Below are positions 1 to 64,000 of a stretch of 64,000 bases of DNA, piece by piece. The notes below the pieces were generated by a model. That model was not told the DNA's origin and did no database searches. It was given only the letters and a program-made list of their open reading frames with translations. The position numbers were made by a program, and so were the translations under genes. Source of the stretch: Myxococcota bacterium (GTDB taxonomy: Bacteria > Myxococcota_A > UBA9160 > UBA4427); the NCBI GenBank assembly GCA_965250285.1, contig OZ252299.1, forward strand, positions 2,976,001 to 3,040,000, read 5' to 3'. Positions within the stretch are counted from its first letter, which is position 1; each line of letters begins with the position of its first letter.

Positions 1-1
1 C

Positions 2-388
2 GCCTCGCAGAGCTTCATCGTGACGTGGGACGAGAAGCTGCCGATGGACGCCTTCGCCGCGACCATCGCGCGCACCGCACGGCGCAACGCCGCCCCGCTC
101 GAGCTGCTCGTGCTCTCGGCGTGCGAGACCGCGGCCGGAGACGAGCAGGCCGCACTCGGGCTCGCCGGCATCGCGATTCAATCCGGGGCGCGCAGCGCCG
201 TCGCGTCGCTGTGGAGCGTGAACGACCGGGCCACCCAGCAGCTGATCGACCGCTTCTACCGTCAGCTCGCCACCGGCCAGTCCCGGGCCGAATCGCTTCG
301 CAGCGCGCAGCGCGCGCTCATCGCCGACGACACGTTCTCGCATCCAGCCTTCTGGTCGTCGTTCCTGCTGATCAGCAGCTGGCTCTGA
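2..388 (+). CDS. CHAT domain (caspase-like) protein, C-terminal part; runs off the window start
   Basis: LLVLSACETAAG, GARSAVASLWSVND and HPAFWSSFLL motifs typical of CHAT domains. Confidence 0.9.
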   Translation, partial: ASQSFIVTWDEKLPMDAFAATIARTARRNAAPLELLVLSACETAAGDEQAALGLAGIAIQSGARSAVASLWSVNDRATQQLIDRFYRQLATGQSRAESLRSAQRALIADDTFSHPAFWSSFLLISSWL

Positions 389-443
389 GTCGCCATCCAG
401 CGCGACCCCCTCGGGGCAAGGGCGGCTGGGCCGTCGACAGATA

Positions 444-460
444 CGATACGGATCGTTACG
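444..460. promoter_or_regulatory. Candidate TetR operator copy 1, upstream of the ipdA operon
   Basis: CGATACG-GAT-CGTTACG imperfect palindrome; matches sites at 25189 and 29975. Confidence 0.65.
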
Positions 461-709
461 TTATTCGGCGGCGTCTCGGTCGACCGAGGTGCCTCTCGAG
501 CCGACGAGATCCCCCCGGTCGTCCAGATTCTGGATCCGCCGATCTCGCGGGCCCGAGCGCAACGCCCCCATGCCCGCCGGCCACCCTGCCCCCTACGCTT
601 CGCTTGGCGAGGGGAGCCGAGGCCGCCGCGCCCGAGCCTCCGCACCCGGCGGATCCGCCGCACCGGCGGACCGACCGTGCGTCGGCGGTCTGCCATAGAG
701 GAAGCACGA

Positions 710-1558
710 GTGGACAAGCGCACGACCGAGCGCGACGCGGTCGCCGAGCTGCGTGATGGGATGACCATCGGCATCGGCGGCTGGGGCTCGCGGCGAAAGC
801 CGATGAGCATCGTTCGCGAGATCCTCCGCACCGATCTCAAGGACCTGACCGTCGTGACCTACGGCGGCCCCGATGCCGGCCTGCTCTGCGCGTTCGGCCG
901 CGTGAAGAAGCTGATCTACGGCTTCGTCTCGCTCGACTCGATCCCGCTCGAGCCCCACTTTCGAAAGGCCCGCCAAGCCGGCAGCTTCGAAGCGGCCGAG
1001 CTCGACGAGGGCATGCTGCAGTGGGGCCTGCTCGCGGCCGCCCACCGCCTGCCCTTCCTGCCCACGCGCGCCGGCCTCGGCAGCGACGTGCCCGCGATCA
1101 ATTCGGTGCTGAAGACGGTGACCTCACCCTACGACGACGGCGAAGAGCTGCTGGCGATGCCCGCCCTCGATCTCGACGTGGCGTTCATCCACATGAACCG
1201 CGCCGACGAGAAGGGCAACGGCCAGTTCCTCGGCCCCGACCTGTACTTCGACGACCTGTTCTGTCTCGCCGCCGAGAAGCGCTTCATGACGTGCGAGGAG
1301 ATCATCCCGACCGAAGACTTCGCGAAGCACGGCTCGATCCACACGATGAAGATCAATCGCATGATGATCGACGGCGTGATCGAGGCACCCGGCGGCGCGC
1401 ATTTCACCGAGTGCCCGCCCGACTACGCGCGCGACGAGAAGTTCCAGAAGGAGTACGCCGCGACGGCCAAGGACGAGGCCGCGTGGGACGCCTTCGTGAA
1501 GACGTACCTGCAGTGCGCCGACGAGTTCGAGTACCAGAAGGTGGTGAAGGCCCGATGA
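710..1558 (+). CDS. ipdA: CoA-transferase-family alpha subunit, steroid ring C-opening hydrolase IpdA-like
   Basis: GIGGWGSRRKPM, YGFVSLDSIPLEPHF, RLPFLPTRAGLGSD; GTG start after AGAGGA; ATGA overlap with the next gene. Confidence 0.88.
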   Translation: MDKRTTERDAVAELRDGMTIGIGGWGSRRKPMSIVREILRTDLKDLTVVTYGGPDAGLLCAFGRVKKLIYGFVSLDSIPLEPHFRKARQAGSFEAAELDEGMLQWGLLAAAHRLPFLPTRAGLGSDVPAINSVLKTVTSPYDDGEELLAMPALDLDVAFIHMNRADEKGNGQFLGPDLYFDDLFCLAAEKRFMTCEEIIPTEDFAKHGSIHTMKINRMMIDGVIEAPGGAHFTECPPDYARDEKFQKEYAATAKDEAAWDAFVKTYLQCADEFEYQKVVKAR

Positions 1559-2313
1559 GCGAAGCAACCCGAGCAGAAGTGTGTGCGGTGGCGGTCGCGG
1601 AGGCCTTTCGCGGCGACGGCGAGATTCTGGCGAGCTCGTTCGGCACGGTTCCGGCGGTCGGAGCGCGGCTCGCGCGCATGACGTTCGAGCCCGATCTGCT
1701 GATGACCGACGGCATCGCGACGGTGCTCGAGAGCGTCGACCCCGTGTCGGGGCCGAAGCCCGAGCCGGTCTACGGCGCGTGGATGAACTTTCGCACCGTG
1801 TTCGACGTGGTGTGGTCGGGCACCCGGCATGTCGTCATGATCGCGAGCCAGATCGATCGCTTCGGCAATCAGAATTTCGCCTGCATCGGCCCGCACGCGA
1901 AGCCGAAGGCCCAGCTCCTCGGCATGCGCGGTGCGCCGGGCAACACGATCAACCACAAGACCAGCTACTGGGTGCCGAACCACAGCGTCAAGACGTTCGT
2001 CGAAAAGGTCGACTGCGTGTCGGGCGTCGGCAACGATCGCGCGAAGGCGCTCGGCGACGCCGGCTCGCGCTTCCACGACCTGCGATACGTCGTGTCGAAC
2101 CTCGGCGTATTCGACTTCGACACGCCGGGGGGCGCGATGCGGCTCGTGTCGGTGCACCCCGGCGTGACCGTCGAAGAGGTCGTCGAGCAGACCGGCTTCG
2201 AGCTGGCGATGGCCGACGAGATCAAGGAGAGCCGTCTGCCGACGGAAGAAGAGCTGAAGATCATGCGCGACTTCCTCGACCCCGAGTCGACGATGGCGCG
2301 CGAAGTCAGCTAG
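1555..2313 (+). CDS. ipdB: CoA-transferase-family beta subunit, IpdB-like
   Basis: TRAEVCAVA..FRGDGEILAS, QIDRFGNQN, LGMRGAPGNTINH. Confidence 0.88.
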   Translation: MSEATRAEVCAVAVAEAFRGDGEILASSFGTVPAVGARLARMTFEPDLLMTDGIATVLESVDPVSGPKPEPVYGAWMNFRTVFDVVWSGTRHVVMIASQIDRFGNQNFACIGPHAKPKAQLLGMRGAPGNTINHKTSYWVPNHSVKTFVEKVDCVSGVGNDRAKALGDAGSRFHDLRYVVSNLGVFDFDTPGGAMRLVSVHPGVTVEEVVEQTGFELAMADEIKESRLPTEEELKIMRDFLDPESTMAREVS

Positions 2314-2322
2314 AGGGCCGCC

Positions 2323-3381
2323 GTGCACGACGCGCTGCATACCCGCATCTGTGACCTGCTCGGGATCGAATACCCGATCATCCAGACCGGCATGGGCTGG
2401 GTGGCCGAGCCCGAGCTCGTCGCCGCGGTCAGCAACGCCGGCGCGATCGGCTTTCTCGCCGCCGCGACGATCCCACCCGACGAGGTCGAGGCGGCGATCG
2501 AGCGGGTCAAAGCCCTCACCGACCGCCCCTTCGGCGTGAACTTCCTGATGGACGCGCCCGGCGCCGACGTGATCACCGAGGCGATCCTGCGCCAGGGCGT
2601 GCGCGCAGCCGGCTACAACCGTGCGCCCTCGGCCGAGCTCATCGGCAAGTTGAAGGACGGCGGCGTCGTCTGCGTGCCGACCTGCGGCGCCGTCAAGCAC
2701 GCCGTGAAGGCCGAGAAGCTCGGCGCAGACATCATCATCGTGCAGGGCGGCGAAGGCGGGGGCCACACCGGCAGCGTCCCCACCTCGCTGCTCGTGCCTG
2801 GCGCCGTCGACGCGGTGAACGTGCCCATCGTCGGGGCGGGCGGGTTCTTCGACGGTCGCGGGCTCGTCTCGGCGCTCGCGTATGGCGCCGCCGGCGTCGC
2901 GATGGGCACCCGCTTCCTGCTGACGGCCGAGAGTCCGGTGCCCGATGTGACCACCGACCGCTACCTCGCGGCCGACGTCAGCGACGTGTTCGTCACGAGC
3001 GAGGTCGACGGCATGCCCCAGCGCGTCGTCGGCAACGAGCTCGTGCGCAAGCTCGAGACGCGCGGGCCCCTGGGCCGACTGGTCTTCGCGCTCGGCAACG
3101 CGATGGAGCTGCGCAAGACGACGGGGGCGACGATCCCCGAGCTGCTGCGCAGCGGCCTCGCGATGCGCAAGAACGAGCGGCTCACGCGATCGCAGCTGCT
3201 GATGGCGGCGAATGCCCCGATGCTCGCGAAGAAGGCGATGAACGACGGCGACCCGGTGAATGGCTACCTGCCGAGCGGCTCGGTGGCGGGGGCGATCGGC
3301 GACCGACCGCCGGCGGGCGACGTCGTCGAGCGCATCGTCGCCGAGGCCGAAGAGACCCTCGCACGCCTCGACGCCCGCTGA
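2323..3381 (+). CDS. ipdC: FMN-dependent nitronate-monooxygenase-family oxidoreductase, IpdC-like
   Basis: YPIIQTGMGWVA, QGGEGGGHTG, AGGFFDGRGL, AMGTRFLLT; directly follows ipdAB. Confidence 0.82.
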   Translation: MHDALHTRICDLLGIEYPIIQTGMGWVAEPELVAAVSNAGAIGFLAAATIPPDEVEAAIERVKALTDRPFGVNFLMDAPGADVITEAILRQGVRAAGYNRAPSAELIGKLKDGGVVCVPTCGAVKHAVKAEKLGADIIIVQGGEGGGHTGSVPTSLLVPGAVDAVNVPIVGAGGFFDGRGLVSALAYGAAGVAMGTRFLLTAESPVPDVTTDRYLAADVSDVFVTSEVDGMPQRVVGNELVRKLETRGPLGRLVFALGNAMELRKTTGATIPELLRSGLAMRKNERLTRSQLLMAANAPMLAKKAMNDGDPVNGYLPSGSVAGAIGDRPPAGDVVERIVAEAEETLARLDAR

Positions 3382-3417
3382 CCCGAACAGGACGACTCGT
3401 CGTCCACGGAGTGCCCC

Positions 3418-4170
3418 ATGGCCATCGAAACGAACATCGAAGACGGCGTCGGCGAGGTGGTGATCAACAACCCCCCCGTGAACGCCCTCGACAGCCGGGG
3501 CTGGTTCGACTTCGCGGCCGCGGTGCGCGAGATGGGCGAGCGGGGCGACGTGCACTGCGTCGTGGTGCGCGCCGAGGGCAAGGGCTTTCAGGCCGGCGTC
3601 GACATCAAGGAGCTGGCCGCCGACGGTACGAAGATCGTCGACGTGAACCGCGGCTGCTACGACAGCTTCGCCGCCGTCTACGACTGTCCGGTGCCGGTGA
3701 TCTCGGCGGTGAACGGCTTCTGCCTCGGCGGCGGCATCGGCATCAGCGGCGCGAGCGACATCGTGATCGCGGCCGACGACGCGACGTTCTCGCTGCCCGA
3801 GATCGACCGTGGGGCCCTCGGCGCAGCGACCCACCTGATGCGCCTCTTCGGCATGCAGAAGACCCGCTACATGCTCTACACCGGCGAGGCGATCGACGCC
3901 GAAGAGGCGCTGCGCCTCGGCGGCATCGAGCGCATCGTGCCCCGCGCCGAGCTGCGCGACGAGGCGATGAAGATGGCGCGCGTCATCGCGAGCAAGAGCC
4001 CGAAGGCGCTTCGCCTGGCCAAGTGGTCGCTCAACGGCATCGAGCTGCTCGACATCAAGAAGAGCTACCGGTTCGAGCAGGGCTTCACGCTCGAGCTCTA
4101 CACGTCGCCCGACAGCCAGGAAGCGCGTGACGCCTTCGTCGAGAAGCGCGACGCGAGCTTCGACGGCTGA
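3418..4170 (+). CDS. echA20: Enoyl-CoA hydratase family protein, EchA20-like
   Basis: PPVNAL, AGVDIKE, LPEIDRGALGAATHL, SYRFEQGFT. Confidence 0.82.
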   Translation: MAIETNIEDGVGEVVINNPPVNALDSRGWFDFAAAVREMGERGDVHCVVVRAEGKGFQAGVDIKELAADGTKIVDVNRGCYDSFAAVYDCPVPVISAVNGFCLGGGIGISGASDIVIAADDATFSLPEIDRGALGAATHLMRLFGMQKTRYMLYTGEAIDAEEALRLGGIERIVPRAELRDEAMKMARVIASKSPKALRLAKWSLNGIELLDIKKSYRFEQGFTLELYTSPDSQEARDAFVEKRDASFDG

Positions 4171-4205
4171 ACGCCCCCTCCCCTTCCAACACGCGGAACC
4201 CGAAC

Positions 4206-5375
4206 ATGGATCTCTCTTACACGTCGAAGCACGACGCCTTTCGCAAAGAGGCGCGCGCCTGGCTCGAGGCGAACGTGCCCTCCGAGCCCCTCGAGACCTT
4301 CGACAAGAAGGACGGCTTCGAAGCCCACCGCGCGTGGGAGAAGAAGCTGAACGAAGGCGGCTGGGCCATGGTGCCGTGGCCGGTCGAGTACGGGGGCCGC
4401 GGCGCCGATCTGCTCGAGTGGCTGATCTTCGAGGAGGAGTACTACCGCGTCGGCGCGCCGGGGCGCGTGAACCAGAACGGCATCTTCCTGCTCGGCCCGA
4501 CGATCATGGAGTACGGCACGCCCGAGCAGAAGAAGCAGTTCCTGCCGACGATGGCGTCGTCGGAGACCGTCTGGGCCCAGGGCTGGAGCGAGCCCAACGC
4601 GGGCAGCGACATGGCCAACATCCAGACGACGGCCGTGCGGGATGGCGATCACTATGTCGTCAACGGGCAGAAGACCTGGGCGAGCCGCGGCGCGTATGCG
4701 CACTGGCTCTTCGGGCTCTTCCGGACCGACCCCGAGTCGAGCCGACACAAGGGCCTCACCTTCGTGCTGTGCCCGCTCGACGCGCCGGGCGTGACGGTGC
4801 GGCCGATCGAGAAGATCAACGGCAAGGCCGCGTTCGCCGAGGTCTTCTTCGACAACGCGAAGGTGCCGGTCGAGAACACGCTCGGCGGCGTGGGCGAGGG
4901 TTGGAACGTCGCGATGGCGACGGCCGGCTTCGAGCGCGGCCTCATGCTGCGCAGCCCGGCCCGGTTCCAGAGCACGGCTCAACGACTCGCCGACCTCTAC
5001 AAGCGCACGGTCAAGGAAGGGGGCGACGTCGACCCCGCTCTGCGCGACCGGGTCACTCGCTGCTGGGTGGCCGCTGAAGCGTACGCGCTCAACACCTACC
5101 AGACGGTGTCGCGGCTGCTCGCAGGCGGCAAGATCGGCGCCGAGGCCAGCCTCAACAAGATCTTCTGGAGCGAGCTCGACATCGAGATGCACGAGTGCGC
5201 GCTCGCGCTGCTGGGTGTACGCGGTGAGCTGGTGCCCGGCTCTCCCGGTGCCGGCGACGTCGGCCAGTGGCTCGACGGCTTCATCTTCGCGCTCTCGGGG
5301 CCCATCTACGCTGGCACCAACGAGATCCAGCGCAACATCATCGCCGAGCGCATCCTCGGCCTGCCGCGGAAATAG
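4206..5375 (+). CDS. fadE31: Acyl-CoA dehydrogenase, FadE31-like
   Basis: WAQGWSEPNAGSD, GQKTW, GPIYAGTNEIQRNIIAER; context. Confidence 0.7.
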   Translation: MDLSYTSKHDAFRKEARAWLEANVPSEPLETFDKKDGFEAHRAWEKKLNEGGWAMVPWPVEYGGRGADLLEWLIFEEEYYRVGAPGRVNQNGIFLLGPTIMEYGTPEQKKQFLPTMASSETVWAQGWSEPNAGSDMANIQTTAVRDGDHYVVNGQKTWASRGAYAHWLFGLFRTDPESSRHKGLTFVLCPLDAPGVTVRPIEKINGKAAFAEVFFDNAKVPVENTLGGVGEGWNVAMATAGFERGLMLRSPARFQSTAQRLADLYKRTVKEGGDVDPALRDRVTRCWVAAEAYALNTYQTVSRLLAGGKIGAEASLNKIFWSELDIEMHECALALLGVRGELVPGSPGAGDVGQWLDGFIFALSGPIYAGTNEIQRNIIAERILGLPRK

Positions 5376-5389
5376 GGACGGACGTCGAC

Positions 5390-6448
5390 ATGCAGTTTCT
5401 GTTCAGCGAAGACCAGGAGATGCTCGCGCAGACGATCCGCGACTTTCTCGCGGGCGAATGCACCGCCGAGCACGTGCGCGCGCTGTGGGAGACCGAGACC
5501 GGACGATCGCCCGCGTTCTGGCAGCAGCTCACCGAGATCGGCCTGCCCGGGCTGCTCGTGCCCGAGGAGCACGGCGGCCTCGGCATGAGCGAGGTGGACG
5601 CGACGCTGGTGTTCGAGGAGACCGGCCGCGCGGCGCTCGCCGAGCCCTTGATCTCGACCGCCGCCGTCGCAGCGCCCCTGCTGCGTGAGATCGGCGGTGA
5701 CCTGGCGGCGACCTGGCTGCCGAAGATCGCGGCGGGCGAGGCCATCGTGGCCGTCGGACACGCGCAGAGCCCCTTCGTGGCGGACGCGCATGTCGCGCAG
5801 CTCCTGCTGCTCCCCGATGGCGACGATCTGCACGCCGTCGATCCGGCGAACGTCACGCTCACGGCGCAGACGAGCAACGACCAGAGCCAGCGCCTGTTCA
5901 GCGTCGAGTGGACGCCGTCGGGCGACACGCTCGTCGCCGAGAAGACGGTCGGCGCCGCGCTGCAGGCCGCCGCGCTCGACCGCGGCGCCCTCGCCAGCGC
6001 CTCCGAACAGCTGGGCGTGTGCTCGACGCTCATCGAGATGGGCGCCCTCTACGCGACCCAGCGCAAGCAGTTCGGCGTCGCGATCGGCACGTTCCAGGCG
6101 GTCAAGCACCGGTTGGCCAACGCCAAGGTCCAGCTCGAGTACGCACGCTCGGTCGTCTACCGCGCCGCACACTCGGTCGCCGTCGCCGCACCGACGAGGG
6201 CCGTCGACGTCTCGATGGCGAAGGTGACTTCGAGCGACGCCGCGACATTCGCGGCGAAGGAGTCGCTCCAGGTGCACGGCGCCATCGGTTACACCTACGA
6301 GCAGGACCTCCACGTGTGGATGAAACGCGCGTGGTCGCACGACCTCGCTTGGGGCACCAACGCATGGCACCGCGGTCGCCTCGCGGCCGCCCTGCTCGAC
6401 GACGACGGCCCGATCGCCGCCTTCGGCTTCCAGCCCCGGGCGGCCTGA
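5390..6448 (+). CDS. Acyl-CoA dehydrogenase, FadE32-like partner subunit
   Basis: RKQFGVAIGTFQAVKH, LQVHGAIGYTYEQDL; short form typical of heteromeric ACAD partners. Confidence 0.8.
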   Translation: MQFLFSEDQEMLAQTIRDFLAGECTAEHVRALWETETGRSPAFWQQLTEIGLPGLLVPEEHGGLGMSEVDATLVFEETGRAALAEPLISTAAVAAPLLREIGGDLAATWLPKIAAGEAIVAVGHAQSPFVADAHVAQLLLLPDGDDLHAVDPANVTLTAQTSNDQSQRLFSVEWTPSGDTLVAEKTVGAALQAAALDRGALASASEQLGVCSTLIEMGALYATQRKQFGVAIGTFQAVKHRLANAKVQLEYARSVVYRAAHSVAVAAPTRAVDVSMAKVTSSDAATFAAKESLQVHGAIGYTYEQDLHVWMKRAWSHDLAWGTNAWHRGRLAAALLDDDGPIAAFGFQPRAA

Positions 6449-6523
6449 CGCCGACGCCCCTCCCTCATCGGGTATCTTTCCCGGCCCTTCGGGCGGGCAG
6501 CCCGAAGCCTCAAGGAGCCCCCC

Positions 6524-6955
6524 ATGTCGACCCCCCAAGCCCCGGCCATCGAGGGCTGGTTCTCGAACGACCCCGAGCCGCACCTGATCGGCACGCGCTG
6601 CAAGGTCTGCGGGACGTACTACTTCCCCGGCCAGCGCGACTTCTGCCGCAATCCCGACTGCTTCTCGACCGAGTTCGAAGAGGTGCGCCTCTCGCGCACG
6701 GGCAAGGTGTGGTCGTACACGAAGCACTTCTATCAGCCGCCCGACCCGTACATCGTCGATGGCGAGTTCGAGCCGTACACGATCGTCGGCGTCGAGCTCG
6801 AAGAAGAGAAGATGATGGTGCTCGGTCAGCTCGCCTCGGACGCCGACGAGAGCGTCCTCACGGCGGGCCTCGAGATGGAGCTCGTCATCGAGAAGCTCTA
6901 TCACCAGGACGGCACCGACTACACCGTGTGGAAGTGGAAGCCCCTCGCAGGCTGA
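6524..6955 (+). CDS. Zn-ribbon/OB-fold (DUF35) protein
   Basis: CKVCG..FCRNPDC zinc ribbon, LSRTGKVWSYT; precedes a thiolase-like gene. Confidence 0.88.
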   Translation: MSTPQAPAIEGWFSNDPEPHLIGTRCKVCGTYYFPGQRDFCRNPDCFSTEFEEVRLSRTGKVWSYTKHFYQPPDPYIVDGEFEPYTIVGVELEEEKMMVLGQLASDADESVLTAGLEMELVIEKLYHQDGTDYTVWKWKPLAG

Positions 6956-7022
6956 GCCACCGCCGGTCCACCACGCTCACGCATCTCGCGCGCGAAGCGC
7001 GCACCCTGAAGGAGAACCCATC

Positions 7023-8210
7023 ATGGGCCACGAAGTCGCAGTGCTCGGTGTCGGCATGCACCAATGGGGCAAGTGGGGCAAGAACTTCGTCGAGTACGGC
7101 GTGAAGGCCGCGCAGGACGCGCTCAAGGATGCCGGCCTCGACTGGCGCGACATCCAGCTGATCGCCGGCGCCGAGACGGTGCGCAACGGCTACCCCGGCT
7201 ACGTCGCGGGTGCGACGTTCGCCGAGGCGATGGGCTGGACGGGCGCTCGCATCTCGAGCTCGTACGCGGCCTGCGCATCGGGCGCCCAGGCGATCAACGA
7301 CGCTCGGGCCCAGATCCTTGCCGGCTTCTGTGACGTCGCGCTGGTGATCGGCGCCGACACGACGCCCAAGGGCTTCCTCGCCCCGAACGCGGGCGAGCGC
7401 TGGACCGACCCCGACTGGCTGCGCTTCCGCCTGATGGGCTGCACGAACCCCACCTACTTCGCACTCGCGGCACGCCGGCGCATGGACGTCTACGGCGCGA
7501 CCGAAGAGGATTTCGCGGCGGTGAAGGTCAAGAACGCCAAGCACGGCATGGCGAACCCCTACGCGCGGTATCACAAGGAGTTCACCATGCAGCAGGTGCT
7601 CGAGTCGCCCATGGTGGCCGACCCGCTGCGCCTGTTCGAGATCTGCGCGACGAGCGACGGCGCTGCGGCGTGCATCCTGACCAGCATGGAGTTCGCCAAG
7701 AGCCGCAACATCGATCCGATCAAGGTGAAGGCGGTGGCAACGACGACGCCGACGTTCCCCTGCACGACGCTCGAGATGCCGAACATCTCGACCGACTCGG
7801 CTGTCGCGGTCGAAGAGCCGCTGCGGCCCTTCAAGGCCAGCATCGCGCACGACGCATACGAAGAGGCCGGGCTCGGCCCCGAAGACATGTCGATCGCCGA
7901 GGTCTACGACCTCAGCTCGGCCCTCGAGCTCGACTGGTACGAGAACCTCGGCCTGTGTGGCGAGGGCGAGGCCGAGAAGCTGCTGCGCGACGGCGCCACG
8001 AAGATCGGCGGGCGCATCCCGGTCAACACGAGCGGGGGCCTCGCCTGCTTCGGCGAGGCCGTTCCGGCCCAGGCCGTCGCCCAGGTCTGCGAGTTGACCT
8101 GGCAGCTGCGCGGCGACGCGGGCGCCCGCCAGGTCGAGGGCGCGAAGGCCGGCATCACGGCGAACATCGGCCTGTTCGGCCACGGCTCGTCGGTCATCTG
8201 CACCAAGTAG
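7023..8210 (+). CDS. SCP-x/lipid-transfer-protein-type thiolase-like enzyme
   Basis: LGVGMHQWGKWG, AACASG, ICATSDGAAA, PVNTSGGL. Confidence 0.85.
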   Translation: MGHEVAVLGVGMHQWGKWGKNFVEYGVKAAQDALKDAGLDWRDIQLIAGAETVRNGYPGYVAGATFAEAMGWTGARISSSYAACASGAQAINDARAQILAGFCDVALVIGADTTPKGFLAPNAGERWTDPDWLRFRLMGCTNPTYFALAARRRMDVYGATEEDFAAVKVKNAKHGMANPYARYHKEFTMQQVLESPMVADPLRLFEICATSDGAAACILTSMEFAKSRNIDPIKVKAVATTTPTFPCTTLEMPNISTDSAVAVEEPLRPFKASIAHDAYEEAGLGPEDMSIAEVYDLSSALELDWYENLGLCGEGEAEKLLRDGATKIGGRIPVNTSGGLACFGEAVPAQAVAQVCELTWQLRGDAGARQVEGAKAGITANIGLFGHGSSVICTK

Positions 8211-8249
8211 AAGCAACCGGCGCGCGGCGCGCGCCGACGGAGAATCGAA

Positions 8250-9401
8250 ATGCCCGAAGCCTATATCGTCGACGCGCTGCGCACGCCGGTCGGTCGCAAG
8301 AAGGGGAGCCTCTCGCAGGTCCACCCCGCCGACCTCGGCGCCCACAGCCTGAAGGCGCTGATGGACCGCACCGACATGGACGCCGGCGCCGTCGAGGACG
8401 TCGTCTTCGGCTGCGTCGACACGATCGGCCCCCAGGCCGGCGACATCGCCCGCACCTGCTGGCTGGCGGCCGGCCTCCCCGAGCACGTGCCCGGCACCAC
8501 CGTCGATCGCCAGTGCGGCAGCGCCCAGCAGGCGATCCACTTCGCGGCCCAGGCCGTCATGAGCGGCACGATGGACGTCGTCGTCGCGGGCGGCGTGCAG
8601 GCGATGAACCTGATCCCGATCTCGGCCGCGATGTACGCCGGCCAGGAGTACGGCTTCGAGAACCCGTTCACCGGCAGCCCCGGCTGGGTCGAGCGCTACG
8701 GCGACGGTGAGGTCTCGCAGTTCAACTCGGCCGACATGATCGCGAAGAAGTGGGACATCTCGCGTGAAGACATGGAGCGCTTCGGCCTGCAGAGCAACGA
8801 ACGGGCGCTCAAGGCCATCGCCGACGGTCGTTTCGAGCGTGAGATCGTGCCGGTGGGCGACTTCGCCGTCGACGAGCCGCCGCGCGAATCGAGCCTCGCG
8901 AAGATGGCGACGCTCAAGACCCTCCAGGAGGGCGGCCGCGTCACCGCAGCCGTGTCGAGCCAGATCGCCGATGCGTCGGCGGCGCTGCTGATCGTGAGCG
9001 AGCAGGGTCTGAAGGATCACGGCCTCACGCCGCGCGCGCGCATCCACCACATGTCGGTGCGCGCCGACGATCCCGTGTGGATGCTCACCGCGCCCATCCC
9101 GGCCACGGAGCACGCCTTCAAGAAGACCGGCATGACGAAGAACGACATCGATCTCGTCGAGATCAACGAGGCGTTCGCCTCGGTCGTGATCGCCTGGCAG
9201 AAAGAGTCGGGCTTCGAGGACGAGAAGGTCAACGTGAACGGCGGCGCGATCGCCCTCGGTCACCCGCTCGGCGCGACCGGCGCACGGCTCATGACCACCC
9301 TGCTCCACGAGCTCGAGCGCACCGGCGGCCGCTACGGCCTGCAGACCATGTGCGAGGGCGGCGGTCAGGCGAACGTCACCATCATCGAGCGACTCGGCTA
9401 G
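8250..9401 (+). CDS. fadA6: Acetyl-CoA C-acyltransferase (thiolase), FadA6-like
   Basis: DRQCGS, EINEAFA, GHPLGATG, TMCEGGGQAN; HHMSVRADDPVWML. Confidence 0.8.
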   Translation: MPEAYIVDALRTPVGRKKGSLSQVHPADLGAHSLKALMDRTDMDAGAVEDVVFGCVDTIGPQAGDIARTCWLAAGLPEHVPGTTVDRQCGSAQQAIHFAAQAVMSGTMDVVVAGGVQAMNLIPISAAMYAGQEYGFENPFTGSPGWVERYGDGEVSQFNSADMIAKKWDISREDMERFGLQSNERALKAIADGRFEREIVPVGDFAVDEPPRESSLAKMATLKTLQEGGRVTAAVSSQIADASAALLIVSEQGLKDHGLTPRARIHHMSVRADDPVWMLTAPIPATEHAFKKTGMTKNDIDLVEINEAFASVVIAWQKESGFEDEKVNVNGGAIALGHPLGATGARLMTTLLHELERTGGRYGLQTMCEGGGQANVTIIERLG

Positions 9402-9503
9402 CCGCAGCGACACGCGTCGTCGGCGGCGGCCCACGGCCAGCCGAAACACACCGGATTCGACGCGATCGGGCGAAGAGCCCGATGGCGTCGAAGGAGAGAG
9501 AAC

Positions 9504-10403
9504 ATGATCTGTGAGGGACGCGTCGTCATCGTGACCGGCGCAGGCGGCGGCATCGGCCGCGCCCACGCCATCGCCTTTGCGGCCGAAGGCGCGAAGGTCG
9601 TCGTAAACGACCTCGGCACCAGCAACCACGGCGAGGGCGAGAGCGCCGGCCCCGCCGAGCAGGTCGCCGAAGAGATTCGCGCGATGGGGGGCGAGGCCGT
9701 GGCCAACGGCGCCGACGTGGCCGACTTCGCCGAAACCAAGCAGCTCGTCGAGCAGGCGATCGACACGTTTGGTGGCCTCGACGTCGTGGTCAACAATGCG
9801 GGCTTCCTGCGCGACCGAATGTTCATGTCGACCAGCGAAGACGAGTGGGACGCCGTGGTCCGGGTTCACATGAAGGGCCACTTCTGCACGTCGCGGCACG
9901 CCGCCGAGTACTGGCGCGGCCGCAGCAAGGCCGGCGAGACCGTCGACGCCCGCATCATCAACACCAGCTCGGGCGCCGGTCTGCAGGGCAGCGTCGGCCA
10001 GGCCACCTACTCGGCGGCCAAGGGCGGCATCGCGACCCTCACCCTGGTGCAGGCCGCCGAGCTCGGCCGCTACGGCGTGACGGCCAACGCGATCGCCCCG
10101 GCGGCGCGCACGCGCATGACCGAGGCGATCTTCACCGACATGGCGGCGCCGGAGGACGGCGCATTCGACGAGAACGCGCCCGAGAACATCTCGCCGCTCG
10201 TCGTCTGGCTCGGCTCGGCCGAGAGCCGCGACGTCACGGGCCGCGTCTTCGAGGTGAAGGGCGGCCTCATTGGCACGAGCGTCGGCTGGCATGACGGCCC
10301 GATCGTCGACAAGGGCAGCCGCTGGGCGCCCGACGAGGTCGGTGCGGCCGTGCACGAGGTCATCGAGAAGAGCCCCGCGCCCCAGAAGGTCTTCGGCACC
10401 TGA
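9504..10403 (+). CDS. Short-chain dehydrogenase/reductase
   Basis: TGAGGGIG, NNAG, YSAAK. Confidence 0.9.
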   Translation: MICEGRVVIVTGAGGGIGRAHAIAFAAEGAKVVVNDLGTSNHGEGESAGPAEQVAEEIRAMGGEAVANGADVADFAETKQLVEQAIDTFGGLDVVVNNAGFLRDRMFMSTSEDEWDAVVRVHMKGHFCTSRHAAEYWRGRSKAGETVDARIINTSSGAGLQGSVGQATYSAAKGGIATLTLVQAAELGRYGVTANAIAPAARTRMTEAIFTDMAAPEDGAFDENAPENISPLVVWLGSAESRDVTGRVFEVKGGLIGTSVGWHDGPIVDKGSRWAPDEVGAAVHEVIEKSPAPQKVFGT

Positions 10404-10461
10404 GCCCCGGCGGCGAAGCCGAACTGCCCCTCCCCGCAAGCGCCCCACCGAGGCAAGACCG

Positions 10462-11601
10462 ATGGATCTGAAGTTCAACGAAGAGCAGCTCGAGCTGCGC
10501 GCCATGGCCGAGAGCTTCCTCGAAGAGCACTCGGGCAGCGAGCAGGTTCGCGCGGCCGCCGAGAGCGAGCTTGGCTACGACGAGAAGGTCTGGGAGCAGG
10601 TGGCGACCGAGCTCGGCTGGGCGGCGGTCCACATCCCCGAAGCCTACGGCGGCCTCGGCCTCGAGTACGCCGATCTCGTGGCGCTCGTCGAAGTGATGGG
10701 AGGCGCCCTCTTCTGCAGCCCCTTCTTCGGCACCGTCGCGCTCGGCGCCAACGCCCTGCTCGTCGGCGGCGACGAGGCACAGAAGCAGCAGTGGCTGCCC
10801 GGCATCGCCGAGGGAACGACCCGAGCCACGCTCGCGGTCGCCGAAGAGAATGGACTCGCGGGGGCAGAAGGCGTCGAGGCCAGCTTCACGCGGGAGGGCG
10901 ACGATTTCGTACTGCGCGGCGCCAAGCGCTACGTGGTCGACGGTCACGTCGCTGACCTGATCATCGTCGCGGCGCGCGCCGAGGGCACGACGGGGCGCGA
11001 GGGCATCGGCCTCTTTCTCGTGCCGGCCGACTCGCCCGGCGTCGAGCGCCGCGCGCTGCCCACGCTCGACCAGACCCGACGCCTCGCCGAGGTCGTGCTC
11101 GACGGCGTGCGTGTCGGCGCCAACGCCTCGCTCGGCACGGCCGGCCAGGCCGCGCCGATGCTCGAGAAGACGCTGCACCTCGCGGCCATCGCCCTGGCCG
11201 CCGAGCAGGTCGGAGGCGCCGAGCGGTGCCTGCAGATGGCGGTGGCGTACGCCCAGGAGCGCGAGCAGTTCGGACGTGTGATCGGGTCGTTCCAGGCGAT
11301 CAAGCACAAGTGCGCCGACATGATGGTGCTCGTCGAGGCAGCGCGGTCGGCGGTGTACTACGCCGCGTGCGCAGCCACGGACGACACCGACGAGCTGCCG
11401 GCGGTGGCCTCGCTCGCGAAGGCATACTGCTCCGACGCCTACTTCCAGTGCGCCGCCGACAACATCCAGATTCACGGCGGCGTCGGCTTCACCTGGGAGT
11501 ACGACTGCCACCTGCACTTCAAGCGCGCCAAGTCGAGCGAGAGCCTGCTCGGCGATCCGCCCCACCATCGCGAGCAGGTCGCGCAGGCGATCGGGCTCTA
11601 G
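10462..11601 (+). CDS. Acyl-CoA dehydrogenase (FadE33/IpdE2-like partner subunit)
   Basis: REQFGRVIGSFQAIKH, IQIHGGVGFTWE. Confidence 0.85.
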   Translation: MDLKFNEEQLELRAMAESFLEEHSGSEQVRAAAESELGYDEKVWEQVATELGWAAVHIPEAYGGLGLEYADLVALVEVMGGALFCSPFFGTVALGANALLVGGDEAQKQQWLPGIAEGTTRATLAVAEENGLAGAEGVEASFTREGDDFVLRGAKRYVVDGHVADLIIVAARAEGTTGREGIGLFLVPADSPGVERRALPTLDQTRRLAEVVLDGVRVGANASLGTAGQAAPMLEKTLHLAAIALAAEQVGGAERCLQMAVAYAQEREQFGRVIGSFQAIKHKCADMMVLVEAARSAVYYAACAATDDTDELPAVASLAKAYCSDAYFQCAADNIQIHGGVGFTWEYDCHLHFKRAKSSESLLGDPPHHREQVAQAIGL

Positions 11602-11603
11602 CG

Positions 11604-12380
11604 GTGGACGCCCTCGACTTCTCGGGCAAGGCCGTCATCGTCACCGGCGGCACGAAGGGCGTCGGGCGCGGCATCACGACGCGCTTCCTCGAGCAGGGCG
11701 CCGACGTCGTCGTCTGCGGGCGCAGCGAGCCCGATGCGCCGATCCAGGCGGGCGGACGCGAGGCCCGGTTCATCGCCGCAGACGTGCGCGACGTCGAGCA
11801 GGTGCAAACGGTCGTCGACTTCGCGAAGGAACGATGCGGACGGCTCGACGTGCTCGTGAACAACGCGGGCGGGGCACCCGAGGCCGATGCCGCGACCGCC
11901 TCGCCTCGATTCACCGAAGCGATCGTCCGCCTCAACATGCTCGCGCCGATCAACTTCGCGCAGGCGGCGAACGCGGTGATGCAGAGCCAGGACGAGGGCG
12001 GCTCCATCGTGAACATCGCGAGCGTATCGGGCGTGCGCCCCTCACCCGGCACTGCCGCCTATGGCGCGGCCAAGGCAGGCCTTCTGTCGTTCACGACGAC
12101 GGTCGCTGTCGAGTGGGCACCCAAGGTGCGCGTCAACGCCGTGACGGCGGGCATGATCCGAACGGAGCAGGCTCACCTGCACTACGGTGACGAAGAGGGC
12201 ATCGCAGCGGTCGGCGCGACCGTGCCGCTCGGCCGCATGGGCGAGCCCGACGACGTCGGCGACACCTGCCTCTATCTCGCGTCCCCCCTCGCCCGCTACG
12301 TGAGCGGCGCGAACGTGCTGCTGCACGGCGGGGGCGAAGCGCCGGCGTTCCTCGCGGCGGCGAAGAACAAGAGCGCCTGA
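11604..12380 (+). CDS. Short-chain dehydrogenase/reductase
   Basis: TGGTKGVG, NNAGG, YGAAK; GTG start 2 nt after the upstream stop. Confidence 0.88.
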   Translation: MDALDFSGKAVIVTGGTKGVGRGITTRFLEQGADVVVCGRSEPDAPIQAGGREARFIAADVRDVEQVQTVVDFAKERCGRLDVLVNNAGGAPEADAATASPRFTEAIVRLNMLAPINFAQAANAVMQSQDEGGSIVNIASVSGVRPSPGTAAYGAAKAGLLSFTTTVAVEWAPKVRVNAVTAGMIRTEQAHLHYGDEEGIAAVGATVPLGRMGEPDDVGDTCLYLASPLARYVSGANVLLHGGGEAPAFLAAAKNKSA

Positions 12381-12403
12381 ACTGCGACCACAAGGAGCCC
12401 CCG

Positions 12404-12865
12404 ATGGCCACCGTCTTCGAATCACCCAAAGACCTGATCGGCAAGGAAGGCACCGAGCTCGGCGTGAGCGACTGGCTCGAGATCGACCAGGAGCGCATCA
12501 ACACGTTCGCCGACGCGACGGGCGACCATCAGTGGATCCACGTCGATCCCGAGCGCGCGAAGCAGGGCCCGTTCGGCGCGCCCATCGCGCACGGCTACCT
12601 CACGATGTCGCTCGTGAACAAGTTCCTGCCCGAGACGGTCGAGGTGCGCGGCATCTCGATGGGCGTCAACTACGGCTCGGACAAGCTTCGCTTTCCCGCG
12701 CCGGTCCCGGTCGGCTCGCGCATCCGCGGTCGGTCGGAGCTGATCAAGGTCGAAGAGGTGAAGGGCGGCGCCATCCAGGCGACGATCCGCGTGACCGTCG
12801 AGATCGACGGCGGCGAACGCCCCGCCTGCGTGGTCGACACGATCAGCCGCTACGTCCCCGCCTGA
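12404..12865 (+). CDS. MaoC-family (hot-dog fold) dehydratase
   Basis: FADATGDHQWIHVDPERA, IAHGYLT; AAGGAG RBS. Confidence 0.9.
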   Translation: MATVFESPKDLIGKEGTELGVSDWLEIDQERINTFADATGDHQWIHVDPERAKQGPFGAPIAHGYLTMSLVNKFLPETVEVRGISMGVNYGSDKLRFPAPVPVGSRIRGRSELIKVEEVKGGAIQATIRVTVEIDGGERPACVVDTISRYVPA

Positions 12866-13791
12866 TCCGACCGCGCGGCCCCAGCGCCTGCGTCAGGCCG
12901 CCGGCCCTTTCGAGACGCCGCCGGCCCTTTCGAGACCACGGCTCGAGGCGGTGCGGGCACCGCGGTCGCCGCGCGTGCGCCGATGAAGAGCGCGTCGCGT
13001 TCGGCCTGGGGCACGAACGAACCGGCCCAGCCGACGCGCTGCCGGGCCGCGCGCAGCCGCTGGGCATCGTCGACGAAGAACGCCTTCAGCGTCTCGATCG
13101 ACGCCTGCACCTCGGCGCGATCGAGTCGGGCACCGCGCTGCTCGAGCAACGCGTCGAAGAGCCTGGCCAGCAGTGCATCCGACTCCCCATCGAGATAGCT
13201 TCGAATCGGTTCGAGCCAGCCCCGACCCAGGCGGCGCACGGCGACGAACCGCGTGCCCTTGGCCGCCGGCAGCTCGGGCAAGCGGCTCTTCGGCTCGAGG
13301 TGACCGATGTGCCCGCACAGCGCGACCAGCGCATCGAACGCCTCCCGGGCGCGCCAGCGCGGCCGAAAGCAGCCGTGCCATCGCAGGTCGAGATGTGCGT
13401 AGGCATCGAGCTGAGAGGCGATGCAGAGCCAGGTCTGGCCCTCGACCTCACCGGTCCCGATCGCCGGGTAGAGAAAGTCGTACGCGCCATCGACGTTGTA
13501 CTCGGGCCGGAGCTCGCGGATCAGCTCGTTCTCGCGCAACAGCGCGCTCGTCTCGGTGTCGCAGGGCCGCACCTCGAGGGTGTGGGCGACGCGCACGAGC
13601 TCGCGCATCTTGCGGTGGGCCTTTCGGCGGCTGGCATTGCGGTACTGCGCCAGGCGTCTGCGCACGTTCTTGGCCTTGCCGACGTAGAGCACCGCGCCCT
13701 GCTCGTCTCGAAACAGGTAGACGGCCGGTGCCTCGGGCAGACTCCGAAGCAGATCGACGCCGAACTTTCGGTCGAAGCGACGCAGCCCCAT
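12850..13791 (-). CDS. GIY-YIG nuclease with UvrC/Cho-like N-terminal domain
   Basis: LPEAPAVYLFRD..LYVGKAKNVRRRL..ALLRENELI..PEYN. Confidence 0.85.
   Translation of the reverse strand: MGLRRFDRKFGVDLLRSLPEAPAVYLFRDEQGAVLYVGKAKNVRRRLAQYRNASRRKAHRKMRELVRVAHTLEVRPCDTETSALLRENELIRELRPEYNVDGAYDFLYPAIGTGEVEGQTWLCIASQLDAYAHLDLRWHGCFRPRWRAREAFDALVALCGHIGHLEPKSRLPELPAAKGTRFVAVRRLGRGWLEPIRSYLDGESDALLARLFDALLEQRGARLDRAEVQASIETLKAFFVDDAQRLRAARQRVGWAGSFVPQAERDALFIGARAATAVPAPPRAVVSKGPAASRKGRRPDAGAGAARSDQAGT
12897..12936. repeat. Perfect 20-bp tandem duplication
   Basis: GCCGCCGGCCCTTTCGAGAC twice, at 12897 and 12917. Confidence 0.9.
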
Positions 13792-13830
13792 CGATCGGCA
13801 GCGTAGGCGATCGTCGACCTCTGCGCGCCC

Positions 13831-15030
13831 TCAGGGCTGCATCTGGCGCAGGAGCCCTTCGATCTCAGCGGCGCCGAAGTACTTCGGAGCCGGGTAGTTC
13901 AGGTGCGCCTCGGCGGCGGCCTGTGCCGCGATCGCCGGCACATCGGTCGGCTGCAGCACGTCGAGTGTGGACGGGATGTCGATCTTCGACATCAGATCGC
14001 GGACGGCGGCAATGAAGCCATCGGCGAGTGCGGCGTCGCCGTGCCCTTCGACCCCGATCAAGCGACCGAGCGCCGCGAGCTGCGGGCCGGCCTTCTCCTT
14101 CGACGCTTCGAGCACGTGGGGGAGCGCGATGGCGTTCGCCAGACCGTGGGGTGTGCCGTAGAACGCGCCGAAGGTGTGTGCGATCGCATGGACGTAGCCC
14201 ACGCTCGTCCGCGTGAAGGCGAGCCCCGCGTAGTACGAGGCGAGCGCCATGGCCTTGCGCGCCGCGAGATCGTCCCCGCGATGCACCGCGGTCGGCAGGT
14301 GTTCGAAGATGAGCCGAACGGCATCGGACGCCCAGGCTTCGGTCTGGGGGTTCGACATGCGCGAGAGGGTCGACTCGACCGCGTGCGTGAGCGCATCCAT
14401 GCCGGTGGCGGCGGTGATCTTCGGGGGGAGCCCCGTCATGAGCGTCGGGTCGAGGGCCGCCATGCGCGGCAGGAGCTTCGGATCGACGAAGAACTTCTTC
14501 GCGTGCGACTGCGGATCGGATACGACGGCCGCGAGCGTCACCTCGCTGCCCGTCCCCGCCGTCGTCGGCAATGCATACAGCGGCGCGGTCGCTTCGCGCA
14601 CCTTCATGCTGCCTTCGAGCTGCGCGAGCGGGCCGCGGTTCGTCGCCATCGCGGCGATCACCTTCGCGGCATCGATCGAAGACCCACCGCCGACGGCGAG
14701 GATCGCGTCGCAGCCATCGGCGTCGTACAGCGCGAGACCGGCTTCGACCTGATCGAAGACCGGATCGGGCTCGACCCCCGAGTAGACCGACACCGCGAGG
14801 TTCGAAGCCGCGAGCGTCGACTCGACGCGGCCCACGATGCCGACGCGAACCAGCCCGGCATCGGTGACGATGAGGACGCGCGTGGCGCCGCCTTGACCGA
14901 TCGCCTCGCACAGCTCGCGGGTGGCGTCGCTGCCGACGAACGTGACCGGCACCCGATCGGGGATGAACCGCACCATCATGCTGCCGAGCGGCAGAACGGC
15001 GTGGTGGACCATCTTCTTGAATCGCGACAT
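13831..15030 (-). CDS. Iron-containing alcohol dehydrogenase
   Basis: GGGSSIDAAK, PTTAGTGSE, GMDALTHAVE, HAIAH, PHGLAN. Confidence 0.93.
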   Translation of the reverse strand: MSRFKKMVHHAVLPLGSMMVRFIPDRVPVTFVGSDATRELCEAIGQGGATRVLIVTDAGLVRVGIVGRVESTLAASNLAVSVYSGVEPDPVFDQVEAGLALYDADGCDAILAVGGGSSIDAAKVIAAMATNRGPLAQLEGSMKVREATAPLYALPTTAGTGSEVTLAAVVSDPQSHAKKFFVDPKLLPRMAALDPTLMTGLPPKITAATGMDALTHAVESTLSRMSNPQTEAWASDAVRLIFEHLPTAVHRGDDLAARKAMALASYYAGLAFTRTSVGYVHAIAHTFGAFYGTPHGLANAIALPHVLEASKEKAGPQLAALGRLIGVEGHGDAALADGFIAAVRDLMSKIDIPSTLDVLQPTDVPAIAAQAAAEAHLNYPAPKYFGAAEIEGLLRQMQP

Positions 15031-15213
15031 GGCTCGGCGCCTTTTCCTCTGTGGTCTGGACCCGGCGAAGCTAGCAGAGCGCCGGGGGGAGGAAGCCTCA
15101 CGGTGCTGGCCTCGCGCGGGCAGCCACGGCCGACGTCGACGCGGCTCGCGCGCACGGGATCGAGTCTGCTAGAACCAGGGAGACGTTCTTGCACGTCGAA
15201 GGAGGAGCCCCAC

Positions 15214-15384
15214 ATGATCATCGTGAAGCTGATCTTCGCGTTCCTGCTCCCGCCAGTGACCGCGTACCTGCAGGTCGGGATCACGACACACTTCTGGATC
15301 AACCTGGCGCTCACGATCCTCGGCGGCCTGCCCGGGATCCTCCACGCACTCTGGCTCGTCTTCAGCGACCGGCAGCCCGACTAG
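15214..15384 (+). CDS. YqaE/Pmp3 family small membrane protein
   Basis: 56 aa, FLLPP..FWINLALTILGGLPGILHALW; GGAGGAG RBS. Confidence 0.88.
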   Translation: MIIVKLIFAFLLPPVTAYLQVGITTHFWINLALTILGGLPGILHALWLVFSDRQPD

Positions 15385-15404
15385 GCGGTGGGCTACACGC
15401 CGCC

Positions 15405-16388
15405 ATGGAGCTCGTCGTCAGCTACGACATGCGCGCGCCCGACTTCGGCGCGCCGGCCACCGATCTCTACGCCGCGGCCCTCGACCAGGCCGCGTGGGCC
15501 GACGAGCTCGGTTTCGACCTGATCGGCCTCGGCGAGCATCACGCGAGCCCCGACGGATACAACCCTTCGCCCCTCATTCTCGCCGCAGCTATGGGCGCGC
15601 GAACGCGACGCATTCGCCTGCGCACGTCGGTGCTGCTCGCGCCGCTCTACGACCCGGTGAAGCTGGCCGAAGACGCGGCCGTCACCCAGATCGCGACGGG
15701 CGGACGCCTGCTGCTGGGCGTCGGCGGCGGCTACCGGCCCGCCGAGTTCGAGCTCTTCGACAAGCGCCTCGAAGATCGCTGGAAGGCGATCGGAGACACG
15801 ATCGCCTTCCTTCGGCTGGCGTTCACCGGCGAGCCCTTCGAGTGGCAGGGGCGCACCTGCCACGTCACCCCGAAGCCCGATCCCCCGCCGCCGATCCTGC
15901 TCGGCGGCAGCTCGGCCGCCGCGGCCCGTCGAGCCGCTCGCATCGCCGACGGCTGGTTCCCGCCGCTCGAGCCAAAGCTCTGGCCGCCGTACCGCGATGC
16001 GTGCATCGAGCTCGGCAAGGCCGATCCGGGTCCCTATCCGGCGCATGGCCCGATCTTTCTCTGGATCGCGAAGGACGTCGAAGCCGCGTGGCAGCGCATC
16101 CTCCCGCACGCGCTGCATCAGCTCCGCTCGTATGCGAGCTGGACGGCCGAGTCGTTCGGCAAGCCGGCCGGACCGTATGCCGCCGGCGTCACCGAAGCGA
16201 CGGTGCGGGAGGGAGGCGCGTACCGCGTCGCGACCCCCGAAGAGGCGATCGAGCTCGCCGAGTCACTCGGCTCCGATGGCGTGTTCTACCTGAATCCGCT
16301 GCTCGCCGGCATCGCACCCGACGAGTCGTGGGCGATGCTGCGCCTCTACGAACGCGAGGTGCACCCGTACGTGCGCCCGGCGGGCTAG
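15405..16388 (+). CDS. LLM-class flavin-dependent oxidoreductase
   Basis: ADELGFD..GEHH, PLYDPVKLAED, GRLLLGVGGGYR. Confidence 0.9.
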   Translation: MELVVSYDMRAPDFGAPATDLYAAALDQAAWADELGFDLIGLGEHHASPDGYNPSPLILAAAMGARTRRIRLRTSVLLAPLYDPVKLAEDAAVTQIATGGRLLLGVGGGYRPAEFELFDKRLEDRWKAIGDTIAFLRLAFTGEPFEWQGRTCHVTPKPDPPPPILLGGSSAAAARRAARIADGWFPPLEPKLWPPYRDACIELGKADPGPYPAHGPIFLWIAKDVEAAWQRILPHALHQLRSYASWTAESFGKPAGPYAAGVTEATVREGGAYRVATPEEAIELAESLGSDGVFYLNPLLAGIAPDESWAMLRLYEREVHPYVRPAG

Positions 16389-17092
16389 GGTGCGCCGGGC
16401 CCTGCGCCGGCCGGCTTGCGAAAGATCACCACGTGCTGTCGCGGCAGCGCCCCGTCCGTGCGCTCCCAGGCGAGACCCAGGCGTTCGATCTCGCGCCGAA
16501 CCTGAGCCTCACTCATCTTGTGCAGCGGTTTGATCGGGACCGAAGGATCTTCTTCGCGATACTCGACGAGCACGAGCCGGCCGCCCGGGCGAAGCGCGCG
16601 CACCATCGCTGCGCCCATCTCCGCCGGATGCGAGAACTCGTGATATGCGTCGACGATGAGGATCAGGTCGACGCCGGCCTCGGGTAGGCCCGGATCGCGC
16701 GTCTGCCCGAGAATCGTCCGAACGTTCTCGACCCCGCGCTCGCGCTTGCGCACCTCGATGATCGCCAGCATCTCGGGCTGGATGTCGACCGCGAGCACGC
16801 TGCCGCGCGAAACGCGCTCGGCCATCGGGAAAGCGAAGAAGCCGGTGCCGGCGCCGATGTCGGCGACGACGTCGTCCGGCTCGACGGGCAGGATCTCGAC
16901 GAGCTTCGACGTGCCTTCCTCGCGGTCGCGGCTCGAGCGCTCGAGCCAGCCGGCGCCGCGGTGGCCCATCACCTGGGCGATCTCGCGCCCCATGTAGAAT
17001 CGACCGGTTCCGTCGCGACTCGCGCGCCGGGTCTCATAGAGCGCACCGCTGCCCGCGGCCGCCACCGACAGCAACGCGAGCAAGGCGAGCAC
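16385..17092 (-). CDS. Exported class I SAM-dependent methyltransferase (start approximate)
   Basis: VADIGAGTG, AVDIQPEM, VDAYHEF; hydrophobic N-terminus. Confidence 0.85.
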   Translation of the reverse strand: MLALLALLSVAAAGSGALYETRRASRDGTGRFYMGREIAQVMGHRGAGWLERSSRDREEGTSKLVEILPVEPDDVVADIGAGTGFFAFPMAERVSRGSVLAVDIQPEMLAIIEVRKRERGVENVRTILGQTRDPGLPEAGVDLILIVDAYHEFSHPAEMGAAMVRALRPGGRLVLVEYREEDPSVPIKPLHKMSEAQVRREIERLGLAWERTDGALPRQHVVIFRKPAGAGPGAP

Positions 17093-17148
17093 GAAGGCGC
17101 GCCGCGCACGCGCCGCGCACGGTCTCGGGATGGGCCGATCGTTCGGGC

Positions 17149-17442
17149 TCAGACTTCGAATTCGTCGCCCGACGGATGATGCTGGTCGTAGAGGCGCTGG
17201 TACTCGTCGAGACTCGTGACGCCGTCGCCATCGAGGTCGCTGTCTGCGAACGAGACACCGTACTCCTGCAGACCGGCTCCCTCGTACTCGGCCTGGGTCA
17301 GCGCGCCGTCGCCGTCCTCGTCGGCCTTGTCGAAGATGTGCTGCACCATCGACGTAGCGCCGCAGCCCGGTCCCGCCCAGGCGGCGGTGCCGAAGAAGCT
17401 GGCGATCGCGATCAGAATCGAAAGAATCAGTGTGCGTCGCAT
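17149..17442 (-). CDS. Small secreted EF-hand protein
   Basis: Signal peptide plus DEDGDGALTQAE and DLDGDGVTSLDE loops; alternative start at 17469. Confidence 0.8.
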   Translation of the reverse strand: MRRTLILSILIAIASFFGTAAWAGPGCGATSMVQHIFDKADEDGDGALTQAEYEGAGLQEYGVSFADSDLDGDGVTSLDEYQRLYDQHHPSGDEFEV

Positions 17443-17671
17443 GCGGTGGATCCTCGCTTGAGAGTTCATCGTTTCGATGCCCCGACGCGCGAAGCCGTCA
17501 CCGCCGACCGACACGACCCCGGGGACCCGTGCCGACGCTGACGCACGTCGCCGGCGCTGTCCAGATTCGCACCGCCACACCTTGCGGCTTCCCACTCCCA
17601 GGCCGAGCCCATATGCTCGGCCTCTCGGCGGTCGCCCCCGGCCGCCGCGCGCGCCCCGGTCGGGATCTGCC

Positions 17672-18223
17672 TTGGACACCGCAGCCGCCCTCCTCCTGGT
17701 CGTCTACCTCGTGCCCTTCGCCGTCGCGGAGGCCTATGGGCACCGGCATCGTTACGCGGTGCTCGCACTGAACATGCTGACGGGCTGGACTGGCGTCGGA
17801 TGGGTCGCCGCGCTCGTGTGGGCGCTGCGCGCGCGGCCTCGCCCCGCGCCCCCGCCGCCCCAGCTGTACGTCGTCGGGCAGCCGCCGCCCGTCGAGCTGC
17901 CCGGTTTCTGGCGCACGACCTGGCCCGCGACGTGGATGGCGATCGCGGTCTGCGCAGCGGGTGCCGGGCTCTTCCTGCTGCCGGCCACCCCGCCCGAGCG
18001 CGTCGAGGTCTCGACCCGCGCCGGTCTGGCGGTCGAGCGCACCGAGCTGCGCGCCGGCCCGAGCGACGCCTGGCCGCGCGACGGTGTCCTCGAGCAACCC
18101 TGTCAGCTGCACGTGAGCGCGCGCCAGGGTGACTGGCGGCGGGTGTGGCCCCTCTCGCCGTGCGGCGGAGACAGCGCGAGCAGCGCCGGATGGCTGCGCG
18201 CCAGCGACCTCACCGCACACTGA
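17672..18223 (+). CDS. Superinfection-immunity (Imm-like) membrane domain plus a C-terminal SH3-like domain (start uncertain)
   Basis: YLVP..A..H.H..VLALNMLTGWTGVGWVAALVWA; later LRAGPS..W.RV..GWL. Confidence 0.65.
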   Translation: MDTAAALLLVVYLVPFAVAEAYGHRHRYAVLALNMLTGWTGVGWVAALVWALRARPRPAPPPPQLYVVGQPPPVELPGFWRTTWPATWMAIAVCAAGAGLFLLPATPPERVEVSTRAGLAVERTELRAGPSDAWPRDGVLEQPCQLHVSARQGDWRRVWPLSPCGGDSASSAGWLRASDLTAH

Positions 18224-18232
18224 GGCCGCACC

Positions 18233-19534
18233 TCAGCCGCCGACGACCGCCCCCGGTGTGAATCGACAGGGCATGCGCTTGATGCCGTGGACGAAGTTCG
18301 ACACGAGCCGCTCGGGGTCGCCGGTGATCTCGAGATCGGGCATGCGGTCGAAGATCTGCCGAAACATCACGCGGATCTCGCGCCGCGCGAGGTTCGCCCC
18401 CATGCAGTAGTGCGGTCCGGGTCCACCGAAGCCAACGTGTTCGTTCGGCGTGCGCAACACGTCGAACGCGTAGGGATCGTCGAAGACGGCGGCGTCGCGG
18501 TTGGCCGACGCGTACCAGAGGGCGAGCTTGTCGCCGGCCTTCAGCGGCACGCCCGAGAGCTCGGTGTCCTGCGTACAGGTGCGGCGCATGTGGATCACGG
18601 GGCTCGCCCACCGCACGATCTCGTCGACCGCCGTGCCCGCGTGCCCTTCGAAATCGTCGGCCCAGATCCGGCGCTGATCCGGGTAGTCGCAGAGCGCCTT
18701 CATCCCGTGGCTGATGGCGTTGCGCGTCGTCTCGTTGCCGGCGACGACGAGCAGGATGAAGAACGAAGAGAGCTCTGCGTCGGTCATCACTTCGTCGTCT
18801 TCGGCCGCGGTGATGATCGCCGTCGTGAGGTCTTCGGTCGGGTTCTTGCGGCGGTCGGCCGCCATGTCCTTCATCAGCGCGTCGAGCTGTCCGCCCGCCT
18901 CCATCGCTGCCGCGATCGGGTTGTTGCCCGGCGTGACGTAGTCGGGATCGGCGAGACCGAGGATCACGTTCGACTTCTCGAAGACCATCTCGCGCTGGCT
19001 GTCGGGGATCCCCATCATGTCGCAGATGATCTCGAGCGGGAGCGGTGCGGCGATGTCGGCGACGAAGTCGCATTCTCCCTTCTCGATGATGCGGTCGACG
19101 ATCTTCGAGGCGAGCGCGTCGATGCCCGACTCGATGCGACCGAGAGCGCGGGGCGTGAAGCCGCGCGAAACGATGCGCCGCTGCTTGCCGTGGCGAGGAT
19201 CATCGAGGTTGATCATGCCGCCGAAGAACTCGAGCATCATCGGCGGCAGGTCCATGATCGAGGTCGCGCCCTTGCCCGAGCAGTAGATCTCGGGGTTTCG
19301 GCTGATCTCGAGGATGTCGGCGTGCCGCGTGACGCTGTAGAAGCCGGGTCCCTTCGGCAGCGGGATGTCGGGCGGCGGCTCGAGCTCCTCCATGAACCGA
19401 ATCGGATCTTCGTTGCGCAGGGTCTCGAAGCCGCCCTCCCGCTCTTCGATGGACGCCGTCCAGAAGTCCTCGCCCATCAGATCGATCTCTTCGAGCGCCC
19501 AGCGCTTCACCGGCTTCATCTCTCGGCTCCCCAT
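18233..19534 (-). CDS. Cytochrome P450, CYP124/125-like
   Basis: FFILLVVAGNETTRNAI, EIVR, GFGGPGPHYCMGANLAR; alternative start at 19519. Confidence 0.92.
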   Translation of the reverse strand: MGSREMKPVKRWALEEIDLMGEDFWTASIEEREGGFETLRNEDPIRFMEELEPPPDIPLPKGPGFYSVTRHADILEISRNPEIYCSGKGATSIMDLPPMMLEFFGGMINLDDPRHGKQRRIVSRGFTPRALGRIESGIDALASKIVDRIIEKGECDFVADIAAPLPLEIICDMMGIPDSQREMVFEKSNVILGLADPDYVTPGNNPIAAAMEAGGQLDALMKDMAADRRKNPTEDLTTAIITAAEDDEVMTDAELSSFFILLVVAGNETTRNAISHGMKALCDYPDQRRIWADDFEGHAGTAVDEIVRWASPVIHMRRTCTQDTELSGVPLKAGDKLALWYASANRDAAVFDDPYAFDVLRTPNEHVGFGGPGPHYCMGANLARREIRVMFRQIFDRMPDLEITGDPERLVSNFVHGIKRMPCRFTPGAVVGG

Positions 19535-19776
19535 TTCGGCCGACCGCTTCAGGCGCCCGGTTCGTCGGAGTATCCACGCCTCTCGCCAGCGCGCGAGCCG
19601 CGGCGCAACACACGATTCGCGATCGCCCAACCCCCCGAATCCGTTGATGTTCCCGCCGGCGCACCGCACCGGCGGCCGGTCTGCGACTCGTGCCGAAGCG
19701 GCGAATGACCGATGAGCCTCGACGGACGCATGCAGCCGACCGGCTGGTATCATGCGGCCCGCAACCGGGGGGTTCG

Positions 19777-20514
19777 ATGCAGCTTCATTCTCAGCGCGCT
19801 CGTCGCGCCGGCCGGACGGCCCGCGTGGTCGGCGGGGTCGCCGCCGTGGTGTTCGCCCTGTCGAGCCCGGCGGCCGCGCAGCCCGAGGAGCAGGACGCCG
19901 AGAGCGCGACCCCCGCCCCGCCCCCGACGCAGCCCATCGACACCTCGAAGCACGGCACGGTCGAAGCCGAGATCCCGCCCAATCGCGAGAGCACCACCGG
20001 CGTGCCCAACCGCGAGCAGGTGAAGGACCGCCTCACCGAGCCGCGCTGGGATCGAGGCGGCTACTTCCTGGGGCTCGGCGGTCACTACGCGATCGAGTTC
20101 ACGGAGCAGATCGGCGGCAGCGACGCGTTCGCGAGTGGCGGCGGGGTGTCGATGCGTGTCGGGCTCAAGCACAACCGGTTCTGGCAGACCGAATTCACCG
20201 GCATGTACACGTCGAAGTTCAAGCAGGACGGCGTCGACTTCTTCGCCTGGGGTGTGCACTTCGGCGAGCGCTTCTATCTGACGAAGACGCGGCTCCAGCC
20301 CTACGTCGGGGCGCATGTCGGGTTCTTGCAATACCGCGGCACGAACTACCGGGGCGGTGACTTCGGCTTCGTGCCCAAGTTCAACGCTGGGCTGAACTTC
20401 TATCAGCGACAGACGTTCAACTGGGAGCTCGACATCTCGTACTACCTGGGCGAGATCGGATCGGCCCGAGACGGCAGCTTCGCGACGGCCACGTTCGGCT
20501 TCACCTGGTTCTGA
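19777..20514 (+). CDS. Outer-membrane beta-barrel protein
   Basis: Signal peptide, alternating aromatic/Gly strands, C-terminal FGFTWF. Confidence 0.7.
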   Translation: MQLHSQRARRAGRTARVVGGVAAVVFALSSPAAAQPEEQDAESATPAPPPTQPIDTSKHGTVEAEIPPNRESTTGVPNREQVKDRLTEPRWDRGGYFLGLGGHYAIEFTEQIGGSDAFASGGGVSMRVGLKHNRFWQTEFTGMYTSKFKQDGVDFFAWGVHFGERFYLTKTRLQPYVGAHVGFLQYRGTNYRGGDFGFVPKFNAGLNFYQRQTFNWELDISYYLGEIGSARDGSFATATFGFTWF

Positions 20515-20570
20515 GCGGCGGATCCCGCCGCCGCCACCGGCGCTATGCTGCGCCCCTCTCGCGAGGGTGC

Positions 20571-21854
20571 ATGCAGGGCCAGGCTTCTCTCTTCACACGC
20601 ATTCAGACCGGCCTGGGTGACCTGCGCGGTCGCGCGCTCTGGGTCGTGTTCGGCTGCCTCGTCTGTCAGATCGGGCTCGGCTATGGCTACGTGTTGGGTC
20701 CCCTCGCCGGCGACATCATCGGCGACCTCGGCTGGACGCGAGCGATGTACTCGGGGGCGCGGGCTCCCCAGCTGATCGTCGCCTCGTTGACGAGCCCGAT
20801 CGTCGGTTGGCTGGTGATCCGACAGGGCTCTCGCCGGATCCTGCTCGCCTCGATCGTCGTGCTCGCCGCGGCGTTCCTGCTGCTCGCGCACATGCAGTCG
20901 CTCTGGCAGCTCTACGTGCTGATCATGGTGCAGGGGCTGGCGGTGACCGGGCTCGGCGACATCACCGTCGGCCAGCTCGCGAGCGAGTGGGTGCAGCGCG
21001 GGCGGGGTCTCGCGCTCGGCATCGTCTACACCGGGTCGAACATCGGCGGCTACCTGATGGTCGCGCTCGCCGGCTGGATCACCGAGCTCTGGAGCTGGCG
21101 AGAGGCGTTCACGGTGATGGGCATCGGGGCGCTCGGCGTGATGCTGCCGATCGCCTGGGCCACGGCGCGCCGTCCCGATCGCGCGATCGAGCATCACCCC
21201 ATCGAGGCGAGCCCTCAGTCGACCGAGGCCGCAGCCGAAGCGGCGACGGCCGAGCCCGAGGCCTCGATGTCGGGCCCCGAGGCGATGCGTACGCGCAGCT
21301 TCTGGATCCTCGCGTTCTCGCTCTTCACGTTCTTCTTCTACTTCCTCGGCATCCTCGAACACCTCGTGCTCTTTCTCACCGACAACGGGATGGAGCGCGG
21401 CGAGGCCTTCGGCTACTTCCGCACTGCGCTTGCGCTGGGCATCGTGAGCAAGGTCGTGCTCGGGGCGCTGGCCGATCGAATCCCGCATGAGCGCGCGATC
21501 CAGGTCGACTACGCCCTGCTGGCCACGAGCTCGATCTTCCTCGTGCTGCTGCCCGAGCGCATCTGGCTCTGGCCCTTCGTGCTGAGCTACGGCGTCGCGA
21601 CGGCTGCGCGCGACGTCGTCTATCCCCTGGTGATCACGCGTTGCTTCGGGCTCGCCCACATGGCCGAGATCTACGGGTTGATCATGCTCGGCCTGCTGGT
21701 CGGGGGCACGACGGGGCCGGTCTTCGCCGCTGCGATCCACGACCACTTCGGCAGCTACGACCTCGCCTTTCGCACGTTCGCCGCCCTGAACGTCCTCTCG
21801 ACGATCGCGCTGCTCTTCGTCCGCAACGAGCGGCCCATGCAGACGGCAACGTGA
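20571..21854 (+). CDS. MFS transporter
   Basis: About 12 hydrophobic segments, RGLALGI, GALADRI, EAMRTRSFW. Confidence 0.9.
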   Translation: MQGQASLFTRIQTGLGDLRGRALWVVFGCLVCQIGLGYGYVLGPLAGDIIGDLGWTRAMYSGARAPQLIVASLTSPIVGWLVIRQGSRRILLASIVVLAAAFLLLAHMQSLWQLYVLIMVQGLAVTGLGDITVGQLASEWVQRGRGLALGIVYTGSNIGGYLMVALAGWITELWSWREAFTVMGIGALGVMLPIAWATARRPDRAIEHHPIEASPQSTEAAAEAATAEPEASMSGPEAMRTRSFWILAFSLFTFFFYFLGILEHLVLFLTDNGMERGEAFGYFRTALALGIVSKVVLGALADRIPHERAIQVDYALLATSSIFLVLLPERIWLWPFVLSYGVATAARDVVYPLVITRCFGLAHMAEIYGLIMLGLLVGGTTGPVFAAAIHDHFGSYDLAFRTFAALNVLSTIALLFVRNERPMQTAT

Positions 21855-21951
21855 CACCCAGCTGGGCGGCGTTGTCGCCGCCGCCGATCTCGGCTTAACT
21901 TCGCCCGACGCTGCGGGCGAGTCGCCCGACGCGGCAGCGAGGAATCCCGCC

Positions 21952-22041
21952 ATGACGTTCTTCACGGTGCGGGTCCGTGGCCTCCGCGAGGCGCCCGAGA
22001 CGGGCGCGCACGACGAGGCTCGGTCAGCACTTCCTTCATAG
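21952..22041 (+). CDS. Putative leader peptide MTFFTVRVRG... (29 aa) overlapping the erm-like start
   Basis: GAGGA RBS 8 nt upstream of the ATG; R-V-R at residues 7-9. Confidence 0.5.
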   Translation: MTFFTVRVRGLREAPETGAHDEARSALPS

Positions 22042-22825
22042 ACCCGAGCGCTGTGCCCAGCTCGTCGCCACGGCGGGCCTGAGTGAGACCGACTGCGTCG
22101 TCGAGATCGGTGCCGGGCGAGGTGCGCTCACGGGGCTCCTGGCCGAGCGCGCCCGCCGCGTGATCGCGGTCGAGTTCGATCCGGGGTGCGTGCGCGCACT
22201 TCGCGCCGCGTTCGGCCGCTCGCGTCGGATCGACGTCGTCGAGGCCGACTTTCTGCAGTGGCCGCTCCCACGTGGGCCCTACAAGGTCTTCGCCAACCCA
22301 CCCTTCGGTCACACCGCCGCGATCGTACGGCGGCTGACCGAGAGCGATCGGCCTCCCGAAGAGGCCTGGCTCGTGCTCGAAGACGCGGCCGCCCGTCGTT
22401 TCACCGGCGCTCCGTGGGCGCCCGAAACCCTGCGCTCGCTGCTCCTCAAGCCCGCGTGGCACCTCGAGCTGCGCGCCGAGCTCGGCCCGGGCGACTTCTC
22501 ACCGCCAGCCGCCCGCCGGTGCGCCCTGCTCTGGATGAGCCGGCGACAGCACGCGCTCATCGCCCCCGACCGGCGCGCGCTCTGGAACGATTTCGTCGCG
22601 CACGCGTTCGGTCGACATGGCAACGTGCTCGAACGTTGCCTGCAGGGCGTGCTCACCAGAGAGCAGGTGCGCCGCTGCGCACGATCGCTCCGCTTCGACG
22701 CGCAGGCCGCGCCGTCGGCGCTGGGTTTCGAGCAGTGGCTCGGGCTGTTTCGATGCTTCGAAGAGCGAGCGGGTCGGAGCGCCAGACGGCGCGTGCGCGG
22801 CGCCCTCGAACGGCTCCCCCGCTAG
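21977..22825 (+). CDS. rRNA adenine N6-methyltransferase, Erm-like (Erm/KsgA family)
   Basis: LGQHFL, VEIGAGRGALT, AVEFD, FANPPF. Confidence 0.8.
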   Translation: MASARRPRRARTTRLGQHFLHRPERCAQLVATAGLSETDCVVEIGAGRGALTGLLAERARRVIAVEFDPGCVRALRAAFGRSRRIDVVEADFLQWPLPRGPYKVFANPPFGHTAAIVRRLTESDRPPEEAWLVLEDAAARRFTGAPWAPETLRSLLLKPAWHLELRAELGPGDFSPPAARRCALLWMSRRQHALIAPDRRALWNDFVAHAFGRHGNVLERCLQGVLTREQVRRCARSLRFDAQAAPSALGFEQWLGLFRCFEERAGRSARRRVRGALERLPR

Positions 22826-22977
22826 AGATGCTCTGCAGAACTCGCCCCCCGCCGCGGGCCGCTCTACGGGATGAACTCGATCGCTGATCAGCAGACGTTC
22901 GCAGGCGACGCTTGGAAGCGGAAGGGTCAGGGGACGCGCCGCGAGCGCTCCCACGCCAGGAGCGCCGCGCTGTGACG

Positions 22978-23137
22978 GAAGCGTCCCGAGGCCGGGGCAG
23001 GCGGGGGGACCGCGCGCAGTTCGCAGGCGCGACGGGCGCAACAAACGAGCTTCCCAGGCAGGTCGCGCCGAGCATGTCTGAGCACGGTGCCCCCGCCTGC
23101 CCCGGCCCTGGCACCGCCGACTGTGCAGAGGTTCCCT
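22978..23137. repeat. 160-bp palindromic dispersed element, copy 1
   Basis: 23-bp inverted arms at 22990-23012 and 23085-23107; reverse complement of 35153-35312 with 11 substitutions. Confidence 0.92.
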
Positions 23138-23157
23138 GGCGCCGAGAGCGCGCCGGG

Positions 23158-23940
23158 CTACGCGCGCTGGCTCGAGACCGCGACGACCTCGCCCGTCATG
23201 TAGCTCGAGTAGTCGCTCGCGAGAAAAGCCATCACGCGCGCGATCTCGTCGGGCTGGGCGCCGCGGCCATAGGCCTCGGCCGCCTCGAGCGCTTCGAGCT
23301 GATCCTTGGGTGTGGTCTTCTCGAGGAACGGATGCGTCGCGAAGCTCGGCGACACCGCATTCACGCGGATGCCGTTCGGCGCCTCTTCGAGCGCGACGCA
23401 GCGCGTGAGCGCCATGACGCCCGCCTTGGCGGCGGCGTAGTGGCTCTGACCCGCCTGGGCTCGCCACCCGAGCACCGAGGCGTTGTTGACGATCACGCCG
23501 CTCTGACGCGACTGCATGTGCGGCAGCATCGCGCGGGTCATCCGAAAGACGCTGTTGAGCGTGACGTCGAGGACGCTGAGCCACTGGTCGTCGGTCATCT
23601 CGGCGAGGTGAGTCGTGCCGCCGAGCCCGGCATTGTTGATCAGCACGTCGACGTGACCGAGGTCTTCGATCGCCGCGGCGACGAGTGCCTGAACCTCTTG
23701 CTCGTCGGTCACATTGCAGAGCCGATGGCCGACCGGCCGACCACCGACCTCGGCCAGGTTCTCGGCCGCGGCGCCCAGCCGCTTCTCGTGCAGATCGCTG
23801 ATGAAGACCCGGGCGCCCTCGTCGACGCAGCGCTTCGCCGCGGCGAAGCCGATGCCTGCGCCGGCCGCGGCCGTGATCAGCACGGTGCGACCTTCGAGCA
23901 GACCGTGGCCGGCGACCTCGGGCGCGGGGGAGTGGCTCAT
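23158..23940 (-). CDS. ipdF: SDR oxidoreductase, IpdF-like
   Basis: GHGLLEGRTVLITAAAGAGIG, NNASVLGWRAQ.GQSHYAAAK. Confidence 0.8.
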   Translation of the reverse strand: MSHSPAPEVAGHGLLEGRTVLITAAAGAGIGFAAAKRCVDEGARVFISDLHEKRLGAAAENLAEVGGRPVGHRLCNVTDEQEVQALVAAAIEDLGHVDVLINNAGLGGTTHLAEMTDDQWLSVLDVTLNSVFRMTRAMLPHMQSRQSGVIVNNASVLGWRAQAGQSHYAAAKAGVMALTRCVALEEAPNGIRVNAVSPSFATHPFLEKTTPKDQLEALEAAEAYGRGAQPDEIARVMAFLASDYSSYMTGEVVAVSSQRA

Positions 23941-25121
23941 GCCGGGCGCGGCTCCTTGGGCAGGCCGAGGGCCCGCTCGCTGATGATGTTGCGCTGAATC
24001 TGGTTCGAGCCGGCGTAGATCGTGTCGCTGCGCGTGAACAGGTACATGCGCTGGAGCCGCGACAGATCGTAGGGCGCGCCGTTCGCGATCTCGGCCTCGG
24101 GGCCGATCACGTCCATCGCGAGCTTGCCGAGCTCGCGATGCCAGGTGGCCCAGAAGATCTTGGTGATCATCCCCTCACGACCGCCGTCGACGCCCTCGTG
24201 ACTCAGCGTGCGCAGCGCGTTGTAGCGCTGGATCCGCAGCCCGATCCAGGCGTCGGCCAGGCGCTGCCGAATGAGCGGATCCTTGGCTCGGCCGTTGTCC
24301 TTCGCGATCTGGATGATCTCGTCGAGCTCGTTCTGGAAGCTCATCTGCTGGCCGAGCGTCGAGGCGCCCCGCTCGAACGCCAGGGTGCCCATCGCGACCT
24401 TCCAGCCGCCGTTCACGTCGCCCACGATGTTGGCCTCGTCGGCCTTCGCGTCGTTGAAGAACACCTCGCTGAACTCGGCGTCGCCCGTCATCTGCACGAT
24501 CGGCCGCACGTCGACACCCGGCTGGTCCATCTCGCAGAGGATGTACGAGATGCCGCGGTGCTTCGGCTGCGCGTTCGCGTCGGTGCGGCAGACCACGAAG
24601 CACCAGTCGCTCCAGGCCGCGCCGCTCGTCCATACCTTCTGGCCGTTCAGCACCCACTCGCCGTCGACGAGCTCGGCGCGGGTCTGCACGTTGGCGAGAT
24701 CACTGCCGGCGCTGGGCTCGCTGTAGCCCTGGCACCAGATTTCCTCGCCGCTCAGGATGCCGGGCAGAAATCGCTGCTTCTGCTCTTCGGTGCCGAAGTG
24801 GATCACCGTCGGCGCGAGCAGGCCCTCGCCGATGTGCCCCATGCGGCCGGGGCCCTGGGCGCGCGCGTATTCTTCATAGAAGATCACCTGCTGGGTCAGC
24901 GAGAGATCGCGGCCGCCCACGTCCTTCGGCAGCGCGATGCCGATCCAGCCGGCGTCGCCCAGCTTGCGCTCCCAGGCCTTGCGCTCGTCGACGAGCGAGT
25001 GCTCGTCACCCGGGCCACCGCGGCCCTTCACGGCCTTGAACTCGCCGTTCAGGTGCTCGGCGAGCCAGCCGGCGATCTCGCGGCGGAAATCCTCGTCTTC
25101 GTCGCTGAAGCGGGCATGCAT
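23937..25121 (-). CDS. fadE30: Acyl-CoA dehydrogenase, FadE30/IpdE1-like
   Basis: GRGGPGDEH, WCQGYSEPSAGSD, LFTRSDTIYAGSNQIQRN; ATGA overlap with ipdF. Confidence 0.78.
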   Translation of the reverse strand: MHARFSDEDEDFRREIAGWLAEHLNGEFKAVKGRGGPGDEHSLVDERKAWERKLGDAGWIGIALPKDVGGRDLSLTQQVIFYEEYARAQGPGRMGHIGEGLLAPTVIHFGTEEQKQRFLPGILSGEEIWCQGYSEPSAGSDLANVQTRAELVDGEWVLNGQKVWTSGAAWSDWCFVVCRTDANAQPKHRGISYILCEMDQPGVDVRPIVQMTGDAEFSEVFFNDAKADEANIVGDVNGGWKVAMGTLAFERGASTLGQQMSFQNELDEIIQIAKDNGRAKDPLIRQRLADAWIGLRIQRYNALRTLSHEGVDGGREGMITKIFWATWHRELGKLAMDVIGPEAEIANGAPYDLSRLQRMYLFTRSDTIYAGSNQIQRNIISERALGLPKEPRPA

Positions 25122-25188
25122 GGGGCGGGGGACCTCGAAACGGGCGATTGGGGAGGATTGGGGACGCCTGGAAGGCCCGAAGAGATTA

Positions 25189-25205
25189 CGATACGCTGCG
25201 ACTCG
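25189..25205. promoter_or_regulatory. Candidate TetR operator copy 2, between divergent fadE30 and fadD3
   Basis: ATTA-CGATACG-CTG-CGACTCG. Confidence 0.65.
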
Positions 25206-25259
25206 AAACAACCCCCGGCGGGGATCCCGCCTTATGCGACCGGCGCACCGGAGAAGCCG

Positions 25260-26816
25260 ATGGAACCGACCACCCCCCAGCTCGTCGAGGGCGCGGCCGC
25301 ACGCTTCGGCAGCGACACCTACATCGAAGACGGCGACGTACAGATCAGCTTCGAGGATCTGGCCGATCGCGTCGTGCGCGCCGGCCGTGCGTTCGCGGCC
25401 GCGGGCGTCGAACCCGGCGACTGCGTCGGTGTCTGGGCGCCGAACTCCTGGCAGTGGATCGTGTCGGCCCTCGGCCTGCAGGCCGCCGGTGCGACCCTCG
25501 TCGCGCTGAACACGCGCTGGAAGGGCGCCGAGGCAGCGTACGCCCTCTCGCGCACGAAGACGAAGCTCGTCGTCACGGCGGGCGACTTCGTGGGCTTCGA
25601 CTACCTCGGCGAGCTGCAGAAGCAGGATCTGCCCGACCTGCAGAAGATCGTCTCGGTCGGCGACGACACGAACCGCGTCGAAGACTTCGATGCCTTCATC
25701 GAGGGCGGTGCGCGCTTCGACGAGGCCGAGCTGCGCAAGCGAGCCGCGGCGGTCGAGGCCGACACAACGAGCGACCTGATCTTCACGAGCGGCACGACCG
25801 GCCAGCCGAAGGCCGTGATGACCGCCCATGAACAGAACATCCGCGCGTTCGATGCCTGGGGCACCGTGGTCGGCCTGCGCCCCGGCGATCGCTACATCCT
25901 GATCAGCCCCTTCTTTCACGCCATGGGCTACAAGGCCGGCTGGCTCGCGTGCCTGATCAAGGGCGCGACCGCCCTGCCCCACGCCGTCTTCGACGCCGAT
26001 GCCATCACCGAGCGCGTCTCGAAGGATCGCATCAGCGTGCTCGTCGGCCCGCCGACGATCTACCAGACGCTGCTCGCCTTGCCCGACATCGCCGAGCGTG
26101 ACGTCGAAGCGCTTCGACTCGCGGTGACCGGCGCCGCCCCGGTGCCGGTCGAGATGATCGCGCGCATGCGCAGCGAGCTCGGCTTCGAGACGATCATTAC
26201 CGGCTACGGGCTGACCGAGTGCTGCGGCATCGTGAGCATGTGTCGCCACGACGACGCGCCCGAAACCATCTCACGGACGAGCGGCCGCGCGATCCCCGAC
26301 GTCGAGGTGAAGTGCGTCGATCGCGAAGGCGTCGAAGTGCCGCGGGGTGAGCCCGGCGAGGTCGTCGTGCGCGGATACAACCTGATGCAGGGCTATCTCG
26401 GGGACCGCGCCGCCACCGACGAGACGATCGACGGGGACGGCTGGCTGCACACCGGCGACATCGCCGTGATGGACGACGCGGGCTACGTCACGATCACCGA
26501 CCGCATCAAGGACATGTACATCTGCGGTGGCTTCAACTGCTACCCGGCCGAGATCGAGAACATCCTCTTCGGTCGCGGCGACATCGCGCAGGTGGCGGTC
26601 GTGGGCACGCCCGACGACCGCATGGGCGAGGTCGGCGTCGCGTTCGTCGTCCCGGGCCCGGGCGCGCGCCTCGATGCCGAAGGGCTCCGCGGGTGGAGCC
26701 GCGACCACATGGCCAACTACAAGGTGCCCCGACGCTTCGAGCTCGTCGACGAGCTGCCGACGAACGCGACGGGCAAGATCGACAAGATCAAGCTGCGTGA
26801 GGTGGCCGCGGGCTGA
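25260..26816 (+). CDS. fadD3: Acyl-CoA synthetase, FadD3 (HIP-CoA ligase)-like
   Basis: IFTSGTTGQPK, PFFHAMGYKAG, GYGLTE, HTGD, GGFNCYPAEIE; divergent from fadE30. Confidence 0.78.
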   Translation: MEPTTPQLVEGAAARFGSDTYIEDGDVQISFEDLADRVVRAGRAFAAAGVEPGDCVGVWAPNSWQWIVSALGLQAAGATLVALNTRWKGAEAAYALSRTKTKLVVTAGDFVGFDYLGELQKQDLPDLQKIVSVGDDTNRVEDFDAFIEGGARFDEAELRKRAAAVEADTTSDLIFTSGTTGQPKAVMTAHEQNIRAFDAWGTVVGLRPGDRYILISPFFHAMGYKAGWLACLIKGATALPHAVFDADAITERVSKDRISVLVGPPTIYQTLLALPDIAERDVEALRLAVTGAAPVPVEMIARMRSELGFETIITGYGLTECCGIVSMCRHDDAPETISRTSGRAIPDVEVKCVDREGVEVPRGEPGEVVVRGYNLMQGYLGDRAATDETIDGDGWLHTGDIAVMDDAGYVTITDRIKDMYICGGFNCYPAEIENILFGRGDIAQVAVVGTPDDRMGEVGVAFVVPGPGARLDAEGLRGWSRDHMANYKVPRRFELVDELPTNATGKIDKIKLREVAAG

Positions 26817-26867
26817 GCGGGCCAGCGCTGGCCCCTACCCGTTCGCGCCCCACCGAAGAGGATCGAC

Positions 26868-28448
26868 ATGTCTGCGCCCGCGCCGCTGCTCGAGATCCCC
26901 TGCCTGTGGTCGCTGATCGAGGCGCGGGCCGATTCGACGCCCGATGCGCTCTTCGCGGTCGACGAGCAGGAGCGCACCTGGAGCTTCGCCGACTACCGCG
27001 ACGCGAGCCTCCGCTGCGCGGCCGGCCTCGCCGCGCTGGGCGTCGGCGAGGGCACGCGCGTGTCGTGGGTGCTGCCCACCTGGCTCGAAGCGATGGCGCT
27101 CGTCGGGGGCCTCGCGCGCCTCGGCGCGGTGCAGAACCCGATCCTACCGATCTACCGCGAGCGCGAGATCGGCTTCGTGACGCGTCAGATCGAAGCCTCG
27201 CTGCTGGTCGTGCCCGGCACATTCCGGGGCTTCGACTATGCAGCGATGGCGAACGACATCGCCGCGCAGCAGCCGGGCCTCGACGTGCTCGTCGTCGACC
27301 GCGACGCGCCGTCGGGCGACCCCGCGCAGCTCGCCCCGTGGCGGGCGCCCGATGACGATCCGGTGCGCTGGCTCTTCTACACGAGCGGGACGACCGCCGA
27401 TCCGAAGGGAGCGCAGCATACGGACGGCACGCTCAGCGCGTTCTCGCTCGGTCTTTCGCGCTGCGTCGACCTGCAGCCCGACGATCGCGTCGCGCTCGTC
27501 TTTCCCTTCACGCACATCGGGGGCATCGGCTGGCTCTACTGCGGGCTGCAGGCCGGCGCCGGTCACATCGCGGTCGAGGCATTCGACCCGGCGACGACGA
27601 TCCCGCTGCTCGCGAAGCACGGCGTCACCCAGGCGACTGCGGGCACGGCCTTTCATCAGGCGTATCTCGCCGCCCAGCGCGCCCAGCCCGGCGAGACGCT
27701 CTTTGCGCACGTGCGCACGTTCCCGGGCGGCGGCGCACCGAAGCCGCCGCAGCTGCACTACGACGTCAAGAACGAGCTCGGCGGCACGGGCATCGTCTCG
27801 GGCTACGGCATGACCGAGTGCCCGACGATGGCGATGAATCGTGCGGGCGACGACGACGAGAAGCTCGCGCACACCGAGGGTCAGAGATCGCCCGATACGG
27901 TCGAGCTGCGCGTCGTCACGCTCGACGAGCGCGTGGCCGCGGCGGGCGAGGAAGGCGAGATCCGCGTCAAGGCGCCTCAGCTCTGCAAGGGCTACGTCGA
28001 CGCTTCGCTGAACGAAGCGGCCTTCGACGCCGACGGGTTCTTTCGCACCGGCGACCTCGGCCATCTCGATGCCGACGGCTACGTCGTCATCACCGGCCGG
28101 CTGAAGGACGTGATCATTCGCAAGGGCGAGAACATCAGCGCCAAGGAGATCGAGGATCTCCTCTACACGCACCCCGACGTCGAGGACGTCGCGGTGATCG
28201 GTCTCCCCGATGCGAAGACGGGCGAGCGCTGCTGCGCCGTCGTGGTGCCGAAGGCGGGGCGCCCGGCGCTCGATTTCGACGCGATGGCGGCGCATCTGCG
28301 CGCCGCGAAGCTGATGGTGCAGAAGATCCCCGAGCAGCTCGAGATCGTCGACGCGCTGCCGCGCAACCCGACCGGCAAGGTCGTGAAGCACGAGCTGCGC
28401 GATCGGTTCGGCGAACCCGGTGGCGCCGCGCCTCAGAACGAGACGTAG
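26868..28448 (+). CDS. AMP-binding acyl-CoA ligase (cyclohexanecarboxylate-CoA-ligase-like)
   Basis: YTSGTTADPKG, GYGMTE, RTGD, IIRKGENI. Confidence 0.88.
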   Translation: MSAPAPLLEIPCLWSLIEARADSTPDALFAVDEQERTWSFADYRDASLRCAAGLAALGVGEGTRVSWVLPTWLEAMALVGGLARLGAVQNPILPIYREREIGFVTRQIEASLLVVPGTFRGFDYAAMANDIAAQQPGLDVLVVDRDAPSGDPAQLAPWRAPDDDPVRWLFYTSGTTADPKGAQHTDGTLSAFSLGLSRCVDLQPDDRVALVFPFTHIGGIGWLYCGLQAGAGHIAVEAFDPATTIPLLAKHGVTQATAGTAFHQAYLAAQRAQPGETLFAHVRTFPGGGAPKPPQLHYDVKNELGGTGIVSGYGMTECPTMAMNRAGDDDEKLAHTEGQRSPDTVELRVVTLDERVAAAGEEGEIRVKAPQLCKGYVDASLNEAAFDADGFFRTGDLGHLDADGYVVITGRLKDVIIRKGENISAKEIEDLLYTHPDVEDVAVIGLPDAKTGERCCAVVVPKAGRPALDFDAMAAHLRAAKLMVQKIPEQLEIVDALPRNPTGKVVKHELRDRFGEPGGAAPQNET

Positions 28449-29140
28449 AGCCCACCCGTCACGTCGCCCTGCGAGAGCACGGTGGTGTTGTCGAGCGACA
28501 CACCGCAGGTCAGCCCCCCCGATGAGGCGCAGAACCAGGACGCGTCACTGTTGATCACCGTGCCGAGGTAGCGAATCTGCGCCTTGATCCCGACGTGCTT
28601 CACGATCGGGATCTTCAGCCCCCCGATCGCCGAGAACGAAAAGAACCAGTCGGTGCTGGCGCTGGTGTTGATCGGCGTGATGTGTGTGGCGCCGATGCCG
28701 AGGCCGATGAACGGCACGAGGTGCTTCTGCATCGGCAGGTCGAGCTCTCCGCCGAGCTGCAGGATGCCGATGTCGACGTCGAAGCTGGTCGAAGGCGGTA
28801 CGCCCGTCGCCGAGTCGAAGTGCGCCGTCGTGGCCTGACGCGAGTAGCTGACGAAGGCAAAGCCGTCTTCCTGCACGCGCAGCCCGGCCTGCACCGTCCA
28901 CGCCTGGGCCGGGTCGATGTCGATGTTGCCCTCTTCGAGGTTCAGCGAGCCGCCGAACTGGATGCCGTAGAGGCCGGTGATCTGCACCTTGCCCGGATCG
29001 ATGATCTCGGGCTTCGGTCGAGAGCCCTGGGCGAGCGCGGACTCGCCCACGAGGAGCGCGCACGCGGCGAGCAGCCCGGCGGCGGCGCGCAGCTGTCGGC
29101 GGCGGCATCGGCCGAGTCGATGCGGGTGCTTGCGGATCAT
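28433..29140 (-). CDS. Outer-membrane beta-barrel protein
   Basis: Signal peptide ending ALAQ, beta-strand pattern, C-terminal GLYVSF. Confidence 0.72.
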   Translation of the reverse strand: MIRKHPHRLGRCRRRQLRAAAGLLAACALLVGESALAQGSRPKPEIIDPGKVQITGLYGIQFGGSLNLEEGNIDIDPAQAWTVQAGLRVQEDGFAFVSYSRQATTAHFDSATGVPPSTSFDVDIGILQLGGELDLPMQKHLVPFIGLGIGATHITPINTSASTDWFFSFSAIGGLKIPIVKHVGIKAQIRYLGTVINSDASWFCASSGGLTCGVSLDNTTVLSQGDVTGGLYVSF

Positions 29141-29281
29141 CCATCCCCCCTCGGCGCCGAGCGCCGTCTGGACGAGCATCGCGCGAATCGACGCGATTCC
29201 AATGGCCTATCGGCATTTCTGCCGATTCATGAAGGGGGATTCGGAGGTAAGGGGGTTCGGAACGCCGGCGGTCGACTCGGG

Positions 29282-29881
29282 CTATCGGCTCGCGAGGATG
29301 CCCGAGAGCGCCAGATCGACCATCGGGCCCACGCTCTTCGCGTTCAGCCGGCCCCCCTTGAAAAAGAGGGTGACTGCGATGGGCCCGACCACCAGATCGG
29401 TGGCCAGGTCGATATCGAGATCGGCGGCAATCTCGCCGCGCTCACGGGCCCGCTCGAACGCTTCGCTGAGCGGCCGACGACGGCCGAGGCTGACCGGCGT
29501 GAAGAGTTCGTCGAGCTCGGGGTTGTGGCTGCGCTCGCCGGCGAGGCTCGGCAGCACGGCTGCGAGCGCCGTCGTGTTGAACGTCTCGATGTAGCTCGTC
29601 AGCATGCGCTTGAGGTCGTCGGCCAGACGCCCGGTATCGCACGCCTCGAAGGCCGGCAGCTGACCGAACGCCTCGACGACGAGGGGCAGCTTCGAGGGCC
29701 AGCGGCGATAGATCGTGGCCTTGCCGACGCCCGCGCGTGTGGCGACCCCCTCGACCGTGAGCGCCGAGAAGCCGACCTCGGCGAGCAGCTCGAGCGTGGC
29801 ATCGAGGATCGCCTTGTGGGCCTCCTCGCTGCGGGGCCGGCCGGTGCTCGCCGCCGTCTCGGTCTTGCCGGGTGCGCTCAT
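29282..29881 (-). CDS. TetR/AcrR family regulator
   Basis: GRPRS..ILDATLELL..LTVEGVATRAGVGKATIYRRWPSK. Confidence 0.93.
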   Translation of the reverse strand: MSAPGKTETAASTGRPRSEEAHKAILDATLELLAEVGFSALTVEGVATRAGVGKATIYRRWPSKLPLVVEAFGQLPAFEACDTGRLADDLKRMLTSYIETFNTTALAAVLPSLAGERSHNPELDELFTPVSLGRRRPLSEAFERARERGEIAADLDIDLATDLVVGPIAVTLFFKGGRLNAKSVGPMVDLALSGILASR

Positions 29882-29974
29882 GATTCCCTTGGGGTGCGGT
29901 CCACTCGTCCCGATGGGGCGGCGTGGAGTCGGTGACGGGCGGGTCCCTGGCGCGCCCGTCCCGCTCGGACATTA

Positions 29975-29991
29975 CGATACTATACGTCTCG
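29975..29991. promoter_or_regulatory. Candidate TetR operator copy 3, between tetR and the divergent ligase
   Basis: ATTA-CGATACT-ATA-CGTCTCG in an AT-rich patch. Confidence 0.7.
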
Positions 29992-30013
29992 ATTTGATTC
30001 ATCCGACGCCGCT

Positions 30014-31606
30014 GTGACCCAACCCGCCCCGAACCCGCTCTGCACCCACGTCGCGGCCCACGCCGCCGCGCGACCCGACGCCCTCGCCTACGCCGGCGAG
30101 TGGGGTCGCATCTCGTGGCGAGAGCAGCATGCCCTCGTCGAGCGCATCGCGGGCGTCCTGCACGCACTCGGACTCGAGCGGGGCAGCCGGGTCGCCGTGT
30201 TGCTGCCCGATGGGCCCCACGTGCACGCATGCCTCGTCGCCATCGAGCGCGCCGGACTCGTCGCCATGGGGATCGGGCCGCGCGCCGGCGCTCAGGAGAT
30301 CGAGCACCTGCTGCGCCAGAGCAGCGCACGCGTCTGGATCTCGCGAGACGTGCACGCCGATCGCTCGACGGCCTCGTTCATCGCCGAGCTTCGGGGCGAG
30401 GGCGTCGCGCTCGATCACCACGTCGTGATCGCCAGCGAGCCAACGGCGTCGCCCGAGATCTCCGTCGACGGAACGGCGCCGGTCGGCGAGGCGCCCCCCC
30501 CGGCCGAGACCGCGCGTCGCCCCGGAGAGGTGAGCCTGCTGAACTCGACGTCGGGCACGACGGGCATGCCGAAGTGCGTCGTCCACGATCTCGACCGCTG
30601 GCTGGCGTTTCATGCGCTGGCCGTGCCGCGGGGGCGACTCTCGCCGTCAGACGTCTTCATGAGTGTCGTCCCCGCCCCCTTCGGCTTCGGCCTGTGGACG
30701 AGTCACGTCTCACCGACCCTGTTGGGCGTGCCCTGTATCGTGATGGAACGCTTCGACGCGAGTGCGGCGCTCGATCTGATCGAGTCGCATCGGGTCAGCG
30801 TGCTCACCGCCGTCTCAACGCAGTTCATCATGATGATCGGCGCCCTCGACGAGAAGCCGCGCGATCTGTCGAGCTTGCGCGTGTTGTTCACGGGTGGTGA
30901 GGCCGTGCCATACGATCAGGCGGCCGAGTTCGAAGAGCGCACCGGCGCCACCGTGCTGCAGTTCTACGGCTCGAACGAGACCGGTGCGGTCAGCGGCACG
31001 TCGCTCGACGACGACCGCGACCTGCGCTTTCGCACCGCCGGGCGCGTGATCCCCGAGATGCACGTGCGGCTCTTCGACGAAGCAGGCCGCGACGTGACGT
31101 CGACCGGGCGCGGGCAGCCGGGCTGCCGCGGCCCGACGCTCTCGCGTGGCTACGACGGGCCGGGCAGCGACGCCGCCAACGCCGAGCTGATTCGTGAAGA
31201 CGGTTGGTTCCTGCTGGGTGACATCGTCACGCTCGAGGACGACGTACTGACCGTGGTCGGCCGCACGGACGACTTCATCATACGCGGCGGCAAGAACGTC
31301 AGCGGCCCTGCCGTCGAAGCGCAGGTGATGCAGCACCCGAACGTGCGCCTTGCGGCCGCCGTTTCGATGCCCGACCCGGTCTTCGGCGAGAAGGTCTGTG
31401 TGTACGTCGAGCTCGAACCGGACCAGAGCCTCGACCTCGCCGCGTTGACCGGCTTCCTGGCCGACCGCGACGTGTCGAAGGAGTGGTGGCCCGAGCGGCT
31501 CGAGATCGTCGACGCCCTGCCGCGCGGCACCGGCGGCAAGGTCGCCAAGGCTCGGCTGCGAGACGACGTCCGCGCGAAGCTCGACCGCGAAGCCCAGGGC
31601 GGCTGA
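30014..31606 (+). CDS. Class I adenylate-forming enzyme (acyl-CoA ligase)
   Basis: NSTSGTTGMPK, FYGSNE, IIRGGKNVS. Confidence 0.88.
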   Translation: MTQPAPNPLCTHVAAHAAARPDALAYAGEWGRISWREQHALVERIAGVLHALGLERGSRVAVLLPDGPHVHACLVAIERAGLVAMGIGPRAGAQEIEHLLRQSSARVWISRDVHADRSTASFIAELRGEGVALDHHVVIASEPTASPEISVDGTAPVGEAPPPAETARRPGEVSLLNSTSGTTGMPKCVVHDLDRWLAFHALAVPRGRLSPSDVFMSVVPAPFGFGLWTSHVSPTLLGVPCIVMERFDASAALDLIESHRVSVLTAVSTQFIMMIGALDEKPRDLSSLRVLFTGGEAVPYDQAAEFEERTGATVLQFYGSNETGAVSGTSLDDDRDLRFRTAGRVIPEMHVRLFDEAGRDVTSTGRGQPGCRGPTLSRGYDGPGSDAANAELIREDGWFLLGDIVTLEDDVLTVVGRTDDFIIRGGKNVSGPAVEAQVMQHPNVRLAAAVSMPDPVFGEKVCVYVELEPDQSLDLAALTGFLADRDVSKEWWPERLEIVDALPRGTGGKVAKARLRDDVRAKLDREAQGG

Positions 31607-31704
31607 AGCGCGGCACCGCGCGGTTCGCACCCGAGGCTGAGGCGCGGCACCGCGCGGTTCGCACCCGATGGCCGAAAGCGCGGCGCCCTCGCGGTCGGAC
31701 CCGA
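31601..31704. repeat. Tandem 34-bp REP-like repeat (two near-identical units plus one degenerate unit)
   Basis: GGCTGA(A/G)GCGCGGCACCGCGCGGTTCGCACCCGA at 31601 and 31635, degenerate copy near 31670. Confidence 0.85.
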
Positions 31705-31839
31705 AGGCCCCCCCCGCGGGCGATCGCCCAGGCGTCTCCAGATCGTGCATTTCGGCTGCGCTCCTTCAGCCTGGGTTCAGCATCGCCTGCGTACTCTGCA
31801 GACGTTCGACGGGAATCCACCCGTGAAGGAGGGAACGTC

Positions 31840-32628
31840 ATGCGACAGACCCACATCGTCCTGGCCCTGCTGCTGACCCTGACCGTGGCCACCCCGGCCG
31901 TGGCCGGCGTGCGTCGTCCCGTCGACCGCGAGAGCGATCGCGGCCGCGAGCGCCATGAGGCGATGCACGAGCAGGAGTGGTCCGACCACGCGTCCGATCA
32001 TGAGCACGCCTGGGAAGATCACGCCGCCGACCACGAGCATGAACGCGCCGACCGCGACCTCGACTGGGAGCGCCATGCGCGCGAGCACGCGGCCGAACGC
32101 GACGCCCATGCGCGGGACCACGCGCGCGAGCGCCGCCGCGATCGCGTGCGCGACGAGCGTCGCGGCCCGCACCGCAAGTGGGCCGAGGTCGTGCACGTGA
32201 GCCCGGTCTACGACCGGTTCCGCGTCGTCGAGCCGCGGCAGCGTTGCCGAACCGAGACGATCACGCGTGAGCGCGGGCGGCCGCGCGTGGCGGGCACCGT
32301 GTTCGGCGCGACCGCGGGCGGCGCCCTCGGCTATGGCCTCGGTCACGACCGCCGCAGCCGCCGCGCCGGCACCGTGTTCGGCGCGATCCTGGGCGGCGTG
32401 CTCGGCCACGAGATCGGCGACCGCCGTGCGCGACGTCACCGCGCGGTCGAGGTGCGCGAGATTGAGCGCTGTCGCACGGTCGACGAGGTGAGCTGGGAGC
32501 GCCGCGTGGTCGGCTACGACGTCGACTATCGCTACCGGGGTCGGATGTACCGTGCACGCATGGACGATCACCCCGGTCGTCGGGTGCGCGTGGACGTCGA
32601 TGTAAGGCCGCGGGTGCACCGCTTCTAG
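31840..32628 (+). CDS. Glycine-zipper 2TM protein with a His/Asp/Glu-rich N-terminal repeat
   Basis: Signal peptide, GTVFGATAGGALG..GTVFGAILGGVLGHEIG, VGYDVDYRYRG; GAAGGAGG RBS. Confidence 0.85.
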   Translation: MRQTHIVLALLLTLTVATPAVAGVRRPVDRESDRGRERHEAMHEQEWSDHASDHEHAWEDHAADHEHERADRDLDWERHAREHAAERDAHARDHARERRRDRVRDERRGPHRKWAEVVHVSPVYDRFRVVEPRQRCRTETITRERGRPRVAGTVFGATAGGALGYGLGHDRRSRRAGTVFGAILGGVLGHEIGDRRARRHRAVEVREIERCRTVDEVSWERRVVGYDVDYRYRGRMYRARMDDHPGRRVRVDVDVRPRVHRF

Positions 32629-32760
32629 CCGCGCACGTCGGGTAGCATGGAGGCGTCTTCGCCGAGCTCGGCGGGGGCGCCTTCTTCGCACGGCGGCGCG
32701 GCCGGCGACGCCCCGAGTGCCGAGCCGACGATGCGACCCAGACGAGCGAGGAGCGCGGCG

Positions 32761-33114
32761 ATGGTGAAACGTGGGAGCGCAGCGCACCGCGAGGGCCGGG
32801 CCAGCGGGCGACGCTGCGTCGTGATCGCGTCGGTCGCGCTGCTGTTCGCCGCTTCGCTCGGGCCGCTCGCGGCGCGTGCAGACGGCGGCGCCGAGGCGGC
32901 GGCGCGAGAGGCCGCCGCCCGGTACGACGCCCGCGTCCTCGATGTGAAGACCGAGGCCGACCAGTACCGCGTGAAGCTGCTGTTGCCCTCGGGCAAGGTG
33001 AAGATCGTACGCGTGCCCCGCGACGACGGCGCCCGCGATCGCGGGGGGGATCGCGGGCAGACCAACGGGCAGCGCGCCGGACGCCGCTCGGATGCGTTCG
33101 GCAGGAGCCGCTAG
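32761..33114 (+). CDS. PepSY-like exported protein (start uncertain)
   Basis: Hydrophobic leader, ARVLDV..YRVKLLLPSGKVKIVRV; directly before a response regulator. Confidence 0.6.
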   Translation: MVKRGSAAHREGRASGRRCVVIASVALLFAASLGPLAARADGGAEAAAREAAARYDARVLDVKTEADQYRVKLLLPSGKVKIVRVPRDDGARDRGGDRGQTNGQRAGRRSDAFGRSR

Positions 33115-33115
33115 C

Positions 33116-33799
33116 GTGCGCCTGCTGATCGTCGAGGATCAGCGACGACTCCGCGACCAGCTCACGAACGAGCTCAAGCGGAGCGGCTACGCCGTCGACT
33201 TCGCAGAGAACGGCGAGCGTGCGCTCGCGTGCTTTCGCGACCATCCGTACGACCTCGCGATCGTCGACCTCGGCCTGCCGAAGGTCGACGGCCTCACCGT
33301 GATCGAGCAGGTGCGCGGCGATGGCCTCGACATGCCGATCCTGATCCTCACAGCGCGCAGCGACTGGGAAGAGAAGGTGCGCGGCCTCGAAGCGGGGGCC
33401 GACGACTACCTCGTCAAACCCTTCCACATGGAGGAGCTCAAGGCGCGGCTGCAGGCGCTGCTGCGACGCGCCGGGGGGCGTGCCCACTCGCGCCTGAGCT
33501 TCGGCCCGATCGAGGTCGATACCAGCTCGAAGACCGTGTCGGTCGGGGGCGAAGCGGTCGAGCTGACGAGCTACGAGTACAACGCGCTCGAGGTGATGCT
33601 GCAGCGGCCCGGTGCTGTGATCTCGAAGACCGAGTTCGTCGAGCACCTGTACCACCAGGATTTCGATCGCGACAGCAACGTGATCGAGGTCTTCATCGGC
33701 CGACTTCGCAAGAAGCTCGACCCCGACGGCACGCTCCAGCCGATCGCGACGATCCGCGGCCAGGGCTACCGCTTCGAGCTCGAAGAGGCCGAGGGGTGA
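33116..33799 (+). CDS. OmpR/PhoP-family response regulator
   Basis: LLIVED, DLGLP, LILTAR, GADDYLVKPF, SNVIEVFIGRLRKKL. Confidence 0.95.
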   Translation: MRLLIVEDQRRLRDQLTNELKRSGYAVDFAENGERALACFRDHPYDLAIVDLGLPKVDGLTVIEQVRGDGLDMPILILTARSDWEEKVRGLEAGADDYLVKPFHMEELKARLQALLRRAGGRAHSRLSFGPIEVDTSSKTVSVGGEAVELTSYEYNALEVMLQRPGAVISKTEFVEHLYHQDFDRDSNVIEVFIGRLRKKLDPDGTLQPIATIRGQGYRFELEEAEG

Positions 33800-35154
33800 G
33801 GCTGCGTTCGATCAGCGCGCGCCTGGCCTTTGCGGCGGCTTGCGCCCTGCCGGTCTTTCTCGGGCTGACCGGCTTCGCGATCGAGCGCGCGTTCGGCCAG
33901 GCCCTGCGCGAAGCCGAGCGCGACAAGCTGGCCGTGCACGGCTACCTCGTCCTCGGCGCCACCGAGCTCGAGGAACAGACCCTGCGCCTGCCCTCGACGC
34001 TCGCCGAGCCGCGCTTCGGGCAGCTCGGCTCAGGCCTCTACGCCCGGCTGCGCGACGAGGCCGGACGAGACCACTGGGTCTCTCCTTCGGCCGCGCTCCT
34101 CGACCTGCCCGCCGACGTCCCCGACGTCGCGCTGGGCGAGTGCGTGCTCGTCGAAGTCGACATCGATGCCACACCGACCTTCCAGTCGCAGTGCGCGCTC
34201 GAGTGGGAAGACGTCGCCGGCAACGCCCTGCCGTTTCGGCTGACCATCTGGCACGACCAGTCGGCGTACCTCGCCCAGGTCGCCACGTTTCGGTCGAGTC
34301 TCGTGCGATTCATGGTGGGCGTCGGCATCGTTCTGCTGATCGGACAGCTGGCGGTGCTTCGATTCGGCCTGCGCCCCCTCGGCCGCCTCGTCGGCGACCT
34401 CGACGCCATCGAGGCGGGCGAGCAGACGCGACTGACCGGCACGTATCCGAGCGAGGTCGAGGGCGTGACGACGAGCCTCAACCAGCTGCTCGCCGCCGAA
34501 GAGAGTCGTCGGCGCCGCTACCGCGACACCCTGGCCGACCTGGCGCACAGCTTGAAGACCCCGCTCGCGGTCTTGCGGGCCGCGCTCGACACACGGACGC
34601 CCGACGACGCGCTGCGGGCCGAGTGCGACGAGCAGGTCGAGCGCATGGACGAGATCGTGCAGCACCAGCTCGCGCGGGCGAGCGCGACGAGCGGCCCCAT
34701 CCTCGGCAAGCGCTGCGCCGTCGCGCCCGTGGCCGAGCGCCTCGCCGCGGCCATCGGCAAGATCCACACGGACCGTGGCGTGCGCATCGAGGTCGACGCC
34801 GCGCCCGACCTGTCGGTGCGCGCCGACGAGCCCGAGCTGATGGAGGTGCTCGGCAATCTCGTCGACAACGCGTGCAAGCACGGCGGCGGGCACGTCGACG
34901 TGCGTGCGCGCCGCGAGGGCGACCAGGTGACGATCGAGGTGACCGACGAGGGACCGGGTATCCCGCGCGCGCTCCGCGCACCGATCCTCGAGCGGGGCAC
35001 CCGCGCCGACGTATCGAGTCCGGGCCAGGGGATCGGGCTCTCGGTGGCGGCCGACATCGCGCGCGGTCTCGGCGGCCGTCTCGAGGTCGCGGACGGCGCG
35101 GGGCCGGCAGAACGGCCCGGCGCGCGGCTCGTGCTGAGACTGCCCGCTGGCTAG
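33796..35154 (+). CDS. PhoQ-like sensor histidine kinase
   Basis: Two TM segments, DLAHSLKTPL, GNLVDNACK, DEGPG, GQGIGL; GTGA overlap. Confidence 0.92.
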   Translation: MRLRSISARLAFAAACALPVFLGLTGFAIERAFGQALREAERDKLAVHGYLVLGATELEEQTLRLPSTLAEPRFGQLGSGLYARLRDEAGRDHWVSPSAALLDLPADVPDVALGECVLVEVDIDATPTFQSQCALEWEDVAGNALPFRLTIWHDQSAYLAQVATFRSSLVRFMVGVGIVLLIGQLAVLRFGLRPLGRLVGDLDAIEAGEQTRLTGTYPSEVEGVTTSLNQLLAAEESRRRRYRDTLADLAHSLKTPLAVLRAALDTRTPDDALRAECDEQVERMDEIVQHQLARASATSGPILGKRCAVAPVAERLAAAIGKIHTDRGVRIEVDAAPDLSVRADEPELMEVLGNLVDNACKHGGGHVDVRARREGDQVTIEVTDEGPGIPRALRAPILERGTRADVSSPGQGIGLSVAADIARGLGGRLEVADGAGPAERPGARLVLRLPAG

Positions 35155-35312
35155 GGAAGCGCTGCACGGTCCGCGGTGCCACGGCCGGGGCAGGCGGGGG
35201 CACCGTGCTCAGACATCCTCGGCGCGACCTGACTGGGAAGCTCGTATGCTGCGCACGTCGCGCCTGCGAACTGCGCGCGGTGCCCCCGCCTGCCCCGGCC
35301 TCGGGACGCTTC
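35153..35312. repeat. 160-bp palindromic dispersed element, copy 2 (inverted relative to copy 1)
   Basis: Perfect 23-bp inverted arms at 35183-35205 and 35278-35300. Confidence 0.92.
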
Positions 35313-35450
35313 GGTACTGCGCGTGGCACGCGCTTGCGGTGGTATCGGTTAGAGTGGCATCGCGTCATCGAGTGCACGACCTGGAGCCGCTCTGGTGTGC
35401 GTGGGGCGAGATCGGCAGAGCCTCGCCAGCAGACGAAGGCCGGCGTGCAC

Positions 35451-36257
35451 TCAGCCGAGCATCGGCCAGCAGGTGCGGGGCGCTTGCGTGAAGCACTGCT
35501 CGCGTTCGCTCGACGTGAGCGTCGCGAAGCTCTCGCGGGCGAGCTGAACCAGCTCGGCGTACGACCGGTCGTGCGTCTGGCTGAAGTCCGAGCCCCACAT
35601 CACCCGCGCCGCGCCGAAGCGCGAGACCAGCCGCGACACGAACGCCGAAGCCGCATCGCCGGCCGACTCGAGCACCACCGACGAGACCTTGCAGAAGAGG
35701 TTCGGCTCGTCGGCCAACGCGAAGAGCGGCTCGGGGTCGGCGAAGTTCGGAAACGCGCAGTGGTCGAGCGACATTCGGATCTCGGGAAACCTGCGCAGCA
35801 CGTCGCGCAGCTCTGCGAGTTGATGCCCGAAGATCGTCACGATGACGTGCGCGCCGAGGTGCGCCGCTTCTTCGAAGAGCGGCGCCGTCGTCGGCGCCAC
35901 CAGCCATGAGGGTCCGTCGCGCGTCAGCGCGAAGAGCCGGACCCCATGCATCCCGCGTTCGGTGATCCAGTAGCGCAGCGTCTCGGCGGCCCGCGGCGCT
36001 TCGGCGTCGATGCAACACGCGCTCGCAAAGCGCCCGGGCTCGGCCGCCGCAGCGTCGGCCGCGTAGTCGTTGTCGTACGAGTAGGCGCCCACCGCCTGCA
36101 CGAGGACCGCGCGCTCGACCCCGGCAGCGCCCATGTACACGGCCAACTCTTCGGCCGTGTGGGGTGCTTCGAGGTACCAGGGCCCCGACATCGGCCTCGG
36201 GTTCAGCGGGTAGCGATCGTGGTCGGCGCCAACGACGTGTGTGTGGGTGTCGATCAC
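35451..36257 (-). CDS. Amidohydrolase family protein
   Basis: IDTHTH, LDHC, FGAARVMWGSDF. Confidence 0.88.
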   Translation of the reverse strand: MIDTHTHVVGADHDRYPLNPRPMSGPWYLEAPHTAEELAVYMGAAGVERAVLVQAVGAYSYDNDYAADAAAAEPGRFASACCIDAEAPRAAETLRYWITERGMHGVRLFALTRDGPSWLVAPTTAPLFEEAAHLGAHVIVTIFGHQLAELRDVLRRFPEIRMSLDHCAFPNFADPEPLFALADEPNLFCKVSSVVLESAGDAASAFVSRLVSRFGAARVMWGSDFSQTHDRSYAELVQLARESFATLTSSEREQCFTQAPRTCWPMLG

Positions 36258-36267
36258 GGAGGCCTCG

Positions 36268-36663
36268 CTAGTCGGTCGACATTGAGGCCTCGCCTCGGCG
36301 AATCGTGAGGAACTCCATGCCTTCGGGGCCGCAGGTGAAGCCGTATCGAAAGCCGGCCTCGATCACGATCGCGTCATTCGGGCCGAGCCGCCCCACCCCG
36401 TCATCGAACTCGCAGCCGCCCTTCATCACCACCATCAGCTCGTCGTGATCGTGGTGATGCGGAGGCACGCGAAAGCCGGCGGTCAGCACCGACCGGTTGA
36501 GAAAGAAGCCGCCTTCTCCGGTAGCGAGTCGCTTTCGGCGCGCACCCGTCTTCTTCGCCTGGTCGACCAGCGATCGGGGCGGCTCGGTTCCGGGGCGGGC
36601 GGTCCGAAGCACGTCGTCCCACTCGATCTGCTCGTAGATGAACAGCGTCGGATCGCCCGGCAT
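36268..36663 (-). CDS. Cupin domain protein
   Basis: VPPHHHDHDELMVVMKG..YGFTCGPEGMEF. Confidence 0.8.
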   Translation of the reverse strand: MPGDPTLFIYEQIEWDDVLRTARPGTEPPRSLVDQAKKTGARRKRLATGEGGFFLNRSVLTAGFRVPPHHHDHDELMVVMKGGCEFDDGVGRLGPNDAIVIEAGFRYGFTCGPEGMEFLTIRRGEASMSTD

Positions 36664-37175
36664 CACGCCCTCCCCCGCGCGAGCGCCGCTTCGGCGTCGC
36701 GAGCCAGCTTCTCGACCTCGACGAGCCCGGCCTCGATCTCCGTCGCGTCGAGGCGCGGGACCAGCGCGGCGCCCCCGGCGTGCTCGAGCATCGGCGCGAG
36801 GCGCTCGCGTATCTGGGCGAGCGCCCAGGGCAGCATGGGGCCGTGGGCAATTCGATCGAAGTCGATGATGCGCTGCCGTTCGCCTCCGCGATCGATGTAG
36901 TGATAGTGCGGCTCGTGCTCGAAGAGATCGAAGCGCAGGTACTCGTGACCGTCTTCGACGCCCTCGACGTGCAGCGATACGCCGTTGTCCTGCACAGCAT
37001 CGCCCCCGAGCGCAGCCTGCACCTCCTCCATGGCCTCCCCCTCGTAGTTGGCCTCGAGCTCGGCCTCGTCGAGCAGGCGGTATTCGACGCCGATGCGAAT
37101 CACGCCCGCATCGACGTAGGTCGTGTGCTCGGGATCCGGCGGAATCGGCGGCACGGTGTAGACAGTCCCGGTCAT
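36663..37175 (-). CDS. Conserved-looking hypothetical protein
   Basis: GAGGAGG RBS, coupled overlaps at both ends; GVSLHV..EYLRFD.F..EPHYHY motif. Confidence 0.75.
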   Translation of the reverse strand: MTGTVYTVPPIPPDPEHTTYVDAGVIRIGVEYRLLDEAELEANYEGEAMEEVQAALGGDAVQDNGVSLHVEGVEDGHEYLRFDLFEHEPHYHYIDRGGERQRIIDFDRIAHGPMLPWALAQIRERLAPMLEHAGGAALVPRLDATEIEAGLVEVEKLARDAEAALARGRA

Positions 37176-38041
37176 GCGGTTTCCTCCTCGTCGAGCCGTG
37201 CGAAGATGCGGCGCGCGGTCCCCGAGAGCAGCGCATCGCGCGCGGCGGCGGGCAGCTCGATTTCGTCGAGCCTCGCAAGCGCGTGCCGATGGCCGACCAC
37301 GGGGAAGCTCGTCCCGAGCATCACCCGGCCCTGCCCTTCGCCCTCGATGAATCGCACCAAGTCGTCCGTCCAACGATGTGGTGGCCACGCGCCCGTGCCG
37401 AGCACGACGTTGCCGTGCCGTCGCGTCATCTCGATCGTCTCCTCGACCCAGGGCCAGCCCGTGTGCGAGAGGACGAATGGAACGCTTTCGTACGCCTTCG
37501 CGGGCGCTTCGATGCCATTCGGATGCCCGGGCTCGCTCGGCTCGCGTCCGCCCGAGGCGCCTGCCTGCATCACGACGGGCACGCCGCGATCGGCGGCCAG
37601 CGTGTAGAACGGCGCGTAGTCGGGATGGTCGAAGCGGCGACTCCAGCTGTGGGTGTGGATGTGGAGGCCGACGAACGCCGGCTCGGCCAGCGCCTCGGCT
37701 GCCTGGCGCAACCCGGCGTCGCCGCTCGTCGGATCGAGCGTGAAGAGCCCGGCGAAACGACCGGGGTAGCGCTGCGCCCACGCGACGATGTCGGCCGGAC
37801 GCGTCGTGAACAGCGCGTAGTCGGTGGGGTGCTCGACCGAAGGGGCGTCACACGATGGCAGTACCAGCGTGCGAATGCCCAGCTCGTCCATGCGCGCGAC
37901 CATGGTCTCGACGGTGGCGAACGAGTCGTCGTCGCCGCGTCGGATCTTGATCGACGCGTCCTGGGCAGCGATCGCGTCATCCCACCGGGCGAGGCGGTCT
38001 GGCGTGAAGGCATTGCACCAGTAGTCGATCCAGCCGCTCAC
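37172..38041 (-). CDS. Amidohydrolase family protein with an atypical metal-binding motif
   Basis: IDYWCN, LSHTGWPW, RVMLGTSFP. Confidence 0.82.
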   Translation of the reverse strand: MSGWIDYWCNAFTPDRLARWDDAIAAQDASIKIRRGDDDSFATVETMVARMDELGIRTLVLPSCDAPSVEHPTDYALFTTRPADIVAWAQRYPGRFAGLFTLDPTSGDAGLRQAAEALAEPAFVGLHIHTHSWSRRFDHPDYAPFYTLAADRGVPVVMQAGASGGREPSEPGHPNGIEAPAKAYESVPFVLSHTGWPWVEETIEMTRRHGNVVLGTGAWPPHRWTDDLVRFIEGEGQGRVMLGTSFPVVGHRHALARLDEIELPAAARDALLSGTARRIFARLDEEETA

Positions 38042-39420
38042 GATCGCTCGTCCCGAAATCGCTTGGGCTTCGGCGACGTGTGCAGCTCGGTCCACGCATC
38101 GAGCGCGCCCGGCTTCGCGACCTCGACCGAGATCCGAACGCCCAAGCGCTCCTTGAGTCGGGCCTCCGTGCTCTTCGCGATCTCGGGCCAGCTCGACTCG
38201 GCGCTGCGGGTGACGACGTGCACCGTCATTTCGTCGCGGTGGCCGCTGCGCGTCGCGCGCACGAAGTAGTCGGGCTCGAGGCGCGGATCGTCGAGGGCGA
38301 CCGCCCCCACGGCTTCGGGCCAGACGTTGACCCCGCGCAACTTCACCATGTTGTCGCCGCGCCCCGCAAAGGGGCCCATGCGACGCAGCCAGCTGCCACA
38401 CGCGCACTGCTCGCGCGGGTAGAGCACCGAGAGATCCTGGATGTCGTAGCGGAACTGCGGGCTCCCGGTCTTGTAGATCTCGGTGATGCAGATCGAGCCG
38501 GGCTCGCCATCGGGCAGCGGCTCGCCCGTCTCGGGGTCGACGACCTGCACGACGAACGCGTCTTCGAAGATGTGGAGCCCCTGGCGCTCGGGGCACTCCA
38601 CCGACACCCACTGCACCTCGTGAAAGCCGTAGGATTGATAGTTCGGGGCGCCCCAGGTCGCCTCGAGCTTCTCGCGGTCACCGATATTCGGCAGGGCGCG
38701 AATGTTGAAGTCGCTCTTCGGGTCGAGCCCCATCTCGCGAGCGACGTCAGCGAGGTGCAGCAGGTAGTCGCCCGTCGTCAGGATCGCCGTCGCCTGGTAC
38801 TGATGGGCCAGCTCGACCTGTCGCCGGCTGCTGGTGACCGTGCCGGTGCCGGTCGTCAGTACGACGCAGTTGAGCCACTTGTGGAGCGCTTCGTCGAACG
38901 CGAACGCGCCGTTGTGCGTCGAGTACGCCCAGGCGTTCATGACGACGTCGCCCGGGCGTACGCCCTGCAGATAGAGCGCGCGGGCCATGAGAATCGCGCC
39001 GGCCTCTCGATCCCACTGCGTATAGAGAGTCGGCCGCGGTGCACCGGTCGTGGCCCCGGACATGAAGATGCGGACCGGCTCTTCGAGCACGCCGTCGAGC
39101 GAAGCGCCCTGATAGTCGCCGAGCGGCGGATGCGCCTCGATGCTCTTCCGGATGTCATCGACGCGGTAGGACGGAAACCGCGACAGATCATCGAGTGACC
39201 TGAGATCATTCGGCTCGACACCCGCCGCATCGAAGCGTCGGCGAAAGAAGGGCACTTCGTACGCCCGCTTTGCCCGGTTCTGCAGGCGTTCGAGCTGCCG
39301 CCGCTCGATCTCGTCGGGCTCGGCGAGCCAATCGCCTTCGAAGTACTCGGGCGGCGGCGCATGCGCCCGCGCGAGCGCCTCGTAGTCAACGACCTCGAAA
39401 GGCCTGCGAAAAGTGCTCAC
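38038..39420 (-). CDS. Phenylacetate-CoA ligase (PaaK)-family protein
   Basis: SGATTGAP, YGFHE, GLHIFED, GRGDNMVKLRGVNVWP. Confidence 0.85.
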   Translation of the reverse strand: MSTFRRPFEVVDYEALARAHAPPPEYFEGDWLAEPDEIERRQLERLQNRAKRAYEVPFFRRRFDAAGVEPNDLRSLDDLSRFPSYRVDDIRKSIEAHPPLGDYQGASLDGVLEEPVRIFMSGATTGAPRPTLYTQWDREAGAILMARALYLQGVRPGDVVMNAWAYSTHNGAFAFDEALHKWLNCVVLTTGTGTVTSSRRQVELAHQYQATAILTTGDYLLHLADVAREMGLDPKSDFNIRALPNIGDREKLEATWGAPNYQSYGFHEVQWVSVECPERQGLHIFEDAFVVQVVDPETGEPLPDGEPGSICITEIYKTGSPQFRYDIQDLSVLYPREQCACGSWLRRMGPFAGRGDNMVKLRGVNVWPEAVGAVALDDPRLEPDYFVRATRSGHRDEMTVHVVTRSAESSWPEIAKSTEARLKERLGVRISVEVAKPGALDAWTELHTSPKPKRFRDERS

Positions 39421-40586
39421 GACGGCCCCGTGGCCTCTTCGAACGCCTTCGGCATCAGCTCGTCGGGAAAGCGGTAGAAGTCGACCGCGTTGTCCCAGAG
39501 GATCTTCCGCTTGCTCTCCTCCGAGAGCCGCTCCTGCTCGAGAAAGGTCTCGACCGCGTGCGGGTACTTCGAGTCGGGGTGCGGATAGTCGGTCTCGAAC
39601 AGAATGTGGGTGTCCCCCAGCTCCTCGATCGTGTGGTAGACGAGGTGCTCATCGGGCTCGGTCGTCACCCAGATGTTCTTCTTGAAGTAGTCGATCGGCT
39701 CCTTCGTACACTCTGGCGTCTCGAGCCAGCCCGCCAGCTCGACGTGCTCTTCGATGCGGTGCAGCCACTGCGGCACCCACGCCGAACCCGCCTCCATGTA
39801 GCCGACGCGCAGACGCGGGTACCGCTCGAACACGCCATTCACGATCATCGCGAGCATGGCCATCTGCGCCTCCATCGGGTGCACGCAGGTGTGCCACTCG
39901 ACGAAGCTCTCGAAGCGGTCGTTCCCCGCCGACGGCCCGGCCAACCCCATGAACTCGTGCGTCGCGAACGCGACGTCGAGATCCTGCAAGAGCTCCCAGA
40001 GCGGATCGAAGTACGCATCACCGAGCGTGCGGTGATTGAACGGGTTCGGTCGAGCCCAGAAGCATCGCGTGCCGAGGTGCTCGTACGCGTACTGCACCTC
40101 TTCGAGCGCGCGCGTGATGTCGCCGAGCGGGACCGGCCCGGCAGCGAGGACCGTGCCCCCCGACGTCTCGCGCATCTCTTCGGCCCAGCGGTTGTAGGCG
40201 CGAGCCATCCCGGCCTGCAGGTCGGGATCGATGCCGTCGACCCACATGTCGTAGCCGGGGCCGTAGAGCACCATGATATCGACGCCCTCGACCCGCCCCG
40301 ACTCGGCCACACTCGCACCATCGAAGCCCTTGTCGACCACCGGGCCGTACTTGGCGCGCATCGCCTCGGTGGTCCACTTCACGGCCTCCTGCTGCCGGCC
40401 GTAGAGCGTCTTGTGGCTCTGGGTGTAGCGGCCGTCGACGGTGGCGGGACGAAACCGGTCCATCCCCTCGAAGGGCTGCCGCCACGAGACGCGCGCCTGG
40501 TAGCGCTGGTCGAGGAATCGCTCCCAGAGGTTCTTGGGCTCGACGACGTGCGCGTCGGCGTCGAAGATTTTGAATCCGTTTCGCAT
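39417..40586 (-). CDS. Amidohydrolase family protein
   Basis: FDADAHVVEP, GVFERYPRL..EAG, FETDYPH. Confidence 0.9.
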   Translation of the reverse strand: MRNGFKIFDADAHVVEPKNLWERFLDQRYQARVSWRQPFEGMDRFRPATVDGRYTQSHKTLYGRQQEAVKWTTEAMRAKYGPVVDKGFDGASVAESGRVEGVDIMVLYGPGYDMWVDGIDPDLQAGMARAYNRWAEEMRETSGGTVLAAGPVPLGDITRALEEVQYAYEHLGTRCFWARPNPFNHRTLGDAYFDPLWELLQDLDVAFATHEFMGLAGPSAGNDRFESFVEWHTCVHPMEAQMAMLAMIVNGVFERYPRLRVGYMEAGSAWVPQWLHRIEEHVELAGWLETPECTKEPIDYFKKNIWVTTEPDEHLVYHTIEELGDTHILFETDYPHPDSKYPHAVETFLEQERLSEESKRKILWDNAVDFYRFPDELMPKAFEEATGPS

Positions 40587-40625
40587 AGCTTGTGACTCCG
40601 TCTTGCGGGCCGTGACCCGGCTCGT

Positions 40626-41102
40626 TCAGTTGGTTCGAGTGTCTTCGAGCCACTCGGGGAGATCGATTGGTGGATTGGGCAGCTTCTTCGCGCCCTTCTC
40701 GGCCAGCAGCTTCTCGAAGCCCTCGGGATCGGCCGGCCACGATCGGGGGTCGCCCATCATGACCTCGAAGAGCTCGACGCCGTCGGGCCCTGCGATGAAC
40801 GGGCCGAACGCCGCGCCGTGCTCGAGCGTGATGTGCATGCCCTTGGTGCAGCGCACGTCGCCGCACATCATCTCCCCTTCGAGGACGAAGAGAATGTGAT
40901 CGCTATTGTGCCCATGCTTGTGCACCATCATGCCGGGGTCCCACTTCGCATACAGACACAGCATGTCGGGCGTGAACTCGAGCCACTTCTCGAAGATCGA
41001 GACGCGCCGGTCGCCGTGCTGCTGGGCGCGCACCTCGTGCCACTTCTCGTCGTCCGCGTGTCGAAATCGAACCTGCGGTGTCTTGTCGTCGGATTCGGCC
41101 AT
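40626..41102 (-). CDS. Cupin-like protein
   Basis: HKHGHNSDHILFVLEGE..GPFIAGPDGVELF. Confidence 0.78.
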   Translation of the reverse strand: MAESDDKTPQVRFRHADDEKWHEVRAQQHGDRRVSIFEKWLEFTPDMLCLYAKWDPGMMVHKHGHNSDHILFVLEGEMMCGDVRCTKGMHITLEHGAAFGPFIAGPDGVELFEVMMGDPRSWPADPEGFEKLLAEKGAKKLPNPPIDLPEWLEDTRTN

Positions 41103-41109
41103 GGGCTCC

Positions 41110-41937
41110 TCATGCGGGCTCGTCGCCCTCGAGCGTGACGCGATGCATGACGCGCCGCTCTGTGTAGTCAGGCACCGCGAAGTGCTGCACGGTGCGGTTG
41201 TCCCAGAACGCGATCGAGTGCGGCTCCCACGAGAACCGACACTGATACTCGGGCGATCGCACGTGGTCGTTCAAGAACGGCAACAGCAGATCGTTCTCAC
41301 GCTCGCTCAAGCCGACGATGTGCGTCGTCGAGTTGCCGTTCACATAGAGCGCTTTGCGGCCCGTGACGGGATGCGTCCGCACGACCGGATGCTCGACCGG
41401 CGGGAACGTCGCTCGCGCGTGCTCGAGTCGCTGCTCGTCGAAGATGCCCTTGCGCACGGCGCGGCGCATCGGCTTCGTGATGTCATGGACGGCCCGCAGC
41501 TGCGAGACGAAAGCACGCATCTCTTTCGACAGACCGTCGTAGGCCGCGACTGCGCTGGCGAAGCAGGTATCGCCCCCCACCGAGGGCAGCTCCACTGCCT
41601 TGAGGATCGAGCCGAGCGGCGGCTTCGCCATGAACGTGTTGTCGCTGTGCCAGTTGTCGGCGCCTTGCCCCCGCGGCTCCACCTGATCGAGCACCATCAC
41701 TTCGGGGCGCAGATCGCTGTCGGGGGCCATGGGCGGGATGCTGATCTCGCCGAACTGCTCGGCGAACGCGACCTGCTGGTCGGGCGTGATCGCCTGGTCT
41801 CGAAAGAAGAGCACGCCGTGCTCGAGGAGCGCCGCCTCGATGCCGGCCTGCTCGTCCGCCGAGAGGGGCTGGCGCAGGTCGACCCCGGACACCGTCGCCC
41901 CGATCGTCTTCGTCACCGGCGAGACGGCCAAGCTCAC
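41110..41937 (-). CDS. TauD/TfdA-family Fe(II)/2-oxoglutarate dioxygenase
   Basis: WHSDNTF, GGDT, HPVVRTHP, WDNRTVQH..R. Confidence 0.93.
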   Translation of the reverse strand: MSLAVSPVTKTIGATVSGVDLRQPLSADEQAGIEAALLEHGVLFFRDQAITPDQQVAFAEQFGEISIPPMAPDSDLRPEVMVLDQVEPRGQGADNWHSDNTFMAKPPLGSILKAVELPSVGGDTCFASAVAAYDGLSKEMRAFVSQLRAVHDITKPMRRAVRKGIFDEQRLEHARATFPPVEHPVVRTHPVTGRKALYVNGNSTTHIVGLSERENDLLLPFLNDHVRSPEYQCRFSWEPHSIAFWDNRTVQHFAVPDYTERRVMHRVTLEGDEPA

Positions 41938-42845
41938 CGGATCACCTCGTCGCCGAAGCGCGACACCCAGTCGATCACCTCGTCCCGGGTCTGCCCCCGC
42001 ACCCCGATGGAGACCCACGTGACCCCGATCGCCTCCAGCGCCCTCACCTGCTCGCGCAGCTCGGTGAGATCGCTCGGCCCCTTCGCGTTCATGGCGTACC
42101 CGAACGGCACGAAGTTCACATCGATGGGCTCGGTCCGGCCCCACTGCTTCGCATGGCTCTTCAAGAAGGCGATGCGCTCGCCCAGGTCTTCGATCGACTC
42201 GATCCCGGCCGTCCGGGCACGGGCCGAGTGGGCGCGCGCGATCGGGAACGGGCTCCACCCCTGGGCGTGCTCGACTGCGCGGCGCATCGCCAGCCGCGTA
42301 TTGCCCCCCACCCAGATCGGCGGATGCGGCGTCTGCAGCGGAGCCGGACGCATCGTGTTGCCCGCCGCGTCGAAGTGTGCGCCCGAGAGCTTCACCGATT
42401 CGCCCCGCCATGCCTGCTTCATGGCAACGAGCGCCTCGTCGGTCAACGCGTTGCGGTCTTCGAAGCGCGCGCCGAGCGCGCGGTACTCGCCCTCGAGATA
42501 GCCCGCGGCGACCCCCACGATGACCCGCCCGCCCGAGACGACGTCGAGGCTCGCGATCGCCTTCGCCGTCATGAACGGGTTGCGATAGGGCAGGACCAGA
42601 ATGTGCGTGTGGAGCCGCAGCTTCGTCGTCGCGGCGGCAGCTGCGGTCAATGACACGAACGGGTCGAGAGCGTGATGGCCGCCCGTCGCGAGCCAGTCGT
42701 CGGACGGAAACGGATGCTCGGTCACGAAGCACGCGTCGAAGCCCGCGCGCTCGATCGCCGAGGCCGTCTCGCGGATCGCCTCGAGGCTCGTAAACGTCTC
42801 GCGCTGCTCGACGCGATCGGTCGGCAGCTGCACCGAGAACTTCAC
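41934..42845 (-). CDS. LLM-class oxidoreductase, probably F420-dependent
   Basis: ERAGFD..TEHP, DPFVSL, LPYRNP, PPIWVGG. Confidence 0.85.
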   Translation of the reverse strand: MKFSVQLPTDRVEQRETFTSLEAIRETASAIERAGFDACFVTEHPFPSDDWLATGGHHALDPFVSLTAAAAATTKLRLHTHILVLPYRNPFMTAKAIASLDVVSGGRVIVGVAAGYLEGEYRALGARFEDRNALTDEALVAMKQAWRGESVKLSGAHFDAAGNTMRPAPLQTPHPPIWVGGNTRLAMRRAVEHAQGWSPFPIARAHSARARTAGIESIEDLGERIAFLKSHAKQWGRTEPIDVNFVPFGYAMNAKGPSDLTELREQVRALEAIGVTWVSIGVRGQTRDEVIDWVSRFGDEVIR

Positions 42846-43945
42846 GCCGGCACCTCGAACCCGTAGAGCTTCGCGGCGTTCGAAGCGAAGAGTCTCGTCT
42901 TGACGTCTTCGCTGAGGTCGCTGCGCTTCTCGAGGATGCGGACCGAGTCGGGGAACGCACAGTCGAAATGACAGTAGTCGGACGAGTAACAGATGACGTC
43001 GTCCGCCACGTGCTCGAACACATAGGGCACCATCTTCTCGTCGGGCTCGGTCGTCAGGAAACAGCGACCCGCAAAGTACTCCGACGGCGGTCGATCGATC
43101 TCGGGCGCCAGCTCGGGCATCATCTCCCAGTGCTCGTCGAGGCGTTCGAGCCAGAACGGCAGCCACCCGACGCCCGCCTCGAGAAAGCCCACCCGCAGCG
43201 TCGGAAAGCGCGCGAGGATGCCCCCGACCGTGAAGTTGAACACGGCCTGCATCGCACCCAACGGATGCGTGAGCGCGTGCACCCCGAGCCGCGTGTCGAA
43301 GCGATCGATGGCGAACGGCGTCTGCCCCGGCGCCTGCCCTCCGCCGTGCGTACAGACCGCGACGCCGAGGCGTTCGGCCGTAGCCCACACGACGTCGAAG
43401 CTCGGATCGTCGAGGTTCTTCTCACGAATGTGCGTCGCCGTGACCATGCCGACGAACCCGTGCTGGGTCACGCAGCGCTCGAGCTCCTCGGCCGCCGCCT
43501 TCGGCTCGATCATCGGCAGCTTCGCGACGAGCTTCAGCCGGTCGGGCGCGTAGCTCGCATACTCGGCGCGCGCGTCGTTCAGCGTTCTGCACAGTGCAGC
43601 GGAGAAGTCGACGTCGTCCATGGCCCACTCCTCGCCCGAGCCCGGCGGGAACAGCACCGCAACGTCGATCCCTTCGAGATCCATGTCGGGCATGCGCTTC
43701 TCGGGGTCGAACATGCCGGGCTGGGTCGGCACCGCGAACTCGAGATCGTCTTCGTCGGGGATCACCTCGTCGGCGTCGTCGTGCGCGCGAAGCCCGGCGC
43801 CCGGCATGCTCGCGTACTTCTTGCGCATCGCCTCGACGTAGGCGCGCATCGTCGAAGCGTGCTTGGCCGGAACGCGACGCCGCCAACCGAGGGGCTCACC
43901 ACCGTGCCCATCTGCGTCGATCACGTAGTGACCGAATCGACCCAT
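42842..43945 (-). CDS. Amidohydrolase family protein
   Basis: IDADGH, MDLEGIDVAVLFP, FLEAGVGW, YSSDYCHFD. Confidence 0.9.
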   Translation of the reverse strand: MGRFGHYVIDADGHGGEPLGWRRRVPAKHASTMRAYVEAMRKKYASMPGAGLRAHDDADEVIPDEDDLEFAVPTQPGMFDPEKRMPDMDLEGIDVAVLFPPGSGEEWAMDDVDFSAALCRTLNDARAEYASYAPDRLKLVAKLPMIEPKAAAEELERCVTQHGFVGMVTATHIREKNLDDPSFDVVWATAERLGVAVCTHGGGQAPGQTPFAIDRFDTRLGVHALTHPLGAMQAVFNFTVGGILARFPTLRVGFLEAGVGWLPFWLERLDEHWEMMPELAPEIDRPPSEYFAGRCFLTTEPDEKMVPYVFEHVADDVICYSSDYCHFDCAFPDSVRILEKRSDLSEDVKTRLFASNAAKLYGFEVPA

Positions 43946-43976
43946 GTCTGTCTCCTTCGCACCGCTCGAAGCGCGG

Positions 43977-44504
43977 CTATGCCGTACGGGTGAGCAGGCA
44001 CCCCATTACGTCTTCGATCGCCGCATCTGCCCGAGCGCACAGTGCGTCATCGGCCACGCCGCCCACCGGGTGGGCGATCGCGACGATGCGCGCTCCATCG
44101 AGCCCGACCTGCTCGCCCGACTGGCGCGCCAGATCGAAGAAGCGCTCGGTGGCCACCACCACCGTGGGGGTGCCCATCGACTCCAGCCGTGCCGTGTCGT
44201 GGAGACTCCACGACGTGCACGACCCTCAATCCGCGGTCCCCGTCAAGACGAGGTCCGCCTCGGCCGCGATGGCCTCGAGCAGCGCGTCGTCGCAGGGCGT
44301 CGCGGCGGTGCGCTTGCGGTGCACGCCGACGAACTCGACGCCGGTGCGCTCGGCGAGGCGCTCGGCCATCTGAGTCATCAAGAGCGCCGCACCGGGCTTG
44401 CCGTTGTCGAGCACGGCGAGTCGCCGCGTCGAGAGCAGCTCGGGCGACGGCGCCAAGGCGGCGCCGCGCTGTCCAACCCGGCCTTCGGGCGATTCGATCT
44501 TCAT
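43977..44504 (-). CDS. UGSC-family selenoprotein, 175 aa, Sec at codon 93 (TGA at 44226-44228)
   Basis: The ORFs 44226-44504 and 43977-44177 share a frame; readthrough gives GTAD-U-GSCTSWSLHD; GGAGGAG RBS; hairpin just 3' of the UGA. Confidence 0.88.
44196..44214 (-). promoter_or_regulatory. Bacterial SECIS-like hairpin
   Basis: GUCGUGGA-GUC-UCCACGAC, 11 nt 3' of the UGA, with GU in the apical loop. Confidence 0.75.
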
Positions 44505-44550
44505 GTGGCTCTCCTCCGGCGGCCGCGCGCCGCCTGAACTTCACCGGCCG

Positions 44551-45591
44551 TCAGGGCGCGACCGGCAGCGTCACGCTCTGGGTCATGCCCCAGCTGGGAA
44601 TCACGCACGAGTGCTTGCCCGCTCCGCCCGCGACCAGAACGCGGATGTGATCGGGGTGGTCGGTGATCGGCATCGCATCGTCGTCGCCGAGGGCACGCAG
44701 CCACGGCCGCACCTGCACGACATCGAACGCGCCGCGCAGCACGCGCGCCGGCAGGCGCGCACGTTCGTAGAGGTACGACTGCACGTCCCGGCGCGTCCAC
44801 CCGGCGCCCGCGATCGTCGCGGCATGCTCGGGACCGAGCACGACGAAGAACTCGGCCGAAGACACCGGCGCGTTGTTCGAGCCGAGCGTCGCCATCACGC
44901 TCGCGCCCTTGTCGAGGATCGTCTCGGGCGCGTCGCTCTCCATGTCGTGGAAGTTGTGCGGGTTCTCGCCGCAGTGGATCGTCACGGCGCTGGGCGCGTC
45001 GACACCGCGACTGCGCGGATACGAGGCCCATGGCGAGGCCGCCTCGTTCTCGGCGATGCAGTACGCATACTTCGAGGGCTGGCCCTGGGTCGATGCATCG
45101 CCCGCGCCGGGCCGCGCGCCCGCCACATGCATGAGGATCAGGCGAAGCGCGCGCCCCACCGTCGCATTGGCGCGGTTGCCCGGGCCGAACGTGCCCAGCC
45201 CCGCGTTGAACTCGCCCGCCCGCACGGCCTCGCCGTGCACGATGAGCAGCGGCGCGACGGGATGCGTCGTCGCGTTCACGCCGCGCAGGTTCAGCTCGGG
45301 CCGCCCGAGGGCGCGCACCGCGCTGACGAGCACCGGCAGCAGCCCGGGCTTGCAGCCAGCGAGCACGGCGTTGATGGCGATGATGCGCCGTGTGGCCTCG
45401 CCGAGCCGCGGCTCGAGGCGTGCGATGACTTCGTCGTCGCCCCGCCCTGCGTCGCCGCCTGCGCCGAGCATGGCTTCGACTCGATCGCGCGTCGGCGGGA
45501 CGAGCGGCAGACCGTCCCCCCATCCCTTCGCTTCGAAGAGCTCGATCAGCGCCTCGGGCGAGTCGGTCGACAGCTCGAGCTCGTCGTTCAT
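44551..45591 (-). CDS. Uncharacterised protein of the family usually found next to UGSC genes
   Basis: GWGDGLPLVPPT, AINAVLAGC, GNRANATVGRA, CIAENE, VAGGAG. Confidence 0.78.
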   Translation of the reverse strand: MNDELELSTDSPEALIELFEAKGWGDGLPLVPPTRDRVEAMLGAGGDAGRGDDEVIARLEPRLGEATRRIIAINAVLAGCKPGLLPVLVSAVRALGRPELNLRGVNATTHPVAPLLIVHGEAVRAGEFNAGLGTFGPGNRANATVGRALRLILMHVAGARPGAGDASTQGQPSKYAYCIAENEAASPWASYPRSRGVDAPSAVTIHCGENPHNFHDMESDAPETILDKGASVMATLGSNNAPVSSAEFFVVLGPEHAATIAGAGWTRRDVQSYLYERARLPARVLRGAFDVVQVRPWLRALGDDDAMPITDHPDHIRVLVAGGAGKHSCVIPSWGMTQSVTLPVAP

Positions 45592-47324
45592 GCGCCCGCT
45601 CCCGTGCCCGCCGGTCGCACGAGTCGCCCCGGTAGCGCCGTCTGCAGCTGCCCCCACAACACGATCGGCTCGCCCGCGACGATCGTCGCCGCGAAGCCGT
45701 TGGGCCGCGCCGAGAACCGCCCCTGGTCGCCGGGCAGGTCGTAGACCATGCGCTTCGTGCCGGGCCCGACCGTCGCGGGGTCGAAGATCATCAGATCGGC
45801 CGCATAGCCCGGCAGCAGCGCGCCCCGCCCCGCAAAGCCGGCCATCGCCGCGGGCACCTGCGTCAGCTGACGGATGCCCTCTTCGAGGGTCCACACCTCG
45901 CGGTCGATCACCCAGTGGCGCAGGAAGTAGCTCGACCAGTCGGCGCCGTCGTCGCGGTCGAGGTGTGCGCCGCCGTCGGAGACGCCCATGAGCATCGACG
46001 GGTGCTTCATGCTCTCTTCGACCGAGGCCGCCCACTCGGGGGTGCGATTCTCCCAGCGGAACTTCATCTTGAGATCTTCGCTGAGTGCGAGATCGAGCAT
46101 CACGTCGGCCGGCGCCTGGCCCATCTCGCGTGCGAGGTCGGCGATGCTGCGCCGCAGGTATTTCTCGTTGCCGGGGTCGGTCACCTCGTCGACGAACGTC
46201 ACGTCCCAGTGCGGCGGTGGCAGGGTCGAACCGGCGTCCGGATCGCGGTTCGGGCGATCGACCGCATGGCGCAGCTCGTCGCGCACCACGGGGTCGCGCA
46301 GGCGCGCGAGCTTCTCGTCGTGCGAGAGCGACATGAACGCCGCCCACGGAAACACGCCGGCATAGAGCGGAGAGCCGGCATCGAGATCGATCGGCCGATC
46401 GAACGGGTGATTGCGAAGCAGCGAGAACACCGCCGCGCCGTCGCGGGCCGCGGCATCGAGGAATCGCTTCGCGTTCGCCCAGCCCGCGGTGGGTGCATCG
46501 ACCTTGTCGCGCCCGCCCACGCCCTGGATCACGATCGGCAGACGGCTCTTCTGACCGAGCTCGATCAGCAGCGCCTCGTCTTCACCGTCGAGCCCGCCGA
46601 TCACGCTCTTCGGCAGGTACGAAATGCTCCCCCCGCCGGCGCGGCCGGCCTCTTCGCACAGCGCCACGAGCTCTTCGCGCGAAGCGAAGCGACTCGGGAT
46701 CGGGCGATCGTCTCCATCGACCTGCGTCGGCACCGACGACGATGAGAAGCCCGCCGCACCGGCCGCCATCGCCTCGCCGACGAGGGCACGCATCTGCCCG
46801 ATCTCTTCTTCGGTGGCGTGGCGCTCGCTGCCGTCGGCACCCATGACGAAGCGGCGGAGGCTCGAGTGGCCGATGTAGCAGGCGAGGTTCACGCCCAGCC
46901 GCCCCTCTCGCGCGCGCAGGTAGTCGGGGAAGGACTCGAAATCCCACTCGACCCCCTCGAGCGCGACGGGCTCCATGCCCTCGACCTTCGCGAACATCGC
47001 CTTGATGTAGGGCCGCGCCGCTTCTCGGGTCGGAGCGATCGAGAAGCCACAGTTGCCTGCGAGCACGGTGGTCACGCCGTGGTAGCAGGACGACGTCGCG
47101 TACGGGTCGAACGTGAGCTGCGGGTCGTAGTGCGTGTGGGCGTCGATGATGCCCGGCGCCACGATGTGGCCGTCGGCGTCGATCGTGCGGCGGGTGTCCT
47201 TCGCGCCGGGCACGTGGCCGACCGCGGCGATGACACCGTCGCGCACGGCGACGTCGCCGCGCCGCCGGGCGAGCCCCGTGCCGTCGACGACGATGCCGCC
47301 CCGCACGACGAGATCCCACGTCAC
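45588..47324 (-). CDS. N-acyl-D-amino-acid deacylase-like amidohydrolase
   Basis: APGIIDAHTHYD, GVTTVLAGNCG, SDGGAH, ADLMIFDP. Confidence 0.9.
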   Translation of the reverse strand: MTWDLVVRGGIVVDGTGLARRRGDVAVRDGVIAAVGHVPGAKDTRRTIDADGHIVAPGIIDAHTHYDPQLTFDPYATSSCYHGVTTVLAGNCGFSIAPTREAARPYIKAMFAKVEGMEPVALEGVEWDFESFPDYLRAREGRLGVNLACYIGHSSLRRFVMGADGSERHATEEEIGQMRALVGEAMAAGAAGFSSSSVPTQVDGDDRPIPSRFASREELVALCEEAGRAGGGSISYLPKSVIGGLDGEDEALLIELGQKSRLPIVIQGVGGRDKVDAPTAGWANAKRFLDAAARDGAAVFSLLRNHPFDRPIDLDAGSPLYAGVFPWAAFMSLSHDEKLARLRDPVVRDELRHAVDRPNRDPDAGSTLPPPHWDVTFVDEVTDPGNEKYLRRSIADLAREMGQAPADVMLDLALSEDLKMKFRWENRTPEWAASVEESMKHPSMLMGVSDGGAHLDRDDGADWSSYFLRHWVIDREVWTLEEGIRQLTQVPAAMAGFAGRGALLPGYAADLMIFDPATVGPGTKRMVYDLPGDQGRFSARPNGFAATIVAGEPIVLWGQLQTALPGRLVRPAGTGAGA

Positions 47325-47818
47325 CGGTTCGCCCCCCCTTCGAAGAGGTCGAGCAGCTGCATCAGCACGCGGTCGGCGTCCTTCAGCTCGGTCTCCGGGA
47401 GCGGGTCGAGCAGGGCCTGCGTCGCATCGAGGTACGCGCGAAACACCCGCTCGTGCAGCTCGGCCCCCTCCGCGGTCAGCGAGACCACCGAGCCCCGCCC
47501 ATCGGTCGGGTCGGGCGCGCGCTCGACGAGCCCGCGCTCTTCGAGCCGCCTGAGGATCTTGGTCATGCCGCCAGACGAGCGCTGCAGCCGGCTATAGAGC
47601 CGACTCGGTGTCAGCTGATAAGGCGCGCCGGCGCGCCGCAGTGCCGCGAGCACGCCGTAGTCGCCCGACGACAGGCCGAAGGGAGCGAGCACCTGCTGCT
47701 GAAACGAGTCGATCAGCACCGAGAGCCGGGCGAGCCGCACCATCGGCGGAAACGTCCGGGTGTCGAGCTCGGGGTACTCACGCTCCCACGCGGTCGAGAG
47801 ATCATCGATCCAGCTCAT
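47321..47818 (-). CDS. MarR family regulator (PecS/TamR-like N-terminus)
   Basis: AWEREYPELD, LRRAGAPYQLTP, SGGMT..LEERGLVER..DGR. Confidence 0.9.
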   Translation of the reverse strand: MSWIDDLSTAWEREYPELDTRTFPPMVRLARLSVLIDSFQQQVLAPFGLSSGDYGVLAALRRAGAPYQLTPSRLYSRLQRSSGGMTKILRRLEERGLVERAPDPTDGRGSVVSLTAEGAELHERVFRAYLDATQALLDPLPETELKDADRVLMQLLDLFEGGANR

Positions 47819-47850
47819 GGCATTGCCCTCGCTTGCTCGACCTCGTTATA

Positions 47851-47874
47851 CTTTCCGGAAAGCTTTCCCGCAAG
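47851..47874. promoter_or_regulatory. Candidate MarR operator: two tandem CTT-N6-AAG boxes
   Basis: CTTTCCGGAAAG (perfect palindrome) then CTTTCCCGCAAG, between divergent marR and MFS genes. Confidence 0.65.
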
Positions 47875-47900
47875 CAAAAAACAGATCGCCGAGGAGCTCC

Positions 47901-49235
47901 ATGTCGAGCAGTCCGCTGGGCCAAGAGCCGAGCAGCAAGCCGGGTCGTGAGCCGGACGGGGTGCCCGGCGAGGGGTCGACGGGGGCCCGCGCGCGCGGGC
48001 CCCGGTACGCGAACTACGTGCTGGGCGTCTTCTTTCTCGTCTCGGTCTTCAACTACGTCGACCGCCAGCTGGTCTCGGTGCTGCTGCAGCCGATCAAGGA
48101 CGAGTTCGGGGTCTCGGACGCCTGGATGGGCGCCCTCACCGGGTTCGCTTTCATGATCGTGCACTCGGTCTTCGGCATTCCGCTCGCGCGCTGGGCCGAT
48201 TCGGGCAACCGCAAGTGGATCCTCACCCTCGGCCTCACGGTCTGGAGCGCGTTGACCGCAGCGTCGGGCCTCGCGCGTTCGTTCGGCTTCTTGATGTTCG
48301 CGCGGATGGGTGTCGGCATCGGCGAAGCGGCCGGCACGCCGACCGCCCACTCGATGATCTCCGACTACTTCCCGCTCGAGCGCCGGGCCACCGCGCTCGC
48401 CGTCTACGCGATGGGCGTCTACGTGGGCATCATGTTCGGCTACATCGCCGCGGGTTGGCTCGGGGAGCAGCTCGGCTGGCGTCTCACGTTCATCGTCGTC
48501 GGCCTGCCCGGCCTGCTGATCGCGCTGCTGCTCTACTTCACCGTCGACGAGCCCGCGCGCACCACCTCCGTCGAGTCGCACCCCCTCGGCGAGGTCATGC
48601 GATACCTCTTCGCGAAGCCGGCCTACGTGATCCTGCTCGTCGCCGCGTCGTTCCACGCCGCCGCGGCCTACTGCATCGCGCTCTGGGCCCCGACGTTTCT
48701 GCTGCGCGTGCACGGCATGACGCTCACCGAGATGGGCCTTTCGCTCGGCCTGCTCACCGGCGTCGCGGGGGCTGCCGGCTCGCTCGCGGGCGGCGTGGTG
48801 TCGGATCGTCTCGCCCGAGCGACCAAGGCGGCGTACGGCTGGACCACCGCGTTCGCGGCCTTCGCCGCCCTCCCCTTCGCCATCGGGTTCGTCTCGAGCG
48901 AGCGTACGTGGGTGGCGCTCGCCTGGTTCGCTCCGATGACGTTCCTCACGGGTCTCTACATCGGGCCGCTGTATGCGATGAACCAGGGCCTGGCCCGCCC
49001 GCGCATGCGCGCAATGGCCGTCGCGATCCACCTCTTCGTCGTGAGCATCCTGGGCGGTGGGGTCGGGCCGTGGGCAGTGGGCTTGATGAACGACGCGTTC
49101 CAGGCCGAGTACGGTGACGCCGGCATTCGACAGTCGCTGATCTGGGTGCAGTCGATCGGACTGGTCGCCGCCGGCACCTGCTACCTGCTCGCTTCGCGCA
49201 CACTCGCGCGGGACATGGAGGGGACCGAGACGTAG
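47901..49235 (+). CDS. Spinster-like MFS transporter
   Basis: NYVDRQ, ARMGVGIGEA, SMISDYFP..RATAL. Confidence 0.9.
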   Translation: MSSSPLGQEPSSKPGREPDGVPGEGSTGARARGPRYANYVLGVFFLVSVFNYVDRQLVSVLLQPIKDEFGVSDAWMGALTGFAFMIVHSVFGIPLARWADSGNRKWILTLGLTVWSALTAASGLARSFGFLMFARMGVGIGEAAGTPTAHSMISDYFPLERRATALAVYAMGVYVGIMFGYIAAGWLGEQLGWRLTFIVVGLPGLLIALLLYFTVDEPARTTSVESHPLGEVMRYLFAKPAYVILLVAASFHAAAAYCIALWAPTFLLRVHGMTLTEMGLSLGLLTGVAGAAGSLAGGVVSDRLARATKAAYGWTTAFAAFAALPFAIGFVSSERTWVALAWFAPMTFLTGLYIGPLYAMNQGLARPRMRAMAVAIHLFVVSILGGGVGPWAVGLMNDAFQAEYGDAGIRQSLIWVQSIGLVAAGTCYLLASRTLARDMEGTET

Positions 49236-49401
49236 CCGAGAGCTCGCCGCCCGCTCGCTCGAAGACGATCTGCGCAACGACGGAGCGAAGCCGGCCTCGG
49301 CCCGCGCTCCAGCGCAAGCCATGCGCGCCCACGCCGCAGATCGCCGGCAACATCGGCCGCCGGTCTTCAGCCCAGGCTGCCGGCGACCCGATACACCCTA
49401 C

Positions 49402-49896
49402 ATGTTCGAGTGGATGGTCTTCCTGCCGTTTGCGATCTCGATCGTGTTCTTCGCGATCATGGTCCGGCGTGTCCACGGCATCACGGCGTTGATGCGAAAC
49501 CCCGAGCAGTTCGGGCACCAGCTGAACAGCCTGGTCGAGACCGCGCTGCGCGAATCGGGCTTCGACCCGTCGTCGATCCCCGCCGACCAGCTGCACGAGA
49601 TCGACCGACTGCCCGCCGACGCTCGCGAAGCGGTGCGGGCGCGCCTGCTGCAGGCCGTGCTGCGCGGTGAGCTCGACCTCGCGCACACCGACGTGCACAC
49701 GCACGGCGCGAGCGGCCAGTCGCAGAGTTCGATGGGGATGGGGATGGGCGCCCCGACCGGGCTCGGGGGTGGCTTCGAGAACCGGCCGCCGCCCATCGAT
49801 CGAGGGCGACGCGGCGGCAGCGCCTGGGTCGCGCTCGCGATCGTGCTGATCACCGGCCTCGTCGCCGCGCTCTGGGTGACCGGCCAACCGCTCTAG
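49402..49896 (+). CDS. Hypothetical membrane protein
   Basis: One hydrophobic segment at each end; coding-like GC3. Confidence 0.55.
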   Translation: MFEWMVFLPFAISIVFFAIMVRRVHGITALMRNPEQFGHQLNSLVETALRESGFDPSSIPADQLHEIDRLPADAREAVRARLLQAVLRGELDLAHTDVHTHGASGQSQSSMGMGMGAPTGLGGGFENRPPPIDRGRRGGSAWVALAIVLITGLVAALWVTGQPL

Positions 49897-49979
49897 CCGC
49901 CCGAGACGTGGCGCATCGGCCATGCCCCCGACTCGGCCCCGGCATGCGGCGCCTGCGAATCCGCCCTGCGACGTGTCCT

Positions 49980-51194
49980 TCAGCCCTTGGGCGCGTTCTC
50001 GGCCAGCGCCTCTTCCCATGTGATGCCTTCGGCGAGTCGCCGGCGCATCGCGAGCAGCGGGCGCGGACGCTTGAAGCCGACTGCTCCGTGCAGCTCACCG
50101 CCGCTGCCGAACAGGCAGAGGCACCGCCCCTCCTCGAGCGAGCCATGGGTCACCACCATCTCGTCGCCCTCGTGCACCTCACCGGCGATGGCGATGCGCA
50201 GCTCGAACTGATCCGTCCACACGTAGGGCACCGGCGCGAAGGGCTCGGCCTCACCGCGCACGATGCGCTGGGCAAGGGTCGCCGACTGCTCGACGGCGTT
50301 CGTCCAGTGCTCCATCCGCCTCGGCTCGGGCAGCTTCGGGTTCGCCCAGCGCGAAGCGTCGCCGACGGCGAAGACGCCGTCGAGCGTCGTCGCGCCCGTC
50401 GCGTCACAGAGCACGCCGTTCGTGACGTCGAGCCCGGTGCCGTCGAGCCAGTCGGTGTTCGGCACGACGCCGATCCCGACGACCACGACGTCGCACTCGA
50501 TCTTCGAGCCATCGGCGAGCTCGACGCCCGTGACGCGGCCTTCCCCCGTGAAGCCGCTCACGCCGACGCCGCAGCGAAGGTCGACGCCATGCGAGCGGTG
50601 CACGCCGGCGACGTATTCGCCGAGCTCGGGGCCGAGCCCGCGAACGAGGGGCGTCGGCAGCGGCTCGACGACCGTCACGTCGTGGCCCCGCTCGCGACAC
50701 GTCGCGGCGACCTCCATGCCGATGAAGCCGGCACCGACGACCAGCACGCGGGCGCCGTCGACCAGATCGGCCTGGAGCGCCTTCGCGTCGGCGAGGCTTC
50801 GCAGCACGTGCACGCCGCCCAGCCCTTCGCCGAACGGCAGATGGCGCGCACGCGTGCCGGTGGCGATGATGAGGGCGTCGTAGTCGAGCGCATCGCCGCC
50901 TTCGAGCGTGATCCGCTTCGCGTCGGCGTCGAGCGCCGTGGCCCGCGTGCCGAGTCGCCATTCGACGCGCAGATCTTCGGTGCCGGCGCGCATGAGGGTG
51001 ATCTTCTCTTCGTCCCAGGCGCCGCGAAGAAACTGCTTCGAGAGCGGCGGCCGGTCATAGGGCGGGACCGCCTCGTCGCCGACGGCGACGATCTCGCCTG
51101 TGAAGCCTTCGCTGCGCAGCGCTTCGATCGTGCGGAGACCCGCGAGGCTCGCGCCGACCACGACGACGCGGGCCTTCTCGTTCAGGGGGGACAT
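49980..51194 (-). CDS. FAD-dependent ferredoxin reductase
   Basis: VGASLAG, PYDRPPLSK, VGAGFIGME, AVGD, EHWTNA, WTDQF. Confidence 0.92.
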   Translation of the reverse strand: MSPLNEKARVVVVGASLAGLRTIEALRSEGFTGEIVAVGDEAVPPYDRPPLSKQFLRGAWDEEKITLMRAGTEDLRVEWRLGTRATALDADAKRITLEGGDALDYDALIIATGTRARHLPFGEGLGGVHVLRSLADAKALQADLVDGARVLVVGAGFIGMEVAATCRERGHDVTVVEPLPTPLVRGLGPELGEYVAGVHRSHGVDLRCGVGVSGFTGEGRVTGVELADGSKIECDVVVVGIGVVPNTDWLDGTGLDVTNGVLCDATGATTLDGVFAVGDASRWANPKLPEPRRMEHWTNAVEQSATLAQRIVRGEAEPFAPVPYVWTDQFELRIAIAGEVHEGDEMVVTHGSLEEGRCLCLFGSGGELHGAVGFKRPRPLLAMRRRLAEGITWEEALAENAPKG

Positions 51195-51276
51195 TCGGGC
51201 ATTTCCTTTCTGACGCAGGCACTTCGACCTGCGCGTCGAGCAGGGCCGGACGCGCGAGCCGCGCAATCATAGGCCG

Positions 51277-51291
51277 TGGCATTTACCTTGC
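51277..51291 (+). promoter_or_regulatory. Possible sigma-54 (-24/-12) promoter for the P450 unit
   Basis: TGGCATTTACCTTGC with exact GG-N10-GC spacing. Confidence 0.4.
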
Positions 51292-51368
51292 GCTTGCAAT
51301 GTATCTGAGTGATGGTCCGTCGCGATCGCGCGCGCCCGCCCGGGCACCGCCCCGCCCTCGGAGTGGAC

Positions 51369-52550
51369 ATGACCGTCGAGCTGAATCCGTACAGCTGGGA
51401 CTTCCACGAAGATCCGTTCTCGATCTACAAGCAGCTGCGCGACGAAGCGCCGGTCTATCGAAACGACACGCTCGGCTTCTGGGCGCTGACGCGTCACGCC
51501 GACGTACTCGACGCGTTTCGCAAGCCGATGCTGTTCTCGAACGCGCGGGGCGTCGCACTCGAGGCGATGAGCGAGGACGCGCATCACGTCATGTCGATGC
51601 TCGGCATGGATCCGCCGATGCACGGCAAGATCCGCGGCCTCGTGTCGAAGGTGTTCACGCCGCGCCGCGTACGCGATCTCGAGCCTTCGATTCGCGCGCG
51701 CACCGTCGAACTGATCGACGCCTTCGTCGAGCGCGGCGAGGTCGAGTTCATCGACGAGTTCGCAGGCATCCTGCCGATGGACGTGATCAGCGAGATCATC
51801 GGTGTGCCTCCGGCCGATCGGCAGCACATCCGCCGCCTGGCCGATCTGGTCGTGCATCGCGCAGAAGGCAAGCCCGACGTGCCGCCCGAGGGCGCGCGCG
51901 CTTCGGCCGAGATGCTCGAGTACTTTCGGCGCGACGTCGCCGAGCGTCGCGCCCAGGGCGCCGATGAGAACCTGGTCGACGGCCTGCTGCGCGCCGAGGT
52001 CGACGGCGAACGCCTCACCGATGGTCAGATCGTCGCCTTTCTCTTCTTGATGTCGGTGGCGGGCAACGAGACGACCACGAAGCTGCTCGGCAACGCGCTC
52101 GTGTGCCTGCAGCGAAACCCGAGCGAGCGCGAAAAGGTCGAGCGCGACCCGGGCGAGATCGTGAACTGGGTCGAAGAGACGCTGCGCTACGAAGCTTCTT
52201 CGCAGATCCTCTATCGCTCGATGAGCGAGGACGTCGAGCTGCAGGGGCAGCAGCTGAAGAAGCACGACCCCGTCGCCCTCGTCATTGGATCGGCGAATCG
52301 AGACGAACGCGTCTTCGAAGACGCCGACCGGTTCGACCTGTCGCGCAGCTTCAAGCAGAGCCTGGCCTTCGGTCAGGGAACGCACTTCTGCCTGGGCGCC
52401 TCGATGGCGCGGCTCGAGGGGCGCGTCGCGCTCGAAGAAGTGCAGAAGCGGCTTCGCGACTGGCACGTTGACGAGAGCGGGCTCGTACGGATCCACTCGG
52501 GCAACGTGCGCGGCTTTGCGCACGTGCCGCTGCGATTCACCCCGGCCTAG
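51369..52550 (+). CDS. Cytochrome P450, CYP123-like
   Basis: AGNETTTKLL, EETLR, FGQGTHFCLG. Confidence 0.92.
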   Translation: MTVELNPYSWDFHEDPFSIYKQLRDEAPVYRNDTLGFWALTRHADVLDAFRKPMLFSNARGVALEAMSEDAHHVMSMLGMDPPMHGKIRGLVSKVFTPRRVRDLEPSIRARTVELIDAFVERGEVEFIDEFAGILPMDVISEIIGVPPADRQHIRRLADLVVHRAEGKPDVPPEGARASAEMLEYFRRDVAERRAQGADENLVDGLLRAEVDGERLTDGQIVAFLFLMSVAGNETTTKLLGNALVCLQRNPSEREKVERDPGEIVNWVEETLRYEASSQILYRSMSEDVELQGQQLKKHDPVALVIGSANRDERVFEDADRFDLSRSFKQSLAFGQGTHFCLGASMARLEGRVALEEVQKRLRDWHVDESGLVRIHSGNVRGFAHVPLRFTPA

Positions 52551-52629
52551 GCGCTCGCGTCGGCCAGCCCACCCGCTACTCTCGCGGCCCGCGCGCAGCA
52601 CTGCGCTCGCCCTCGCACCCGGAGTCCCC

Positions 52630-53418
52630 ATGTCGTACGAGACCCTCCTCTTCGAGCAGAAGGACGGCGTCGTCCACCTGAAGCTGAACCGACCCAAGGC
52701 CGCCAACGCGCTGAACCTGCAGATGGGCAAGGACCTGATGCACGCGTCGATCGCGATCGACGAAGACCCTTCGGTGCGCGCGGTCGTGATCGGGGCCGAG
52801 GGCAAGATGTTCTGCGCGGGCGGCGACCTCGCCTACTTCGCCGAAGCGGGCGACGGCATCGGAGCCTTGCTGAAGGAGCTCACGACCTATCTGCACGCAG
52901 CGATCTCGCGCTTCGCCCGCATGCGGGCACCGGTGATCGCCGCGGTGAACGGCACCGCGGCCGGCGCCGGCTTCAGCATGATGTGCGCGACCGACCTCGC
53001 CATCGCCGCCGAGTCGGCCAAGTTCTCGATGGCGTACACGGGCGTCGGCCTGTCCCCCGACGGCTCGTCGAGCTACTACCTGCCGCGCCTGATCGGCACA
53101 CGACGTACGCTCGAGCTGATGATCACGAATCGACGCCTCACCGCGGCCGAGGCGCTCGACTGGGGCCTCGTCAACCAGGTGGTCGCCGACGACGCCGTCG
53201 AATCGACGGCGCTCGAGCTCGCGAGCCAGCTGGCCGCCGGACCGACGGCCTCGTACGACACGGTCAAGAAGCTCGTACTCGCTTCGGCGAGCGAGACCCT
53301 CGAGTCGCAGATGGAGCTCGAGACTCGGGGCATCGCCGGCGCGACCCATACCGCCGACGGCAAGGAGGGCATCCGCGCCTTCCTCGCCAAGGAGAAGCCG
53401 GCCTTCCAGGGTGAGTAG
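52630..53418 (+). CDS. Enoyl-CoA hydratase/isomerase (PaaG-like)
   Basis: FCAGGDL, AVNGTAAGAG, GLSPDG. Confidence 0.9.
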   Translation: MSYETLLFEQKDGVVHLKLNRPKAANALNLQMGKDLMHASIAIDEDPSVRAVVIGAEGKMFCAGGDLAYFAEAGDGIGALLKELTTYLHAAISRFARMRAPVIAAVNGTAAGAGFSMMCATDLAIAAESAKFSMAYTGVGLSPDGSSSYYLPRLIGTRRTLELMITNRRLTAAEALDWGLVNQVVADDAVESTALELASQLAAGPTASYDTVKKLVLASASETLESQMELETRGIAGATHTADGKEGIRAFLAKEKPAFQGE

Positions 53419-53445
53419 GCCGAAGCGACTCGGCGGGGTCGCGTC

Positions 53446-54690
53446 TTGAGCGACGCAGCGCGCGAACCCGAGTCGCCCGCAAGCGCGGGCGGCGGCGTTC
53501 GCGCGACTTTTCGCGTGCCCGGATTCGCGGCGCTGTGGGGCTCGAATCTGATCCACTCGAGCGCCTGGTTCGCGCAGCTGCTCGTTCTGCAGTGGCTCGT
53601 CACGAGCCTCACCGAGTCACGCACGCTGCTCGGCCTGGTGGGCTTCGCCCAGGGCGTCGCGATGTTCGTGGTCGCGCCCGCTGCGGGCGTCGCCGCCGAC
53701 CGCTGGCCGGGCCGCGAGCTGCTGATCCTCACGCGCTTCGCGCTCGCCACTGCGGTGGGCGGGATCGCGTGGTTGATCGCGGCCGATCTGATCGCCGTCT
53801 GGCAGCTCGTCGCCGGCGCGGCCGTGTTCGGTGTCCTCGCCTCGCTCATGCAGCCCGCGAGTCAGACCCTCGTCTTCGACCTCGTGCCGCGCGCGCTCTC
53901 GGAGCGCGCGATTTCGCTCAACGCGGCGGCGAGCGGCGTCGCGCAGACCGTTGGTCCGCTGGTCGCAGGCGCCCTGCTCGCACGCTCGGGCTACCTCGGA
54001 TCGGAGCTGCGCATCGCCGCCGCCCTGCTCGTCGGCGCGACGCTGCTCTTCGCAATCCCGAGTGCACGGGTGCAGCACACGCCCTCGCACGCCCATTGGC
54101 TCGAGGATCTGAGAGAGGGGCTGCACTTCGCCGTGACGCATCCACCGGTGCGCTGGGTCCTGCTCGCGTGCTCGATGTCGTTCTTCAATGGCGGTTTGCA
54201 GTCGATGCGACCGGTCTTTGCACGACACGTCCTCGGCGTCGGGGCCGAAGGCTACGGGCTACTGGCCGGCGCAGCCGGCGCCGGCGGCATCCTCGCGGCC
54301 ATCGTCCTCGCGGCGCGCGTCCGGCTGCGCACGCCGGGGCTCTGGATCATCGGGACGATGTGGGCGTTCGCCGCGATCCTCGTGCTGTACTCGCTGGCTT
54401 TCTCGTTCAGCTACCTCATGGTGCTCGAGTTCGTCTCCGGCATCGTCGGACAGATCTGGATGGTGTCGACGTTCACCGGCGTGCAGATGGGCGTGCCCGA
54501 GCAGATGCGCGGGCGGATCATGTCGCTGGTGTTCATGTTGGTCATGGTCGCGCCCGTGGGGAATCTCGTCGTCGGTGCGCTGGCCGATGCGATCGGCGAC
54601 CGCCCGGCGCTCGCCGTCTTCGGCGCCGTCCCGTTCGTCTTGCTCGGTGTGTTGTGGACGTTCACCCGTGAAGACCTGCGCGCGCTGTGA
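53446..54690 (+). CDS. MFS transporter
   Basis: About 12 hydrophobic segments, GVAADR, DLREGL, MRGRIMS. Confidence 0.85.
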   Translation: MSDAAREPESPASAGGGVRATFRVPGFAALWGSNLIHSSAWFAQLLVLQWLVTSLTESRTLLGLVGFAQGVAMFVVAPAAGVAADRWPGRELLILTRFALATAVGGIAWLIAADLIAVWQLVAGAAVFGVLASLMQPASQTLVFDLVPRALSERAISLNAAASGVAQTVGPLVAGALLARSGYLGSELRIAAALLVGATLLFAIPSARVQHTPSHAHWLEDLREGLHFAVTHPPVRWVLLACSMSFFNGGLQSMRPVFARHVLGVGAEGYGLLAGAAGAGGILAAIVLAARVRLRTPGLWIIGTMWAFAAILVLYSLAFSFSYLMVLEFVSGIVGQIWMVSTFTGVQMGVPEQMRGRIMSLVFMLVMVAPVGNLVVGALADAIGDRPALAVFGAVPFVLLGVLWTFTREDLRAL

Positions 54691-54794
54691 ACGCGCTCCT
54701 GAGCGGTGCAACCACACGCGACCCCGGGGCGCGCGCGGGCTAGAGTCGCGATCCCTTGACCGGCGTGCGCCCGGCCCGAAGAGAGGATCCCACG

Positions 54795-55670
54795 ATGAAG
54801 TTCTGGCAGTCCACCGCGTTCACCGACCCGACCGAGCTCCCCGCGATTGCGAAGGGCGCCGAAGAGGCCGGCTTCGACGGCATCCTGGTGAGCGAGCACC
54901 TCTTCGTCCCGGCCGAGTTCAAGGCGGCCTACCCGTACAACGAGTCGGGCGTGCCCGACTTCAACACCGAGACGCCCTTCCCCGATCCGTGGGTCGCCAT
55001 CACCGCCATGGCCGCGGTCACCGAGAAGGTGCGCTTCACGACGATGGTGAACATCACGCCCCTGCATCACCCGCTCGAGCTGGCGAAGACCGTCGGCAGC
55101 ACGGCGATCTTCTCGAACGACCGCGTGATCCTGGGGGCTGGCGCCGGCTGGATGCGCGAAGAGTTCGACGTGCTCGGCGTGCCCTTCGAGAAGCGCGGCA
55201 AGCGCTTCAACGAGATGTTCGAGGTGATGCGCAAGGTCTGGGGCGGCGGCGTGGTCGAGCACAAGGGCGAGTTCTTCGAGTTCGCTCCGCTCGCGCAATC
55301 GCCCGCCCCGAGCAAGCCCGTGCCGATCTACGTGGGCGGCGCGAGCAAGGCGGCCCTCAAGCGCGCGGCCACGCTCGGCGACGGCTGGCTCGGCGCCGGC
55401 AACATGCCCGAAGACGCGGCCGAGCTGCTGAAGCAGCTCCGCACCCTGCGCGAGGAGGCCGGCCGCGCCGACGAGCCCTTCGAGACCGTGGTGCCGCTGG
55501 CGGTGCCGCCCGATCCCCAGGTGCTCGGCGACCTCTCGAAGCTCGGCGCCGACGGGACGGTGAACTACCCGTTCCTCTACACGTGCGGCCCCGACGCGAG
55601 CCTGCAGCAGAAGCTCGACATGATGGGTCAGTACGGCGAGGGCGTGATCCAGAACATGAAGGATCTCTAG
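54795..55670 (+). CDS. LLM-class oxidoreductase, probably F420-dependent
   Basis: AEEAGFD..SEH, DPWVAI, GAGWMREEF, VPIYVGG. Confidence 0.88.
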   Translation: MKFWQSTAFTDPTELPAIAKGAEEAGFDGILVSEHLFVPAEFKAAYPYNESGVPDFNTETPFPDPWVAITAMAAVTEKVRFTTMVNITPLHHPLELAKTVGSTAIFSNDRVILGAGAGWMREEFDVLGVPFEKRGKRFNEMFEVMRKVWGGGVVEHKGEFFEFAPLAQSPAPSKPVPIYVGGASKAALKRAATLGDGWLGAGNMPEDAAELLKQLRTLREEAGRADEPFETVVPLAVPPDPQVLGDLSKLGADGTVNYPFLYTCGPDASLQQKLDMMGQYGEGVIQNMKDL

Positions 55671-55691
55671 CCCCCACCGCTGGGGCCCGAC

Positions 55692-58073
55692 CTACTCGAC
55701 GACGATCTCCTGCGAGATGCGATCGGTCACGCCTTCGGACGTCGTGATCGTCAGGAAGATCGTGTAGGTATCGGGGGCGGTGAACTCGATGCCCGAGGGA
55801 TTGGCAAGGTTCGACGTCGCGAGGCCGCCGAAGCTCCATGAGTAGTCGGTGATCGTCTCGTCGGCGTCGACCGTCGACGTATCGATGAAGTCGAGTGTCA
55901 CCGGCGCCGTGAACGGCCCATCCCCCTGCACGATCGAGAAGCCCGCCACCACGGGGTCGAGCACTTCGATGTCGGCCGACGTCGTCGCGGCCGAATCGGA
56001 TCGCGTGGCTTCGAGTTCGACGGTGTAGACCCCGCGCGCCCCGTACGTCACCGTCGGACTGAACTCGGACGAGCCCGTCGCCTCGGGCCGAGGCGTCGTG
56101 CCGTGGGAGCCGAAATCCCAGCGCCAGCTCGACTCGGAAAGACACACCGTATCGACTTCGATGCAGGTCGTGTTCGTGAGCTGGATCGGCTCACCGGCGC
56201 GGAACGGCCCGTCGCCCAGCTCGAAGGTCGGCACGATGTCGGAGCCGGGCGACACGAACCGCACGTTGTCGACGTAGACGATCGGGCTCGCGAGATCGTC
56301 GAAGTCGTTCGTCGTGCGGATCGTGAGGGTCAGCGGCGTATCGAGGTCATGGCCCGGGAACGCGTCGGCGATGTTCAAGCTGGCCGTGCGGCTCGGGGTG
56401 CCACGCACCATGCCGCCGTCGCGCGCGGGCTGGCTCGCCGACTCGCCCTCGTAGGGGCTGTCTGGATCGGCGAGCGAGCCGGCCACGTCGACCTCGGTGA
56501 CGCCATTGCTCACCGTCGCGATGACGGCGTCGAGCTTCGGCGAAGCCGGCGGCTCGGCGTAGAGGAAGGCGTAGTCGAACTGGAGCACGGTCTGCACCGG
56601 CGGCACCAGGAATGACTGCCTCAGGCCATTCTCGACGCTGCGCACGTCGGCCGAGCCGTCTGTGCCGAGCCCCTCGATCTGAGCCCACTGCGAACCATCG
56701 CTCGGCATCCCGAACTCGGCCCCGATCGAGTCACTCGGGCGCGCGAGGTGCTCGGCCGAAACGGTGGGCGCCGCGGGCCGCAGCGACTGCCAGGGCGCGC
56801 CGATCGGGTCACCGAGCGTCTGGGTTTCGAAGCTGGGATCGCCGATGTAGACGCGGACGAAGCCGTTGCGCGTGGTGTCCTCGGTGGTCCATTCGGTTTG
56901 CTCTGCATCCACCCAGCCCGTGACATCCAGCGACACGTCGTAGATGCCGGTCTCGGTGTACAAATAGGTCGGGTTCGGCGAACCGCACACGGGCAGATCG
57001 GGCGCGTCGTGATCATCCGGCGCGCCGTCGACATGCACGCAGCGCTGCCCGTCCCCGAAGCTCCAAACCCACTGATAGATCACGCCCGAGCTGCGATCTT
57101 CGAAGTTTGCGAGCAGCGGCCCCGATCCGTTGACCTCGTCGGTGTCGGGCACGGCACCGAGATCGGCGACGGGCGGGCCGAACGTCGTGTCGAACGACGA
57201 CGTCGAGCCGCCGGCTTTGTCGGTCGGTCCGGTTCCGGTCAAACCGGTGATCCGGATCTGCTGCTCACCGATGTCGGTGAACGTGTACTCGACCGACGCG
57301 ACCGAGCCGACCACCTGGCCATCGACCTGCCAGCTGAAGATCCGCATGGCACCCGAGTCGTCGACCGCGTTGAGCGTGGCGGTGAAGGGAACCGACGTGT
57401 CTGTCCCCACCTCCTCCGGGTCGGGCGTGATCACGATCTTGATCTCCCGGATCTCCATCGACTGCTCGCTGATGGTCGAGCCCGCAGCCGTCGAGGCCGT
57501 CAGCCGGATGGTGTACGTACCTGCGGCCTCGTACCGATGGGTCACGTCCTGAGTCGTATAGGTCGTGCCATCGCCGAAATCCCAGAGCCACTCGGTGGTG
57601 TCGTTGGTCGACCCGTCGGTACAGACGACCTCGAAGCCACCACTATCGAGATAGGCGAGGCCATCTTCGGGCGTGCACGAGAACGCCGCGGTGGGTGCAT
57701 CCCCGATCGTGACGAGACCGGCCTTCTCGACCGAGCTCGTTCCCTGCGGCCCCGTCACCCGCAGGCGCACCGTGTAGACCCCAGCCCCGGCGAAAGTCAC
57801 GAGCGGATTCTGCTCGGTGCTCACGCCGGCTGCGCCGAAATCCCACGACCACGCGGTCACGCCTCCACCCGAGGTGTCGGTGAACTGAATCGCGGTGCCC
57901 GGCGCGCCCTGCGTGGCGCTCTCGGAGAACCCCGCCACCGGCGGGCCGCCTTCCCCCGACTCATCGGTGGTGCAGGCCATCTGAGGCGTGGCCAGCGCAA
58001 CGAGGCACGCCGCCGCCACCATGTTGCGCAGCCAGGGCACGCAGGCCCCCCGTGTCATCCAACGCCCCATCAT
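55692..58073 (-). CDS. Multi-PKD-domain surface protein, possible lipoprotein
   Basis: Repeated FTDTS..WSWDFG..NP..Y.V.L units; hydrophobic leader ending MA-C. Confidence 0.82.
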   Translation of the reverse strand: MMGRWMTRGACVPWLRNMVAAACLVALATPQMACTTDESGEGGPPVAGFSESATQGAPGTAIQFTDTSGGGVTAWSWDFGAAGVSTEQNPLVTFAGAGVYTVRLRVTGPQGTSSVEKAGLVTIGDAPTAAFSCTPEDGLAYLDSGGFEVVCTDGSTNDTTEWLWDFGDGTTYTTQDVTHRYEAAGTYTIRLTASTAAGSTISEQSMEIREIKIVITPDPEEVGTDTSVPFTATLNAVDDSGAMRIFSWQVDGQVVGSVASVEYTFTDIGEQQIRITGLTGTGPTDKAGGSTSSFDTTFGPPVADLGAVPDTDEVNGSGPLLANFEDRSSGVIYQWVWSFGDGQRCVHVDGAPDDHDAPDLPVCGSPNPTYLYTETGIYDVSLDVTGWVDAEQTEWTTEDTTRNGFVRVYIGDPSFETQTLGDPIGAPWQSLRPAAPTVSAEHLARPSDSIGAEFGMPSDGSQWAQIEGLGTDGSADVRSVENGLRQSFLVPPVQTVLQFDYAFLYAEPPASPKLDAVIATVSNGVTEVDVAGSLADPDSPYEGESASQPARDGGMVRGTPSRTASLNIADAFPGHDLDTPLTLTIRTTNDFDDLASPIVYVDNVRFVSPGSDIVPTFELGDGPFRAGEPIQLTNTTCIEVDTVCLSESSWRWDFGSHGTTPRPEATGSSEFSPTVTYGARGVYTVELEATRSDSAATTSADIEVLDPVVAGFSIVQGDGPFTAPVTLDFIDTSTVDADETITDYSWSFGGLATSNLANPSGIEFTAPDTYTIFLTITTSEGVTDRISQEIVVE

Positions 58074-58966
58074 TCGCGCTCCCGCTTCAGCTGAACCAGT
58101 GAGTCGGCACCCGGAAAGACGAACGACAGGCCGCCCCCGATCGACCAGACATTGCGCGTCGTGGCCGACAGCGGCGCGGAGAAATCGCTCCGCGTGCGGC
58201 CACCCGAGCCGCCGACGTGCGCGGCCACGTAGCGCTGCCGCGTGAAGAAGGGCAGCAGCCACTCGAGCTCGGCGCTGCCGCTGAGGGTGCGTTCGAAGGG
58301 GGCAGCCGAGTGATCCTCGAGCAGCCAGAGAAAGCCTGCCGTGAACTGGAGCTGCTCGGTCCAGTACCAGCCCGAGCTCGCGACGCCCGAATATTCGTTC
58401 ACGTCGTCGGTGAAGCCCGTCCCCTCGAAGCTCGCGTACGCGTAGTCGAACGACGTCTGCCAGTCGATCGGACCGAGACCCTGGTCAGGAATGTATGCGC
58501 CCAGGCCAAGAGAGACACCGTGGGTCACCTCGTCGTTCGCTCCATCGAGCGCCGGGTCGCCGTAGCGAAAGCGGTAGCCGAGGCGAAAGAAGCCAGCGTC
58601 GGGATCTCGCGTGAAGAGGTCGAAGCCCGCGCGCACGAGATAGCCGTAGCTGTCGTCCGCGGGGCTGACCGGCGTTGCGCCCTCGTCTGCGCCGCGCAGC
58701 TCACCCGATGCCAGCACGCGACCACCGAAGCGCTCCCCAATCGGAAAGGTCAGGCGGCCAGCGACGACCGGGCCGCCGATCTCGACCGACGGCAGATAGA
58801 CGGTCGAGCCGCCGGCGTCGAGCGTGGCCCCTGCGCGCTCGGCGTAGCCGTAGCCGCCGAAGAGGCTCGCGTTCACACCGTCGACGGCCGGCTTGCGGTC
58901 GATCTCCTGAGCGAGCGTCGGCCCGGCAAGCCAGAGAGAGCCGGCGGCCAGCAGCCCGGTGATCAT
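58070..58966 (-). CDS. Exported hypothetical protein, probable beta-barrel
   Basis: Signal peptide ending TLAQ, amphipathic strand pattern; overlaps the PKD gene start. Confidence 0.55.
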   Translation of the reverse strand: MITGLLAAGSLWLAGPTLAQEIDRKPAVDGVNASLFGGYGYAERAGATLDAGGSTVYLPSVEIGGPVVAGRLTFPIGERFGGRVLASGELRGADEGATPVSPADDSYGYLVRAGFDLFTRDPDAGFFRLGYRFRYGDPALDGANDEVTHGVSLGLGAYIPDQGLGPIDWQTSFDYAYASFEGTGFTDDVNEYSGVASSGWYWTEQLQFTAGFLWLLEDHSAAPFERTLSGSAELEWLLPFFTRQRYVAAHVGGSGGRTRSDFSAPLSATTRNVWSIGGGLSFVFPGADSLVQLKRERE

Positions 58967-59271
58967 GCGATGGGTGGATGCGAGCAAGAGTCGTCCCTGA
59001 TCTGGCGGCACACGCGTGCGCGCCGCCGCGCACGTCGTCGCTGTGAGTGGCCGCGGTGAGGCCAATCGTTGCGCACGACCTTCGAACGCCTCGACCCCGC
59101 GCGCAGCGGATCGGAAGCATACCGGCAACATGCCCTCACGAGAATGCAGCCGTCGCTGCCGAAGGCCACCCACCCAAGCCTTCCGGCAGTCTTCGACCGC
59201 GCCCGGCCGCCGGGCCCGCGGGCCGGTCACCGAGCCGAGCCGCACCGACACGGCGCCGGCCCGGGCCCGCG

Positions 59272-59805
59272 TCAGCCGCGGTCGTCGGTGCCCCACCCCC
59301 TGGCGAACGGCACCATGAAGACGGGCTCGAGCTTCATGTGCGTGTGGAGCCACACCCCACGCTCGCGCCGATACCGGTCGTGCTCGACCCCCGACATCCA
59401 CATCGCGGTGCCGTCGGGCATCGTGCACGGGGCGAGGATGTCCCACGTGCCCGTGGCGGTGTCTCCATCGATTCGAATCTCGGGCTTCACGAAGTAGTGC
59501 CAGCTGAACTGCAGCGTCGGCGAGAGGAAGCGTGCCCGAATCGCGTCGTGCCCCTCGGCGACGCCCAGCGTCGCGCCGCCGTCCCACACCGCGTCGCTCG
59601 TGAACAGCGCGACGAGCGCGTCGGCGGCCTCGGCGATCTCGGCTTCGCTCTTCGGGCCCTTGCGCGTGTAGCGTCGGTCGGCGAGCGCGCCGTAGCGCGA
59701 CTTCAGGTTCTGGATCGCCTGGAACGCCTCGAGCTCGTCGACGCGCTGTCGCAGAGCCGCCACCTCGCGCGCGAGCGCCCCGACGTCATCGTGTTGTGTC
59801 GCCAT
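59272..59805 (-). CDS. NTF2/SnoaL-like protein
   Basis: IQNLKSRYG..D, LFTSDAVWD, IDGDTATG, YRRERGVW. Confidence 0.85.
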   Translation of the reverse strand: MATQHDDVGALAREVAALRQRVDELEAFQAIQNLKSRYGALADRRYTRKGPKSEAEIAEAADALVALFTSDAVWDGGATLGVAEGHDAIRARFLSPTLQFSWHYFVKPEIRIDGDTATGTWDILAPCTMPDGTAMWMSGVEHDRYRRERGVWLHTHMKLEPVFMVPFARGWGTDDRG

Positions 59806-59834
59806 CTCTCGATCTCCATCTCGCTAAGGCACGT

Positions 59835-61388
59835 TCACGAGGGGCGCTCGGTCTCGTCGAAGACCGTGAGGCCCTCGAGGTCGCGCTCTCGGCGGGGCAG
59901 CAGCAGCGCCGCACCGAACCCGACGCCGAAGCTCGTGACGTTCCCGATGAACGCGGTGTAGTACGTGTCGAAGGGGACCGTCCAGGCCTCGGGAAAGAGA
60001 CCGAGCGTCCAGAGCGTGAACGTCGCGGTGCAGGCGATGCCGATCCAGACGGCCCGCGCATCGCCGACCCGGGTCAGGAAACCGAGCAGGTAGATGCCGA
60101 GGATGCCGCCGCCGAGCAGCGCCGTCAGCTTGATCGACGTGTCTTGCAGAGTGCGAGACTCGGCGTGCAGCAGCCCCCAGGCGCCGGCGAGCATCGCGAG
60201 CGACGTGACCGCGGCGATGCCCCACGCCACGTGCAGATAGTGCCGATCGTCGCGATCAGGCGCGATCATGCGCTTGTAGATGTCGACGATGCCAACGGTG
60301 GCGACGGCGTTGATGCTCGAGTCGAGCGACGACATGCCCGAGGCCAGCGCCGCCGCGATCACGAGGCCCGCCAGCCCGACCGGCAAGTGATTCAGCACGA
60401 AGAAGGGCACGATGCCTTCGGGTCGCTCGCCACCGTCGAGCATCGCCGTCGCCTCGGGCGCGGGAAAGACCTGGAAGTACACGAAGAGCGCCGTGCCGAG
60501 GAACATGTAGAAGGTCCACGTCGGCATCGCGACGAGGACACTCACGAGCATGCCGCGCCGCGCCTCCTTCAGGCTCTTCGCCGCGCAGTAGCGCTGCACG
60601 AAGTGCTGCGCCGTCACGTACTCGGTCAGAAAGAACGTCGCACTCATCAGGATCATCAGAGGGATCGTCTTCTCGCCGAGATCGAAGCCCCAGCTCATGT
60701 GCACGACACGCTCGCCATCCCAGTACCCGAGCGCAAACTTGTCGTACGCGCTGGCGACTTCGAAGATCTGCCCGAGCCCGCCGGGCAGCTCGGCCACGAT
60801 GATGCCCAGACACAGCAGGCTGCCCGACGCGAGCACGACGGTCTGGACGACGTCGGTCCAGATCACGCCGTCGATGCCGCCCACGATCGTGTAGGCCGCG
60901 ACGAAGACGCCGACGAGCACGATGCAGAGGCCTTCGTCGAGGCCCGTGAGCGAATGCGCCAGCAGGGCGAGCAGGTAGAGCACGAGCGAGAGCCGAAGCA
61001 GCTGGGCCCCGATATAGGTGAGCGCACCGTAGACACGGACCGACGGGCCGAAGCGCGCCTCCAGGTACTCGTACGCCGTCGTGGTGCGACCGCGGCGATA
61101 GAAGGGGATGAACACGAGCGCGGCGATCAGCCCCGCGATGGGGACGAACACATAGGGCAGGAAGCGCAGCCAATACGTCTTGAATGCGTCGGCCGGCATC
61201 GAGAGAAACGTCACCGAGCTGATCGCCGTGCCGACCATGCTCAGCCCGATCACCCAGCCGGGGAACCGCCGCCCGCCGACGAAGTACTCCTCGGTGTCGG
61301 TGTTCTTGCGCCCGAACCAGAGCGCCATGGCCGCCATCGCGACCATGTAGAGGAGCACGACGCAGGCATCGAGAAATCGCAGACTCAA
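59835..61388 (-). CDS. Sodium:solute symporter
   Basis: EYFVGGR, AYEYLEARF, VIWTDVVQ, VQRYCAA, MSSLDS. Confidence 0.92.
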   Translation of the reverse strand: MSLRFLDACVVLLYMVAMAAMALWFGRKNTDTEEYFVGGRRFPGWVIGLSMVGTAISSVTFLSMPADAFKTYWLRFLPYVFVPIAGLIAALVFIPFYRRGRTTTAYEYLEARFGPSVRVYGALTYIGAQLLRLSLVLYLLALLAHSLTGLDEGLCIVLVGVFVAAYTIVGGIDGVIWTDVVQTVVLASGSLLCLGIIVAELPGGLGQIFEVASAYDKFALGYWDGERVVHMSWGFDLGEKTIPLMILMSATFFLTEYVTAQHFVQRYCAAKSLKEARRGMLVSVLVAMPTWTFYMFLGTALFVYFQVFPAPEATAMLDGGERPEGIVPFFVLNHLPVGLAGLVIAAALASGMSSLDSSINAVATVGIVDIYKRMIAPDRDDRHYLHVAWGIAAVTSLAMLAGAWGLLHAESRTLQDTSIKLTALLGGGILGIYLLGFLTRVGDARAVWIGIACTATFTLWTLGLFPEAWTVPFDTYYTAFIGNVTSFGVGFGAALLLPRRERDLEGLTVFDETERPS

Positions 61389-61529
61389 GCGTGGAGATCC
61401 TGTGGTCGGGCGGACGCTCGGCGCGGGGCCCCGATGACGTCTCAGGGTAGCGACCTCGCACGGCCGGGGCGCCCCGGTCTATGATGGCGGCCTGCCCACG
61501 CGCGGACGACCGCGACGAAGGAGCACCCG

Positions 61530-62489
61530 ATGCCCAAGGTCCAGACGATCACCGGTGCAATCGACAGCGCCGACCTCGGCTTCACTCTGATGCACGAGCA
61601 CATCATGATCGCGAACCCCGGCATGCGGGCCGCCTACGACGACTGGGTCGACACCCAGAAGGTGATCGAGTTCGCCACCGAGGAAGCCAAACTCGTCAAG
61701 GCATGCGGCGTTTCGACCCTGGTCGATCTCACGCCGATCAATCTCGGTCGTGACATCGACGTCATGCGGGCCGTGGCCGAGGGCGCCGAGATCAACGTCA
61801 TCGCGGCGACGGGGTTGTACTACCACGAAGAGCCGTGGATGGGCGGCTGGGAGCCCGATCGCATCGCTGAGTGGTTCGTCCGCGACGTCGAGCGGGGCAT
61901 CCAGGGCACCGACGCCCGGGCGGGCATCATCAAGTGCGCCACCGACCACGACGGCGTGACGCCGATCAACGAGAAGCTCCTGCGCGCCGCAGCCAAGACC
62001 CATCGTGCGACCGGCATCCCCATCTCGACCCACACCGATCCAGCGGCCGATACGGGACCGGCCCAGCAGATCGTGTTCGAAGACGAGGGGGTCGACCTCG
62101 GGCGCGTCGTCATCGGTCACACGGGAGACACCAACGACTTCGACTACATCGAACGCGTCCTCGCGAAGGGCAGCTACATCGGCATGGACCGCTTCGGGAT
62201 CGACCGCCCCGTCGACACCGACATGCGCGTCAAGGTCATCGCCGAGCTCTGCCAGCGCGGCTATGCCGACAAGATGGTGCTGAGCCACGACGCCTGCTGC
62301 CATATCGACTTCGCGCCCCAGGACGTGATCGACGCCGGTCTGCGCACGGTGTTCAAGAATTGGCACTTCAGACACGTCCCCGAGGACGTGATCCCCGCCT
62401 TGAAGCGCGGCGGGGTCGACGATGCCCAGATCGACGCGATGACGACGGCCAACCCGCGGGCGATCTTCGAAGCCCAGGGCGCGTACTAG
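61530..62489 (+). CDS. Phosphotriesterase-like lactonase family protein
   Basis: LMHEH, GIIKCA, STHT, IGH, LSHD. Confidence 0.92.
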   Translation: MPKVQTITGAIDSADLGFTLMHEHIMIANPGMRAAYDDWVDTQKVIEFATEEAKLVKACGVSTLVDLTPINLGRDIDVMRAVAEGAEINVIAATGLYYHEEPWMGGWEPDRIAEWFVRDVERGIQGTDARAGIIKCATDHDGVTPINEKLLRAAAKTHRATGIPISTHTDPAADTGPAQQIVFEDEGVDLGRVVIGHTGDTNDFDYIERVLAKGSYIGMDRFGIDRPVDTDMRVKVIAELCQRGYADKMVLSHDACCHIDFAPQDVIDAGLRTVFKNWHFRHVPEDVIPALKRGGVDDAQIDAMTTANPRAIFEAQGAY

Positions 62490-62496
62490 GCGCGCC

Positions 62497-62961
62497 ATGG
62501 AAGTCTGGGAGCTGATCGCCCGAGAGAGCGCCCGCGACCTGGTCGCGCGATACAACGCGTGTGGCGACGCAGACGAGCTCGAAGAGATGATCTCGCTGTT
62601 CGCCGACGATGCGGTCATGGATGTCGGGCCATGGGGCCGTCACGAGGGCGCCGCTGCGATTCGCGCGTTCTTCGAGGGCGTGCGCAGGCCGTCGGGGACC
62701 GATGGCTCTGCCGGCGAGCGCCGTTTCATTCGCCACTTCACGGCCACGCATCGCATCGACGTCGAGAGCCCCGTGGCCGCACGAGGCCAGTGCTACTTCG
62801 TCGTGCTCACGAGCGACGGCGTCGACCATTGGGGTCGCTACGTCGATCGATACACGCAGCGTGGCGGGATCTGGTACTTCTCGCAGCGTGAGGTGTTCGT
62901 CGACGGCGTGACCCCCGGCGGCTGGGCCGATGCGCGCCGTGCCCGGGCCTCGACCGACTGA
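62497..62961 (+). CDS. NTF2/SnoaL-like protein
   Basis: LVARY..GD, LFADDA, IRHF, GRYVDRY. Confidence 0.85.
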   Translation: MEVWELIARESARDLVARYNACGDADELEEMISLFADDAVMDVGPWGRHEGAAAIRAFFEGVRRPSGTDGSAGERRFIRHFTATHRIDVESPVAARGQCYFVVLTSDGVDHWGRYVDRYTQRGGIWYFSQREVFVDGVTPGGWADARRARASTD

Positions 62962-62979
62962 TCCGTCCCTACAAAACGC

Positions 62980-63008
62980 GAGCGCCGCCCCCGATCGGGA
63001 CGGCGCTC
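62980..63008 (-). terminator. Hairpin between convergent genes, likely terminator
   Basis: GAGCGCCG...CGGCGCTC stem, with a short T-run nearby on the minus strand. Confidence 0.55.
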
Positions 63009-63035
63009 TGTGGATCGCGCGCGGGCGAGGCCGGT

Positions 63036-64000
63036 CTAGTTGTCGAGCACCTCGGCCGCGATCAGCTTCTCGAGATGCGACGTATCCCAGAAGCTGACCT
63101 GCAGCTGCTTCGCGCGGCGGAAGTAGAGCTGCGCGTCGTACTCGATCGTGAAGCCGACACCGCCGAAGACCTGAAGCGACATGGCGGTCAGGTCGCGGTA
63201 GGTCTGGTTCGTGAACAGCTTCGCCATCGGCGCGAGGGTGGCGACGTCGCGGCCCTCGGCCCGGGCCCAGGCGGCCTCGTACACCAGCGTCCTGCCGCCG
63301 TTCACGTTCGTGGCCGCATCGGCCATGTAGTGACTCAGCGACTGGAATGCACCGAGGGGCTTGTCGAACTGGGTGCGCTCCTTCGAGTACTCGACCGTCA
63401 TCTCGAGCGCGCGGTCGGCGCCACCGGTCGCGAGGGCCGCCAGCAGGATCGCGCCATCGAGCATGAGGTTGTGCCACGTGCGCCAGTCGCCCACGGTGTC
63501 GCTCGCCGGCACGCGCAGACCGTCGAACGTCACCTGGTACTGGGTATCGCTGGCGAGGCTCTTCTGCTGCTCGAGCGACACGCCCGACGCCTTGGGATCG
63601 ACGAGCAAGAGCGTGACGTCTTCTTCGCCGTCGCCCGTGCGCACCGGCACGATCAAACGATCGGCCGAGCTCGCGAAGAGGGCGTGGCGCTTCACGCCGC
63701 TCACGACGAAGTCGTCGCCATCGCGCTCCGCGCGCAGCTGCACGCCCTTGGCGCCGTAGCCGTTGCCCGGCTCGAGCCACGCGACCGAGAAGATCGCATC
63801 GCCGCTGGCGAGCTTCGGCAGCCAGGTCTCCTTCTGGTCGTCGGTGCCGGCGGCCAGAAGCGTGCCCGCGCCGAGCACGCAGCTCACGAAGTGCGGGGTC
63901 GGCGCCAGGGAGCGGCCGAACTCTTCGTAGACCACGACACCCTCGAGCAGCGACATGCCGCCACCGCCATACGTCTCGGGGATCAGCAGGCCGAGCACCC
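63036..64000 (-). CDS. Acyl-CoA dehydrogenase; 5' end lies outside the window
   Basis: RTQFDKPLGAFQ, LQVFGGVGFT. Confidence 0.9.
   Translation of the reverse strand, partial: VLGLLIPETYGGGGMSLLEGVVVYEEFGRSLAPTPHFVSCVLGAGTLLAAGTDDQKETWLPKLASGDAIFSVAWLEPGNGYGAKGVQLRAERDGDDFVVSGVKRHALFASSADRLIVPVRTGDGEEDVTLLLVDPKASGVSLEQQKSLASDTQYQVTFDGLRVPASDTVGDWRTWHNLMLDGAILLAALATGGADRALEMTVEYSKERTQFDKPLGAFQSLSHYMADAATNVNGGRTLVYEAAWARAEGRDVATLAPMAKLFTNQTYRDLTAMSLQVFGGVGFTIEYDAQLYFRRAKQLQVSFWDTSHLEKLIAAEVLDN

Follow-up and report, generated by a model that had tools for sequence, protein, structure and literature searches.

Bacterial routes of steroid breakdown share HIP catabolism as their final stage, and the characterised regulator of the HIP genes in Actinobacteria is KstR2. 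In the accessible portions of the cited papers, to which all literature comparisons made here are limited, KstR2 of mycobacteria and rhodococci is a TetR-family regulator whose boxes mark the ipdA unit, the gap separating fadE30 from fadD3, and the regulator's own gene (PMC3068626, PMC5380842), and no KstR2 is entered for the two proteobacteria compared in the table of PMC5380842. Non-KstR2 regulators of steroid degradation outside Actinobacteria include TesR/TeiR of Comamonas testosteroni (via PMC8700777) and EdcR (EGO55_13520) of Caenibius tardaugens, which carries PF00440 and PF16859, has the edc upper pathway as its reported target and responds to free estrone and estradiol (PMC8700777). 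The same paper names EdcR homologues in Denitratisoma. The operator of EdcR is an in-silico proposal, and the accessible part of that paper contains no EMSA or footprint of it. A footprinted operator, ACGAGACG-N3-CGTCTCGT, has been described for Ms6564 of Mycolicibacterium smegmatis (PMC3273814; PDB 4jl3, PMC4150764), which binds as a dimer of dimers and is reported as an activator with a broad set of targets, DNA-repair genes among them; no link to steroid genes appears in the accessible parts of these two papers.

Here, a 64,000-nucleotide window of the 6.25-Mb genome of a Myxococcota bacterium was analysed, which encodes a TetR protein (P0001) of the EdcR branch. With a probability of roughly 0.8, we propose that P0001 acts through a 21-bp palindrome as a repressor of the C/D-ring (HIP) operons, of an edc-like module and of the tetR gene itself. 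This reading draws on the sites, their conservation, their position in a promoter spacer, the protein family and the co-occurrence of tetR with edc-like genes.

Steroid-ring genes and candidate operator sites in the window

The features of the window are as follows.

442-462, unstranded: operator 1, TACGATACGGATCGTTACGTT, with a second register overlapping at 437-457; matrix rank 3
434-462, plus strand: predicted sigma-70 promoter of the ipdA operon, conserved (TCGACA at 434-439, 17 bp, TACGTT at 457-462)
710-1558, plus strand: ipdA, COCHEA-CoA hydrolase subunit (PDB 6co6/6con, E 6e-103)
1588-2313, plus strand: ipdB, COCHEA-CoA hydrolase subunit (PDB 6co6/6con, E 2e-74)
2323..12865, plus strand: remaining genes of the HIP operon: ipdC-like, echA20-like, ACAD pair, DUF35/OB protein, thiolase-like Ltp, fadA6-like thiolase, SDR, ACAD, SDR, MaoC
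23158-23940, minus strand: ipdF-like SDR
23937-25121, minus strand: fadE30-like ACAD, forming with ipdF the gene pair seen in actinobacterial loci L296-L300
25187-25207, unstranded: operator 2, between divergent fadE30 and fadD3; matrix rank 12
25260..26816, plus strand: fadD3, HIP-CoA ligase family (NCBIfam NF005801, 691.5 bits against a cut-off of 657)
26868..28448, plus strand: second acyl-CoA ligase, behind fadD3 with a 51-bp gap
29282..29881, minus strand: tetR (P0001), TetR_N and TetR_C_11, EdcR branch
29973-29993, unstranded: operator 3, upstream of tetR and 20 bp before the divergent 30014 ligase; matrix rank 1
30014..31606, plus strand: acyl-CoA ligase reaching no family cut-off, present in 16 of 40 relatives; possible, non-core regulon member

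The window thus holds a HIP (C/D-ring) cluster, with homologues of ipdAB (which we take PDB 6co6/6con to be), ipdC, echA20, fadA6, ipdF, fadD3 and ACADs. Families NF005925, NF004715, NF005865, NF005861 and NF005893 were above cut-off in the HIP operon, as was NF005880 in the fadE30-like/ipdF-like pair (23158..25121). The genes at 2323..12865 presumably correspond to the mycobacterial genes whose names they bear, the ACAD names being based on position; no individual ACAD was matched at E 1e-60. The second ligase is likely co-transcribed with fadD3; a homologue (60%) lies behind fadD3 in G016 and G031, and its counterpart directly follows a box in G023.

The initial annotation had described three 17-mers at 444, 25189 and 29975, and each is indeed intergenic with TA in front and has arms complementary at 5 of 7 positions. 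Its 17-bp consensus CGATACG-N3-CGTnTCG gave no exact match genome-wide and gives way to a conserved 21-bp palindrome, TACGATACG-N3-CGTATCGTA, starting at 442, 25187 and 29973. The pattern TACGATAC-N4-CG-N3-CG, chosen after the sites were seen, occurs three times in the window against 0.02 expected and four times in the genome. Further box sites exist outside the window, among them those at genome positions 3043792 and 3076489. The position of operator 3 upstream of tetR makes autoregulation likely. The 30014 ligase had been assigned to the same regulon, for which there is partial support: a box lies within 400 bp in 4 of 17 loci and within 1.5 kb in 10 of 17.

Conservation of the box and its place in promoters

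The genome-wide scan proposed in the initial annotation was carried out with a matrix built solely from the tetR sites of relatives, with a threshold of 12 at promoters. The results showed that the window sites rank 1, 3 and 12 in the genome, and that 13 of the 15 genome hits scoring at least 14 are intergenic. Among related loci, whose genomes are not independent of one another, the box was found upstream of tetR in 22/29, before ipdA at a score of at least 12 in 25/29 (26/30 with the window's own locus) and before fadD3 at the same score in 20/29 (21/30 with its own, 9/30 falling under the threshold). Matrix controls at ipdA and fadD3 gave 0/30 each for gene bodies and 0/150 each for shuffles. 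The matrix also found the box in 11 of 13 held-out genomes of the same order. The box is conserved across the UBA9160-type Myxococcota order.

Several genomes depart from this picture. The ipdA box is absent in G038 and weak in G016, both of which have the TetR, and G035 has five pattern matches (control 2), yet lacks tetR and the HIP genes. Farther afield, a box lies upstream in 21 of 60 distant loci of TetR_C_11 type. Upstream of ipdA, 1 of 16 sphingomonad loci reached the threshold (12.2, C. estronivorus), but ipdA mostly lies behind another gene there, so that this count says little; the same holds for other classes of the phylum, where 28 hits yielded 18 loci for the test and none of them had the box. 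A loose pattern gave 115 matches in C. estronivorus against 158 for the control.

At ipdA, the operator fills the spacer between the −35 and −10 elements of the conserved promoter TCGACA-17-TACGTT. The hexamer TACGAT, previously read as a −10 box, is excluded as the ipdA −10 by this promoter and is an operator arm there, TACGTT being the −10. A promoter-like match of at least 8/12 faces ipdA in 32 of 39 box-bearing loci and faces away in 4, and a general promoter scan of the ipdA region gave no match at its own threshold. At operator 2, there is an overlapping but weak promoter candidate on the minus strand, TTGTTT-17-TAATCT (6/12). Given that the sites share bases with TA-rich hexamers and that conserved −35 and −10 elements stand on either side of the ipdA site, the conserved words might be promoter elements only: AT-rich −10 boxes against a genomic GC content of 69%. 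We consider this extremely improbable, because the conserved positions are palindromic CG steps in a normally free spacer, pattern matches in 40 relatives number 212 against 27 for the reversed control, the same word is the footprinted operator of a TetR protein in another organism (Ms6564), and G033 has the genes without the word.

The place of the box inside the ipdA spacer points to repression. Ms6564 is described as a positive regulator that binds ahead of the −35 and covers part of it (PMC3273814), by analogy with which the TetR could activate its promoters; given the filled spacer at ipdA, and given that deletion and complementation show the nearer relative EdcR to act as a repressor (PMC8700777), we regard activation as very improbable. 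In the repression model, P0001 would bind the 21-bp box, presumably as a dimer of dimers on opposite faces of the DNA, as suggested by CG steps every 5 bp and overlapping registers and by analogy with Ms6564, and the bound protein would block RNA polymerase.

The TetR protein and its relatives

P0001 shares PF00440 and PF16859 with the EdcR homologue of Croceicoccus (Altererythrobacter) estronivorus MH-B5. The TetR encoded in the C. estronivorus edc cluster shares 40% identity with P0001 along its full length (184 aa). The TetR of locus L131 is probably MB02_RS00150, judging from gene order. Trees made by quick searches without bootstrap, from the best 80 of more than 600 pattern hits, join P0001 with the EdcR homologue at SH-aLRT 97 (92 rows) and 99 (43 rows, the group having been defined after the 92-row tree), which suggests a sister branch rather than a proven orthologue. 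P0001 is also a full-length homologue of Ms6564 (PDB 4jkz/4jl3, E 2e-14), and its recognition helix AGVGKATIYRRW is near-identical to the Ms6564 helix AGVGKQTIYRWW. The window sites share the 8-3-8 palindrome type of the Ms6564 operator (PMC3273814), and the proposed EdcR operator TnnCnnTACnAnTnGTAnnGnnA fits them at 9, 8 and 9 of 12 positions, the centre being G-N3-C here and nAnTn in the EdcR proposal. The MH-B5 boxes score 19.0 and 25.6 on the Myxococcota matrix. The operator type and the regulator type are therefore already known: what had been called a candidate new operator and regulator is a TetR in the EdcR branch of TetR_C_11 with a box of the published Ms6564 and proposed EdcR type. 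TesR/TeiR, a LuxR-type positive regulator, is unrelated in both protein and site (PMC8700777).

On the other hand, P0001 matches the KstR2 of locus L299 (verified by PDB 4w97/4w1u, E 1e-75) at only 25.8 bits (E 3e-4) in the C-terminal part, and differs from it in C-terminal family and helix. In the 92-row tree, KstR2 lies outside the P0001 group on a long branch. PF17932, which we take to be the KstR2 domain, gave only weak hits of 25-33 bits in the window genome. The 14-bp AnCAAGnnCTTGnT box is absent from the window, occurs twice in the genome and was found in 0 of 60 upstream regions at HIP promoters; among five actinobacterial loci, the same pattern does detect boxes in two. The idea of a non-KstR2 TetR repressing HIP genes holds up as a prediction from family, conserved boxes and promoter position, with the conserved boxes as the evidence for HIP genes as targets, while its restriction to the "C/D ring" proved too narrow.

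The boxes might instead be bound by another factor, such as a paralogue or the second TetR_C_11 protein of the window genome (the one other above cut-off), with the window TetR regulating only itself. The subfamily-wide occurrence of the box type in distant loci would fit this, as would the closer paralogues with boxes of their own in G003 and G018. It is nevertheless improbable: the helix of the second protein, SGASRTTIYAWW, differs and no top-ranked box site lies near its gene, most box-bearing relatives have a single P0001 match at E 1e-20 or better, and the recognition helix is invariant in 29 of 30 loci.

The edc-like module and the candidate effector

Homologues of the edc estrogen A/B-ring module carry the box in 26 of 30 loci. 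Identities to edc targets are 56% for the SDR, 45% for the HMG-CoA-synthase-like protein, 47% and 40% for the enoyl-CoA hydratases, 51-52% and 37% for the ACADs, and 38% and 36% for the MaoC pair. The beta-oxidation part of the edc cluster is present. Beyond the reported range of EdcR, the box here also precedes the HIP operons, and the predicted regulon extends beyond the 15 genes under KstR2. A query with the 4-hydroxyestrone dioxygenase EdcB gave no match in the window genome, with hits in 9 of the 41 genomes, and the EdcA-like P450 that comes closest in the window genome reaches only 33% identity, so that estrogen sensing is not transferable to P0001. An estrogen 4,5-seco or 9,10-seco entry was rejected for this genome, the EdcB query revealing no EdcB/HsaC-type dioxygenase. 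KshA_C hits reach 135 bits here against 231-242 in G012 and G019; FAD_binding_2 and MoCoBD_1 hits are also present.

If P0001 acts as a repressor, it could be released by a steroid or seco-steroid upstream of HIP-CoA, which is the least certain step of the model. Alternatively, P0001 may be a straight stand-in for KstR2 that senses HIP-CoA, the edc-like genes being simply co-regulated. This alternative bears on what releases the protein and does not conflict with the proposed binding. It would agree with the box at both HIP transcription units, with tetR adjoining fadD3 or the following ligase in many relatives, and with the finding that a late intermediate can be an effector, as for KstR2 (PMC5380842). 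We find it possible but doubtful, because the similarity to KstR2 is so limited and EdcR, the nearest relative to have been characterised, reacts to estrone and estradiol in free form (PMC8700777), and the presence of the box before edc-like genes that do not belong to the KstR2 set makes HIP-CoA a weaker candidate for the effector. Moreover, of the 28 relatives with a completeness of 90% or more, 24 carry both tetR and the edc-like ACAD and 4 carry neither, and G033 (99% complete), the one genome serving as negative control for co-absence, keeps the HIP cluster with no tetR match, edc-like ACAD, or box at ipdA or fadD3.

The preferred reading, repression by an EdcR-type protein, can tentatively be widened: across the order, one EdcR-branch repressor may run the whole B/C/D-ring pathway, with the TetR as sensor. 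Because the known dioxygenases of ring A (EdcB, HsaC) are missing from most members, the regulon would then mark enzymes of an undescribed steroid or seco-steroid entry route, for which the candidates are an ACAD-CaiB-MaoC-MaoC-ACAD operon, an HMG-CoA-synthase-like unit, a P450 and orphan CoA ligases. In the literature searched (mostly open-access main texts, including bioRxiv 10.64898/2026.09.18.752586), no account of EdcR-type control of HIP genes was found. The type of switch is ordinary, and the interest lies in the wiring and the missing ring-A step. The locus offers a well-conserved candidate for a non-KstR2 solution, in which an EdcR-type repressor would have been recruited to the HIP genes in another phylum, and the box would serve as a genome-wide label linking unassigned acyl-CoA enzymes of uncultured Myxococcota to the metabolism of steroid rings.

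Predicted operator sites in the window and their conservation

The three intergenic palindromes named by the initial annotation are present in the window, each with 5/7 complementary arm positions, and an exact copy of its 17-bp consensus occurs nowhere in the genome (one contig of 6.25 Mb, 68.6% GC; window, G000:C1:2976001-3040000). The pattern TACGATAC-N4-CG-N3-CG, picked after the sites were known, occurs three times in the window versus 0.02 expected. Adding two bases on each side of the site gave a 21-bp palindrome, TACGATACG-N3-CGTATCGTA (the box), found at the following positions.

Predicted operators (21-bp palindromes) in the window
442-462: operator 1, before ipdA
25187-25207: operator 2, between fadE30 and fadD3
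29973-29993: operator 3, upstream of tetR

The gene names are presumably those of the mycobacterial counterparts, and ACAD names in the HIP units were assigned from gene position. IpdA and IpdB matched PDB 6co6/6con (E 6e-103 and 2e-74), FadD3 scored 691.5 against the NF005801 cut-off of 657, and five neighbours in the ipdA operon, like the ipdF-like gene, exceeded their own family cut-offs. The HIP operon also encodes a DUF35/OB-fold protein together with a thiolase-like Ltp (6524-8210; the Ltp is above the NF004715 cut-off); this pair is retained in the C. estronivorus cluster as well as in G031 and G033, and we know of no counterpart among KstR2 genes. An Erm-like rRNA methyltransferase gene (21977-22825, plus strand; top family Erm23S_rRNA_broad, 191 bits, below the cut-off of 212) lies between the two HIP units and is possibly an inserted resistance-type gene, and a GIY-YIG domain gene (12850-13791, minus strand) overlaps the end of a MaoC gene on the opposite strand by 16 bases.

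A match to the window TetR, P0001 (29282-29881, minus strand), was found in 32/40 relatives, and the palindrome, at no more than four mismatches, lay upstream of tetR in 22/29 fetched loci; at three of the loci lacking it, tetR sits behind a co-directional gene. A symmetric matrix was built from 21 distinct tetR-locus sites, the source genome G000 being excluded. The genome-wide scan proposed in the initial annotation placed the window sites at ranks 1, 3 and 12 (tetR-only matrix), and 13/15 genome hits scoring at least 14 were intergenic by gene calls spanning 85% of the genome. A richer matrix gave 15 intergenic hits of at least 15 versus 0-5 in 10 resampled controls.

Orthologous upstream regions, also suggested there as a check, were scored after the orthologues had been collected, a score of at least 12 being counted as a box. 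Boxes were found upstream of ipdA in 26/30 loci and of fadD3 in 21/30, G000 included; for each gene there were none in 30 control gene bodies or 150 shuffled controls. In held-out genomes, the ipdA box was found in 11/13 of the same order and 1/2 of the same class, and a strict pattern gave 212 matches in 40 relatives versus 27 for its reverse. The box test failed at ipdA in G038 and G016 and at nine fadD3 loci, and G035 had five pattern matches though it lacks tetR and HIP genes. Since the compared genomes are kin, all of these counts exaggerate independence. The KstR2 box AnCAAGnnCTTGnT, as given in PMC3068626, had not been seen near the sites and proved absent from the whole window and from all 60 ipdA and fadD3 upstream regions; as a positive control, it was found in 2/5 actinobacterial loci.

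The putative regulator and its relatives

P0001 carries TetR_N and TetR_C_11 domains, and its top solved relatives are 2fq4, 2zb9 and 4jkz/4jl3. Its proposed distinctness from KstR2 was borne out: it reached only 25.8 bits against verified KstR2, KstR2 was absent among the 46 solved relatives listed, and the match to KstR was confined to the HTH. Most of the close relatives (54-77%) stem from MAGs that bear the title Myxococcota or Deltaproteobacteria, one being UBA9160, and a few have other submitter labels; one relative is, by its coordinates, the same-order genome G031. This suggests the UBA9160 lineage.

The recognition helix, AGVGKATIYRRW, is nearly equal to that of Ms6564, whose footprinted operator is ACGAGACG-N3-CGTCTCGT (PMC3273814). 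Together with the box upstream of 21/60 distant TetR_C_11 genes, loci chosen partly by helix peptide, this operator indicates that the operator type is a subfamily trait; among 38 such loci listed, no HIP homologues of at least 45% were nearby. In quick trees, 30 UBA9160 proteins form one branch, which joins the EdcR homologue and five proteins besides L116 (a fetched locus) with SH-aLRT of 97 in a tree of 92 rows (nine short rows dropped) and 99 in one of 43 rows, from which long branches had been taken out and distant rows thinned.

At one of the distant loci, L131 of C. estronivorus MH-B5, the gene order is that of the edc estrogen cluster in PMC8700777, where EdcR is described as a repressor (deletion and complementation) with estrone and estradiol as inducers. 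The L131 TetR is 40% identical to P0001 across 184 residues, and EdcR shares both domains. Of the 12 positions of the proposed EdcR box, 9, 8 and 9 agree with the respective window sites; on the present matrix, the two MH-B5 boxes reach 19.0 and 25.6. The operator and regulator, initially put forward as new, thus belong to a protein family and operator type that are already published.

Elsewhere in C. estronivorus, a weak EdcR-type box (12.2; L266 8066, G041:C4:52066) lies 28 bp before the HIP-cluster ipdA, and none was found in 15 other sphingomonad ipdA loci; it may be a chance match or a link between EdcR and HIP genes in a strain that can be cultured. The genome also has another edc-like cluster, a paralogue of the first (L262, G041:C1:610001-630000: oxidoreductase, Ltp, HMG-CoA-synthase-like, thiolase, MaoC pair, ACAD pair and P450), in which no box scores at least 11; the existence of this paralogue means that the substrate of such modules is not readable from homology.

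Reach of the predicted regulon

Pattern hits of the relatives (63 sites in 13 genomes, part of the hits) recur at genes that in G000 lie outside the window.

G000 genes with box hits in relatives
3042502: ACAD operon, 12 genomes
3079061: SDR, 8 genomes
3087301: ligase, 5 genomes
CaiB transferase, 3 genomes
Second ACAD, 3 genomes

With orthologues collected first and the tetR-only matrix, the box was found at 26/30 ACAD and 10/27 SDR loci; the G000 SDR is the third gene after a box at 3076489. These genes are the top matches in G000 to edc genes, at 56% for the SDR, 45% for the HMG-CoA-synthase-like protein, 47% and 40% for the hydratases, 51-52% and 37% for the ACADs and 38% and 36% for the MaoC pair, with an indolepyruvate oxidoreductase (53%) close by. 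The edc cluster degrades rings A and B to HIP, according to PMC7793797. The C/D-ring regulon initially proposed is supported at the HIP units but is too narrow, the predicted regulon extending to edc-like genes. Of the 28 relatives with a completeness of 90% or more, 24 carry both tetR and the edc-like ACAD and four carry neither; G033 has a full HIP cluster without tetR, edc-like ACAD or box. EdcB queries matched in 9/41 genomes and not in G000, and strong KshA-domain hits were limited to two genomes. In the same genus, L301 (G001:C244:1-5638) holds together an EdcB-like dioxygenase, a VOC protein, an Ltp and a second EdcR-branch TetR, a set not found in G000 with the queries used.

Several further boxes were observed in G000. 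A strong one (score 21; C1:3302061) stands 11 bp ahead of a fumarate reductase/succinate dehydrogenase operon, just upstream of L094 12308-14050 (minus strand), with a similar word in G001 and no listed hit at that gene in farther relatives; succinyl-CoA is an end product of HIP. Another (18.9; C1:2311852) precedes a chsH2-chsH1-ltp2-like side-chain operon (L095 7943-10587, plus strand), and two overlapping boxes 5 bp apart (C1:5419557-5419582, L093) precede a family III CoA-transferase gene, boxed also in G001 and G026.

The acyl-CoA ligase at 30014-31606 (plus strand), initially assigned to the regulon, was above cut-off in 0 of 25 families shown and matched in 16/40 relatives, of which 15 belong to the same family. 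A box lies within 1.5 kb in 10/17 loci but within 400 bp in only 4/17, and in G020, G006 and G023 the gene diverging from tetR is a P450 homologue. The ligase probably belongs to the unit diverging from tetR as a non-core member, and the link to the regulon is stronger for the ligase after fadD3 (26868).

Promoter geometry and predicted mechanism

The ipdA promoter consensus is TTTACA-17-TAntnT, with the box occupying the spacer; in the window, TCGACA (434-439) and TACGTT (457-462), facing ipdA, match it. Of 39 box-bearing loci, 32 have a promoter-like match (8/12 or better) pointing toward ipdA and four have one pointing away. The TACGAT previously read as −10-like is therefore one arm of the operator, and repression is suggested by the geometry. 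Promoter candidates elsewhere were weaker (at least 8/12 in 0/23 fadE30/fadD3 and 7/25 tetR loci). The box has CG steps at 5-bp intervals, and a second register 5 bp off occurs in 27/39 ipdA sites; this fits two dimers on opposite DNA faces, as reported for Ms6564 in PMC4150764.

We propose, with a probability of roughly 80%, that P0001 would occupy the box, block promoters at both HIP units, at the edc-like operons and at tetR itself, and be released by a pathway compound. An early steroid or seco-steroid is, as a guess, a likelier effector than HIP-CoA, since steps upstream of HIP would have to be switched on and the nearest characterised relative senses free steroid. Our literature search, which took in few subscription papers, turned up neither an EdcR-type repressor acting on HIP genes nor any account of how steroid genes are regulated in the UBA9160 lineage. 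Judged from the comparative data, the predicted regulon is real and well conserved.

Follow-up and report, generated by a model that had tools for sequence, protein, structure and literature searches.

A conserved and apparently undescribed catabolic gene cluster with a UGSC selenoprotein and predicted dinuclear oxygenases in a Myxococcota bacterium

Introduction

With 255 sequences, UGSC was one of the commonest selenoprotein families that the GOS survey recorded (PMC2398784). In a 2026 review it still counts among the largely uncharacterised selenoproteins (PMC13188914). A 64,000-nucleotide stretch of contig OZ252299.1 from a Myxococcota bacterium (hereafter, the window) encodes a UGSC protein within a run of 14 genes, which raises two questions: what does the run break down, and does it give UGSC a metabolic context? 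Taken without a substrate, the cluster is an orphan pathway of known families; in distant bacteria, however, UGSC co-occurs with a particular cupin gene, which would give the selenoprotein a pathway to test. We propose, at roughly even chances, that the 14 genes are a conserved, modular, MarR-repressed and oxygen-dependent funnel for the degradation of a single N-acylated or amide-bearing organic acid, or of a few related ones.

Results and Discussion

A conserved and modular gene run

The run consists of marR and 13 other genes on the minus strand (35451-47818), with a divergent MFS gene (47901-49235) on the plus strand:

47901..49235, plus: MFS transporter, candidate importer (PF07690), divergent from marR
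47321..47818, minus: MarR-family regulator, 165 aa (PF12802, PF01047)
45588..47324, minus: D-aminoacylase-like amidohydrolase ("deacylase"), 578 aa (PF07969; HxH, GNC and SDG motifs)
44551..45591, minus: UGSC partner of "clade B", 346 aa (model pLDDT 95.7)
43977..44504, minus: UGSC selenoprotein, 175 aa, Sec93 in U-G-S-C (TGA at 44228-44226; PF24696, E = 6.8e-44)
42842..43945, minus: AH1, amidohydrolase_2 fold, predicted ARO-like dinuclear enzyme (D-G-H ... D-Y-C-H-F-D, Cys replacing the motif Pro)
41934..42845, minus: LLM-class oxidoreductase, predicted to be F420-dependent (TIGR03619 over cut-off)
41110..41937, minus: TauD-family Fe/2-oxoglutarate dioxygenase (PF02668; PRK09553, 317.3 against a cut-off of 313)
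40626..41102, minus: cupin1, 158 aa, H-x-H-x3-H (Cupin_7-like by language-model features)
39417..40586, minus: AH2, predicted amidohydrolase-related dinuclear oxygenase (D-A-H ... E-T-D-Y-P-H-P-D)
38038..39420, minus: PaaK-like acyl-CoA ligase, 460 aa (best PDB matches phenylacetate-CoA ligases, E = 1.8e-57)
37172..38041, minus: AH3, amidohydrolase_2 fold, without the usual beta-1 HxH/DxH and beta-8 Asp
36663..37175, minus: DUF7700 protein, 170 aa (PF24777)
36268..36663, minus: cupin2, 131 aa (PF07883, Cupin_2, under cut-off)
35451..36257, minus: AH4, HxH-type amidohydrolase, LigI/fuconolactonase-like, predicted lactonase (HxH, DH and GSD motifs)

Eight of the 13 junctions overlap (seven 4-base ATGA/GTGA overlaps and one TGATG), and the other five are gaps of 7 to 46 bases. 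The genes, their order and their overlaps are thus as described in an earlier reading of the sequence alone. The gene that this sequence-only reading called hypothetical is present and now matches the DUF7700 family; its sole paralog in the genome also adjoins ARO-like genes. The divergent MFS gene is likewise there. The spinster type claimed for it is not confirmed, since the models that pass are just MFS_1 and one generic for the MFS superfamily.

The sequence-only reading also proposed checking whether the gene neighbourhood is conserved, and it is. All 14 genes are found in identical order in three of 60 relatives (G001, G005 and G031), at 67-93% identity and with differing flanks, so the run exceeds chance; in a fourth relative (G020), the order is conserved for 13 of the 14. 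Eight-gene versions (G027, G032 and G023) retain marR, the deacylase, the partner, UGSC, cupin1 and AH4, and drop either TauD-AH2-PaaK or AH1-LLM. The LLM gene, whose predicted F420 dependence is accompanied by cofD in the genome, is an optional member (missing from the G020 and G023 loci). Three Acidimicrobiia genomes (G255, G061 and G065) and loci L135 and L154-156 hold part of the gene set, rearranged. Among 15 marR-bearing metagenome loci, several of them close kin, 13 lack the UGSC pair, and these copies show that the putative operon is modular. C-N hydrolases recur beside the cluster: a CN hydrolase cluster in six loci and hydantoinase A/B in G255, G061, G109 and L154. Overall, the conserved order in relatives supports the claim of a catabolic cluster with a conserved gene set, and it is apparently undescribed. 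Its families are expanded in this genome, with 16 AH1, 30 LLM, 13 TauD and 9 deacylase paralogs.

Probable control by MarR

By eye, from the sequence and the alignment, we identified a predicted promoter for marR (a promoter scanner gave only an overlapping plus-strand site, 47823-47852):

47845..47873, minus: predicted sigma-70 promoter of marR (-35 TTGCGG at 47873-47868, 17-base spacer, -10 TATAAC at 47850-47845)
47858..47867, no strand: palindrome GAAAGCTTTC in the promoter spacer, candidate MarR operator, conserved upstream of marR

All 9 aligned relatives (counting this locus) have the palindrome or a close variant upstream of marR, as do 15 of 25 members of the marR cluster. The genome has one exact copy, but this is no evidence because 1.5 copies are expected by chance. 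The conserved palindrome within a predicted promoter suggests that the cluster is probably MarR-regulated, as had been claimed. The MFS gene is weakly linked to the cluster: its ortholog adjoins marR in two of eight relative loci (G005 and G031) and in L027, and is absent from the other six, which do have marR.

The amidohydrolase-fold genes are probably not five hydrolases

All five genes have the amidohydrolase fold (Amidohydro_3 for the deacylase, Amidohydro_2 for AH1-AH4), and the sequence-only reading called them five amidohydrolases; five hydrolases are not supported. Hydrolase motifs are present in only two, the deacylase and AH4. The deacylase is most similar, among proteins of solved structure, to D-aminoacylase (E = 6.7e-42), and its motifs are conserved across 19 sequences. 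The matches of AH4 to LigI and fuconolactonase are weak (E = 2.7e-8 and 9e-12, far under the cut-off).

The other three genes have the full ARO signature (AH2), a Cys variant of it (AH1), or neither set of motifs (AH3). The ARO motifs, an N-terminal D-x-H and a C-terminal D-x-P-H-x-D/E, are reportedly absent from characterised hydrolases and decarboxylases of this fold (PMC13154177). AH2 (PF04909 fold, E = 1.4e-27) has both motifs in 16 of 16 orthologs, and its top PDB matches are 4dzi, 8sm9, DitZ and PtmU3. We predict that AH2 is a dinuclear oxygenase, which would carry out O2-dependent C-H hydroxylation. AH1 lacks the strict C-terminal motif. All 24 orthologs have D-Y-C-H-[WF]-D instead, which keeps the ligand residues and replaces Pro with Cys; the N-terminal DxH is present in 19 of the 24, as called. 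Its motifs suggest that AH1 is probably an ARO-like dinuclear oxygenase and not a strict member of the group. In AH3, the N-terminal DxH/HxH is absent from 11 of 11 orthologs, and the beta-8 position reads G-T-[SG]-F-P in 10 of 11; the stretches HTHS and SHTGWPW are invariant. AH3 travels with the ligase (9 of 12 metagenome PaaK loci contain it).

These motifs make it very unlikely that the route is mainly hydrolytic, with five amidohydrolases opening and dismantling a heterocycle. Such a route would fit the shared fold, the ACMSD decarboxylases that are the closest solved relatives of AH1 (AROs come next), and the further C-N hydrolases alongside other copies of the cluster. But AH2 carries motifs that characterised hydrolases and decarboxylases lack, AH1 keeps the same ligand residues, and AH3 is without the usual ligands.

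A UGSC selenoprotein and its partner

Once TGA93 is read through, UGSC exceeds the cut-offs of both PF24696 and NF041046. A SECIS hairpin follows the UGA:

44196..44214, minus: SECIS hairpin, 8-pair stem and 3-base loop, 14-32 bases past the UGA

The full stem is found in 40 of 47 distinct TGA copies versus 0 of 18 Cys copies. All 47 TGA copies also use AGT, a rare Ser codon, which none of the 18 Cys copies has; the fold by itself is not significant (z = -1.5). The genome encodes selA, selB and selD (all over cut-off) and tRNA-Sec. Thus UGSC is a real selenoprotein, as had been claimed, with Sec incorporation predicted from the in-frame TGA, the conserved SECIS, the family models and the Sec machinery.

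The partner has 5661 representatives at E <= 0.001, no Pfam or NCBIfam match, and weak fold searches with no clear solved relative. Partners of clade B are without the N-terminal extension seen in clade A. UGSC itself has a predicted alpha/beta structure (pLDDT 92.3). When compared with 29 PrdB-like proteins by HHalign, it gave a probability of 86.9 and E = 4.2e-6 with U-x-x-C in register, while controls gave at most 2.2.

Could the pair donate electrons to the dinuclear oxygenases? UGSC lies directly upstream of AH1, there is no ferredoxin or reductase gene inside the 14-gene run, and the genome's second UGSC locus also adjoins an ARO-motif gene. Furthermore, Rieske ferredoxins are reportedly largely missing near high-potential AROs (PMC13154177), and the pair would substitute for them. 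However, adjacency is cheap evidence because this genome has 11 strict-motif genes among 24 matches; many loci with AH1 and AH2 lack the pair; and G023 keeps the pair in a locus without AH1 or AH2. We consider this role very unlikely indeed.

Genome-wide co-occurrence with cupin1

cupin1 has no Pfam match and is weakly similar to TM1459 (E = 0.044), and its H-x-H-x3-H is kept across 78 sequences. It is the most constant marker of the system. Among the relatives, it is present in 13 of 13 clade-B genomes versus 18 of 60 overall (unlinked in G029 and G059). In 151 Acidimicrobiia-class genomes, we found TauD and PaaK orthologs in 2, the clade-B partner in 12 and cupin1 in 20; all 12 clade-B genomes have cupin1, with 1.6 expected from the background of 20/151, in counts that treat kin as independent and are not tree-corrected. 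For AH4-like genes, 8 of 10 are in clade-B genomes. As controls, the partner of clade A, this genome's second UGSC clade, shows no such association, occurring with cupin1 in 7 of 34 genomes (4.5 expected), and a phosphotriesterase-like gene does so in 1 of 5. The complete chromosome of a named Embleya strain (L072, G103) encodes the Cys form of the pair along with AH4 and a cupin1 homolog.

The association is incomplete and seldom local. Of the cupin1-positive genomes, 5 of 18 relatives and 8 of 20 Acidimicrobiia are without the UGSC pair. Among 50 genomes that have a clade-B partner, 13 gave no cupin1 match (completeness not given), and cupin1 is absent from the examined flank of 55 of 57 GTDB clade-B loci. 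The link of UGSC to cupin1 and AH4 is therefore genome-wide co-occurrence and not positional. The sequence-only reading had claimed a specific context for UGSC; the co-occurrence stands, but the pair is absent from most cluster copies and most clade-B loci are without the cluster.

The UGSC pair and AH4 might instead be a separate module, recruited in one Myxococcota lineage into an unrelated MarR-TauD-cupin-ARO-ligase operon, with the co-occurrence reflecting a shared catabolic lifestyle. This would explain the many cluster copies without the pair. Most of the 57 clade-B partner loci carry an SDR (25), the AH4 cluster (16, so that AH4 tracks with the pair) or a 2-hydroxyacid dehydrogenase (12) instead. 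Also, all 12 clade-B and 19 of the 20 cupin1 Acidimicrobiia genomes sit among 48 genomes with a probable steroid-ring CoA-transferase, which we take to be IpdA; part of the overlap may therefore come from a common lifestyle or ancestry. Yet within those 48 genomes, cupin1 accompanies clade B in 12 of 12 (4.8 expected) versus 7 of 19 for clade A (7.5 expected), and the eight-gene versions have lost other modules but neither the pair nor cupin1. We regard recruitment as possible but doubtful.

The same CoA-transferase raises the idea of a steroid or terpenoid derivative, such as a conjugated acid, as the substrate, with the cluster feeding steroid-ring catabolism. PtmU3, one of the AROs near AH2, acts on diterpenoids. 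So does DitZ (PMC13154177). On the other hand, 29 of the 48 genomes are without cupin1, solved PaaK-family ligases use small acids, and the nesting may be phylogenetic. We think a steroid substrate quite unlikely.

A proposed pathway

For the funnel that we favor, we infer the reactions, their order and the substrate class as follows. No clue points to a particular substrate, which may also be the heterocyclic or S/N-containing acid of the sequence-only reading. The MFS transporter would import the compound, and the deacylase would take off an acyl group, a step for which other cluster copies would add a CN hydrolase or an ATP-dependent lactamase. C-H bonds would then be hydroxylated by the TauD-like dioxygenase and by AH2 and AH1 as dinuclear oxygenases, with AH2 probably acting on the CoA ester from the adjacent ligase. 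Finally, cupin1, the lactonase-like AH4 and the UGSC/partner selenoenzyme would act further downstream on an intermediate that they share; here UGSC would serve as a PrdB-like U-x-x-C nucleophile or reductant. More specifically, clade-B UGSC and its fold-orphan partner might form a PrdB-like selenoenzyme that performs reductive bond cleavage in an aerobic pathway. It would act after the dinuclear oxygenases, among them an ARO subfamily with the Cys motif that has gone unrecognised. We consider this version rather unlikely; if true, it would assign a first pathway to a selenoprotein family that ranks among the most abundant in aquatic settings. In any case, three things make UGSC function testable: the association, specific to this clade, with cupin1 and AH4; an operator candidate that can be used to screen ligands; and the named Embleya strain.

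Comparison with known systems

Like the paa pathway for phenylacetate and the anaerobic iaa pathway for indoleacetate, the cluster has a PaaK-like ligase, and some copies have a hydantoinase-like lactamase. Unlike them, the run is without the paaABCE epoxidase, mutase or molybdenum hydroxylase, and the ligase is under the PaaK equivalog cut-offs (228 vs 646 and 230 vs 700 bits).

The TauD-like protein has E. coli TauD as its best PDB match (E = 1.5e-79), narrowly passes the NCBIfam cut-off, and keeps the metal triad (HxD...H) and R270. It differs by H70P, Y73A, N95A, S158P and F206S. In TauD, H70, Y73, N95 and R270 bind taurine; only R270 of this set is kept, so the enzyme is unlikely to act on taurine.

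The UGSC protein resembles its family (PF24696, NF041046; PMC2398784) in having U-G-S-C, an in-frame TGA, a SECIS and an adjacent unnamed partner. This partner is possibly the "Unknown_1" fusion domain of PMC2398784. A Trx-like fold was suggested for UGSC (PMC2398784), whereas our model is a repeating beta-alpha structure, and the Foldseek matches include flavodoxin-like chains, with no thioredoxin among those listed. The clade-B partner also differs in its missing N-terminal extension and in tracking with cupin1 and AH4.

As in PrdB/GrdB (PF07355), UGSC has a strand-U-x-x-C-helix-strand region; PrdB-like Sec proteins encoded by related genomes align to it across 69 columns. PF07355 itself, which ends at about the Sec position, matches 0 of 18 UGSC proteins at E <= 10. 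Unlike PrdB/GrdB, UGSC has an aerobic context, and its partner has no detected likeness to PrdA/GrdE, the pyruvoyl-forming type (no Pfam match and no clear fold match).

Finally, AH2 resembles the AROs (PtmU3, DitZ, SfbO and AibH1H2; PMC10811679, PMC13154177) in its PF04909 fold, both motifs and its top PDB matches, and shares with DitZ a Glu two residues ahead of the C-terminal motif. The cluster differs from known AROs in having no Rieske ferredoxin in the run, in coupling AH2 to a PaaK-like ligase, AH3 and DUF7700, and in the invariant Cys of AH1, because of which the published motif search would miss it. The cluster thus offers both a predicted CoA-ligase-coupled ARO and a probable Cys-variant, ARO-like subfamily.

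Gene order and predicted control of the operon

The sequence-only reading described a minus-strand, MarR-controlled operon with a divergent MFS gene, and all 14 genes were found in the order that it gave: marR, a deacylase-like amidohydrolase, the partner of the selenoprotein, UGSC (the selenoprotein, with a U-G-S-C motif), AH1 (the first of four amidohydrolase_2-fold proteins), an LLM gene, a TauD-like gene, cupin1 (158 amino acids), AH2, a PaaK-like ligase, AH3, a DUF7700 gene, cupin2, and AH4. Eight of the 13 junctions are overlaps; the remaining five are gaps of 7-46 bases.

47321-47818, minus strand: marR, first gene of the operon
35451-36257, minus strand: AH4, last gene of the operon
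47858-47867: palindrome, candidate MarR operator
from 47901, divergent from marR: MFS gene
49980-52550: gene like ferredoxin reductase, with a divergent cytochrome P450, shortly past the MFS gene
33092-35154: genes of a two-component system (response regulator, sensor kinase), convergent with the end of the operon
677-11601: cluster like steroid C/D-ring catabolism (CoA-transferase subunit matching PDB 6co6, enoyl-CoA hydratase PRK07938, acyl-CoA dehydrogenases, thiolases)

The host genome (G000) is a single 6.25-Mb contig, and close homologs carry the label Myxococcota or Deltaproteobacteria. We left the ferredoxin-reductase-like/P450 pair out of the system because we did not see it in the relatives' loci. 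Nor did we see the two-component genes there.

The palindrome lies within the 17-base spacer of the predicted marR promoter. All 9 aligned upstream regions contain this palindrome or a close variant, as do 15 of 25 marR-cluster members; of the 10 members without it, four are distant marR genes (34-44%) and one has a truncated region. We infer that MarR binds this palindrome. A promoter and terminator scan of the region performed at chance level. Orthologs of a CN hydrolase and a 2-hydroxyacid dehydrogenase sit elsewhere in the host genome without the palindrome. A stand-alone CN hydrolase (G000:C1:2462318-2463325) is 83% identical to one beside marR in the relative G020; it flanks the cluster in other genomes, whereas the G000 copy is unlinked and lacks the palindrome.

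Conservation and modularity

The sequence-only reading named conservation of the gene neighbourhood as a check, and the set does recur: all 14 genes are present in order in three relatives (G001, G005, and G031) and 13 are present in G020, while elsewhere the set is modular. G027 and G032 have 8 genes (marR, deacylase, partner, UGSC, AH1, LLM, cupin1, and AH4); G023 also has 8, with TauD and cupin2 replacing AH1 and LLM; and in G026 the set is split over two contigs. Rearranged subsets occur in the Acidimicrobiia G255, G061, and G065 and at loci L135 and L154-156, and some of these copies add hydantoinase A/B, a CN hydrolase, a second LLM gene, or a mycothiol-S-transferase. Because full, reduced, and rearranged sets recur across relatives, metagenomes, and Acidimicrobiia, the cluster is real and modular. 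We reject chance assembly of expanded paralogs, as orthologs at 67-93% identity retain the order. A comparison of gene identity between operon and flanks was thin and allowed no call on horizontal transfer.

The UGSC pair is dispensable to the cluster. Some kind of partner homolog is found in 49 of 60 relatives, and the operon's own form (clade B, 64-86% identity) in 13 of 60. Among the best 80 of 433 metagenome loci found with cupin1, many of them short, TauD is present at 43, cupin2 at 22, AH2 at 13, and UGSC at 7; the 15 of these loci with marR at 58% or above include the UGSC pair in 2 and TauD in 14. Similarly, among the 57 GTDB matches listed for the clade-B partner, cupin1 is nearby in 2, and the frequent neighbours are an SDR (25), AH4 (16), and a 2-hydroxyacid dehydrogenase (12).

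Selenocysteine and the UGSC pair

The UGSC gene has a single in-frame TGA, at codon 93, and on read-through the product passes PF24696 and NF041046. The host genome encodes the selenocysteine machinery (selA, selB, selD, and tRNA-Sec). The 36 bases starting at codon 93 were compared across 65 distinct copies (47 with TGA and 18 with Cys). Of the TGA copies, 40 of 47 have all 8 pairs of a hairpin, versus 0 of 18 Cys copies, and the serine codon in its loop is AGT in 47/47 and 0/18, respectively; across the operon's other 13 genes, AGT accounts for 5 of 184 serine codons. On this pattern we reject the TGA as a true stop. The folding energy of the hairpin was not significant by itself.

The structure model of UGSC (pLDDT 92.3) is built of five alternating strands and helices, and the third helix opens with U-G-S-C. 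A thioredoxin-like fold is suggested in the family paper (PMC2398784); in contrast, Foldseek matched our model only to generic alpha/beta proteins, flavodoxins among them (TM at most 0.51), with no thioredoxin listed. Pfam and PDB sequence searches gave no link to PrdB, and profile comparison alone gave one. HHalign aligned UGSC with 29 PrdB-like proteins at a probability of 86.9 (E = 4.2e-6, 69 columns) with U-x-x-C in register, while reversed, 30 shuffled, and 5 unrelated control alignments reached at most 2.2. These 29 are TGA-containing proteins from relatives that were retrieved with PF07355, after excluding one spurious off-frame row of 30. G000 itself has three partial PF07355 matches (C1:3706134, 120896, and 3939078), of which L202 was examined and carries a TGA in frame within U-P-x-C. 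In G031, a PrdB-like (PF07355) gene adjoins the operon.

The partner family has 5661 representatives, and the partner may correspond to the domain called 'Unknown_1' in PMC2398784. Its structure model is confident, and fold searches yielded no clear relative (VIA Z 6.3 at best; the top Foldseek match was a class I fumarate hydratase, E = 4e-4, TM 0.23-0.29), which does not establish a new fold. A second UGSC locus in G000 (G000:C1:2261707-2263750; L006:11705-13751) represents clade A. Its partner is longer, with an N-terminal CxxC domain, and it is divergent from a gene with the ARO motif (amidohydrolase-related dinuclear oxygenase) and near another TauD paralog. Partner homologs at about 40% are in most relatives. 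At L103:2-1298, UGSC and cupin1 come straight after a marR fragment, with the partner gene missing between. Near a TauD-cupin1-PaaK block in G014, an internal stop interrupts a short piece of the partner gene (L165:4740; G014:C425:4749-4934), which suggests a decayed copy; the intact clade-B pair of G014 is on another contig. In Embleya sp. MST-111070, a candidate organism for testing the pair, AH4, a clade-B partner, and UGSC in its Cys form lie together (L072:9013-11650), and a cupin1 homolog lies elsewhere (G103:C1:643149).

Association with cupin1 and AH4

Cupin1 is present in all 13 clade-B relatives versus 18 of 60 overall; G029 and G059 carry clade B and cupin1 unlinked. Across 151 genomes from the class of G065 (Acidimicrobiia), clade B occurs in 12, cupin1 in 20, and both in 12 (1.6 expected). 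G065 had been picked for carrying clade B; without it, the overlap is 11/11. AH4-like genes are in 10 of the 151 genomes, 8 of them clade-B, and the 2 genomes with TauD and PaaK orthologs both belong to the clade-B set. As controls, the clade-A partner (34/151) overlaps with cupin1 in 7 genomes (4.5 expected) and a phosphotriesterase-like gene (5/151) in 1. Among GTDB clade-B genomes, from 57 matches listed, cupin1 is in 37 of the 50 searched. P values for co-occurrence overstate the link because kin are not independent, and thresholds were chosen separately for each query.

The main rival explanation treats the UGSC-AH4 module as a passenger with a shared lifestyle. One control tells against the specificity of the clade-B/cupin1 link: a CoA-transferase subunit matching PDB 6co6, probably the steroid-ring IpdA, is in 48 of the 151 genomes, including 12/12 with clade B and 19/20 with cupin1. 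Inside these 48 genomes, though, clade B still occurs with cupin1 in 12/12 (4.8 expected) versus 7/19 for clade A (7.5 expected). We consider the passenger explanation rather unlikely.

Amidohydrolases and other enzymes

As defined in PMC13154177, AROs (such as PtmU3 and DitZ) combine an N-terminal D-x-H with a C-terminal D-x-P-H-x-D/E, and no characterised hydrolase or decarboxylase that shares the fold is reported there to have the latter. In 16/16 AH2 orthologs both motifs are present, and the closest solved structures to AH2 include 8sm9, DitZ, and PtmU3. AH1 has D-G-H and, in 24/24 orthologs, a C-terminal D-Y-C-H-[WF]-D, so it keeps the ligand residues and fails the strict motif; its best matches are ACMSD decarboxylases, with AROs next. 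AH3 lacks the usual ligands in 11/11 orthologs and retains other invariant histidines. AH4 is an HxH enzyme with a weak likeness to LigI, and the fifth amidohydrolase, the 578-aa deacylase, resembles D-aminoacylase. Genome-wide, the strict ARO motif is present in 11 of 24 amidohydrolase_2-like matches in G000; a further two have a second non-Pro variant, D-x-G-H-W-D, and one of the latter adjoins the DUF7700 paralog at C1:4257499.

The TauD homolog scores just over the cut-off of the taurine dioxygenase model. Of the residues with substrate-binding roles in TauD, H70, Y73, N95, S158, and F206 are lost and R270 is kept, which points to an anionic substrate other than taurine. With these residues replaced, taurine or sulfonate use is unlikely, and we reject it. 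We reject the phenylacetate pathway as well, as the PaaK-like ligase is under the cut-off and the epoxidase is missing. The LLM gene passes TIGR03619, and cofD is in the host genome. Cupin1 resembles Cupin_7 and has an H-x-H-x3-H motif.

A possible catabolic funnel

The nesting of the gene sets suggests a funnel. The upper, optional enzymes would be the deacylase, the TauD-like protein, AH1, LLM, and the AH2-ligase-AH3-DUF7700 block; these may feed a lower, more constant set, namely cupin1 and then UGSC/partner with AH4. The recurrent C-N hydrolases suggest an amide, lactam, or N-acyl group in the substrate, and the ligase suggests a carboxylate. With every reaction predicted, we regard a catabolic funnel as having an even chance of being correct.

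Comparison with known systems

A literature search, with most subscription papers outside its coverage, found no description of this cluster. UGSC is counted among largely uncharacterised selenoproteins in PMC13188914, and the ARO class was introduced in PMC10811679. Every family in the cluster is known apart from the partner. What is new is the re-annotation of amidohydrolases as oxygenases, the candidate operator, the clade-specific association between UGSC and both cupin1 and AH4, and a Cys-variant ARO-like subfamily, although supplements to the ARO papers may list Cys-motif variants. The sequence-only reading had proposed an undescribed catabolic pathway; relative to these known systems, the cluster is an orphan catabolic operon.
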